Assembly (NCBI GenBank): GCA_964247055.1
Contig: OZ176051.1
Coordinates: 5,518,001 to 5,582,000 of the forward strand
Reading direction: 5' to 3'
From: Paragordius varius
Lineage: Eukaryota > Animalia > Nematomorpha
DNA: 64,000 nt
Under the pieces are notes generated by a model. That model did not search any database, was not told the origin of the DNA, and saw nothing but the letters and a program-made list of their open reading frames with translations. Position 1 is the stretch's first letter. Each line of letters opens with the position of its first letter. This document shows positions 1-64,000 of the stretch, in pieces. The position numbers were made by a program, and so were the translations under genes.

Positions 1-45
1 CATAACAAAAATGTAACTAAGTTAACGTGGAGAATAAATGTGTAC

Positions 46-1016
46 CTAAAGGCTAAAACACATTGGTCTAATATAACTGAATGTGCATTGATCTAGCCAA
101 AAAATAGTTGATTGATATAAATTTAATTTATATACACAATATATATATATAACATGGTATGAAAACCATTCCCATGCAATTAGTTTGATAGAAACTTCTG
201 TAATTTATTCCATAAATCCAAACTGGACAAGTGTCCTCGTCTCTTATTTTTTTACTATTCGTCAAATAACTAGGTATCAATAATTTGTATCTTAAATAAA
301 ATTCCATTTTTGTAAATTTTTATTCTTTATTTTAAATTATATAAAAGGATAAAAAATCTGTTTTAAGAGGTAGAAGAGATTTAAATAAATTAAAGGTCTA
401 TCTATGCATGCCTAACTATATGTATGTTTGTCCGTGTGATTTATAATGATTAAAATATGTGTGAATTTAAAATTTTTTCGATAAAATTTTTTGACACAGA
501 GTTTCCGTCGGATTAAATCATATCATATTTATTTTAGTTTAAAACTTTTTTTGCAAACTGGGATTATTGGAACGTAAAAATGATGGTTAAGTTAAATTAA
601 TTAAATATGTTAAAAAAACTCTTTGAGGCAAAACAAGTTTTGAAACGGTCCTCTACGCTAAAATTGTTAAAAATTATTATTATATCCTTTGTCAGGATAT
701 GTATTCGATTTTTGAAATCTGACACAAGCAATTTTTGGCTCCGGTTTTTTTGTGAATATTTTTTTACAAATCGCGGTTTGCAAAAAGAATGTTTTGAATT
801 GCGTTATCAATGCAGTTTATTTCCCGTCTACAAAAAAGATATATAAACCACAAAAAGTTTTATGTCCTAAATATTAAAATAGAAAAGATATTAAAACCTG
901 GCCATGAAAATCAAAACAAAACAGGTAATAATCGGTATATCAAAAAACTTTTGTAAACGATAAAAAAAGCTTGTACTTCGAATAATTTCTTTCACTACTC
1001 CAATAAACGATTTCCA
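46..1016 (-). CDS. Partial hypothetical multi-exon gene running off the window's left edge; putative exons ~1016-898, 827-768, 269-167, 92-46
   Basis: Four phase-compatible open segments with GT/AG ends splice to ...FFDIPIITCFVLIFMAR-REINCIDNAIQNILFANRD-FYLTNSKKIRDEDTCPVWIYGINYRSFYQTNCMGM-INAHSVILDQCVLAFR. No family recognised; the 5' end is unresolved. Confidence 0.4.
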
Positions 1017-1515
1017 TCAACCATTAGTTTAATACATTAATTTTTATAAGCTTTTTGGCCTTGGGGTTAGATAGGGGTAAGGTTAATACATTAATTTTTA
1101 TATTTTTTATATAAAAATATATTGATGTACATTGATGAGGGACAAAATTTGTCCTCCAAAAAATGATAATTGGGTTATGTCTTAAACAATAACCGGTTTT
1201 TGTTGGGTTTTTTTTTCGTTTGTCCCTAAATAAATATTTGCATATGTTACATAATATAATAAGCAAAAAATTAATTTAATGTATATGATAATAAATTTGT
1301 ATTTAGCCAAGTTAAATAATTTATTTTATTTGAAACAATTCTTCTATCCAATATCAGGTAACATGTATATTTGATTATTTAAAATTAAAATTTAATTTTC
1401 GCAGTGATAGGTATACATGTAATTTTAAGTCAAACTTATCAGACTAATCGTTTAAAATGGTAAAAATAAAGTGTAATTTTTAAACAATTTAAATTCTTTA
1501 TTGGCTAAATTAATG

Positions 1516-1519
<4 letters not shown>

Positions 1520-1595
<76 letters not shown>
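1520..1595. repeat. (TA)n microsatellite, ~38 units
   Basis: Uninterrupted TA run. It produces the IYIYIY stretch in ORF 1452-1715. Confidence 0.97.
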
Positions 1596-1597
<2 letters not shown>

Positions 1598-4500
1598 CTA
1601 ATCCAGAATGGTATATTTTATAAATATTATACAATATATTTTTTTGAATTTGAAAAGAAAATGCTTGAATTTCTTCATCATAAACTACATTCTTTCCAAA
1701 AAATAGGATCATCAACTGTTAAATAATTAATAAGTATAAAATTAATGCCTAAGTAAAAAAATATTTTTTTATTAATATCATCTTATTTGATGGATTAAAT
1801 TTTTGGTATATTTATATTCTTGGAAAATTTTGACATTATCCAGGTCAAATGAAATTTATATTAAATTATCCAATTTTAGTTAGCTAGTATGGATAGTTAA
1901 CTATTTTTTCATACTAAATTTTAAAGTTTTCAACGCAATTAATTTGAAATTAATCCCACAAGCAATTAAGAATTTTTAGTGATAATATTGTTTTGATTCA
2001 TGATTATGATAATTTAAGTTATTACTTATCAACAAGGTGCATGTATTTTAAACTCTAGAATTTTTTTAAAAATCAGATTAATTAATTGTCTTTTATGAAA
2101 TCTATAAAATTTTAAGTTGGATGACCGTTTCCCATAGCTAAAAAAATACACATAATACAACAAAAATCAATACTATAATAAGATATTTGAATGTGCCTGT
2201 TATTTTATTATAAAAAGTGTTAAATTTATAATGTTGTAATATAATATTAAAAATAATGATTGTTTTTTTTTCGAACATCTAATATATATATGATCAAATT
2301 TGTCGTCTTTTTATCTTTGAAATACTTTGTTCTCTTCAAAAGTTGTGTTGTTTTTTACAACTTTTTTTTCGTTTGATCAGTGAGACAGGACTTAACAGTT
2401 TATTTTATTGCGCTATTTTTAGTATATGTAATTTATGAGATAATGATTTAGATTGTCATACATAGATAATCTGATTTATTTACAATGTATAAATACTTGT
2501 ATTTTTATTACGCACCAATCAAGGTTAATGATTAGTGTCAAAAAGCTATTTGGTTTTTTTTTCATAAAACGGATTGGGACTTAAATTCATGCTTAAATAT
2601 AATTTTTGATTATAGTGTTACAATTTATTGCGCCTTGACGCTCTGAAATTCCGTATAGAATTATTAATGGGTACGTTTTTTCGTTATTTTTTATTACAGT
2701 ATTAACAATCATGTTGATCTATTCACATTATTATGGACCAATTTGTAATACACAGTAGTATATGGGTAAAAACAACAAACTGTTTAAATTAAACCATTTC
2801 TCCCTATCTTACAACATTCATTTTTCATTCGATTATGGACGAGATCTGTTTTATAAGACGCTACTATATTATAAATTGAACAACAATAATGTAAATATAG
2901 CATCAATGTTTTTAAAATTTGGATACGAAATTATACTATGCGGGATATTTTTAATAATAATTTTAATCGTTTTAATATTTATTTATGGATTAAATTAAAT
3001 TGATAATTAATACCAAGAACTGCGGTGTACTTAAAATGACTAATAAATTGATTTTTTTATTGAACTAAATTTTAAATTTTTGACACTTTTTTTAAATTCC
3101 TTGACAATGTCATCCAATTTTTCAAAATTGATATGATCTTCTAAATTACTTTGAAATTAATCATATTTTTCACCAGGTAGAAAATAATTATTGAATTTTA
3201 TTGGTTTTAGTTTATGGTGAAACTATAAGTCTTCTACAATATTTAACCAATATATATATGGTACGTATTATATTACAGCAGTTAAATACAAAATAATTTC
3301 CCCTGTGTATTGATTATATATATAGAATATTGTTCTTTGATCAAATTTATGTCCACTGACTTTCTAGCATTTAGAAATTTTTGTAACAAGCGTAAGGTTA
3401 AAATTTTGAATTTTTTTTCATTTTGGCGCAATATAAACTAATTTTAAACATTTTAATTTGGTTGAATATCATTTTATGTTTTCATTTACATATTTTGCAT
3501 ATAAAAAACAAAAACAAAATGATGACTCTTTATAAATATTAATTTTTTTTCAAGTACAAAAATTTTCAAATTTTTCTAAAAGAAATTAAACTTTTAAACC
3601 ACGCAAAAGTTAGCATATAAAACGAAACGAAATAAATAAGTAAGGGATTAAGTCGCTCGCTAGGCCTGAATTAAATATCAGCCATGAAAAAAAGCTCTCA
3701 TTTGTCATAATAATAATTTTATCTTCCAGTTAAATAATTTTAATTAGGTTTTTTTTTATCTCTTGCAAAATAAAATATTTGATGGTTTAGAGAGTTACTC
3801 TTTTTTTGACATAGAATTTAAATGAGCTAGCTAACTAGCTTTATTTTATATAAAAAAATGAAATTATATGGCTAATTAAAGATAATTAAATTAAATATTT
3901 ATAAAATTTAAAATTAAATATGTACAAATTTTACTATAAATTCCAATGTCTACGAAGCCAAATTAATAGAGAACAAATTTTTACTAATTCATCATATAAT
4001 ATACATCAGTATCCCAAATTATTTTAAAAAAGCAAAAACAAATCGGGTCATAACAAAACGACATTTAAAATGAATGTCGCCTAATTGTTAATTCAATTAA
4101 GTTAATCCATGTAATAATATAATTATTTAAAATGGCAACCCTGAAATGTCAAATTAGCCTAAAAAATTTAGTCATCTAAAAGAGTTTTAAAATCAATTGA
4201 TATTTTACATTAATTTGACAATAACCTTCTCTAATAACAATAAATGGCAATTAAAAAGTAATTAATTTTATTTACATTACGTTAATATAAAAAAACGCTT
4301 AAATTACAAATTTCTAAAAAATTGATATTGATATGTGATATATGTTATAATTACGGATTATTATCCTATAAAATTATTTATTTAATTTAAATTTATCTAA
4401 AAATAAACTTGGAGTAATTTTTATGCCATAACCCAAAATTACAGATGTTAGTTCTCGATTTCGATGGCACTAAAATCCAAATTTAACATCCAGCTGATTT

Positions 4501-4966
4501 TGGAGTCAAAATTACTCTTATAATATTTGGCATAATTTTATTTCATAATACATTTGTATTTCCTACATTTAGCTATTTGATTTAAAATGGCACTTAATTA
4601 AAACATTAGAAAAAATTTTTAGTATATTGCACCTTAAAGACTATGTTATAAATTAGCCAAATTTACAAATATGTTCCTTATACAGAAAAATTGCAACTTA
4701 AATGCAATGCTATTTTATAATTAAATTTATTCTTTTTCAAAAGTATCAAACTAACTATATAGCTGAAATTTTAGACTTTTCGGCACCGTAATTAAATTTT
4801 TGATACATTTTTTATATCAAACTGACTGGGTAAAATTAACATAAATGGGTAATGGTTTTCTATTTAACATAATGTAACATCCCACTTTTTATCCAAAAGC
4901 TAAATTTTCTATAATTAAAGAGGCAAAAAATTTAGAAATCCAAATATTCGACACATGTGCACAGTG

Positions 4967-5265
4967 CAGTAAAAACTAAAATATTATACTGACAAAACGT
5001 GAATTATAAAGAAAAATATTTTTTTCTAAAAGACAATGATAATTTTTATACTGATTAAAATCGAACTTATTGTTTAAAATGGCAAAGTATGAAATAGATA
5101 TATATATATATATATATAACAAACATAACCAATTCTATATTTTACAATCGTAACTAAATAGTTTATATAGGTGAAATTTAGGTTTAGAAAAGTATGGTCG
5201 TCTTTTAGATAAAAATATTCGCCTTTATATTTTTCGTTTTGTCCGTATAAAATCAATTTTTACTT
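4967..5265. mobile_element. Palindromic MITE (family 2, cagtaaa...attatacggacaa ends), Tc1/mariner-like
   Basis: The two halves are inverted copies. Homologous to 46257-46531 and 55740-56001. Confidence 0.6.
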
Positions 5266-5339
5266 ATGTATATTTATCATCATATTTATCAATTATTATT
5301 GTTATCCGCTTTTATAATTAATATATATGAATAATCTCG

Positions 5340-5780
5340 AAGCTTGTAATCAGTTTATTTAGAAATTAATTTATATATTCTGAATTACAGAAACCCCTTT
5401 GAGTTCCAAAATCTTACAAACTTAATTAATAAGTATTTAACAGTTTCCCTCAGCAGGCACCTATTCCATATTTTCTGGTTTTTTGGCACCTTGGATTTAA
5501 TCATATGCTCTTAAAAATAAAATGAAACTTTGCCTATTTATAACTTAACAATATCCTATCCACCCATTGATTTGCGTTTCTATATTAATGGAATAATGTG
5601 GGTATTTTACCTTAAAACCATATTGTATTTTGACTGCTCTTTTTTCTACCACTAATTGATTTTAATCCATGTTATAAAATCTTATGCTGACTGCATTACA
5701 AATAAAACAAATTCTTTCTGCATACAATTCCAATTTAATCATTGCTGGATATATTTCTATTATATTTAGTAAAATGTTTA
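5340..5780 (-). pseudogene. Decayed non-LTR retrotransposon reverse-transcriptase fragment
   Basis: Minus-strand frames with stops show RT-like motifs in the expected order: QYGFK, FLRAYD (cf. KAFD), KTRKYGI..KLLNTY, and GTQRG (cf. GVPQG). Confidence 0.45.
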
Positions 5781-7193
5781 AAAGTTTTTTTATCTTAAAA
5801 ATAAAGCGGCAAAATTATTAGGATCAATCATCGTTACTTATTCTTTTTTCTCGATGGATAATAAAAGAACCATATTTTGCTTAAATGCAAAAATCGCTTT
5901 GAAGTTTTGACATTAATGGAATGAAAATATATATCTTGATTGGTAGGTAACAAGAAAGTTATTATTATCTAATTTATTAAATAGTGTTATTCAATTTGGA
6001 CGCATTATGTTTCAACCAAGATTTATTGTTTTAAATGATTTGATCGGTTATTTAATTGAATCGGTTGAAAATCTATATTTCCTTTTTTTACATTTGAAAG
6101 ATATTAAACTTCTTGCAATCATAAACATCGCGTTAAAAAAACCGCTGTTCATTTGATTAATAGATTTTAATCCGGATAATTTAAAAAGGTTAAATTATTT
6201 ATATATAATCTAAGATGGGTTTATAATTATTTTGCTAGAATTTACGTTAATTTTAAATTAAATTTCACTTTGAACCCTAAGAAAATGCTAAAATCTGATA
6301 TAATTTTAATGGTCTTTTAGCCCTATTATCCAAAGATAAGCCACTCAATTAAATGTTTCGGAATTAATTTAACTTCATTGGTATATAAATGTTTTTATTT
6401 TTTTATAGTTTGCCCTTGTAATATTCTTATAAATCTTTTAACTGGGCGTCACTTTGTTAGCTAACTTTAGCCATCTATTTAATCAAGGATTGTTTTTCAT
6501 ATTAAATTTTGGGTACATTGTCTCAATTTTCATATAATTTAAATGCTTCAAATATGTGGACAATTAAAATTTTTATTTTTATCGACTGTTAGCTCTTAAT
6601 TATACTCGTTAATTAGAAATCATTGTGTTTCAATTCCTAAAAAATATGAATACCCTAAGGTTTTATATTATAAGGCAAAAATGGTTATAACTTTGGAGGG
6701 GATTGGCTAAAAACAATGTAAACTTAAACAAGAATGGGACCCAGTAATTTACTAAAATATAAAAATTTTACCTATAGTCTTAAACTTAATTACAACTTCC
6801 ATAATAAAAGATTACAAAATGTTTGCCATATTTTATAAGAAAATAAAATAAAATTATAGGTATAAAAAAACTCATTATAATTACAATCTTGATTCGCATG
6901 TCCTGTCTAATTGTCCTTGCAAAACAGTTTTAGTGTTTCTTAGCTGCTTTTTTAATTATATTTTAGTGTGATCACATTCGTTAATTTATTCATTTTTTCT
7001 GACTTAAAAAAACGGATGAAATTTTTCCTTCAATCTCCTGCTATGTGTACATTTAGCTTTACTCTTCAAATGATAGCGTTTAACAATCAATTTTTGGGAA
7101 TGCCAGAATACTTATTTAATAGTTGTTCATGTCTGAAAACAACATTATAAAAGAGGTTTAGATGGTTCTATATCTGAATTTCAACATATAATA

Positions 7194-7350
7194 CAGTAAG
7201 AGTGAATATATATTGCTAATTTTTTGCATCTAAATATTGCTATATAGCATATGCAGCAAAGAGAATTATTTTTTGGTTAATAGTAGTAAAAAGCGGAAAA
7301 AATAGTCAATAATACTGCCCTTTGCTGAATATGTTATTTGGCAATATAAC
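7194..7350. mobile_element. Partial copy of ~196-bp MITE (family 1)
   Basis: Starts tacagtaagagtg and matches the internal sequence of 19506-19701 (atagcatatgcagcaa...aatactgccctttg). Confidence 0.65.
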
Positions 7351-7379
7351 ACTAGTCGACAAATTTGGACATTTTTAAG

Positions 7380-7920
7380 CACCACCACTCAAACTTTTTA
7401 AATTATGACTAATTTCAGTGTTTTAAAACCGAATTTGAAAAAAATTTCGATCCCGCCAATCAGAATTTTGAAATTTTATAGGTTCTTCAATTTTTCAAAA
7501 ACAAGAGAAAATCGAGAGAAAATTAAATATAACTTTATTATAAAATGATATTATATTATAAACTTAATATCATTTTATAAAGCGTTTTAAACTCTATCTT
7601 TTGAATATAAATATGTCATTTAAATATCAGAGAAAAAAAAATAGTACGGACTTAAACGTCAAAATTTAGTCTGTTTTTCCAAGTGAATTTTTAACACATA
7701 TAAAATTTTATTTAAAAAATACTAAAAAAGGCATTCTATGGTTTAAACCTTCGGCTTTCAGATAGGCTATATTTTTTTGTTAGATTTCGTTCTTTCGAGT
7801 ACTTATTAGACTTTTTCTCTTGAGTTGGTTCTTATAAAAAATCTTTTATTTATACCTAGTGGATATACCTTATTTTTTCAAAATTATTGGTTGTTTTGTA
7901 TTTTGAATTTCAGATGGATG
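7380..7920. repeat. Dispersed repeat, also at ~50575-50940
   Basis: Shared blocks accaccact, aaatactaaaa-aggcatt, tatacctagtggata and tattttgaatttcagatg in the same order. Confidence 0.55.
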
Positions 7921-8339
7921 TTGTGTAGCCACTTTTAGTAGAATTTACTGTTATGGGGTTGGACCATTTGTATTTACCTAATTTATATTCAATTTAATTG
8001 TAGAATTTATCTAACTTTATTCTGTAAATTGGTTAATTTGACATGTCAATTTGCCACGATTTTGCTTGCAAGTCTCTCTTATCGGACTTTACGATTACTT
8101 ATTGTTATCTTTGCCATATCTGGCATAGTTATAGGGTCGCTTGGGGGATATGCAGAGCTTGTGCAACCGCCCATATCTATCACACTATACATAAGCCCCT
8201 TTTAAATTTTTAATACTTTGGCTCTTAGCTTGTTTAGTATCTTATTTAATGCCTAGAATTTGTTATCCATGCATGGAATATTACTTGTATCGACTTGCTT
8301 GTTTGAATATTTAAACATATGTACACGAGGAATGATTGT

Positions 8340-8491
8340 TATTTTTGAATTAAATACAAATTTAAAAATTAAATTTTGGAAAAATCCTATTGGTGGCCTC
8401 AATTTTCTTTTTTGTTTTGGCCTTTCCATGCCATTAGGTATCAGAAAATGCAAAAATAATGGGGTGGTGCAAAACCTTGTTGAGCAGTGTA
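8340..8491. mobile_element. Tc1-like element end, also at ~51405-51535
   Basis: Shared ...ttttg-cctttccatg...ggggtgg(t/a)gcaaaaccttgttga. This copy ends gagcagtg|TA, a Tc1-type CACTG terminus plus TA. Confidence 0.5.
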
Positions 8492-10589
8492 ATTAATGAA
8501 AAATTAGCAATGTATACTTACTCATAATGTATTGACAACTGTTATTCTAGTCTGAAAACAGTATAAATCAGAATAATGTGGTGTTTTACCTCTGAAATTT
8601 GATATAACCCGCAAGCAATCTAAATGTAAATCAATTTGGTTTTAGGCTATTTCAAATAAAATAATAGATTACATTTGCAATTACCCACTGTAAAAACATA
8701 TATACAACAAACTACTATTAATCAATAATAAATTTGTACTCGATCAGTGTATATTAATTGCCATAATAAATCATAAAGATATATTTTTAGCATATCAATA
8801 ATAGTAACAACTATGAGATTGCAATTATATATTTTGTTTTTTAATATAAATATTGGTAAAACAGGAAAAAAATTGTTTTTCCCACATCACAATTACATCT
8901 AATTGATAAAATAATTGAGACATTGTTAATGTTAAATCGGTTGTTTAACAAATTAACAAAATAAAATCTCTTTATAAAAAAATATATACAATAATCAATT
9001 TTCCGGTAAACCCAATTTAAAGTTAAATGCCAAACATAGTCGAACTTTTTCAATTGGCGTTCATCCCGACCCCCCTTGTATAAAAATGGCATTTTTAACT
9101 AAATAGGTCCCCAAAAGATATTTTATTAAGCAATTTTTTGATTATATACACTTTAATTATAATTCCATTTTTAAAATTCGGTCTGTTTAATTTGGATACA
9201 TACTCTTATGTTTTATAAATTAAAAAAGATATTTTATTCAACTTTTATTGCTATTATTTATTAATAACATACTTAAATCATGTTGGATCAATACATCTAA
9301 ATTAGATTGGTTAATATATTACATTAAAAAATTGTAAATTTTATAAGTCACCAATTTTTTTCAAACAGTTAAGTGTGATTGATATAGTTTTACTAAGACA
9401 GGATATACTTTTTTTAAAAAATGACGTTTTGGATAAATTAATACACTTAAATTAAAAAATGATGTATGATATAGAGATATTATTATTTGTAGATTATCTC
9501 TGTTGCTGATCTAATATTTTGGATAAACTTTAGTTGAAGGAAATTTTTTTCAAAATTTAGTTTAATATTTTGTGTGCGATTGACCCCTTAACTCAAACTA
9601 TCCAATCAATCTCAATTATACAATTATATTTCTCACAGTTAATGAAAGATGCTAAAATAGCGCAATTATCTGATATTTTAATTTTTTGCCTTTTTCAACT
9701 ATTGAAATTTTTGTAGTATTATATGTAATTTTTTTCAAATAATTACTGTAATAATAATGCGAAACAAAATGAAAAATAGTATATTGGATTAAATCATTTT
9801 TTGCATTGCACGTTCGAAATTTCATCAATATATGATGATGATGGATCTATGTTCAAAAGATTTTTATTATAATTCAGAGGAGGAAAATTATATCAAAATT
9901 ATTTTTTGCTCGCTACCAACTCTCTCAACTAATTTGTTATATAGGTGTGATTTATCCACACATCTATGATAAAAATATCAAATTAATTATTTTTTATCAA
10001 GAATCGCAATAGTATTAGTTTTTTGCTTTAGCGAAAAAAACCAATATATTTGTGAATTTTTTCAATCTTATTCGATGGACATGTCTGATGCCAATTTTTT
10101 TTAATTACCAGGTCTTGAATGAGGTATATTGTCATTCTTTTTTAATTCTCGTTTTGTGCTGTAAACAGAACCGCAATAATACTCAAACCTTTAAATTCAA
10201 ATATTTTATCAAATCTTATTGGTTCCATTATAATTAATGAAAATGCAATATTAACCCAAAAAACATAATATTCTTTCGAATTTTTGAATTTTTTTATCGA
10301 TGTTTGATGGATTACACTGGACAACAAATTTTTCTGCTACTCGAGTTTGTTGCATTTTCTGATATTTAATATCATTATAACAGTAAATCGAAACAAAAAT
10401 TATAACTCGATGGAAGAATTTTGTATAATTTGATTTTTTTGATTATGCGCCCTCTTTATCAAAATTTTACTAAAAAATGTTTTTCTTTGAAAATATACAA
10501 GTAATGCCCATTTGTAATATATCATTCGAAAGAGTATAAAAACTCTATAAAATGCATACTAATATGTATTACATCGACAGTTAATATTG

Positions 10590-11300
10590 GACACAAAGAG
10601 CGACAAACGCGCGAAGCGAGAGCATTTTTTTTAATTATTATATTTTTTAAACTAATGGATGAAAATAGCTCAAACTTTGTTTAGATGGTGATGAATGTCT
10701 AAAAAATATAATAACTAGAAGGTTTTTTTGATTAAAACATTTTTTTATTGCTTTTTTGTCACTCAAAACAGCCATTTTTAAGTTTTTTGTTTTTTAAAAA
10801 TTACCATCTCATCAATATTAATTTATCTTTGCGAGGTTGATAAATTTAAATTTTAAAGATAAAAACAAAGTTTAAGGTATTTTTGATCTTTTATAGCCAT
10901 TATGTAATAAATTTACAGTTATAACTATGCATTTTAGTATCCACTAGGTAAAATATTTATGATAATAATATTTTTTATTAAAAAAGCAAACCAAAAGCTT
11001 TTTCAAACATTTTTTTTAAATTTAATACTAATATAACCTTAATAATTATATTAAAATAATTTATATGATTTTCAAATTAGTATGTCTGAGAAAATTTTTG
11101 ACTTATTTAAGGATTGAAAATTTCGACCATTTAAATCCTAATAACTTTTATATCCGATTGATTTAAATGACTTACTACTATTTAAAAGATGCAGTTTTTT
11201 GCGCTCTTTCGAATGATATAAAATACATGGCTTCATATTTTAAACTTTTAATTTTCGAAATTCGAGTTTAATGTTAAATCGAGGCCAAAAATTATCGATA
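10590..11300. mobile_element. Non-autonomous DNA-transposon-like repeat; inverted copy at ~56560-57110
   Basis: Long collinear match: caaaacagc-attttaag, aaattaccatctcatcaatattaattta, tatgcatttt-gtatccactaggtaaaata, aaaccaaaagcttt. Confidence 0.65.
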
Positions 11301-14044
11301 AACTTTAATATAAAAAAATTCTTGAATGCTATACCAATTTTCTTTTCAGATATACTAATTATGTACTTTAATAAAATAAATTTTAAATTTAAAAGAATGG
11401 CAGTTATAAAAGGTTAAAATTTGTTGTCTAGTGTTATATAATAAACAATATATTGAATACTTAAATTAACACAAGATTCAAATTGAATTTCATATATATT
11501 AACACTCCATGACCTTTTGGGGTGGTTTTATATCCCCGAGCAATTTAAAATTTGAATATCTTAACAAGTATTAAATCGCTAATGCAACAGGCAAATGTAT
11601 ATGGTTAGAAAATATAAATAATCATTCAGGCTACATTTTACCAGCAAAAAATTGATATATTTTTTTTGTATCAGCTGTTCGTTTCAATTTTGTTTTAAAG
11701 CTTTTAGACTCTAAAAGTCACACAACTGTGAGCCTTTTCATGTAACACCTACAATGTTTGATAATTAAATCACTAAACTTTCAAAATAGCAATTTATACA
11801 AAATTGAGCTCTGGGATATACTACCCCTATATGGTAACTAAGACAAATAAATGAAAATGTTATGAAGTGGTAAAAACATTTATATACAAATGACCAATCT
11901 CTGCAATTTTTTTAATCTTATATAATTTAATTAGAAGAAATGTTAATTTATCAGGGTACGCACACAAATAGATAAAATAGGGTCAGCTCACAAAAAATGT
12001 TTTTAAAAGTTTTCACTGTATTAAAATATGCACAAATATCCACAAAACTTAAATTAAAGTTAACTTTTTCAAAAAAATTTCTCTTTTTCAAATAGCTATA
12101 TTCAATTATATATGACAATCTTATCCATTCACATTATTTGGCAATAATAAGTTTTATAAAACATAAGTTTACAACATGGATAAATAAATCGGATTAGTGT
12201 TATTTTGTGATATTTTTAATTTAAACATATTTGCAAAAAGATATTTTACAAAACTATATTAATTAATACTAATTAAGAAACTAGGTAACCTTATTACACC
12301 AGCCACACGTAATTCCTAATTAGTGCGAAGCCTCTCTGTATGCCTTTATTAAAATCTTCCTAGGATTATAAAAAATTTGTATATCAACTTTAAAGCTCAT
12401 TGATTTTTTTAATTATATCAACTATCGATAATAAAATAATGAATGGTGCGAATTAATTAAATATCAATAAATATAGTTCTTTAGATTCCTGTTTTTATAA
12501 CAGATGAGAGCATTTAGAAAACATAAGCTAATTAGACTGTCGCTTCAAAAACAATATAATTATGTTTTTAATAAAAATATCAGGGTATAAAAATTGATAT
12601 TTTGAATAATTGATTAATTTTTTACTTAAGATTACCTTACGATAGAAAAAACCAAAAACGTCCCAACCAAATTTTTATTTTGATCTAATCTAACGTATAT
12701 ATTTTCGGCTAGATGGCTTTTTGTCTTTATTAGACCCTATCTTATTTTAAGGGGTGTCAAAACAATAATAAATAAGCCAAAACAAAAATTTGATAATTTA
12801 ACATAATTGTGCGACATTTTTTAATAGTTTGACTTATTGCATTTGCCATAAAAAAACAACCCAAACCATGACTTAAAAATGGTTTCATATTATAAAGCTT
12901 TTGAAATTAAAAATTCTAAAATAGTTATATCATCTGATAAACATATGTTGATTCAACGGACTAATTTTTGAGAGCGGTCATGGTGGCGGTAATAATCGCT
13001 TGCTAAAATTCTTTTATGTTCAGTCAAATTTACCTTGATATAATCTTTTTATTTACTTAATAATATATAACCCACATTTTTCTACAGTTTACATTTTAGT
13101 ATATAATTCAATTTTATCTTTTTAGGTTTGACAAACATTACATGTAGCAATCGAAAATTCACTTTTAATAAATTCATTATATTATAGCTGATTTATAATT
13201 ATAACATTAATATAATATATAATTCTTTTATTTTTCTATATTACAAGTTTTATTTAACTGAGACCTTACACCAATTAAACTTCTATAAATAAGCTAGGTG
13301 ACCCTAAAATCCAAACACGTTAGATAAAAATGCCAATAAGTCCAAGGATTATATTTTTGAAATATATTCGTAAATTACCATATCGTTAAGAAAATGAATT
13401 ATTTTGAGAAATGATAATTAATTAAATATTTTAAGCCTAAAAAATGTGTTAGACATTTATTTAAATAGTGTTATTTGAGATAATGGGTGATACTATATTT
13501 GAATATTAATTGCAAATTAGCATAATGATTAATAAATAAGTATCATCGCATGCATAGTTAACACAAATAAAATCACGCAACACCTTTTTTTATTGGCATA
13601 TATGCCAAGATTTGGCTTATTAGTATACATAGTTCAATTTAAATGCATTTAAACCCATTTTCGATATGTTGTCATCTTTATTTAAAGTCATATATATATA
13701 CTTATTTCCTGTTATGTAATAACAATAATAATATTCATTTTATTGATAATTTTTATTTTAAAATCATCTTTTTACTATAGATAGATTTTACCAGAAACTC
13801 TGCTTTGTCGCGGAAGAATATACGAGAAAGACTCAAAAATTATCTCATAAGTACTAAACCATGATGGTAGAAATAGGTAAAAGCAACAGATCAATGCAAT
13901 GATTGCTATTGCAAAGAATTATTATTTTTCTTTCTATTTTTTCTACTGTAATACAAAATATGAATATGATGGCTTCTTCTGGTCCACCACACTCAAATTC
14001 TTATTGTCAACAGTGTCTTATTCGTTCTGTTTCCCATTTATGCT

Positions 14045-17000
14045 ATGAAAAAGGCTATTATCCCTACTATTCTCTCGTATAGCAACCCTGAATTCGAATA
14101 TAATTTTGAAATAACTTGTGCACAACAAAATTATAAAACAATATTTAATTTAAATAATAATAATAATAATAATACTTATTCCAATATTCTTAAGGGTAAA
14201 TATAGGAGTAAATTTTTGCATCTACGCGCATCAAATATATTATCAATTTATTTATGGTGGTGGATACTACTCATATTCTATAATCAACTACTATTCCAGG
14301 GTCTTATGTGCAAGAGCACTTCAATGAGTTATCGGTTCCATGATACTCATAATATATTTAAACTTTTAAATCATTCAACCATAATTTCTGATAAATTAAA
14401 TAAAAATAAACGCCACATTGTGCCAAACACTAAATTATATTCGGAATATTCACAGGGTAAAACGTTTTCAATTATGAATTTTGCTCAAAATTATCCATTT
14501 CAAACGGAGGATGGAGAAGGAGAAGAAATTACTTTTAACGATTATATTCAACTTTGTCGATATTCCGGGGGCTTTGTCACTTTGCCATATTTTACAAAAG
14601 TTTTTGTTTCTATATGATAGATAGATAATATCGTATCACATTTCTCTGAAATATGATCTTTGTAGGTGGACATTGTTTTTTGTTGCATTTTACGACGTTT
14701 TCGCTAGTATATTCGCTTCGCTTTATCTAATTTTAAATATATTGTTTTTTTGTAAACCTTATGGTACATATAAATTAAGGTGTCATTGCAGTTTTTAGGT
14801 TTATAAGCGTTTTTTATAATTTTGGGGTATCAATAAAAAATTTATGCATTTTATGCATTGATGTATTAAATTATATAGACAAGTGGTTTCCAAAAGGGGG
14901 GCAAAGCTCCTTAAAGGGGCGTAGAAAAATATAGTGTAACAAAAATTTGGAGAGTTTAAATAAATAATAAAACTATTAAATGTAAAGGAGGATCTCAAGT
15001 GCAAGTTATGAAGAGTGTCCGATGCGGAAATAATTTTTCAACAATTCCAGATACAAAAATCTAATTATAATATAATATTATAAAAAATTTTGCATTTTTA
15101 TCTTTGTTTTTTGGGAGGAAAGGAGGGCGCAGGATTTTTTTAATTTGGCGGGGCATAAACAAAAAAGGTTAGGGATCACTGATATAGACAAAGCGTAAAC
15201 TTTAAGACAAATATTTTTTTAAAAAAAGACAACCATATGAAAATCTTGTTTTTTTATATATCATCTTTTTGGGTGACAAAAAAAATTATGATGTATATTT
15301 CACGCTATAAGGTAATGAAAAATTTTCAAAAAAATTTTTTTTAGTTTTTACGTCTTGTATTTTATATTATTATTATTATGATATGATAGTTAAGTTGTGC
15401 CCAATGCTTTGGTTTTACTTATCCTGACCACGATTTAGTGGCTTATGGATCCATTTTAATCCAAAAAACTGACATCCCTACCTTACTTGCATTGTTAGCC
15501 GATAGGGAACACGAGGAAAGGCTTCAAAAGAATCAGATCTCACAACCGAAGGTCAAATTTCTTAACAATGCATCTCATTCCAAAAAATCCAAATCCATAC
15601 CCATACTTTTTGAATACATGTTTGAAAAATGTATGCATGATATGATATGATTTAAAATATGTTATTTGTAATTAAATTTTGTAAGAGTCTATGATGCAAA
15701 TTTAACCAACGAAAAAATTATTTATTATAATCAACTTTGAACTAGCGAGTTTTCATAGAGATTTTACAAAACGACTTTCTAATAATTTAAAACTCAAGGA
15801 CCATCCATTTTTATTAAATTTTCTTAATATTCATAGAATTATAAGTAAAGTTTGGTATTGTAATCTTGAGGAACTCATTTCTTAAAACAATAATTTATAC
15901 CATTTTTTAGATATAAAATCTATGAATACATCCTCAACACCACTAAATATAACAAAATCCTTATCACCCATACAATTAAAGAAATACAAACATCACATTT
16001 TCAAAATTATATCACAGCTACTCATTACCACAGGTCTCCATTCTAAAACATTAACGACCCAAAAGCCAACGCCAGAGAGAGCCTATGAAAGACTAGTTCA
16101 AGCGGCTCGCAATATATTACAATTCATTAGACAGGAAATGATAACTTCAATTATCCCGACATTTGCTAACATTGGCCAAGGTTTGGGAATACCAAGTCAG
16201 CCCAAAAATAAAAATAGCATTGCTATGTATGAAGCTGATCCAAATAACCCAGATTCTCCTATCCTTTCCTACTTTCGTAATAAGGCTGAAACAAGGTATT
16301 GGCGACAATGTTGCATGGCCGCCATAGTTTGTTGTCAACAACATAAGCTAACAATCAACCTAAATCAAACTTTTTATGACGATATATTATTCTCACAAAC
16401 TAATCCTAACATTTTGCATGAAGAGTTTGACGAGGAAGTCGCTAAAAATTTAATGAAAGAACGATTAACACCGTTAATTCGAGATTGGACAACAAAAGCA
16501 TCTCAGAATAAAGGTTAGTTTATGAATGTTTTTATATCTAAAGTAAAAAAATATAAAAATGATAGGTGGGTTCGAAGCTTTTTCCATTAAAATTAAAAAC
16601 AAAAATTGATTTCCTAACACAAGCTTTGAAACATTGCAATAAAATTATAAAAATGTTGATTTAATTGCACGTTTATTAAATTTTAATTAAATTAAATTAT
16701 AAAATTTTTCAAAAAGCGATAACAGTTTACGTTCATGAATTTAGATTGGTTTTAAGCATTTTTATAAAATAAGTTATTGTAAGTTACATATATTTTACAT
16801 GTATTAGGTTAAAAAAAATTTTATAGCTTATATAAGAATGTGCCAGGTGAAGTATAAAAAGTAATGGCCATATGGAAAAATCAATAATTTATTGAATATT
16901 AATGATAATAATTTTAGAAAAGCGTATGCCAAAAAATAATTAATATAAAAATTATCCTCTCAGGCCAAAAGACTTTATCCAATAATTTTAAATGAAAGCG

Positions 17001-20000
17001 CAACTGATAACCGTTGTCCAATATTTGTTTGGATTAGACTGTTTAAGAAGTTATTATTTTGTCAAACTTAAATATTTTTAGTTGACAAACTTGAATTAGC
17101 TTCTCTTGCATATAATAATGTTTATTATGTGAAGGTTTGCAACTGAGTGATATTTATATCCGTGGGATGCATATTTATCATTTAATATATCCGTTAAGAT
17201 ATTTGAAGTGGAGGTATAATGGCATACATGACTTAACACATATCTAATGACTATGTAAAACCGCTTTTAAATTAAACAGTCAACAAATTATAACACTTAT
17301 TTGTCCAGTAAAATCTACTGGATCAAGTCATAACCATAATTTTATCATATAAAACAATAAATTAATGAATGCTAAACACATGCAACTTTATCAGACTAAT
17401 ATTTAGAAACTAATTTGGTAAATATATTAAATCGCGTTTTCAAACCAATTTCTTATTTATGAACATGAATAATTAATTTAAAAAAATAATATTAATAATG
17501 GTGCATTTTTCAAAACACAATATTCCCAAAGTACATTCATTTAATTAGGGGTCAAGAGTAATTTTATAGATTATAGATATATAGATAGTTTTACTTTTAG
17601 GATGTCCTGCTACCTGGGATGGTTGGCAATGTTGGCCCGACACATTAGCGGGCACTAAAATGGCCCTTCCATGTCCGCATCACATTCACGCTGGAAAATT
17701 TCGAATTCCATTAGGTTAGCGTTTTATTAAGTGTTGTACATTTTTAAAAAGTGATGTATTCCAAAATATATTTGACTTAATAAATTGTATTTGTTTAATG
17801 GTTTTCCATTATTCTGCATATAGTCCCAACTAGGGTTTCGCATTTGACTGCTTTTTTAAAAAAGTCCGGTCAGACCCAGTCAGACCACGGTCATGACCAC
17901 TTTTTACTTAAGTAAATATTGCGATATTAAATTGTGAAAATAATTTTTGTACGACACTTGTGTTTCACTCTTTCTAAAAAGTTTATATTATAGATTTTTT
18001 TGATATTTATTATTTACAAATATTTTAAATCATTTAATCAAATTTTGTTTTCATATAAATTTTGCCACATGTTTGTGGCCTTCTGAATCTTCTAATACAT
18101 AGTTTTTGATACTGGATATTTCCAATAAAATTTTACCAAGTTTGTTTTAAACTGTATTTCATCATTGAAATATTCAATTATAAAATGTTTATTCAAAATA
18201 TTCCCATATATGGAATAATTGCATATTTTGCAAACTGCTTGATTGTGTTGTTTTTCGAAATAACTGGATATTGAATGCCAATGTTATAACGATCATGTTT
18301 AACAATTTTATATTGTTAAATATGGATATTTAAATAATTAATTTATATTTTAAAAAATATAAAAAACAATAAAATCTTATTTTTCAAATAAAAATTACCA
18401 GTAATTTTTCAAAAAACAGCTGTTTTTTTAAATGACCGTGGTCATGACCCGGTCAATTGACCGGTTCATGACTTGGTCAGCACAACCCTAGTCCCAACAC
18501 ATGTTAAAGTGTAATCTTTAGCTAAAAGATATATGGAATTTTGCTAAAAAGGTTAGGATATCCCGCCTCCTAAAATCTATTAATGCTTTAAAACATAAAT
18601 TCAGTTACTATATAAGTTCTTCATAGATAATAAAATACAATTAAATTTTCAGTATTACATCCATTATATTTTTGACAAATTAACTATTTTGATTTTTAAT
18701 TTAGAATAACTGATTTTTTTATTGGTCATTATTTGGAAGGATAATAAATTTTTGTTTGATCGAAATTTTTAATTTTGCATTTTCTAGGCGCCAACGTAAC
18801 AAAATATTGTGAGCCAAATCAAACTTGGTTTAAAGTATATGATCCCATCAAGGATAGTTATAAGGAGTGGAGCAATTATTCCCAATGTCTCAAAGTGGAT
18901 GTATTCATTAATTTAATTATTTGTTAAAATTTCGAAGATTGTATAAAACTTTATTTAAAATATTTTCCTATTAATATCAAGTTTTATCTCCGAAGACAAT
19001 ATGTACGGATAGGTGCGTATTGCATTAGTATTCTATCTATCATTCCAGCACTTATAATCTATCGTATTTTCAAGTATATATTATATCATATGTCATTTAT
19101 TAATAAATAAAAATTTAGCCAATATTTTTTTTATCTGGTCAATATTTTAAGCTAATAGTATCCACATTTGGTAATTCACTTTTGGAAACTTCTCAGTGAA
19201 GTCTTAATTTTTCTAATTTTTTTAATTTAGATTAAGTAATTAACGTTTTAAACAAAAATAAGGTAAACATGTTCTAAATTTTGTAAATTTCATTAACTAA
19301 TTATATAGTTTATAATCCCTTACCTAAATTTATGGCAAGCTCTAATATTTTACGAGCAGTCTTCATTCTTGTAATTAGTGTCAATTTTTAATTGTATATA
19401 TATATGGCATTTAAAAATGTTTTACGAAATTTTTCCAATTTGCAATAGAGCAGTCCAGTTACTACGTTTTAATAATTTGATATTATGATAATTGTTGTCA
19501 AGTTACAGTATGGGTAAGTATATATTGCTAGAAAGTTATTAATTATTGCCAAATAGCATATGCAGCAATTGAAATTTTATTATTGGCTAATAATAGTAAA
19601 AAGTGAAAAACATAACTATAAGCCAATAAAACTGCCCTTTGTAGTATATGCTATTTGGCAATTATTAATAACTTTCTAGCAATGTATACTTACTTATACT
19701 GTAAAATACTTGAAATCTGATTGTATACTATTTTTTTAGGTATTAATAAAACAAAAATAAGAAATATTGTATTTTTTTAGGGTCCAGGTGTACGTTTTGA
19801 TATGCTAAATTTTTAGATATAAATGGGATCCAGAACAAAATTAAATAACGGCATATATTTTTATATATACATATAATATGCGCTAATTTTTTTTATTAAT
19901 TATCGAAATTCTCTAAGTACCAAAAAACTATCTAGCCAAAAAGTTCGAATTTTAATTTTGTATGCTTTAAACATCATATCAATAATCTCAACATTGTTTT

Positions 20001-23000
20001 GTACCATTCCATGCCATTTTAAAAAATTTATAGTATCACAATCATAATATTACATTATATTTTGCCAACAAATTATATTTTACGCGATATAGTTTGAAAA
20101 GCACACGAGTAAAATTACATCAAAACTTTATGGTTTCCTTCCTTCTCAAAGGCGTAACCGTCCTAATTTTTGATTCCATATACGTCTCACAAAATGAATG
20201 GGATAACAAATCACAAATCATATTATCTACGGTATGCAATTAATTTATTTTATTCATAAATAGAATTTCGATAATAAGCGTAATAATTCCAAATTTTCAT
20301 AAGATTCTTTAATCTATTGGTGCGATCACATATTATATTATTACTTATATACTTACTCATTTTACATTTTCATAGTCAGGCATCATAAGCTATATTTACA
20401 CAAAGTTTTTTAATATTTATAATTATATACAGCGATTGTCACATGAATTGTATAATGATAACAAAATAAAACCATGGACTGACTATATGTTTAAAATTAT
20501 ATTTCTTAGAAATTATGTGGATTTTTGGCATTTTTTAACAAATATTTTCTACTTTCCACCTATTGTTGGATGTTCAATGAAGGATTCTACCTTTACAATA
20601 TTCTAGTTTTTCCGCTCACGTTCAAAGATTCTATAAATATGTACTTAGCGATTGGGTGGGGTAAAATTATGATTTTAATATATAGTAAAAGCTTAAAATG
20701 AACACACTTGGAATACGGATATGTTTATTTAAAATAATGTTATAAAACAAATAAAGTGAGACGTTAAAAGCCTACGAAAAGGTATAAGAAAAAACCATTA
20801 AACATGCAAATTTTTCCAACAATATATTTTTACATTACATGTGATAGAATGATTTCGAATCGTAAAGAACAAATTAAATTGGCTTTGATTCATTTTAAAT
20901 TTAAATTCATTTCGAATTCATCGCGCGTCTCGCATAAGCCTGTGTCATTTCACTTTTTTTTTCATATTTTAAATTTTAACACTATGTTACACTTGAAATT
21001 ACGTATGAGTAAGTATAAAGTTATTAATTATTACCAAATAGCATGTATTTAGCAAAATGGATTTTTACTGGCTAATAAAAGTAAAAAGTGAAAAAATAAC
21101 TAAAGCAAATAATACTGCCCTTTGTTCCATATGCTATTTGGCAATAATTAATAACTTTCTAGCAATATATATTTACTCATACCCTATGTATAAGCAAGCA
21201 GACATTTGGAGTAGTAAAAGAAAAAATAATTTTAAACCAATTCTCCTATCAATAATAAATAAAGCTTTTATTTGTATCTTGGTAATTTTATTATATATAA
21301 ATATCTTATAATTGAATTGATTATAATAATTTATTTTAAAATATAATTTTTTAAGTTAATTCTATTAGTGAAATAGCGAAAAATTGAAAATTCATGAGAA
21401 AATAATTTTTACAATAAATTTAAATATTTTAGGGATATTACGCTTTAAAGGACAACTATAATTATCTTAGAAAATTTAAATTATTGTCAAATATATTAAA
21501 TGTTCTCATTACTAATTTTATATGTAGGATTACCAATTATTCCGTTAATCATTTATTTGGGGCTTAAAAAACAGCATGACACTGGCAGGTAATGTTAATT
21601 TTAGATTTATAGCATAATAAATTTTATTCTATTAACCCTTGTTTTTCATTTATTATAGCTGTTGGATCATTAAAGTTTCCATCATCGATTGGATTTTATA
21701 CAGCATCTGTATAATAATTCTATTGGTAAAATTTATATATTTACATTGGATACTTACAATGAAATCCATTATTTGTTCTTAATCTATATTAGCTGTATTT
21801 TCTTTGGTCCTTTTTATTATTCATCATGCGTAAAATTGTTGGTATACTAATAGCTCATTCAGTACATTAGTTAGAGGCTTTTCAAAAAAAAGAAAAAAAC
21901 TGTTTTGTGCCTAATATATTCATTCCATTTCGATGATCACACATCATGTCCATTAAAAAACTGCAATTCAGTTAACACTGTATCGAACAAAGTGCTTTTA
22001 TAATGTAAATTATATTATGTTTATTAATGACAAAACCTATTTAGTAGAGACATGGCTAATATTAAAAATTACTGTGGTACATACATTACAGAATCTGTTA
22101 CAAAAAAAATAGTTTTACCATTTTATTTTATGGTTAAGTGCATCATTCCACCACTTAAAAATATTAATATGCCTACTTTTTAGATTAATGTCATCTTCCT
22201 GGTACTCATTGTAAAAATTATTGTACTCAAACTGATTAGCGGTAAGAGTGGCGAAAACCTATGGTACAGGTAAAAAATAATTTTCTTAAGATATAAATTT
22301 TTTAGAAAATAACTAATAACTAATTTTTTTAAATTACTTAATCATTTATGTTTGAATTCGCTTTTTAAAACCTAATTAAAAGCTGGGAAAATAATATTTG
22401 GCAAAAATATGCATAGTGCCTACAAAAAAATAACCTAATAAAATATATATATTCTGTTAGGAAAATGTATTATCAGAGTTCGTTTGGTTTTGGACTTCAT
22501 GAGTCGTTTAAGAAAGTTATTTACACTTTTGTGGCATAGACTCTATATCGGAAAATGGCAAAATTTGGGCAATCTTTTTAAATAATTTTTTATTGTTAAA
22601 AGCTAAAGGCTTCATTTCAAAAAATATTACACAAATATATTAAACTACTTATAAAAGCAGAATGATTTTGAATTTTAATTTTTAGATGTTAGTTCCAAAA
22701 TTACCAATTTTTTTCTCCTCTAAAATGGACTAGTCTTAAACACAAAAATGCCGAAATTGCACGATAAAAATCTTAAATATCCAAATTTTGATATCAACCA
22801 AAAAAAGTTCAAAATTTGTTCGCATTTTTCAAAAATTTAATTTTAGCAAAATTTTATTACCGTACTTCATAGTATGAGGCATGATGTAAACATTATAAAA
22901 CCGTTTATAATATTATAACACTTATTCTATATAGTTCGGAATAAACATTTCTATCACCTCAGAATTTTGAATAAGACGTTCTTTCGTCTTCACAAATTTA

Positions 23001-24738
23001 AATGAATATAAATTGGTAAAAAGCAAACCGACCTTTAAATTATTATGAGGTGATAGAAATGTTTAGCATCATCAAATTATGTGGAAAAAGTGTTTTTATA
23101 ATATCTATAATCGTTTTTATACCGTTTCTATCATGCCTCAAAATAGTAAGTATTTTGAAAAAAGTATCCCCTTTTTAAAAATAATTTTAATTGTTATCAA
23201 AATTTAGCATATATTTAAAATTTTTATTGCGCAATCTAGGCATTTTTTGGGTTTATTTTAAGAGAACTTAGCCTATATTTGAAGTGAGAAAAAATTTGGA
23301 ACTTTCGAAGCCCACATCTAAAAATTATAATTTTTTAAAAATATTGTTTTGCTTTCTTTATGTAGTTTATGATATATTAGTGATATTTATTGGAATGAAA
23401 CCTTTAGCTTTTACCAAAAAAAATTTATTTAGAAAAATTTGCGTAAATGCCATTTTTCGATATGGAGCTACCACAAACTTATAAATAACTTTCTTAAATC
23501 ACTCGTAAGGCTAAAACTAAAAGCACCATGGATACATTTTCCTATCGGAATATTTATATATCATCAGGTTATTTTTTATACTCCCCAATACCACTTCATG
23601 TATAAATAGAAAAATAATTTTAGTATTCTTAAACAAAGCTTTATAAAATTTAATTATATATAAAAAAATGACTGTATATTTTAAATTTATTTAGTGTTAC
23701 ATGTTTTATAGACAAACGCTTAAAGCGGTCGGTATATTAGTGCCATTGTTTGGAATTCAAATACTCCTTACTTTGTATAGGCCGCCTCTCTCAAATGGCA
23801 TCTTAGAATTGTATCATAATATCAATTCCTTGTTTGAGGGACTGCAAGTTAATTTCAGATAATATATGTTTATCTTTATTAAACAACATTTTTTTGAAGA
23901 TAATCTTTTAATAATATTATCATATATTAAATTAAAAAGGCGAGGCTTCTTAATAAATTTTTGCGACACATTGCGTGTTATTATTAATACTTATTCATTT
24001 TCGAGAGAATGTCAAAAATATATGTTTTATTTAAAATTTTTATTTTCTAAATGTCCAATATAGCCAATAATGTTTTTATATAAAACATTAATGAATATTT
24101 ATATACTAGAACACTATACAATGTTTTATTATGAAAAAATTTTTTTAGGGCTTTACAGTGGCTCTCATCTTTTGCTATATAAATGGAGAGGTATGTAACA
24201 ATTACTAAAAATTATTTATATATACAGTATCTATTGCTCATGATAACCCTATTCCTCAGAATAATTCTTTCCCATTAAAAATAATATAAACTTTTTTTAC
24301 ATGGCCTGATTAAAAAAATTTATTAATATAACCGCTAAAAGTTTTGGATAGTGAAGTGCTATCATATTAATAAACAATAAAATTTTTCATTATTCCAATT
24401 CTATAATCATTTTTAAAAGTCATTTTTAATTGACAAATACTTTGATAGAAGTCTCACGATGCAATTTAATACCCTATATTTAACCCACAGTTGGGATCAT
24501 TATAAATAAGGCCATTTTACAATTTATATATTTAAACTTTAATTTTTTTTGGTAGGTAATAAATAAATTTCGTCGTACTCTACGCAAAGAATCAGATGAA
24601 AGTAATATACTCAAGGGAACACACAAAAATCAAAGTGGTGGTCCAAACAGTACAAATATGGCTGAATGTGTTCCAATTTTTCCTCTCACATCAGATAGCC
24701 ATATATCACCTCAGAGGCCGCCATCATACGAAAGGTAG
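14045..24738 (+). CDS. Secretin-family (class B1) GPCR, calcitonin/DH31-receptor-like, ~860 aa. Exons 14045-14599, 15390-15630, 15911-16513, 17601-17714, 18788-18900, 18982-19073, 20093-20231, 20510-20660, 21528-21588, 21659-21725, 22184-22269, 23712-23847, 24149-24190, 24556-24738
   Basis: All 13 introns are GT-AG and phase-compatible. Hormone-receptor domain: [20 protein letters not shown] / [19 protein letters not shown] motifs: RVKLHQNF (TM2), [11 protein letters not shown] (TM3), IGWGLP (TM4), CW (ECL2), INVIFL (TM5), ILVPLFG (TM6), [16 protein letters not shown] (TM7). The start codon is uncertain (14045 or 13960). Confidence 0.93.
14153..14173 (+). repeat. (AAT)7 trinucleotide repeat (poly-Asn in the GPCR N-terminal ORF)
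   Basis: Direct reading of the sequence. Confidence 0.9.
14881..15181 (-). mobile_element. hAT-type MITE (301 bp) in GPCR intron 1
   Basis: Imperfect TIRs (aagtggttt / gggatcactg) flanked by a perfect 8-bp TSD atatagac at 14873-80 and 15182-89. Homologous in inverted orientation to 59653-59917. Confidence 0.85.
17831..18490. mobile_element. hAT-type MITE (660 bp) in a GPCR intron
   Basis: TIR tagggtt/aacccta, perfect 8-bp TSD gtcccaac at 17823-30 and 18491-98, and subterminal ggtca/tgacc motif clusters. Confidence 0.88.
19506..19701. mobile_element. Tc1/mariner-type MITE, family 1 (196 bp, ~60-bp TIR, TA TSD)
   Basis: TA|cagtatgggtaagtatatattgctagaaagttattaattattgccaaatagcata ... inverted copy ending atactg|TA. 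Confidence 0.9.
21003..21185. mobile_element. MITE family 1 copy
   Basis: Matches 19506-19701 with small deletions. Confidence 0.8.
22440..23600. mobile_element. ~1.15-kb foldback (long-TIR palindromic) element in a GPCR intron
   Basis: Central inversion aaacatttctatcacctca / tgaggtgatagaaatgttt. The outer arms 22470-22700 and 23300-23560 are reverse complements. Confidence 0.75.
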
Positions 24739-25374
24739 GGACGGATTATTATATCCTTCTGTTTTTGTGTTAAATAACCAATTACACGGAATAATATAAT
24801 AATTTTGTCGATTTTATACATACTATGTGCCAAATTAAGAGTTATGTCATAGAATGACTTTAATACCATTATAAGAAATGAAAGTTATTAGCATTATTTT
24901 TCAAAATGGCTCAAAAGGATAGCAATGTTTTAAAATACTTAATACCAAATAAATTTTTAAGAGGATCAAAATTATATGTTATGAATTAAATTGCATTAAT
25001 TTTTATACTTACTATATATAATTCAAATTTTCTTGTACCATATATTTAGTCTCAGGAAGATGCCCATATAATATATACTTTGTTCCAATCCAATTATGGA
25101 TTAACTATTTAATGTTAAAAAACCGCATATGCTTTTTACAAAGATGAAATGAATTAAGTTTAATTTTTTTAAAATGTGCTTATTAAAGACATGATATGGA
25201 AAATGTTTTGTAACAAATTTTTGCTTAACTCATGATTTGTAAGATAAAAATGTATTGAAATACTCAATATTCAAAATGATGATTTATCCTTACCATAAAT
25301 TGATATACGATTACAGTAATTTTTAGGGTAGCCATATCTGTAACATAAGATTAGGCAAAAACATGCCTTTATAT

Positions 25375-25690
25375 GTAAACATAAAATAAACTGGGATGCC
25401 GAAGTTGTCGATACAGAGGAAAACAGAACAAAAAGAATATTAAAGGAAAGTTTTTATATTAACAAAGAAGGAAATATAATGAACAGAAAGAAGGATCTTA
25501 ATAATATTAATAACGTTACAAATTTTTTTCTTATTAACAATACACACATGTTTTTTTAGTTTCATATCTCATTAAATATTTTTACTTTATAATTTAAATT
25601 TTAATTTATATTTTTATTTTATTTTTACGTTTGACAAAGATTACTTGTAGTAATCGAAATATTATAATAAATTTATATTATTTTTGCTGA
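25375..25690 (+). mobile_element. Penelope-like element 3' fragment (GIY-YIG endonuclease C-terminus)
   Basis: Translates KHKINWDAEVVDTEENRTKRILKESFYINKEGNIMNRKKDL, matching the Penelope endonuclease tail pattern (H..W...IL..E....R...ES..I...MNR..D). Confidence 0.65.
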
Positions 25691-26699
25691 ATTATTCCAT
25701 ATTTAATAATACAATCACAATTCAGCGTAAACAATATCTAAGAATATTTAAGTTGTAACAAAAAATATAATTATAAAAATAAACTATCATCAAATAATAT
25801 TTTTTAATGTAGTGTATAACACGACTAAGATTTCATCCAATTTTATTAGTATATTCCAAATTTTCAGAATTTTATTTGTTTTAGCCAATATGTGGAAGAT
25901 ACAAACTTTTAAATTAGGACTTTTGCTCTATCGTACCATTTTAACTTCACTTAAACAATATTTTAGGGCCAAAATTTGGCATACCACAAAATTTTTTTTA
26001 ATTATATTTTATTGTAGATGATCCATGTTTGGGCATCAAAAAACCTGCAATGTGATAGTTAGATTAGATGTTATTATATGTAGAAAATTATATGTATAAT
26101 AAATGATAATTTGTATTAAATAATAACATAATATAGTTTTATTCTATATATTATGAGCAATTTTATTAAAAACAGGCCTACAAGATTGGGAAAAATAAAA
26201 TTATTAAAAGAATTTAAGCCTCAAAGACATAACAGAGAATTTTTTGTTGCCACTAGTTATTAAGAAAATGTAATAAGTTGGCTGTTGACAATCCGTAAAA
26301 CGTGTAGGAATTATAGTCGCGCCACTTTTTCGAAATATCCCTTCACTTAAACCCCACACTCCGTGTTAAAATATTACCAAAAACCACAAATCACTTATCG
26401 TGTCTTTAAGAAATTTTTGGAAAATGTGTGTAGGCCCATTCAAGTTCAATAATAAAAAATTTTTAAGCAATCAAACGGCTCATTTTTTTATTTCAGCCCC
26501 TATATATAACCGCTCTCCGTAAAAATACATTTTTGCAAAAAAATAGGTCTCCAAAAACAATTTAGTAACGAATTTTTATATAAGACTATATAATATCGTT
26601 AATGGTTTTACTTCCATAGGTAACATAACCCGACGCCTTTTTTAAATAGAGGGTATCAAATTAATTTTTCAGTGTAAGAACAGGCAGGCATTAATATAT

Positions 26700-27400
26700 C
26701 TTGATAAGATAGTGAAATAAATCAGGATTTTATTTGGTTTTGGGCCTAACGAGTCATTTAAGAAAGATATTTATGATTTTGTTTAATGTCAAAATTTGCG
26801 CACATTTTTACTAATAATTTTTGTATGATCCATTCCAAAAAGCAATATTTTATTAAAATTTTAATTTGTAGATGTGGGCTACAGAAGTCTCAAATATTTT
26901 GCCCTTCCTATTACAATTTCGAACATGCTCCGAAATAGCAAAAATACGATTCATATTTCAAAATTTTTATTTCGGTTATTTCTAGTCATAATCTACCATA
27001 TATTAGAAAATTCTTATTTGCGTAAATTTTGAGAAAACTAGCCAGTTATGGAGGGCTAAAAAATTTTGAAGGCCACATCTAAAAATTAAAATATTATATT
27101 CTTTTAGAATGTAATTTATGATGTATTTTAATGGTATTTTTTAAAACAATTGGAGTTTACCAAAAAGGTTTCTTAAAATATCTGTTCACAAAATCTGGTC
27201 AAAAGTTATTACCTTATTATCATGGTGATTCATACAAAATATGGCAAAATTTGGGCATCTTATGCTAAATAATTATTTTGTCAAAACCAAATGCTTCATT
27301 AAAAATCATATATTACATTATAAACTACATTTTCATGCACGATAATATTTTTAGTTTTAAGTTGCCTCTGCTAAATGGGCTGGCTCGTAAAACGCATTAA
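26700..27400. mobile_element. Degenerate copy of the foldback family at 22440-23600
   Basis: Shared arm motifs (ggttttgg-cct-acgagtcatttaagaaag, tttagatgtgggct, ccacatctaaaaatt) occur in both orientations. Confidence 0.55.
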
Positions 27401-28144
27401 TGCCAAGATTGCCCCATAATATTTAAAAATTTAGATTATGACGGCAAAATATTTTGATCATAGTTTTGCTTTTTTATGTCAAAATCCACCATATATTAAA
27501 AAAAATTTTGACGCAATCTTGGTATTTTAGGTTATTTAAATATTTACAGCAGGGATGTAAAAATTTGATAGTTTTGGAGCTAAGGTCTATAAATGTTTGT
27601 TCATAAATATTGTTTTGCTTTTTAGATACACATTCTATTATAATTTTATTATTAAAATAAAGCATCTTGTGTCGACTAAAAGATTTTTACTTGTACACTA
27701 TGTAAAAAATAGCGTGAAATAAACGGACATTTTTATATACTTTGATGTTGATGAATACGTCTCGAGCAGCTTAAAAATTTTATCCAACAACCTATTCTTT
27801 AAACCCGAAATATTTGGAAATAATATTTAGTAAAACTCTTAAATGATTCTGAAATATATGTTATCTTTAAAAGACAAATTTTATTTACCTCATCTATTTT
27901 AACTAGAGTGATATAGTATTTTATATGAGTAACAAAAAATATTTTTAATTTTATGCGAAATTATAAAAAATCTCATTTTGCAAATATATAACTGAAAATT
28001 TTTAATTTTTAAAACGATCTAAAAATATTTAAGTTCAAATGTAAATAAAAATGATTACAACATCACCAACATAACTTATAAAACAAAAATTATATCAATT
28101 ATATTTATTGTTGGTTTATGAATATTTTCACATGGTAATGTGTT

Positions 28145-29612
28145 ATGTCATATAACCAAATGGAATCTACCTTGATAAATTTTTTTCACCTTATACAACA
28201 TGTGCTTGCTAAGATTTTATTATTATTTGGTATTGTATATGAACCGTCAGGTATAAACCACCACATTATTTGTAAAAAATTGGATCACTATTCTAATATG
28301 GCTTACGAAAAACTGCATCAATGTGCGGATCATGCAAGCTCTTTCTTTCCTATCTTGCATTCTTTGCCACCTAATGTTGTGGCTTTTGGTTTTGCTCTTG
28401 TTCCATTTACTGCGATTTATGGTGTTTGGCGACTTTATAAGTAAACCAAATCTTTTTTGATTATGAACTTACCCTCTTTTATTTAATATTTTAGGTATTT
28501 ATCAAAGTTATCATCTCCGAACGTACCACGGGACGTTATACTAGTGTATGGAACACCGACCAGTAAGAATATTGCAAGTCCATCTCCATATGTCCTTAAA
28601 CTGGAAACCTATCTTAGGATGGCCAATTTGCCCTACAAAATAAATACCCAATTTATTAGATCCAAAGAAGGCAAAGTACCTTGGATCCTCTATAATGGCT
28701 TGGAAATTCCCGATTCTCAGGGTTGTATCGAATATTTAAACAAAAAGCATTCATTTAACTTTAACCGCCAACTTACAGAAAGGGAATGTGCCATAGCATT
28801 AGCCTTTAGGGAACTAGCTGAAAACGAATTAACATGGTAAAAAACAATATTATACCGGTTTTTAATATTTTATATTTTAGCTCATTTACTTTTAAATTTT
28901 GTTTTAAAATTGTTTTTCATTTTATTATTCATATTTCACAACGATAACTCTCATATATTGGCGCAAAGGTTTTTTTACCAAATACCAACTATCTAGATAC
29001 GGTGAAAATAATTTTTGTTTTAAATTATAGCTGTTTGCTCAAAAAATTCATCGACTTGGCAAAAATAACGAATTATACATTACTTTTTCGAGGTCAAATA
29101 TTTCGTATTGAATATCTTGATTGCAATGCAATTATATTGTTTTGCAAATAGCCTTTAAGCCATACGTTTTTTTACGCTAACATATAAAATGCGTTTAAAA
29201 TTGGAAATAATTGTTTAAATATTTTCGGCCGTATATAATTATTGATTTATTATTACACAAAGTAGAATTTTCGTTTTTTTGCATAAAATTATATTTCTCT
29301 CATAATTTGGTAAATGCTTAATTTACCATTTATTAGGCAAAACAATACAATTTTTGTAGCAGATTAAATCTTTTACTCAAAAATTTGACTATATATAATG
29401 TTAGCAATTGCGTTGATTATTTTTTTCGCTAAAAACGTATAATTTCGTATTTAGCTGCCAGAGTTAAAATTACAAAATAAATCTCTCTCTTTCTCCTCTC
29501 TTAATGATGGATAAGCATGCAGTTTATATTTGGAAAACTAATAATACAAATTATAGGGCCAATAGCTTGTTTATGGAAAAAAAATTAATTTCACAAAATA
29601 TTTTATCAAATC

Positions 29613-29649
<37 letters not shown>

Positions 29650-30542
29650 GTTAGGTGTATGGCAATGTTCCGTTATGTCCATGAAAGTTTTTACTATATG
29701 GTTGATCAATTGCACATAAATACATTCCAAAAATATTACATCTTGGCATTATACTTCATTTACCTTCGACGCAGTTTCATTAAACGATTCAAAAAAATTG
29801 GGATTGGTTATAAAACGTTCGGACAGTTGGTAGATTTGGCCAGCAAGGATTTGGATGCACTTTCTTGCTTTTTAGGTTACAAACTTTTTTTTATTCCACA
29901 AGTCATAGGGAAGACATTTTGATAAACTTTATGTCCCTTTCGTGTTTTGACAAATATAAAATCCATTTTGTTGTTTACACAAGCGTTTCTTATATCAGCT
30001 AAATGTATGATTTGTTAAACACATTTATACCTTTTTTGGTTAATCCATTATTTTTAATGCGACTTATTTTATTATTCATTTTGCAGGTAGCAAAAGTTAT
30101 TTCATGGGTGAACAACCATCCGAAGTTGATCCTGCCATCTTTGGGGTTTTGGGACAATTTTTATGGACACTCCCGCGGAATCATCCGATAAGAATCAAAT
30201 TTGAAAGTAAACATTTTCGATGTGTTTTACGTTTAGAAAAATAGTCACACAAAAATATAATAAATAAAAAAGGATTTACTATATTTCAAAAACTAAATAT
30301 ATATCTGTTTTAAAAACGGTATGATTCATTTGAATTATTGTATGGTGACTTGTATATATATTATTAAAACAACAAAATTCCTTAAGATCTTTATAGACTA
30401 TTCAAAGTTTATAAAAGTTAAAAACTGTTTTAAATTATTCTTGACATTAGGTGATTGGACCAATTTAGCCGCCTATTGTATCCGTATGAAAAAACGATTT
30501 TGGCCTGATTGGGATAACAGACTTAAAACTGGATTATTATAA
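28145..30542 (+). CDS. FAXC: Failed axon connections (FAX/FAXC) homolog, metaxin/GST-like, 356 aa. Exons 28145-28440, 28495-28836, 29655-29875, 30087-30206, 30451-30542
   Basis: Spliced frame is intact at 1071 nt. N-terminal hydrophobic segment, then SPSPYVLKLETYLRMANLPY..SKEGKVPWILYNGLEIPDSQ (GST-N-like), KDLDALSCFLGSKSYFMGEQPSEVDPAIFGVLGQ and NLAAYCIRMKKRFWPDW (FAXC-type C-terminus). Confidence 0.93.
29618..29647. repeat. (TA)15 microsatellite abutting the FAXC exon-3 acceptor
   Basis: tatatata...ataatgttag|G. Confidence 0.92.
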
Positions 30543-30896
30543 GAGTTTTGATTCGCCATCACAATTATTTTAATATATAATGAATATTTATTGATTGCAA
30601 AATTAGTTCAAACATTTAATTTTTGGAAAATCTCTTAAGATACAAATGAATCTTTAAAAAAAAAATTTTGTGCAATTACTACCACGATTTATAAAATGAT
30701 ATAATAATGTATTAGAAAAATATCTATATTTATTTTATCAATTTCGGAATGAAAATCAAATATTATCTATCATTTCCCATTGTTTTTGATTATGTATAAG
30801 AAATTTGGAAAAAATAAATAAATTTATAATGTTTTATATCCTCACAAACTTTATAATCTCATATGTAATAAATAATGAAACGTGGATTGTGTATGA

Positions 30897-33800
30897 TTAT
30901 TCATGTCTCAGAGAGCACAGAGCCAAATCTTTGGATAATTTTAAGAGTCCTGCCTGTTCGATTCGCATTATACTGGATTGATCTGTATTCGGTTGTGTAC
31001 CACAAACTATTTCATCTATGAAAGAATCGGTGTAACGATACGTCGTAATATCCCCATTTTGTGTGGTTAGGGTCACGTAAGCGTTTTCCATATCTATACC
31101 GGCGTAAATCTAAAATATTTTGGTTAGGGTGAAGTATAAAAAGTTTTAATTATACTTTATAGTATATGCATTTTAATGGGTGTTTATTTCACACTATAGT
31201 AGGGCGATTTACAATACAATATTGTATGTATGCAACATTTTTTTGATTTTTCCATACACTATTGTTTGCGAATTGCCCTACTATAGTGTTAAATAAGCAA
31301 CCATTAAAATGCTTACTGTAAAGCATAATTGAGAGGTGCGAAAAAACTGAAACTAAGCACGGTTTTTTGAGTTTAAATAAGGCTAGGTATGGATTAATAT
31401 ATTTATTGAGTGTGCTATATTGTATATTTAGATTAAATTTATTAAAAATATATGGATATTTAAGCTACCTGAATTAGGTAACATTTTAATTATAAAACTA
31501 TTGAAAATTTAAAAGTGTGCTTAAGGCGCTTGACATTTTTTAAATATAAAGTGAGTAAACTATATTATTTTAAATATTAAACATATTATGGAGATTATTT
31601 TTATTAGCCTACCTTTGCAATTAGAAGTTATACTTCCTATCAAGCAATAGGTGGCTTTATGAAACGAAAGTTTTAAAAGTTTGTTTGAAATTTAAAAATA
31701 CCTTATATCAGTATTTTATAATCTTAAGTATAAAATGAAAATTACTTTCTCGTATGGTTGAGTTTCTAATCGAGAAACTATCCCAGTTTCGAAATCGATA
31801 ATTTTAATGGAACAACTAACGGAAAAAATGTCATTTGCTTTCACCTCAATCTAATATACAATTACGTTTTTTGTTAAATTGCACACAAAATATATTTTTA
31901 TGGATACATTTTATAATAAAATTAATTAACAAAAAGAATATCCTAAGCCTGGAACTATGCAACATTCAACACGCAAAAAATGAAAAAAATGGTAAAAATT
32001 ACAGTTTCTAAATCAGCAATAACGAATCCGGGCAATCGCCTAAATGTATTTTCCAAATTTTTGGCCTCAAAGGTTCGATAAATTAATTGATTTAAGGATC
32101 TTTTGATACGGACAATCGAGTCAAAACGAATGATTATTTCCCTTGATGCATCTTGCGGAATTGTGTACAATGGTAAAGAACTAAAATATATCGATTTAGA
32201 TTATAAAAAATTAGTTAAAGTCATAGTAGTTTAATGCCATAGGTTATTTACCAATGTTTAAATAAAATCTGTTGGGCTTAGTTTAACCGATTCACAAATA
32301 TTATGAATACGTATTTGTTCCGGTTCTAGTGCCATTTTTGCCAATGGTTCTAATATTCATCACATTTTTATTTTAAAAATATATGAAAACTATTGATTGC
32401 TACTTTTCTCTAAAAATACAAAATAATTATATTTTAATGGTTTTAAAAAGAAAATAATATCGACATTGTAATAATAAAGAGAAAAATGTATTTCGAAACC
32501 GCGTTCTACAGTTATAAACAATACACAAACTGTTTTTAAAAATTCATTTTGTCTTTAATGGTTCTAAAAAAGATATGGTCCTGGTTTTAGTTATTTAATA
32601 TTTTATCAAAATCTAGAATAATTTTATTTCCGGAGTCTGCTTATGTCACCTTAATTTATTTGTTAATTTTGTTAAAAGTGTTTAAATAATTTATTAAATT
32701 ATTTGCTCTGAGTATGAAGAAGATATATAAACAAATCATTTGACAAAGTAACTGATAAATAAGTTTCAGGTCAAAATTAATAATAGAATCGAATACATAA
32801 TATTCCAGTAAGTCAATTATTTTATAGTTGTTAGAAGATATCGAAACCGCAAAAAACAATTACACTTATGCCTATATTTGATTTTAAGCGTTTTTTTAAA
32901 ATTTAATTTGTTCTATTTTCACAACCTAAATTTATCGTCCCTTATTTTTATGGCAAATAATTTTTTAGCTTAAAACGAGTTAGTATCATATCACTTTGTT
33001 ACATACCTGTAAAATTGATGAGTTTCGCCGGAAGACATTAAGTTATATAAACCAGGTCCGATAACTGTTTCACATATTCGATCTTGACGTATATAAACAT
33101 CTAGCAATATATATAAAACATTTTATATTTATGTCCATTTTCCCAAAGTTTTAATATAAAATATACCATTTAGAGTTCAAATTCACCCTTAAACAATTCA
33201 AATTCACCCTCGAACAATTCAAATTCACCCTTGAACAATTCAAATTCACCCCCGAACAATTCAAATTCACCCTCAAATAAATAACATGTTTTTTAAGATC
33301 AAAAATTACCTATATTTTAATATATTTTTAAAAAATAAAATTTTGTTTTAAATTTAAATAATACTGAAAAAAATAATTAATTATGCCATAAAAGTATATT
33401 TTATATTAATAATGGGTTATATTAGTTCGAAAACACATAAATTATTTTTAGGGTGAATTTGAATTGTTCGAGGGTGAATTTGAATTGTTTAAGGGTGAAT
33501 TTGAATTGTTCGAGGGTGAATTTGAATTGTTTAAGGGTGAATTTGAATTGTTCAAGGGTGAATTTGAATTGTTTAAGGGTGAATTTGAACTGTAAATGGT
33601 ATATATTTTTTTTAATCCAGCTTATGATTAATTAACCCGGCAAAATGACTTGTGTCTAAAATTCCATCGAATTAAGGTTTTTTAGAAAACCGTTCTAATA
33701 TTACAATATAATATGAGGTAATTTTAAACAACATATTATAAAACTGTTTACCATCGACAATATTTAAACTTAACACCCTTTCTCAGTGAATGTAAATTTA

Positions 33801-35557
33801 ACCAAATTTGTTAAAAAACATGCTCTTATTCTAATTAATTACAATATTTATGGTAGCTATTATATTTTTTTCTGTAAATTTACGAATTTATAATATTATT
33901 CTAAGGCATGTATATAAATATGAAAAAAATAAAAAATATACTTTTGCCATCATACATACGATAATCGGTCAAACCCTGCTCGGCTAAACATATTAATTAA
34001 TGAATAATGTTAACAATTAATGATAAAATAATGTAAGGAGTATTTTTTCTCGTATAATTTATTTTCTGGTAACCTGTAACTCTCCCTGAGCAGGGAATTT
34101 CAATATTCATGGGTGGGTCCTGTTCTGCCGGTCTATCGCTCAATTTCATCATTAAGCCAATCATCATTAAACGTTTTGGATTGTGTAAAATGAAACCCGA
34201 ATCTACAGTAAAGTTTTGATAAAGCTCATAGACACGAACCCCTGTGGATGTTTGTTTAATTCTCATCTAAATATTATATCATATGTGATAAATAAAATAA
34301 AGATATTAATGACACAGTAGCGTATGGTGCAAACAATGTTTGTCCATAATAGGGAATTGTTTAATTTCAACCATTTTTTGTTTGTTACCATACGCTACTG
34401 TATTTATGAACATAGATAGATTTGAGTCAGGAAATAAGACTTATTAAAATCCATAGTGTAAAGGGGTTCAAATTATATATATTATCGAAACCGTTGGTGC
34501 GGGTTTCGGCAAAGTTAATTATTGTCTTTGGTTCGCACTATTAAATAAACTGTTAAAAGCGATTGTTACGGTTCCATTTTTAGTAAACTAATAAGTGCAT
34601 AGTTTTTCAATTATAAACGTTGGAAAAGAATTTTAAAAAATTATGATATTATTGCGTTAAATAAAAAAAGTTCTAAGAAAGTATTTTTGGAACGTTCGGG
34701 TTTAAAAACGATTTCGGAACTCTTATTTGTAAAAGGGCAATGACACAAGCGATGAAAAATATATCTTATTATTTATGCTAAAATCTTGTCCATTTTCGGT
34801 TAGTTGATTAGTTTTGATAATGAAAAATGGATATGGCATTGCTAAACATAATTGATTTTAATCTTTTTTAAAACTATTAATATAGCATCCTTACTTGAAG
34901 AGTAGTGCTTTTATACAGGGGTGCAGCCATTTGATATCTCGTTGTAAAATTATAGTAACAAGATCGTCTCATACGATAAGACGCATTCCCATAAGCCACA
35001 TGGTCCTGGCTATCATTGTAGTCTTGGATGAAGCATAACGCAACTCTCACATCATGGTATGGTACATCGATATAAAACTGTTGGAATAAAATGTATATAG
35101 TTAAAAATATTAGCCTATTTCTGTGTAAAAATATAAAAATTCTTGAAAGTAATAATGTTTTCCACTAATATTTATCACGGGGAGTAATTACCTCAGGTCT
35201 AAAAGAATTCAAATAACTCCATAATTGTAAATCATTCGTGCTCAACTCATAAGCATACCGAGTATATCGTATATCAATGTAGATATGATGTGGTATTTGC
35301 AGAATTAAATTCCCACCATCATTGTGGTGGCAATTCAATTTAGTTTCATTGTATCTGTAGAAAAAAACCATAAAATATCGCTTATATTACATGATAAATT
35401 TTGATTTGAATATCAGCTTAAATTGCTTATTGAATTCTAAATCTTAAATCTAAGAATATATAATACTTTGTCATTGAAAACACACGATTCAAATGGCACA
35501 CGCCGTTTGAGGGAAGGGCAAAGCAATACTCAACATTGTTTTGTCCAGAAACTGAGA
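30897..35557 (-). CDS. Uncharacterised, probably secreted Cys-conserved protein, paralog A (~370 aa, 5' end unresolved). Exons 35557-35467, 35354-35192, 35077-34895, 34266-34074, 33100-33007, 32180-32003, 31109-30897
   Basis: Seven phase-compatible GT-AG exons, each homologous to an exon of paralog B (45751-56195). No family recognised. Confidence 0.88.
33161..33604. mobile_element. Foldback element with inverted 21-bp minisatellite arms (5 units left, 7 right) inside an intron of paralog A
   Basis: Termini atataccattt(a/c)-agttcaaattcaccc are inverted. Unit is ttcaaattcaccc(tt/tc)(g/a)aacaa. Confidence 0.88.
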
Positions 35558-36149
35558 CTAATACATAAGATAACAGTTTAAAATATTTTATTTTATGTTT
35601 TTATTAATAGGTAAGGATACGGACCTAAAATGTATTAAGGACCAATGAAAGGTCTTTCGCCTTATCAGACTTGACAGTTATAATAGAAAAATAACGCATT
35701 ACACGCTTTGTATATTAGTCCGACCCTTATGATATATTCTAATTTTGTTATTATGAGTAATTAATCTTTAATTTGTTAAATGCTATAAAAATTGAAGAAA
35801 GTGGTTAAATTATTATAAATATATAGAATCACTCAAAATTTACATAAAGATCGCAAAGATACTCAAATTGGCATTTCTTTACGTATATCAAAACCTTATA
35901 AATTATATACTTTGTTATATAATTAAACATATATTTCTAGTTTTTAATCAATTACCCCCAGCTACCATTTTCAATAAAAAAAATTTTATTCGCTTGTGCT
36001 GCATGGGAAAAGGTGATTGGATTTTACTTGTTAAACTTAATAATATTCTTTACTGTAAATTATATCAGGGAATATTTTTCTAGAACTTTTAATATATTTT
36101 ACTCATGTTATATGTATATATACATATATATAATATATATATACATATA

Positions 36150-36340
36150 TAGTAAGAGTAAGTATACATTGCTAGAACTTTATTAATTATTGCCAAATAG
36201 CATATACAACAAAGGGCAGTATTGTTGGCTTATAGTTTTTTTCATTTTTTACTATTATTAGCCAATAATAATTCTCTCTGCTGCATATGCTATTTGGCAA
36301 TAATTAATAACTTTCTAGCAATATATACTTACTCATACTG
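36150..36340. mobile_element. MITE family 1 copy (opposite orientation)
   Basis: Same TIRs as 19506-19701; ends actcatactg|TA. Confidence 0.85.
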
Positions 36341-37063
36341 TATATGTATCCATATATAAAAATTTTAACCATAAAACATAAAATTTAGGCATACTTAGAA
36401 TCGAATAAAAAATAACGAGTGGTATAATTATCATTATGGTAAAATATTTGGTATTATAATTTTATTAAAATTATTTGGTATTTATAAGAATTTGCGTAAA
36501 CTTTATCTGAAAAAAGATATTGGCTTTGGTATCGCAGCTTAGCAAGGAATAACAACATATTTAATCAATTAGATTATCAGCATGTATTTGGCTATTGATT
36601 AAAAACTAATAATTCTGTCAATAATATGTAAATTTTTAAAAATAAGTTCGAAATATTGGTATATCATGTTTGATTTTGTTATCAAAATGTGTTGATTACA
36701 TTTAATATTATTAAAAACGATTAGTTACTTTGACTAATATCAGTATATATTTATATCTTATTTTTAGTGCACGTAAACAAACCAAGGGCAGGCAGGTTTT
36801 GAATAAATTTTTCAATGGTAAGCAGGCTAGTATAACCTTCACTAATTATAAAACCATAACTAATTTTAGCAGTACAGTACTGTGTATTGGGGAAAATGCC
36901 ACGTATGTAATCCGTTTGTACTGCTTTTTTTATAAACATATTTTTTTTATTACCGGTACAAAACCTCTCCTCTCAAGTGAGCATGGATTATATTTAAGCA
37001 TAAGATGCAAAATAAATTTTTAAAGGAAAAAAATTGGCTCAACTAAGATTTTATGCTAAAAAG

Positions 37064-37101
<38 letters not shown>

Positions 37102-37239
37102 TGTGACCAGATAGGCTGTTTTTAGCAGAACAGTGGGTTTTCAGAAAAAAACTGGGCCTGTACTGCGCCCACTTTTGTACTGCTTTTTGAAATTGAAAAA
37201 AATTTAATTTTTTATAAATATATATTAATTATTATTATA

Positions 37240-37760
37240 GCAAATACGTTGTCGATTTATTGCTTTTTCGAAGGTGTATTTTCTCCAGTTTATTCGATTG
37301 TAAGTGAGTGATGTTAGCTGTTGTAAAGAGATATTGGTTTATTTGGTTAGGTTTTCAATCCAGCGCATCTTGCAGCGTCCACGTTTCCTAAATCCTCCGA
37401 CCTTGCCTGTCATTAGTTGGAATTCCAAGTCATTAGCTCTGGTAATGTGACCAAAGTATGATAACATGCCAATCAGGTATATCTCGGGGTTTATTTTGTC
37501 TTTCCAAGTGATTCGAAGTATCTTCCGCCAGCACCAGATTTCGAAGGCGTTAATGTATTTTTCGTCTACCTTTTTTATTGTCCAGCTTTCTGATGCGTAT
37601 AGCATGCTAGGAATTATTAGGGATTTGACTAAACGGATTTTTGTTTTAAGTTTGATGTCGTGTGATGACCATAATTTATTATATTTTATCATTTTTTTAA
37701 CAATTCCTATTCTTCTTTTGATGTCGGGTTGATCTTGCGGTAAAAACCAAGATTGGCCTA
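37240..37760 (-). mobile_element. RTE-clade LINE 3' fragment (5'-truncated)
   Basis: ORF 37339-37692: LWSSHDIKLKTKIRLVKSLIIPSMLYASESWTIKK..INAFEIWCWRKILRITW..LSYFGHITR..GKVGGFRKRGR..RW, the typical RTE C-terminus. Confidence 0.88.
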
Positions 37761-38053
37761 TTTTATTGGTTAATATTTTATTTTTTCTTCTTATACATAA
37801 AACTTAAGATTGCAGCCTTTCACACAGTGGCAAAACTATAAATCTCGGAGTCCACACCGTAAGATTTAGGCTAATGGCTCTTTCACCCAGGGTATCCGCA
37901 AAAAGAGGTGCCTCAAAATTAAAATTCACAAAATAATTTATGATATTTTCATAATGTATGGTAGAGTTTAGAAAGTTCATTTTTTGTTATAATTATCAAA
38001 CGGAAAATATATAGATAATTGTATTCCCGTAACATTAATTTATTATGTATGGC

Positions 38054-41000
38054 TAAGGTGACCAGATTTTTTGAAGGAAAAAGCGGGACAAATCTGAGGG
38101 GGGGGGGTCATTGGGGGGCACAACCAAAAATTTTTATACAAAAAATTTATTGTAATATTTATTTATTTTTAACACAAATACATTATAAATATAAAAAAAT
38201 TTGTACCTCACAGGTTGTTTGTACCTTATTCAATAAATTTACATGTGCACGAACAAAGGGTGAAGTGATTGTAATATTCTAGAAAAAAATAATAAAGACG
38301 AAATCATCACAAAGTGCGCTGGGTCATGCAAGAAGCGGCACAAAAAATATTTTTAACAATTTAGCGAATAATCTTAATCAAAACATTATTGGCAGATACA
38401 CAACGCTATTCAAACAGCTACTGATTTGTTACCCCTGGATGTGGAAAATATAGATGTTAAAATGCTTGGATATTGCAGAACTGTTGGTTAACTCTTTTGC
38501 CAGCAATTGAAATATTTATAAAAATGTGATCTCCTAGAATCCTAATTTTTATCACAGGACAAAGGTCAAAATTCCAAGTCAAAAAAGGTTAAAAAATAAT
38601 TTTATACCATTACCTAATCGCAATATCATAAAACATCCAGAAAAACAAGGCTCAATCAATAGCCAGAATATAAAAATGTTTTATACAAACAGAGACGATT
38701 ATTTGGAAGACCAAACGGTGCACAATGACACTTTTTAATGAAGTCTCATTATTAAATAAATATATTGAATGAAAGCTTATATTATAAACAACAGAAAAAA
38801 ATACGTAGGATAGGTTAAAATAATCATTTTTAAAAAAATTATTTTCTATACAATAATATTTTAATTGTAGAATTTGCATTATCTTTACCTGAACCACTGC
38901 TATTGAACGCGTTTTTCCACAGTAAATTAAGTAAGGACACGGAATCAAATTTAAATGTTGAATTAAAGCCATTTTATGTGTTCAAATATAATTTGACAAA
39001 TTATGAAGACTTATACAATATTTTAAGTAATTTTGTTTATTTTTTAACATAAAAACTTTATAAATATAAGAAAATATTTTATTTTTTGGTATATTTTTTG
39101 TTTGAGTGAATGCGTTTTAGCAGATCGTCATCATTTTTAAAATATTGTAGAAGTCTTCACAAGAATTTGTCAAATTATATTTGACAGATAAAACGGCCTT
39201 TAAAATTTCAACATTTAAATTTGATTTTTCCGATGTCCACACCTGATTTATTGTGGAAAAAACGCGCTCAGTAGCAGCGTTGGTTCCAGGTAAAGATAGT
39301 GTGAATTCCACAATTTTTAAAATAATATTGTATGTAATATAGTTGGCTTCAAAATGATGAAATATTTCCAACCATTTCTTTTCTACTGTATATTTTTCTT
39401 TTGTCCATAATTTTAGTTTTTCATTATTAATATATCTTAACTAATGATACTACAGAAAAAAAATCATTTTCTGAAAGATTACTTTTTGAGAATTTATGGG
39501 AGCAGATATAATCAAATGATTTTTGAACATCGCACCAATTAAATTCTGATTTTAATGTTATCCAATGAAAATGATCAATTTCATTGAATTGCGTCGTCCA
39601 GTCTTCCAAATAATCTTTACAGTTTGTATAAAACATTTTTATATGGTACAGGATATCTTGGCGATTTATTAAGCCTTGATTTTCTAAATTATTTATTGTA
39701 TTGCGGATGGTTAATGGAATAAAATTATTTTCTAACCGTTCTTGACATTGGAATTTCAGGTTACTAACTTCATTGTCTACTTCGACTGCCGAAATTTTGT
39801 CACCTTCAATAAATTTAATAACATCTTGAAAGAGAGAAGCTTGATTATGTAAGAATTCTAACCATATTTTTGAAGAATCACTTTCAAAAAAATTTTTTAA
39901 AGTTGTAGGACATTTGTCCTGTGATAAAAAAAAGATTTTAAAGGATCATACATCTTTAAAATTCTTTCGATAGCTGGCATAAAAGCTAACCAACGAGTTT
40001 TACTATATCCAAGCATTTTTTGATATTGAACTTCTGCATTTTCACAGAATTCTTTCGGCGTTTCAACACGTACCGTGTATATATAAAAATAGGAATATAT
40101 TTTAACAACTACATTTTCCACATCTAGGGGTAACAAATCAGCAGCTGTTTGAAAAGCGTTGTGTTATATATGCCCTGCACACCCTACGCCAATAATGTTT
40201 TGATTAAGATTATCTGTTAATTTATGAAAAATATTTTTTGTTCCTCTCCTTGCTTTTCCAAAGTTCGTATTGGTGTTGTCAGCGCAATATGCGATAATTT
40301 TGTCTTTTAAATTATTTTTTTCTAGAATATGCATTATTGAAGTAAATATTATTTCAGAATTTTCAAGGAAGGGAAATTAAATCTAAAATTTTAATATTTA
40401 TACCGGTTTCTGAATCAAAATATCTTATCAAAGTAGGAAGTAATTTTGTTTCATGGTGATTTGAAGCATCAGAGTATAGGGAAAAGAAATTAATTTTTAG
40501 CAAATCTTTTTGTATTTCAGAAAAAGCATGTGGCGAAAAAACATTGCATACAATGGCTTCAGCCTTTGTACGGGCACATGTAAATTTTTTATTGAATAAC
40601 GTGCGAATAACCTGTGAGGTACAATCCATTGAACGAAATGAATGGCAATGATTTAAGGCGTGAAAGGAAAACAGGCCCTCAGCAAGTGCTAAATTCTTTT
40701 CTTCCTCTCCAAAAGCGGTTTTTCGAAAAAAATCGCTCATCTTGTGAGATGATGCCGTTATAATCAAACATTTTTGATGTTTCTGTGTATCAATATGCTT
40801 TGTAATGTCATGTTTGCCGCCATGTGCCAGGGTGAATTCCCCATCGCATATAAGACATTTAACAGACGATTCATTCTTCGTTTTTTTAATGAAAGGAAAA
40901 TCTTTCATTAATTCATCATTGAATTTACAGCCTCTTTTTGTGTTCATATTTATAAACTAAATATTAATATAATAAATGTTATATTACCTTAATTTCTGGA

Positions 41001-41479
41001 AAAAGCGTGTAAGGTATCGATTTGTAGTATCAATTTGTCTTTTAAGCTACCGATTTGTAGTATTAATTTAAATTTTTTATAATGTTGGCAATTATTAAAA
41101 CTAAATATTAGTATAATAAATGTTATATTACCTTAATTTTCTGGAAAAAGCGTGTAAGGTATCGATTTATGGTATCAATTTGTCTTTTGATCTAGTATAA
41201 CTTGGCTTTTTGATATTAATGACAGTAGTAGCAGGAAGGAAAGTGTATAATCATATGATATAAATTGGAAAAAAATAAATATTTTTAATTTAAATATAAA
41301 AAATTTTAATTTAAAATAAAAAAATTTTATTTGTATTAAAAAAAAATTATTTGTATTAAAAAAAATTTTTTTTTATATAATCATGAAAAAGCGGGACATC
41401 TTATAAACGTAGCGGGAGGCGGGACAAAGTGTGAAAAAGCGGGACTGTCCCGCCAAAAGCGGGACGTCTGGTCACCTTA
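38054..41479 (-). mobile_element. hAT DNA transposon, 3426 bp, with both ends intact
   Basis: 13-bp TIR taaggtgaccaga, perfect 8-bp TSD tgtatggc at 38046-53 and 41480-87, and subterminal gcgggac repeats. Contains transposase remnants. Confidence 0.95.
39117..40947 (-). pseudogene. hAT transposase disrupted by frameshifts and stops
   Basis: Fragments: zinc-finger-like CLICDGEF..H..H, RSMDC..CARTK, DASNH, YSKTRWL, and the dimerisation-domain motif LPGTNAATERVFS, spread over four short ORFs. Confidence 0.9.
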
Positions 41480-41699
41480 TGTATGGCATATGATTTCGAA
41501 ACCTTTTTTCGCAAAAAAATAAGAGTTTTTTACGTGTTCTGCACTCATTTGGTAGGATGTATGATATTTCTTAATTTTTTTCCTCACTTTAATTTTTATT
41601 AGTTTTTTTTTTGCGTAAATAAAGTTGATTTATTTTTGAAGCATGATGGAAACGGCATAACGCTTTAAGATATAATAAAACCCTTTTTTAAATATTTCG

Positions 41700-42330
41700 A
41701 TGATGTTGAACATTACTATAAGTTGAATTTAAATTAAAAGGTTTGTTTGCTTGGAAAATTTGGAGAATTTTTGTAATAAAACACTTTTTATTTAAAATAA
41801 ATTTGAAAACGAACAAATTTTTAAACAAAATTCTGAGTTAGAAAATATTTAGCATCATCGAACTATATATATAAATGGTATAGCATCTCAACCGTTTATA
41901 TCATTTCCATCATGAAAATAGTATGAAGTACGGTTCAACAAAATTTTAAAAATTAAATTTTAAAAAAATGGATTTTTATAAAAATATATTTAGTCGATAT
42001 CAATGTTTAGCATAAAAATTATTGCACAATGTCGAAATTTTAGAGTTTTAAAAAACAGTCCATTTTAAAAGAGCCAAAAAATTGGGGATTTAAAAATTTT
42101 TAAAATATTGTTTTGCTTTTTATATTGAGTTTATGTTATATTTTAGTGATATCTTTTGAAATATCACCAAAAAATATATTAAACACCTTCAATTGTATAC
42201 GGAGCACTTACCACAAAAGTGTAAAAAACTTTCTTCAAACTCGTGAAGGTTAAAACCAAAAGCACCATGATAGCCCTGATATTTTCCTATCAAAGCAAAT
42301 ATATTTCATCAGGATCTTTTTTAACTGTGT
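41700..42330. mobile_element. Partial copy of the foldback family at 22440-23600
   Basis: Shared tttagcatcatc, ccacaaaagtgtaa, aaaccaaaagcaccatg and attttcctatc blocks. A further copy lies at ~45050-45340. Confidence 0.55.
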
Positions 42331-42411
42331 AATATACCACACCGATGGCGTAAAAACAGGCAAAGTATGTTTTAACTTTGTACTGCGTCAAAGTTTAAAA
42401 TATCTGGTCAC

Positions 42412-42456
<45 letters not shown>

Positions 42457-42759
42457 TATATAAATAATATGGGTTTTATTCGGTTTTAATGCATAGTAGG
42501 CAAGGCCATACCCAAAATGGTTCTATATTTTAAATCACTTTTAGCGTTGTTTTACCAAAAATTTTATTGCAGTAAATATCTAAAAAAAATTGCACAACAA
42601 ATTGCTTTAATTTAAAGGGTAACAGAGTTTCTCCATGCTTTCTTAAAGCTAAATTTTTGAGAGCACATTTAAAATATTTTTTAAATTTTTTCGATCATCC
42701 TGCACTTAGATGATATTTGAATAAGAGTAATCGTTATAAATTTCATTTTTATAAATATT

Positions 42760-44053
42760 ACTAGCGTGAATCTCGTGCTGCTACGCAGCCCGAGGAAGTC
42801 CTTCGGACTTCTGAGGGGGGGTTCGAAGTTTGGATTTGAATGGGTCTACCGTTTTTCCTGTAGACCACAAAGCCAGAATTTTCCATTTTTAAATATATAG
42901 ATTACCATAAATAATGTTTTAATATCCATATATCTTTTAACATGCTATACATATGATAGATACTCCTTACTCAGCAGCTATCATCAAAGAAACGCCTGAC
43001 TAAAATTTTTGCCTTTACAGGCAATACGAAGAATCTTTCTCGAATTTTTACAGTCTCATACCGTGGGCAAAAAAATACAATCAAAACAATATTTTTGTGG
43101 ACTTTGTTTTTTTGAAAAAAATGGCATTTTACGGGGGGAGCGGGTAAAAAGAGGGCCTAAATCAAAAAAGTGGCTCGGCTATGTTCTGCGCAATCGAAAA
43201 TAAGTAAACAAAAATCATATTTGAAATTGAATGGTCCAACACGTTTTCCGGGAAATTTCAAAGACACGATTTTTATGGACTTCTGTTTTCAAAAAAAACC
43301 CGTTTTTCATACGGGGTGGGCCCGAACTGGGGGCCTATTTCAAAAAAAGGGCGAAGCTATTGTCGGGGCATTCATTAATGATTATATTTTTTCGAAGTTT
43401 AAATTTGAATGGGTCTACCGGTTTTCCTGTACCAGATCACAAAGCCAGCATTTTCCATTTTTATAAATATATAGATTACCATAAATAATGTATTAATATC
43501 CATATATCTTTTAACATGCTATACATATGATAGATATTCCTTACTCAGCATCTATCATCAAAGAAACGCTTGACTAAAATTTTTGCCTTTTAACAGGCAA
43601 TACGAAAAATCTTTCTCGAATTTTTACAGTCTCATACCGTGGGCAAAAAAATACAATCAAAACAATATTTTTGTGGACTTTGTTTTTTTGAAAAAAATGG
43701 CATTTTACGGGGGGAGCGGGTAAAAAGAGGGCCTAAATCAAAAAAGTGGCTCGGCTATGTTCAGCGCAATCGAAAATAAGTAAACAAAAATCATATTTGA
43801 AATTGAATGGTCCAACACGTTCTCCGGAAAATTGTCTCAAAGACACGATTTATGTGGACTTCTGTTTTCAAAAAAAAACCGTTTTTCATACGGGGTGGGC
43901 CCGAACTGGGGGCCTATTTCAAAAAAAGGGCGAAGCTATTGTCGGGGTTCATTAATGATTATATTTTTTCGAAGTTTAAATTTGAATGGGTCTACCGGTT
44001 TTCCTGTACCAGATCACAAAGCCAGCATTTTCCATTTTTATAAATATATAGAT
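42760..44053 (+). mobile_element. Non-autonomous Helitron-like (DINE/Lep1-type) element with a ~570-bp head-to-tail tandem duplication
   Basis: Starts actagc with two perfect hairpins (42777-89, 42795-811). The tail gaatgggtctacc...aaatatatagatt occurs at 42838, 43407 and 43984. No TIR or TSD. The Helitron assignment is an inference. Confidence 0.7.
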
Positions 44054-45697
44054 TTTTAAAAAGTCTTTAAATATTAATTTATATTATATTAATTTGATCA
44101 AATTTCATAATAATTAAATATTAATCAAAATTTTTAAGTCTATGATTTTTCAAAAAATCATGATGCGGATAATCGGCCATATTTTCCCACCATCAGCTTC
44201 ATCAACAGTTGGATACAACACATTCATTTCAGTCCTCCGATTCAAATTGGGTGTGAGGACCCCAGGCCTGTTTAAAATCAAATATCTTTAAAAATATAGA
44301 ACAAACTAAAACGATTGCAAAAGTTTGCAGTTATGTAACATTGATGCACCGAAATATAAAAAGGATTCATTTAAAAAACTTGATATTACTTATTTTATTA
44401 AACCATAAATGTGAAAATTTAGACAGCATGACATGTGTGTATTGACTAAATATAGCAATAATACAAAATAAATCCATTTTTCTGTTTATATCAATGTTAG
44501 TATGCTTTAATGAAAAAAAAGCTTTCATTTTAGCGTTAGACAAATAAACACGATATTTTGCAAAAATATTGCAAATAAAAATGGCATCTAAAAGTTTTAT
44601 ATACAACTTTTTTTCAAAACGAAATTTTATATAGATATTTTAACTTATTTATATATTTTTTATTAGGATCGAAGAATAAATTTAAATCGGAACCGTTTTT
44701 TTCATCAGTTTGTTAAATATATCAATTTAAATATATGGGGACTTTAAATACCCCAATTTAAATCGAGTTTAAGTGGGTGGTTAAATTATCAAAAATATCA
44801 CATAAGAGCGATTTGGCGATTTTTGATTTTGGCAAATATGGATAGATTGTACTATGAACTCAAATAACAAGACCCGTCGAATCTGAGATCTATAGTCTAA
44901 ATATACTTTAAAGCTCATCCACATATTTAACTAATATTTCTTTCTATGAGTTTATTGGTTAAATAAATTTAAATTTTCCAAATCCAATTGATGATTGCAT
45001 AATACCATTATGTCCCTAAGAATGATGCGAATTATAGCTCATTTTATAAAAGCAAAAAAAATGGGACTTTTGGAACCCACATCTAAAAATTAAAATTTTT
45101 AGAAAATAAATTTTTTTGCTTTTTTGTATAGTTTATAATATATTTTAGTGATATTTTTTGGAATGAAGACGATAGCTTTCATCAAAATCCTTTAAAAATA
45201 AGTGCTCAATTTTGCCATTTTCTTAATGGAGCGCTTACCACAAAAGTGTAAGTAACTTTCTCAAATCCTTCTTAGGGCCAAAACCAAAAGCATGATAATC
45301 CTGATAGATTTTTTTTATCAGAAATATATTTCATTAGCTTGTTTTATTTGTGGACACTGTGTAATATTTCTAAATAACTTGCAAGGCACCAAAAGAAATT
45401 CTCGATACATCTATCAAACAAAATAGATTACAAGATATATTTTGTAAGCAGCGATTTTGTGCATTGTATTAGACATACGTGTCAATGCCAAATTACGGAA
45501 CTATAAATGTAAAATAAACCATTTCATTTCAAAAAATGGACAAAATTGAAAAAGACAATGCAAGGAATTAACCCCTTTGTATGCGGTCTTTGAATAAAAC
45601 GCTCAAAGCGATCATAATTGTGATTAATAATAAAAAACACAAACAATTTGGATATTCATTCAGGATTGATAAATTATGAACATAAAACAATTATTTA

Positions 45698-45728
<31 letters not shown>

Positions 45729-45750
45729 AATACATTTAAATAACGATTAA

Positions 45751-48700
45751 TTATGGGCATATAGCTAGTTCCTTGTAGAGTTTCAGTATCCCCACTTCTT
45801 CAAGCCTAAGAATATGGGTCTGTTGCATGTTAGGTTTTGTTTCGCATCTAATTTCCTCAATGAAGGAAGCAACAAATTGCAGTGTTGAGACATGGTCATT
45901 GGATGTGATGAAATCAACATAAACAAATCCCAAACCCATTCTCACTTTGACCTAATTGATATATTATCAAATATATTTTTTCATTTTTACCGTTATTTAT
46001 AGAGCGGAGTGAAAGGCAGCCATGTTCAGAATTTTAACGACCAAAGTCAATAGCTGCAGAGATTGTATAAATTTACCTAGATTTATATTATTTTTTAAAG
46101 TAAGTCAAAAAAAATTAAATAAAAAATTATTTTTAGACCCGATTTATTGGGATTGAGTAGTAAAATGCCACAAACCGTAAACTAATAAGGTTGACCGATT
46201 AATTGCATAGGTTACATGGCTGTAACCGCTGTCATAAAAAACAAATCAACATTAAACAGAATAAATATTGAAATTATACGGACAAGACGTAAAAAAATAA
46301 AGACAAATATTTTTTAGAAAAGACATACTTCTAAATCTTTATTTTTTATATAACACACTGTTTTGATCTGCTAAGTATAAAATATAAAATTGGTAAGTAA
46401 ATCAATCAAGTATGTATTTTATTGCATTTAAATGATTTTTAGAAGATATAAGGTTAAAAAAAGTATTTGTCTATTAAAAAAAACTTTGTATTTATATTTT
46501 TACGTTTTCCGCATAATTTTAATATTTACTGTATGTATTGTACCCTATATTAAAAAAATATTGATAAATGTAAAAATATGAGTGTGGGATCATAAAGTTT
46601 AAAATTCTTAGTTATTAATATATTATTTCATCAATTATAATCAGAATAGGTTTTCGTTTATTTAATAACAATTCATATTGATTGTCTGATTATGGTAAAT
46701 GACTGTAATCAAATTATCAAATCAATCAAAAGTAGCCCTTTTAACTACTATAAATATAATTTTTTTTTATTAATTTAATCTAGAACCTTTTGTTGTTGTA
46801 TTGAAAATAATTGCGTGATGTTTCCAGTTCTATGACTCGTTATTTGTATCGAACAATTTATATTAAATAATTGGTTAGCTTCTAATACAATCTAAATTCA
46901 AATAAAAAAGTACATGCATGCCTTAAATGGTACTATAACCCATTTTTTATACAAGATAATTACAGTATGAGTAAGCATACATTGCTGGTTTTTCCCAGAT
47001 AGATAAAGCAAAGAAAAATACATTTGGCGGATAGTTTTTTTTCGGTCATCTTCTATTAGCCAATAATGTCTATGCTGCATATGCTATATGGCTAAAATTA
47101 AATAAAAAATCAGCAAGGTATACCTTATAGGTGTAGATTTATCCCATTGGGAAGGGATTTTGACTTTTTATGCCTGAAAATGCGATGGAAAAAATGTTTT
47201 TAGAAACCTGAAAACTTTTTGCGATAAAAATCGTACCTTTTTTAAATATGAGAAGAACACACCATAGTCATCAAATACATTTTTTTATACTTTAGGAATA
47301 TACATATTCTCCATTTGTAAAGAATGCAATCTAAAGAGGCAAATTACCCTGATGAAGTTCAACGGCAACTCGGAATTAATCCTATTATAATAAAAGTTGA
47401 GTATCCCGCATACAACTAGTATCTCTTATCAACAACTCAATTAGAAACAACCTCTGATTTAAAAACCAAACAATAAGTCCTTTCCAAAGCGCAGGTTCAG
47501 TACGGTATTTTTTCATTTCCTTTTTATCAAATCAAATTTAATAACACTAACTTACAGTAAAAAAATTGTATATATAAATTTACAATCATAAAAATTTCAA
47601 TAGAAAAAGTTTTAAAGGTTTTTTTCCAATACTTATATGGCTCACGCTACTCTGACAATTGGTTCATCAATTGTACAAAGGGGTGCATCCCCTGCTATTG
47701 TCACTGTCAAAAATCAGCAATGTATATTTACTTTTACTTTAGTAAGTATTTTAACTTACGGGTTGGATTACAAGATCCTGGAAGTATCGTAATTCCCGCA
47801 GATTTTCTGCTATATTTGTAAGCACAAAGGTGCGAAACACTAATTGATTCAATGCTCGTTGAATTCGAAGTTGAGATTCATACCGTATGGCTATTACATT
47901 TTTATCTGGCCAATACACATTGTACAATGGTAATGATCTATGAATAATGTGCACCAATTATACCGAAACGCTAAAAATGGATTTTAAGTGTTTTTTTATA
48001 CCCAATCGACCCAAAAATATGTTATAATAAATAAGATATTTTGAATAAGTCACTTTAATCCAGTCAAAAATTCAATAACATTGTTTAAGAAAAACAACCG
48101 TGATTATCTCCCCGCCATCGGACCCTCTTCCGGATTTTAATTTAAAACAAATTTATATATAATATTGGCTTATATGTAGTAATTTTAAGTTGACTATTTA
48201 TTTTATTTGGATACAATAGTTTATCTATTGGTAATGATATATATGTTATCTAGTCCAGTTTCTTTGCATATATTATTGTTTTTTCAAAAATTAAAAATTG
48301 ACATGAAAAAGGTCAAATATTTTAATACCATATATACTTGTAAAATTTGTTAGTTTGATTTGCAGACACCATATTGTAAATACCATCCTCGTCAACAATG
48401 TCACACAAATTTTCTTGGCGAATAAAGGTATCTAAATAAAAGGTTAATATATTGTAAAAAAATAATTTTATATCATATTACATGACATACCCTTTCCGTC
48501 TAAACTTCTGTAATCGGGTAAGTTTTGTGCACCTAAACATAATATATATAATACAATTGATCAAATATAAGGTCATTTTACTTAGACATTGTTTCTATTG
48601 TTCTAAACAAAATTAATTTGTTTAACTTTTTTTAAAGAAATAATAGATTTTAGTTGCTTATAATTTATGCAAGAGTTAATCACTAAAAATTCTTATAACT

Positions 48701-51700
48701 TACCATTTATATTATCAAATTTAACCGGTATTAGAAAATATTAATTTTTAAATCGATTTTTGATTGCAATTTGATTTATTAAAGAGAAACGAAAAAAACT
48801 TAGCCATATATAATAAATGGATAGAGTTGGTGTTGAATCTGCCCGGTTAGGAATGTCGTGACAACGACCGCGTATTATAATAAATATGTGTTTAGCATAT
48901 GATATGAAATTAGGATAAAATTATTTTTAGTAAATAAAAAATATATTTTATAAAATCAATATTATTGCAACAAATATAATAACCCTTTCATTACATTTTC
49001 ATTTTTTTACGCGATGACATTTGGGGTAGTTTTTTCCCCAAAGCTTAAAGCAATAAAGAATTCTTTTTGAAAGTTGTTTTGGTCAAAATTTTCTTATCAA
49101 ATTGTCTTATTTTGGATTAAATAAAAAAACTTAACTTACAGTTCTAACTTCCAGAATTTAATTTTTAAATAGCTCTAAACGATCGAAACAAACAGCTGAT
49201 ATTAAAATCGATAATTACCAAGTATTTGTAACTTCGAAGCTTTTAAAAATTAATTATTAACATTTTCTAACCATAATATACTTTTATTTGCCTGTTCCAT
49301 TGACTGTGAAAAATTTAAAGAAAATATGCGGAAAAATTAAGATGAGGATTTTTTAATTTTAAAATTAAAGAAATCCTCAACAACTTATCGCCGCCATTTT
49401 TTATCGATAAAATAGGCAAATAAACTTTTTTTATAGTTTAAATAAAGATAATTAACATTGGGCTAACTTTACCAGCAAACTTTTGATATTTATTGATTTA
49501 AATATAATTTGTTCTTTCAATAGTTTTGAATCCATTTAAATTTAGGATAGAAGCTAAAAACTGTAAAATTTTATTTTGTAATACAGGAGAGTGATTGGTT
49601 ATTAAATTTTAACCAAAACAACTTTAAAAACAGTATACTACTTTAAGCTATGGGTAAAACTATGTTAGATAAAAAACGTATTTTTACAGTTTTTTAATTT
49701 TCACAATCACTGCTGCTATTGAAATCTATAATATTTAAAATTTGTTGGTAGGAAGTTATTCAAATCAAAGTTTTTCATTTCATTGTAAACCATAATTTAC
49801 ATTTATTTGCTTGTTTAATTTAAAAACCAAAAATAAAAAAGGAGGCGAAAAAATTTAAGATAAAGTTCTTAATTATTTTTTTTTAAAAAAGAACAATTGT
49901 ATCATAGCCTAAAGACTAAAGAGAGTATATTAAATTGGCTTAATACTTACGTTTTCTGAATTGACTCGGGGGTATAAAACTTCCCTAAAATGTCATGAAG
50001 TGTTATTTATTTGTTTTTTTACTGGTAAACACCTAACTTTATGTGAATAATAATTTATAATTTTAATGTTATTTAAGCATAAATTTTGTAAGATAATTGA
50101 TTTAGTAAAATAATTACAAAAGCCTATTATAAAATCCAAATAATAATTCGAAATATTTAATTTTTTTAAGTTATATATACAACTAAACAATGAGAAACAT
50201 AAATATTTTGCACTATGTTTTTGATTAATAATTGTTTTATATATAACTTATTATTGGATCGTGACATGGTATTTCAATGTTCATGGGTGGATCTTGTTCG
50301 GCTGGGCGATCACTTAGTTTTAGCATCATACCAATTAACATGATGCGTTTTGGATTAAACATGACATGGCCAGCATCGACTGTAAAATTTTCATGGAGCT
50401 CGTAAACCCGGGCGCCTCTATGCGTTTGTTTAATTCTTACCTAATAAATGATTGAAACTTACATAGGGTTTTTTAGTTATTTTAATATGTAAAAGGTGAT
50501 ATACATTTTGAACCAATATATTTTTCGTCAAAGTTGTATTAGAAAAAGGTTAATTACACTAGAAACTTTTTCGAGCACCACCACTAAAATTTTAGATTTG
50601 GAATGATTTCAGTGTTCTAAAATCGAATCTGAAATGCTCCCCAAGATATAACACGTTTTTTCAAAAATCAGAAAATCAGATATAACTTTATAATAAAAAG
50701 TTATTATATTATAAAATTTTAGTACGGGTATAAACATTAAAATTTAAGGATCCTTAAAAGCTATTTTTAAACATTTATATATGAATAATTAAAAAAATAC
50801 TAAAAGAGGCATTTGTTTTGGTTAACTTGTTTTTCTATTCGGTTAATTCTTTTAAAAGGCAATGTTAATTATACCTAGTGGATATTATCTATTTTCAAAT
50901 ATTATCGGATGCGGTATATTTTGAATTTCAGATGTAGGAGCTTAAGGAAACGGTAAATTTTAACCAGACGTCAAAAAGAATATGAAGATGATTTAAATAT
51001 AATAAAGGATTTATTTGTCTCATGAAAAAATAACAGTTTTGGAGACTAAATATTTTAATATTCATAGTAGCGTTCTCAAGTGATTATAAGACTTTTAATT
51101 TAACACGACAATTTTTTCATCTGTAGAGTGTTACCATACCAAAACATATCACAGTAATACATCTAACAGAAGATAGTCTAAAACTCTTATTTTTTATGTT
51201 GCAAGAAAAGCAGTTTTCTATATTACAACATTTATTTAAATATATATCGTTATAACATTTAAAATATGAATTTTATTTATTATATACAATAGCATTATAA
51301 TTCTATGTTTCAAAAATATAATGAAATTCCTGTCTGTGAAATCCCAATTTTATCGAATTATTCGTTCATTATTTGAACATATGTCCACTAATAATGATTT
51401 TTTTAATTAAATACAAAATAAACAATTAAATTTTGAAAAAGTTCTATTGATGCCTTTTTTGTTTTGACCTTTCCATGGTATCAGTTAACAGAAAATACAA
51501 AAAAATGGGGTGGAGCAAAACCTTGTTGACTGATGTTATTAAACATTAAACATAGTTATTATTAAGTAAAGCCTTGATGCATTTATAAATTCTAAAAATT
51601 TGGACGACTATGATTTTAAAATCAATAGCCGTTAATCTGTGATCAATAGTATTTCAAAAAATATTTTTAAATTTTAATCATATATTATTATATATTCATT

Positions 51701-54700
51701 TGTCAGTTTTTTAGTTATTAACAAAACAAATTTGGCGAAAAAGTTGGAGATGAATATTATATTACATTTTATAATTTTTTAAAATATTTTTTTTTGAATA
51801 ATACATCTTAAAGGCCATAGAATGTATATTTATGGTAATTCAATAATTAAAACCTAATAATCTACAAGATCATGATATTAAAGTGTTAAAAGAGTTAGGA
51901 AATTTCTATTTTTCCAATTTATGATCGATGCATTTTTTAGCGTTAAATATTCTTATGCGAATACTAACTATTTATGTCGAAATAAGTCATCTTTAGAATT
52001 AGTTACCATTGTTAAATCTAATAAAAATGAAATATCCCTGTCTTTATTACAATATAGTTATCAATCATAAACTTTATTGATTATTTGTGCGGCAAAAATG
52101 GGGATAATAAAAGTTTGATGAATTATATATCATTCGAAAGCCAAATGTGTCAGGATAATGAATATTACAATGATATATGCGGTTAAAATACTAGAAAAAA
52201 GTTATTTAAATTTTTATGTTACTAGACAAAATCAAAAAATCGTATTTTTACCCCACATTGGATTAAATAAAATTAATAACAATAGATGAAAACGTGTCAA
52301 TTAAATTTTATTTGTGTTAATGTATAATTCTAAACGCAAAATATTATCAACAAAGATTTTAAATTTTTCCGTAGGGGGGGGGGGGGTGTCAGAAATATTA
52401 TCAAGAATGTTGACTAAATGGCATTTGTCGTCAAATTTGAACATGAATTATTTGTATGTGGTTAGAGATTTTAATTTTATAAAAAATAATAAATTAACTC
52501 TATATGTAGAGATTACCCTATATATCGCCTCCAAAAAATTTTTAGCTTTATATAAAAAGAAATCTTTTCGATGATTTGCACCAAAGCGGAAGCTGAGTAT
52601 ATTTTTACAAAACATCCAATACATATATAATAAATATCTTTTACATACATTTCGATGCAAAAAAATTAATCTATCATTTTTCGATTTAGGAAATTTTTTA
52701 CCCGAAAATTTGATTATATATTTTTGGAAAAATTTTGGCTTTTAATACCGGCTTCAGGACATGAAAATTTAAATAAAAAATCTGAGATCTTAGACCCTTT
52801 TTTCTTCACCAAATGTATGGAAAAGATATTTATTATATATGCATTGAATGTTTTGTAAAAATATACCTTTGGTGAAAATTATTGAAACAATTTCTTTTTT
52901 ATATAAGCCTTTAAAATTTTTTGATGGCGATACATTGGATAATCTATATATCAGGGCTTGGAACCGCATGGAACCGGAACCCGGTTCCTGGGATTTTAAC
53001 AAGAATCAGTTCCATTGGGATGGAACTAACGCGGTTCCGGTTCCACTTCTCCGGGAATCACCCCGGTACCGATTCCAAAATTTCAGAAATCACCCCGGTT
53101 CTATCTATAAATTTTTAGGAATCAACCCGGTTCCGGTTCCAAACGTTCAGGAACCAACCCAGTTCCGGTTAAACCCCCTTGATTTCTGGTTCCCATATGA
53201 TTTTTATCATAAAAATTTTATTTTATTATTTAAATTTGATTGCACTACCTATTACTACTTCAAACTTTAAACCTAAAATTAAGCGCTTATATTATATTAG
53301 CGATACTTTGTGAATTTTAGGCGATTCTGTTCTAAAAAACTAATAGTCATAAGTCAAGTTTATTTATAATACATATGTTCGTATAGATAGGTCTTTGTTG
53401 AAAGGAGTTTTTTCACCCGTAATTTTATATTTTCAGATTGTGAAGCTGTTTGACCAGCGAATTGCTTGGTGCAATTTTCTAAAGTTATATAAAGATTTTT
53501 TAGATGCCATACTTAATTTACTCTCATTTTATATTTTTCTTATACATTTTCCTATTAAATTTTTATAATTTGTTTCATTTATTATGCTAGACTATATTTC
53601 TTTCACTATACATTTGGCAATTTATAATAAATTGTTTGATTTAGAGTTGTTAATATTTTGGTTTATTATAATAATAATTTTGTAAATCATTTAATCAAAA
53701 GTCAGGAACCAAAAATGGAACCGGTTCTACATGTAAAGAACCGGTTCCGGAACCGCTAAACTTTTAAAAAACCAACGCGGTTCCGATTCCATTTGTTCAG
53801 GAACCACCCCGGTTCCGGTTCCAAAATATCAAGAACCGCGCGGTTCTACTTTTAAATTCTTAAGAACCAAGGCGGTTCTGGTTCCACTTGTTCAGGAACC
53901 GACCCGGTTCCGGTTCCTTTTTTGTACCGGTTCCAAGCCCTGCTATATATATTAATATATGATTGCTTTAATTAAAAATAATCTTTCAGTGCATATTAAT
54001 TAGTTTCTTGTTCAAATTTGACGACAAGATGCCATCATTTAGCTAATATTCTTGATAATCTTTCTGGGACCTCCTGAAAAATTTAAAATCTTTGTTGATA
54101 ACATGTTGCGTTTAGAATTATCCTTATTTAATTTTGGCTAATACTAGAATATTTAAATAACTTTATCTCTACCATTTTAACCGCATATATCATTTAAATA
54201 TTTAGTATGCTGAAGCTTATAGCCATCGAATAAAATACCATTTGCACTTCAAGAGTGTCTTTGAACACTTCGAGTCTATCCTTGAACATTTCAAGTTGGT
54301 CCCTAAAAAATTCAAGTGGGTGTTTGAACATTTCAAGTTGGTACTTGAACATTTTAAATTGGTTCCAAAATTGATTAGTTTAAATTAAACCATTTTCGCA
54401 ATTATTTTATCATTTTATTATTTTTTACTTAATTTATTATATATTTATTCACTTTATAATAAAATTTTTTATTCAAAAACCACTTTTTTGTTTCAAACTA
54501 ATTTTTTCCAATTTAACAAAATTATTAACTTTTAAATGTTTTTAATAAAAAATTAAATTATTATTAACCCAGAAAACTTATATTGTTTAATTTATTTAAA
54601 TCTTAAAATCTATATACTGAATAAAGATATACGGTTTCTAAATGATTAAAAATTGATAATTCAAAGTTTATGTTAAATAAAGAAAATAGGTCAAAAATAA

Positions 54701-56195
54701 TAAAAAAGATAAATGATGCACGATTTGATTGATAAATTATGAACAAAACAAAAAAGTCAAAAGACCAACTTGAGGTGGTTGAAAAGTGTTCAAGGATTGA
54801 ATTGCTAATGGTATCTAAATAAGTCATTTTGCTACGCATCGTTTTATGCAAAGAAAGTATTAAAAATATTTCAAGAAATGCAATTTTTACCAATTAAAAA
54901 ATATATAATTAATTTTATGTATGATAAACATATGTTTTAGAGGATTAATTATTTTTGAAGCGGTTTCAGTCACCAATAATCACTTATGCCAGATTTCCAT
55001 CTGCATATAAAAGACTTTAATGGCAAACATACTATATTTAGGCGAGTTTTTTAAATTATAAATTAACCTTCAAATCCCTTGTATTGTTCAAGGTTATAGA
55101 CAATTTGTAGCTTGATGTGAAATTGTAAAAGCAATTTTGTTCAACTAAAAAGGACCGATTCCCATAAGCGACATCTTGACTTATATTGTTTTCTTGATAG
55201 CATATAATTACTCTTAAATCATACCAGGGTACATCAACGTAAAACTAATAAAAAAACTGGATTTTAATTTTGTCAAATATGTTGAAATATTCAATAAATA
55301 AATCTTAAAGAAATCACCTCTGGTTTAAAATTCGTGTTTAAATAACTCCAAAAACTTCGATCATTTTCTCCCAAATAATAGACATATCGTATATTCCGAA
55401 AATTAAGGTAAATTTGCTGTGGTAAAATGAATACCAAATTTCCAAAATTGTTGTGGATGCATGGCAACATGGTAGAAAAATATCTGAAAAAACAATTTTA
55501 TGGTAAATTTGAAAAATATGAAGCACACATATTCTCAATCTTTCATTATTATAGAGCTTCTTTTTTTAAATATCATTTAAGGGTTAAAAATTATTATTTC
55601 GAATCGAAAAGTTTTTAACAATCGGTTTATAATAATTCTTTTTTAAAAAAAATGCATAGCGCAAAAATTTACAACAAAGCCATTTTAATGAGGGGCGTGT
55701 TTAAGAAAATGAAACCCCAAAACCGAAAATTACCATTTATAGTAAAAACTGAAATTATACGGACAGAGCAAAAATATAAAGACAAATATTTTTTTCTAAA
55801 AGACAATACTTTTATAAACCTTAATTTTTCTCATATAAATTATATAATAACTGTAAAATATATAATTGATTGTGAATTAGCAATTTAAAATAATTAGTTA
55901 TGTTTTTAAAAATGAAGTTTATAAAATTATGGTTGTCTTTTAGTAAAAAACATCTGTCTTTATATTTTTAGGTCTTGTCCGTATAATTTTAAATTTTACT
56001 GTATTTTGCTTCGAGTTCTTTTTTGTAAATTTATTTTTAATTATTTTCAATCAATCAATTATTAACCTTTGATTAAGACGAAATGCTCTGTTCAGGTAGC
56101 ATCGTTGGCTAGGAGGTAATGAAATACAATCATTATCATCACTTTGCGCTTGTCTAACTACAGTAATAATAGGAATTAGATAGACTAAGTGTATA
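45751..56195 (-). CDS. Uncharacterised, probably secreted Cys-conserved protein, paralog B (~378 aa, 5' end unresolved). Exons 56195-56067, 55483-55318, 55244-55068, 50440-50248, 48431-48338, 47937-47760, 45951-45751
   Basis: Seven phase-compatible exons. Exons 4, 5 and 6 have the same lengths as in paralog A (193, 94, 178 nt). Begins with hydrophobic IHLVYLIPIITVVRQAQS. Confidence 0.88.
46257..46531. mobile_element. MITE family 2 copy
   Basis: aatattgaaattatacggacaagacg ... cg-tttccgcataattttaatatttactg|TA. Confidence 0.7.
52160..54150. mobile_element. ~1-kb foldback palindrome interrupted by a younger MITE
   Basis: Arm 52170-52660 is the reverse complement of 52800-52950 joined to 53943-54150. 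Confidence 0.75.
52952..53942. mobile_element. hAT-type MITE (991 bp) with gaaccgg subterminal arrays
   Basis: 15-bp TIR cagggcttggaaccg and perfect 8-bp TSD ctatatat at 52944-51 and 53943-50. Confidence 0.93.
54235..54370. repeat. Degenerate 21-bp tandem repeat (ttgaacatttcaagttggt..), about 6 units
   Basis: 21-bp periodicity, starting after taccattt like the 33161 foldback terminus. Confidence 0.6.
55740..56001. mobile_element. MITE family 2 copy (262 bp, TA-flanked) in intron 1 of paralog B
   Basis: TA|tagtaaaaactgaaattatacggaca ... tgtccgtataattttaaattttactg|TA. Confidence 0.8.
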
Positions 56196-56559
56196 CTGAA
56201 AGATATTATTAATTAAACTTTACAATTTTGGAATTAATAAAATTGAGAGTGTCACCAAATTATATACCCATTTCTTATTGTGACCCCAAAAAAGTTAAAT
56301 TATATTTTAAAAAAATTAAGCATAATAGTACTGTCTTTTAAAATTAATAGCCGTTGATTTTTACTTATTCAATTTTGATTGTAAATAATTTAATAAAATT
56401 AAACAACAACTTTGACTTTTTCAATAGCCATTCTATAATTTAAAATTGTTCCATTAGAGTACATAATAATATATCTGAAAAAAAATTGGTTTAACGACTA
56501 AATTTTTTTTTTGTGGTTATCGATAATTTTTGGTCCCGATTTAACATCAAACAAATTTT

Positions 56560-57110
56560 TAAAATTAAAAATGTTAGATATAGAGCCATGTATTTTATAT
56601 GATTTGAAAGAGCGCGAACTGTATTTTTCGAATGGTAGTTGGTCATTTAAATCAATCTGATGTAAAAGTTATTTGGATTTATATGATCTAAATTTTTAAC
56701 CAAAAATTAATAATTTATTTTTATATAATTGTTAGGGTTAGATTAGTTAAAAACTTAAAATAATATTTGAAAGCTTTTGGTTTGTTTTTCATAAAATTAT
56801 TATCAATTATTTTACCTAGTGGATACAAAAATGCATAATTATAACTAGCTTTTAATTTTTAAATTGAAATAAGCCTCTAAAGAAAATAAATTAATATTGA
56901 TGAGATGGTAATTTTAAAAAAAACATAACTTAAAAATAGCTGTTTTGAATGACATATAAGCAATAAATAAGTGTTTTAGTCAAAAAACTTTCTTGTGTTA
57001 TTTTTTTGGACATTCATTGCCATCTTTACAAAATTTATTTTCATCCATTAGTTTTAAAAATATATTAATTAAAAAAAACGCTCTCGTTTCACACGTTTGT
57101 CGCTCTAAGT
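56560..57110. mobile_element. Inverted copy of the repeat at 10590-11300
   Basis: See the 10590-11300 feature. Confidence 0.65.
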
Positions 57111-57249
57111 CGGCTTACGCCAAGGATGCGTTTCATCACCAATTCTTTTATAGTTCTTTTAACTTCTTTTCGGAAATAAAAATAAACACATAATACCGGA
57201 AAACACACATAAAAATTTCGTAAACTCAAAGATCTTTTTGTCCTAACGA

Positions 57250-58420
57250 GATGGATTTGTTTAAAGAGGGACCGAAACATGCACCAGTAACCACAGTCAA
57301 TACCAGAGAATTCGTAAAATATTTGAAGACGTTTTGGAACAGAATGACCAAATTAGAAACGATATATACAAAACATTAAAACGCACCTTACATGTCAAAC
57401 CCAACAATAACAAGGAAGACATTAAAATTATTAAAATGCTAAAAACTTTCAAAGACGTCATGTTTGCCAAAGCAGACAAGGCAACTTCATAGTAGCTTTG
57501 AATACAACTGATTACGAAAAAAACATATGTGAAATGCTTTCAGATGAACTCTCATATACTCGATCAAATCAAACTCTACTCAAAAAACTGGTGACTAAAT
57601 AACGAAGATGAAGAATAAACAACACCTTGATGATAATACATTCAAAATATTAGTCCCCTATTCACAAAAATGTTCTATCTACGCTAACCGAAAATTGACA
57701 AGCCTTCCAATCCGTTAAGACCAGTTGTTGAACAGCTCCAACCTACAATATAAGTAAATATCTAACAAACTTGTTCGATCCGTTACTATGTAAATGGTAT
57801 AAAAAATTCCTTTGAACTGGCACAAATAATCGTAACTTAGTGATAACAGAGGAAGATGAACTATCATCGTTCGATGGAACGTCACACGAGTATTCCTCCT
57901 GACTGATTCTTAAGGAATTCGTTTACATACATAGAGACTATTTTAAAAAGCATTTCCACTTAAGTTCATGCATCCTCTTAATCCAGACAATTTTGCACAA
58001 CTATTTCTCCTTTAAAAGTGATTATTACAAACCAAAAACGGAACCCCTATGGGTAGCAGCTTCTCTTCAGACATAGGTGGTCTCAGACACATTGAAGAAA
58101 GCGTTTTGGCAAACAACGAAATAAAATTTTAATAGAGATATGTTGGTGACATCTTGGTAAAAGACTCAGAAATTAATCAAAATAAATAATTGAAGCACTG
58201 AACAACGAATCGGAATTAAAATTGACAAAGAAGAGGAAATCGAAAATTCAATACCATTTTTAGACATTTTCATATCTAAAATCCTATATGACAACATGGT
58301 ATTCATCACCACTAAAGTTCATTATAAAAAATTATTTAATTTCAGTTTTCTATCATTGGAGTCTAATCAGCCGCCATTCATCTACAAAGGCATAGTATCC
58401 AACTATATAAGGCGCACACT
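57250..58420 (+). pseudogene. Decayed Penelope-like retroelement reverse transcriptase
   Basis: Across frameshifts, ordered Penelope RT motifs: FAKADK(G)N.IVALNTTDYEK, KPSNPLRPVV, IKNSFEL, SSFDG, YFSFKSDYY..GTPMGS, RYVGDI, EEE.ENSIPFLDI, TKVHYK..SNQP. Confidence 0.85.
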
Positions 58421-59652
58421 GCTTCGAGAAAATTTGTGTTTTTAATAAATTTATTTTTATTTCCTACATTATTCGCCACGTTAATACGAATCTTATTTAA
58501 CAACCCTCGTCGTTACCCACCCAGTTTATAAAATTTGTTGTAAATTTTCAAAGAAAAAAATTTTTAATAAAATTTTGATAAAGAGGGTGCATCATCAAAA
58601 AAATCAAAAAAAAATCCTTTGGTGGAATTATAATTTATATTTCAGATTTCCTGATAAAATTTAATCAGAAAATGCAAAAAACTCGAGCGGCAGAAAAATT
58701 TGTTGTCTAGTGTAATTAATTTTTAATTGTTTACCCCTGTTTTACAATTATAAAAACTTTCAGTAAAATCCCTTTAAAATTATTAAAACTTTAATAGTAA
58801 TGTCACATCTGAATAATGTATTCTAGACAAATTAATGGTTTAAAAAATATAAACGATATTTATATATATACTGCAGAATGAATATATGAGTGATAGAATA
58901 ATGGTAATACTCATTGCGGTAATTTTAAGACAAAAAATATTTAAATATTTATCTATTATCAAAATATTTGGTTTATAAACGATTTAATTTTAATTCCTGG
59001 ACAACTTTTTTTTGATAAACTTTAAAAATTATCATCAGGTAATATTTATTAAATCAATTAATTTAAAAAATTTCGATTATAAATACCAATACTCATATTT
59101 TTATGTTTAAGGTCAAATCAGTGTGCTTTCATTATTATTATGTTTAGAGTTACCTTGATTTTTTTGATACTAATCATTTTTTAAAAACATTTTATTGAAG
59201 GTAACTAAATATATAATTTTTAAATATTTTCCATCATTTTTTTAAATCCTATCATACTAATTCCGATCCAAATATTTAATTGGATATATAAAAATTATTT
59301 ACTTATTATAAATATATATTTATTGAATAAAAAATTAATAATGACTTAGAAGACTGAGTGTGCTGAAATATAGTGAATTTGGAATCAGATTCATATATAT
59401 ATATTTATATATATATATATATTGTGCAAATAGGTTTAATTAATCCAATGTGTCGTGTTGTCGGCAACAATAGAAACATAATTTGTACAAATGGGGTTGT
59501 CTTTGTATGGTTTGGTACATAAACAAATCTAAGTCAAAAAATAGAGTAACTATAGATATATAAATTGGAGAGATATAAAATCCGAAAGATTTTTTATAGT
59601 TTTACTAAGACCTAAATTCTGTTTAGACTGCTTTAAAGTTTACCAATTAAGC

Positions 59653-59917
59653 CAGTGGTTCCAAGCCTTTTTTTGTTCATGCCCCATTAAAGTTTAAAAT
59701 TAATTCTTGCGCCGCCCTCTCCAAAAAAATCAAAATAATGTAAAATATATTATTATTGAGATCCTTATAATTGCATCTTTTGAAATATTTTTTCCGTATC
59801 GGTGACAATCTTGATAATTCGCACTAGAATTTAATTTGAGTTAGTTTTATTTTTAATTTAAATTCTCTAAATATTTTAGATTTTCTACCCCCCCCCCCTT
59901 CGGGATTTTAACCACTA
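59653..59917 (+). mobile_element. hAT-type MITE (265 bp), same family as 14881-15181
   Basis: cagtggttccaagcctttt ... aaccacta. Degenerate TSD aattaagc/aattaact. Confidence 0.75.
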
Positions 59918-60300
59918 AATTAACTGATTTAGACATATTATTAGATTATTCTGAACCTATGTGTTTTATTTAGGCGCTATAATTTTAATTAATTTTATCT
60001 TATGACGAAATGCTAAAAGCAACGCAAACCATCGGCCTCATAAAAGATTTAATATTTAATTTTACGTGTAAATATGAACCAACTACAAATTTTTTATAAT
60101 GATATTAATAGGCCAGTTTTATTAATGCCACATTATATTATTTTTTGTAACATATTGAGTTGTGTCTTCTAATTTTAGATATTCCTATCAAAAAGTGACC
60201 GGCCTTTATTTATAGAAAATGTTAATAAGATTTTCCAATTTTAGTTTTTTATCCCCAGCTGCGACTGCCCAAAAAGATTTTTCAAAAGTAGGGAATTGTA

Positions 60301-62880
60301 TTAGTTTACCCAAGTCTTTAAAAATCGTCTGCCAGGGGCTGAGACAGTGAAATGATTTTCAGTTTTAGAATGATAAATAAGAAATTTTTACCACTTATAT
60401 GATCCTTCTTTTTTATATTGGATGGAACGGAGATTTTATTGTGTAGTTCATTGAGGCTTTCTTCAATGACCTTGATTTGACTGCACGATAAACAACAAAA
60501 AAATTAAGTATCATAATTTATTAACCATTTTATTTTTTTTTCTTTATATAAAGATATTATTATTAAGGAACATAATAAGTATTGATTAAGTTATTTTATA
60601 AAACTGAACGATTAAAAATTATCAACAATTTAACAGGTTATTGTTTGTATTTATTAAAAAAACTGTTGTGTTATTCTAAGTTTGAGAGGTTAGACATAAA
60701 ATAATCCCCTTAATCCTAAATTATATTTAAGCCCTTTCTTTTTCAAATAAAAGTTAACTCCAAAATCTAAACAATGTTTACTCATCTAAATGTTGCAAAA
60801 ACCGTGTAGGGTCGTATTTATTTATAGGGTTAGGTTGAGTTATAAGATTTTTTCTGTTTAGATTTTCATGAGGGGACATATCATGTGGTTTAACTAAAGT
60901 ATTTTTAGTATCAGCCGTTTCTTGTGTATTAAAATTTTTGAGCACGTAGGATTCATTTTGTGATAGAGGATTAATGATGGTTGGATTCGGTGTCATAATG
61001 TTATTATCTTGAATGGGTAATGGCTGTTCATCATTACTGTTCAAATTATTTTCACCTTTCGAGTTTCTTCCAATTTTACCATATAAACTGGCTATTTTGA
61101 GAGATCTTCGTTTCAATAAACTTATTTCCTTGGTGCTTTTCGCCGCATTCTGATTCGATACTAATGAATCATTTGACCCTTGGGGTTTAGTAATATTTTT
61201 GATTGGATGATTTTCGCTAGTATTGGAGCAATATGACGGAGATCGGACTATATGAAAATAGAAAATAATTGGATATTAATGTTGTTTATTATTTGTAATT
61301 ATACATTAATATTTCATTACATTTAGATTTTTTTGTTAGCCATGACATTTTGGGTAGTTTTATACCCCCCCAGTAAATAGTAAACAAACAAATGCTTTGA
61401 ATGTTTTGCTTAAATCCAATTATCGAACCCTCTTCACCCCTATAAAAAAACTTAGAATTTTTACTGGTTTTTACATGGAGTTCCGAATTCAGATATAAAA
61501 CACGATTAAAACGAACGGCTGATATTTTAATAAATATTTATTTATTTACCTGTTGCATTCACGATTTAACAAAAAACAATAATAGATTGCGACGACTAAG
61601 TTTGAGTTGAGGATTTTCTAATAATTATATTTGTTAAAAAATTTGTATCATGCGTCTAAAAGGCTTAAGAGAGCATATTCTTAAATTTGGCCCAATGATA
61701 TATGTATTTTTTGAGATATTTTAATTATAAATGGCTTTCAAAAAGTACCCCAAAACGTTATAAAGTGTTAAAACAATTGTTTCACCTAAGCCCAGCGCAG
61801 GAAAATATATTTTACTGTGTAATTTTTTTTGTTACACTATCTAATAATATAAATCTTATTGAATAAATAAAAATTGTAGTTGAGTCATAACAGATTGCGA
61901 GCTAGATATTTTAGACTAAACAATTAAGGGGTCTATAACGAAATCAAGCTCAACGATTTGGAGAAATAAGGTATAAATGATACAAATAAAAAGCAAATTT
62001 ACAAACTATGGTAAGATGATATAGGAATTTCTTGAATTAATAATTTGCATTTACGGCAATTGACTAATAAATATTCCAGACAATGGATGACAAAATTTAT
62101 GATTCCATCAATATCTTTGAGGTGTTTTCTACAAAAAAAATTAATAAATATTAATAAATAAAAATTAAATTGATAAAAATTAAATTGATAAAAATCTCTT
62201 GTTGACAGCATTGTTAAACCTTTTGGTTGTTTGTAACATTTTTCCAAACAATTTAATTTCGTCCACGCACACATCCAATTTGGCTTCTATGGTGTCACGC
62301 AATTTTTCATTGTCCAGATAAGTACCAATCCAACTTATACTCTCATGAAAACTGGCAATATCCAAAGAGAATTCGGAAATTTTCTATATTTTATGAATAA
62401 TATCATTATAAAGTGTAATTCACACGGAAAATTTAAATGGTTTTAAAGTTGATGATGAGGCGTTTAAAATATATAATCGAAATAAGCCTTAATAATTAAA
62501 ATGTGCGACGTTTATTGTTATAAGTGTCTTGACTCGTTTTAAACAATCTAGTATATTAGATAAATGTAGTATAATAATAAAACACTATATTTTTCTTTAA
62601 TATAATGGGGGTTTTCAATTTAGATTCGATTAAAGTAAGCCACCTAAGAAATGTCAAAAATTTTCGATTGATTAAACTCACCTAACTATCACATCATACA
62701 AAATAAAATTGGGTCAACTAAAAAATTGGGAGGTAATCGCTACAAACAATTATAAATATACTTAAATTTGGCAAAACTCACAAACGAATATAATATCAGG
62801 TGTTTTACTTTATTTTGATTATATGGCGTTTGATTCATGAAATCACCGACTCTGGGGTATTTTTGTTTTAAAATATACAT
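60301..62880 (-). CDS. Hypothetical protein, ~348 aa if a 1-nt gap in exon 2 is corrected. Exons 62880-62782, 62739-62682, 62643-62586, 62383-62220, 62128-62055, 61247-60782, 60480-60392, 60338-60301
   Basis: The last five exons splice in phase into an unbroken frame: helical N-part, low-complexity N/S/T/Q/P middle, short coiled-coil-like LDDQIKVIEESLNELHNKI. The first three exons have good splice sites, but exon 2 is 1 nt short. Confidence 0.65.
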
Positions 62881-62963
62881 ATATGTGCTTGTAACAGACG
62901 TGCATTTAACATTCAAGTTTTATGGTGAGGCAAACGCATGTAATCAGAAATTATAAATTATGT

Positions 62964-62994
<31 letters not shown>

Positions 62995-63291
62995 AAAATG
63001 TTAATATACGCGGGGACAGCTTTAAGACAATTAACAAAAACATTCAATCAAAAAACATCAAAGACACCAGAAATTTAATTGTCGGTCGAGAATGCACTAC
63101 GTTAAATTATATAAATTTTTGGCTACAAATACCTATTGGTCAATTATTTTTTGAAAATTATTATGTGTTTTAAGGGCTGAACACCATAAAACTCGACATA
63201 TTATTAGGATCAAATTTATAATAAAACCTCATAATGATTAAAAAGCTGTATAACAAAATATTTAAAAGTTTTATATTGACAAGAAAAATTT

Positions 63292-63780
63292 AATCTATAT
63301 ATATATATATTTATTAATGGCTTTGTGATCTGTTTCTGGAAAACCAGTAGACCCATTCAAATCCAAATATCGAAAAAATATAATTATTAATAAATGCCCC
63401 GACAATAGCGTCGCCCTTTTTTGAATAAGGCCCCCAGTTCGGGTCCACCCCGTGTAAAAAACGGGTTTTTTGAAAGCAGAAGTCCAAAAAATGGTGTCTT
63501 TGAGACAATTTTCGGACAACGTGTGGACCATTTAATTTCAAATATGATATTTGTTTTATTTTCGATTGCGCCGTCGGCTCGTTTTTTTAATTTAGACCCT
63601 CTTTTTACCCGCTCCCCCCGTAAAATGCCATTTTTTTCAAAAAACAAAGTCCACAAAAATAATTTTTTGAATCTATTTTTTGCCCAAGGTATAAGACCGG
63701 AAAAATTCAATAAGGCCACGTATTACCTTTTAAAAGGCAAAAATAAATTTTCGAGCTTTTCTTTGATGATAGCTGCTGAA
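63292..63780 (-). mobile_element. Inverted, more diverged copy of the Helitron-like unit at 42760-44053
   Basis: Reverse complement matches the unit, including the tail atctatatat...gtagacccattcaaat and gggccccagttcggg. Confidence 0.8.
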
Positions 63781-64000
63781 TAAGAAGCTACCCGCGAAAA
63801 ACTGGCTCGTAATACCGAAATAGCGTGCTTTTGGGGCTATTCAGAAAACAGGCCATATGAGTTCAATAGCTGCTTAAAGTATTAGCCGTTAAAAGGCAAA
63901 AATTTAAGTCGAGCGGTTTTTAAAATTAGCCGTTAATAAGGCCTTTAGGCCCTAAAAAATGAGCTATGATTAAACTATTATTTAGTTTCGAAGCCATTCT

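What the first reader, a model, noticed from the sequence alone, without database searches (positions are those of the whole stretch)
30897..56195. Tandem pair of an unrecognised secreted glycoprotein family with 9 invariant Cys and an invariant 19-aa motif
Paralogs A (30897-35557) and B (45751-56195) share all six intron positions and phases, and three exons have identical lengths. All 9 Cys align. N-glycosylation sequons align (GN[A/R]S, YNFT, NFTVD). The central exon is 44/64 identical and contains an invariant KLSDRPAEQDPPMNIEIPC, while the other exons are much more diverged. This implies an old duplication with purifying selection on a core functional site. B begins with a signal-like hydrophobic stretch, and there is no downstream TM segment. 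I cannot place it in any known family. Long alternating beta-strand patterns with terminal helices could fit a lipid- or ligand-binding fold such as TULIP/BPI, but that is an untested guess. This is the best candidate for a novel lineage-specific system, for example a cuticle, egg or host-interaction secreted protein family.
Basis: partly seen in the sequence, partly recalled or inferred. Interest (0 to 1): 0.8.

Follow-up and report, generated by a model that had tools for sequence, protein, structure and literature searches.

The report
Tandem orphan secreted-protein gene pair
Two neighbouring genes of an AT-rich animal genome (probably a horsehair worm) are old duplicates, kept intact by selection, that encode a probably secreted cysteine-bearing protein with no relative found; the search for distant relatives was limited, so this is an ordinary orphan family for now.

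Summary
Two minus-strand genes, A (30897-35557) and B (45751-56157), each have eight colinear GT-AG exons, seven shared intron positions and five exons of equal length. The proteins (384 and 379 aa without the missing start exon) are 47% identical. All 9 Cys and 4 N-x-S/T sites align, the central exon is 44/64 identical, and it holds an invariant 19-aa motif.

Selection is clear. The motif differs at 13 of 57 bases, all silent. Silent sites are saturated (pS 0.79) against pN 0.33. Introns do not align.

Corrections: seven shared introns, not six. B's "signal-like" start is probably a translated polypyrimidine tract upstream of the true acceptor at 56157. The real start exons are unproven; I give one candidate signal-peptide exon per gene.

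No family was found by Pfam or PDB exon by exon, by a central-exon profile against 1.84 billion proteins, or in metagenome and viral DNA. These are exon-sized queries with low power. No RNA evidence was obtained.

Best reading: a lineage-restricted, secreted, disulfide-bonded protein family, function unknown. Interest is modest.

The parts
30897..31109 (-). Gene A exon 8 (213 nt, includes the stop codon); 2 aligned Cys
32003..32180 (-). Gene A exon 7 (178 nt)
33007..33100 (-). Gene A exon 6 (94 nt); 1 Cys
33942..33983 (-). Gene A exon 5 (42-nt small exon)
34074..34266 (-). Gene A exon 4, the central conserved exon (193 nt, 44/64 aa identical to B). It holds the invariant 19-aa motif at 34090-34146.
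   Evidence: relatives' contigs show 1 difference in 307 nt and 2 in 214 nt here
34895..35077 (-). Gene A exon 3 (183 nt); 2 Cys and 3 shared sequons
35192..35354 (-). Gene A exon 2 (163 nt); 1 Cys
35467..35557 (-). Gene A exon 1 as modelled (91 nt, phase-1 acceptor, no start codon); 2 Cys
36395..36434 (-). Candidate start exon of gene A (ATG, 13 hydrophobic residues, donor in the right phase). Unverified.
   Evidence: inference only
45751..45951 (-). Gene B exon 8 (201 nt, includes the stop codon); 2 Cys
47760..47937 (-). Gene B exon 7 (178 nt)
48338..48431 (-). Gene B exon 6 (94 nt)
48491..48532 (-). Gene B exon 5 (42 nt)
50248..50440 (-). Gene B exon 4, the central conserved exon (193 nt). 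It holds the invariant motif at 50264-50320.
55068..55244 (-). Gene B exon 3 (177 nt)
55318..55483 (-). Gene B exon 2 (166 nt)
56067..56157 (-).
57392..57461 (-). Candidate start exon of gene B (ATG, 23 residues with a long hydrophobic core, gtaagg donor in the right phase). Unverified.
   Evidence: inference only

Best explanation
A and B are two intact protein-coding genes on the minus strand. They arose by an old tandem duplication, and both have since been kept by purifying selection. Each has at least eight coding exons plus an unidentified start exon, and encodes a soluble protein of about 44 kDa (384 and 379 aa as modelled).

Most likely (inferred, not shown) the protein enters the secretory pathway through a signal peptide on the missing first exon. 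It would fold with about four disulfides from its nine invariant Cys and carry N-glycans at up to four conserved sites. It would act outside the cell as a binding protein. The invariant loop-like segment S-D-R-P-A-E-Q-D-P-P-M-N next to an invariant Cys would be the functional surface, and the faster-evolving outer exons would tune specificity between the two copies.

The family appears restricted to the lineage of this genome, which earlier scan notes take for a horsehair worm. It is not recognisably related to any described family at exon-level sensitivity.
For: Shown:
- Colinear exon blocks between the two copies, with a summed tblastx E-value of 2e-84.
- Both spliced frames are open, all 14 modelled introns are GT-AG, and there are seven shared intron positions.
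- 47% identity, 9 of 9 Cys aligned, 4 shared sequons, and 44/64 identity in exon 4.
- pS 0.785 against pN 0.326; where dS is measurable, dN/dS per exon is 0.18-0.47.
- The 19-aa motif has 13 differences in 57 nt, all synonymous, so this is selection and not gene conversion.
- Between the copies only exons 2-4 and shared repeats align at the DNA level.
- CDS GC is 0.36-0.38 against 0.26 for the window.
- In relatives' DNA the exon 4/5 region differs at 0.3-0.9% of positions, against about 5-10% in flanking intron pieces.
- Of the 8 exon variants listed, 4 are silent and 4 are conservative replacements.
- There is no membrane-span-like segment and no internal repeat.
- Hydrophobic start-exon candidates in the right phase exist for both genes.
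- No hit in Pfam, PDB, 1.84 billion representative proteins, the word search, or metagenome and viral contigs.
Against: - No transcript evidence. The three possible RNA runs of the same species label hold none of gene A's words, and nothing from the two of them that were laid (X6, X8) lay on it.
- The start codon and signal peptide are not established, and no micro-intron solution exists just upstream.
- Sequon counts are not clearly above chance.
- Nine is an odd number of Cys.
- All homology searches used single exons of 29-70 aa, so a diverged member of a known family would be missed.
- Exon-wise AlphaFold models were uninformative (pLDDT 48).
- The binding-protein mechanism is inference from sequence features alone.
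Confidence: 0.55

Rival explanations
1. The proteins are highly diverged members of an already described extracellular domain family, for example a lectin-like or other beta-sandwich module or a zona-pellucida-like module. They went unrecognised only because queries had to be single exons.
For: All searches had low power: queries of 29-70 aa, and an E-value threshold set against 1.84 billion proteins. The alternating hydrophobic patterns and the strand-rich parts of the low-confidence exon models are what one would expect of a common beta-rich extracellular fold.
Against: No Pfam model gave even a weak consistent signal across exons or across the two paralogs. There is no C-terminal membrane anchor, which most ZP proteins have. 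The invariant motif matched nothing anywhere.
Confidence: 0.3
2. The proteins are not secreted effectors. They are resident enzymes or cofactors of the secretory pathway, for example a Golgi or ER type II membrane protein with the anchor on the missing first exon, and the invariant motif is a catalytic or substrate loop.
For: The size (about 400 aa), the conserved Cys and sequons, a hydrophobic N-terminal exon candidate, and one extremely constrained short motif also fit a luminal enzyme.
Against: No glycosyltransferase, sulfotransferase or other enzyme family signal in Pfam. Housekeeping luminal enzymes are normally conserved across animals and would have been hit by the central-exon profile.
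Confidence: 0.1
3. The genes are silent relics or mis-modelled open frames without present function.
For: No RNA evidence. No start codon was found in the modelled exons.
Against: Two copies remain fully open after silent sites have saturated. The motif has 13 silent and 0 replacement changes. Splice sites are conserved at seven positions.
Confidence: 0.05

Closest known systems
Taxonomically restricted (orphan) secreted Cys-bearing protein families of parasitic worms, including other clustered orphan secreted families noted by this scan in the same genome
   Same: Tandem paralogs, a multi-exon structure, conserved Cys, a probable signal peptide, no relatives in public protein sets, and evidence of purifying selection.
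   Different: These proteins are larger (about 380-400 aa) than the peptide-like families noted elsewhere in this genome. They have no repeats or mucin-like stretches, and they have one unusually constrained 19-aa core. Whether they relate to any of those other families was not tested.
BPI/LBP/CETP (TULIP) lipid-binding proteins
   Same: Soluble, probably secreted, about 400-450 aa, apparently strand-rich with helices near the C-terminus. The structural part rests on low-confidence exon models.
   Different: No Pfam LBP_BPI_CETP signal in any exon. No internal duplication of two barrel halves. From general knowledge, BPI-type proteins have very few Cys, whereas these have nine conserved Cys. 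The fold was not testable.
Zona pellucida (ZP) module proteins such as nematode cuticlins
   Same: Extracellular glycoproteins with about 8-10 conserved Cys spread over about 260 aa, common in worm cuticle and egg coats (general knowledge).
   Different: No Pfam Zona_pellucida signal in any exon. No C-terminal hydrophobic anchor or propeptide region. The proteins end in a Cys-bearing segment that is helical in a low-confidence model.

Membership tests
Any Pfam-A family | Match to a family profile at or near its gathering score | tested here: not met
   Twelve exon translations from A and B gave only E 0.07-0.16 noise hits, to different unrelated families. Power is low because each query was one exon.
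BPI/LBP/CETP (TULIP) | Sequence match to the LBP_BPI_CETP N- and C-terminal domains | tested here: not met
   No hit in any exon.
BPI/LBP/CETP (TULIP) | Two similar alpha/beta-wrap barrels (internal duplication, elongated fold) | not testable with these tools
The exon models had pLDDT 48.
Zona pellucida module | C-terminal propeptide with a membrane anchor or hydrophobic patch after the module | tested here: not met
   The highest 19-residue hydropathy mean is 0.8-1.2, and none lies at the C-terminus.
Zona pellucida module | Profile match and the ZP-N/ZP-C Cys pattern | tested here: inconclusive
   No Pfam hit per exon. The Cys spacing was not compared with a ZP alignment.
RHS/YD-repeat proteins (protein atlas lead) | Repeated YD beta-hairpin motifs conserved among members | tested here: not met
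   Atlas score was only 0.86-0.88 with 78-101 of 256 shared features. The Y-x-Y-like stretch of A's exon 8 is not conserved in B. There is no internal repeat.
Secreted N-glycoprotein (generic class) | N-terminal signal peptide | tested here: inconclusive
   The modelled exons lack an ATG. Candidate hydrophobic start exons lie at 36434-36395 (A) and 57461-57392 (B) in the right phase. There is no RNA to confirm them.
Secreted N-glycoprotein (generic class) | Conserved Cys and conserved sequons beyond background | tested here: met
   9 of 9 Cys are conserved at 47% overall identity, and 4 of A's 5 sequons are shared with B. The raw sequon count is not above shuffles.

The most novel reading that the evidence does not exclude
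The pair founds a protein family, possibly with a new fold, that is confined to horsehair worms. It would be secreted at a life stage not yet sampled by RNA, for example the larva, cyst or in-host juvenile. Its invariant acidic, proline-rich loop would bind a host or cuticle/egg ligand.
Probability: 0.25. Interest if true: 0.5.

Novelty: new member of a known kind. Interest (0 to 1): 0.3.

Why it matters
Horsehair worms are among the least studied animal phyla, and their host-interaction molecules are essentially unknown. A conserved, probably secreted, lineage-restricted family with one extremely constrained site is a reasonable candidate for expression and localisation studies. Orphan secreted families are common in such genomes, though: this scan has noted several in this one. 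Nothing here points to a new mechanism. The practical value is a corrected gene model for two genes that appear absent from the public protein sets searched.

Tried and rejected
- **Pfam, exon by exon**: nothing.
- **Word-based protein search with exon 4**: nothing. The length window excludes full-length relatives.
- **Exhaustive profile search with exon 4, A and B aligned**: 0 hits at E<=1e-3.
- **PDB profile searches with exons 2, 3, 4, 7 and 8**: only chance hits, E>=0.29.
- **Protein atlas with exons 4 and 8**: nothing for exon 4. A weak RHS/YD lead for exon 8 was rejected because the motif is not conserved in B.
- **Back-translated motif scans of metagenome and viral contigs**: none confirmed.
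- **AlphaFold on exon 4 and exon 8 alone**: pLDDT 48, unusable, so no fold search was run.
- **Possible RNA runs of the same species label**: nothing laid on gene A, so neither splicing nor expression could be checked.
- **Micro-intron (18-35 nt) solutions linking a nearby ATG to exon 1**: none, although earlier notes report such introns at 5' ends in this genome.
- **Further paralogs in the window**: none.
- **Earlier scan notes by sequence, by words and near this place**: nothing on this family.
- **From memory only**: a galectin-like 'F/H-N-P-K/R' resemblance in exon 4. Dropped because Pfam gave no galectin signal.

Full report
**What is there**

The window is 26% GC. A translated comparison of the two regions gives seven colinear conserved blocks with a summed E-value of 2e-84. 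A more sensitive comparison of the upstream flanks adds one more block carrying two further Cys.

I placed splice sites so that both copies use the same positions.
- Gene A exons: 35557-35467, 35354-35192, 35077-34895, 34266-34074, 33983-33942, 33100-33007, 32180-32003, 31109-30897.
- Gene B exons: 56157-56067, 55483-55318, 55244-55068, 50440-50248, 48532-48491, 48431-48338, 47937-47760, 45951-45751.

All 14 introns are GT-AG with polypyrimidine acceptors. Both joined frames are open to a single terminal stop. Exon lengths are 91/91, 163/166, 183/177, 193/193, 42/42, 94/94, 178/178 and 213/201 nt. That makes seven shared intron positions and five equal-length exon pairs. Introns in A are 90-893 nt. 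In B they are 59-4627 nt and swollen by repeats.

The proteins as modelled are 384 aa (A) and 379 aa (B), and 47% identical. All nine Cys align, and four N-x-S/T sites align. The central exon is 44/64 identical and contains the invariant motif. No segment reaches membrane-span hydropathy, and there are no internal repeats.

One claim needs correcting. B's "signal-like hydrophobic stretch" lies upstream of a better acceptor at 56157. That acceptor gives the same phase and the same 91-nt exon as in A, so the stretch is most simply the translation of the polypyrimidine tract. A shows the same effect upstream of 35557.

Neither modelled gene contains a start codon, so at least one further 5' exon exists. 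Earlier scan notes say genes of this genome often begin with 21-26-nt introns. I tested that here and found no such solution. Hydrophobic ATG exons with donors in the right phase exist at 36434-36395 (A) and 57461-57392 (B). They would give plausible signal peptides but are unverified.

**Is it more than chance, and is it under selection?**

- At the DNA level only exons 2-4 and shared repeats still align between the copies. The duplication is therefore old.
- The proportion of synonymous differences is 0.785, which is saturated. The nonsynonymous proportion is 0.326. Where dS can be estimated, dN/dS per exon is 0.18-0.47.
- The invariant 19-aa motif differs at 13 of 57 bases, and every difference is synonymous. 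This rules out recent gene conversion and shows strong constraint on the amino-acid sequence.
- CDS GC is 0.36-0.38 against 0.26 for the window.
- Contigs of DNA runs from a differently labelled organism (X3) and from another sample of the same label (X4) differ by 1/307 and 2/214 over exons 4-5. Flanking intron pieces differ by about 5-10%.
- Of the eight exon variants listed, four are silent and four are conservative replacements. Only 40 of 277 variant rows were shown, so no formal test was made.

**What is it?**

Nothing placed it in a family.
- Pfam on twelve exon translations gave only noise.
- The word-based search with exon 4 gave nothing.
- A profile of exon 4 against 1.84 billion representative proteins gave no hit at E<=1e-3.
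- PDB profile searches with five exons gave only chance hits.
- The protein atlas gave nothing for exon 4, and for exon 8 a weak RHS/YD lead that the B copy does not support.
- Motif-based scans of metagenome and viral contigs confirmed nothing.

These tests exclude close relatives, and they exclude any protein elsewhere that keeps the motif. Queries of 29-70 aa cannot detect remote homology. AlphaFold on single exons gave pLDDT 48 and is unusable. Its strand-then-helix pattern for exon 8 is only a hint.

That is the decisive missing step.

**Expression**

The DNA runs hold the locus. The possible RNA runs of the same species label hold none of its words, and nothing from them lay on gene A. 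This does not show silence, because the assemblies are small and the stages unknown. It does leave splicing unconfirmed.

**Most likely explanation**

Shown: two intact, anciently duplicated, selectively maintained genes.

Inferred: the products enter the secretory pathway, are disulfide-bonded and probably N-glycosylated, and act as soluble extracellular binding proteins. The invariant acidic, proline-rich loop beside an invariant Cys would be the functional site, and the faster-evolving outer exons would differentiate the two copies. This rests on complete Cys conservation, conserved sequons, the hydrophobic start-exon candidates and the absence of a membrane span.

Rivals are a diverged member of a known extracellular fold (0.3), a luminal enzyme (0.1), and silent relics (0.05).

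**Context**

Earlier notes of this scan take the genome for a horsehair worm and list several other clustered orphan secreted families in it. A published horsehair worm assembly, Gordionus montsenyensis, has 26.93% GC, close to this window. That is not an identification.

**Verdict**

This is a real and well-behaved orphan gene pair with corrected models. It is of modest interest until the full-length protein is folded and expression is shown.

Noticed in passing
window 33150-33615 (intron 5 of gene A); related units at 54245-54370 (intron 3 of gene B): A MITE-like element. Its two 138-nt inverted arms are 91% complementary, and each is built from a 21-nt tandem unit. In two DNA runs the word depth here is 10^4 to 10^6, against roughly 3-220 nearby, so this is a very high-copy repeat of the genome.
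   Followed up: partly
window 31094-31684 and 36019-36412: Two further stretches with word depth raised up to about a thousandfold in the DNA runs. The second shares similarity with B's intron at 46944-47101. Both are probably dispersed repeats.
   Followed up: no
window 28145-28840 (+): Two adjacent open frames on the plus strand downstream of gene A. The second matches Pfam GST_N_4 (E 5e-23) and Tom37, as in metaxin or failed-axon-connections-like genes. This is an ordinary conserved neighbour.
   Followed up: partly
window 37339-37692 (-) and 40363-40947 (-): Two open frames between A and B. From memory they look like a LINE reverse-transcriptase tail and a zinc-finger/hAT-transposase-like N-terminus. 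Pfam gave no hit at E 0.01. The spacer between the paralogs seems filled with transposon debris.
   Followed up: partly
window 53028-53170 and 53770-53917 (intron 3 of gene B): Two arrays of a 32-nt tandem repeat (66-70% matches). They overlap or lie near a 140-aa plus-strand open frame at 52848-53270 that has no Pfam hit.
   Followed up: no
both coding sequences (exon coordinates under parts): Neither coding sequence contains CAGCTG, and the whole window has six. Another note of this scan reports that motif saturating exons elsewhere in this genome, so it is not universal to its genes.
   Followed up: partly
sequencing runs X3 (organism B) and X4/X5 (organism A, sample S3): A run labelled as a different organism holds the same share (0.31) of the locus's words as a second sample of the window's own species label. 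This could mean closely related species or mislabelled samples. A 2026 preprint reports species misidentification among Chordodes hairworm data sets. No link to this genome was tested.
   Followed up: no
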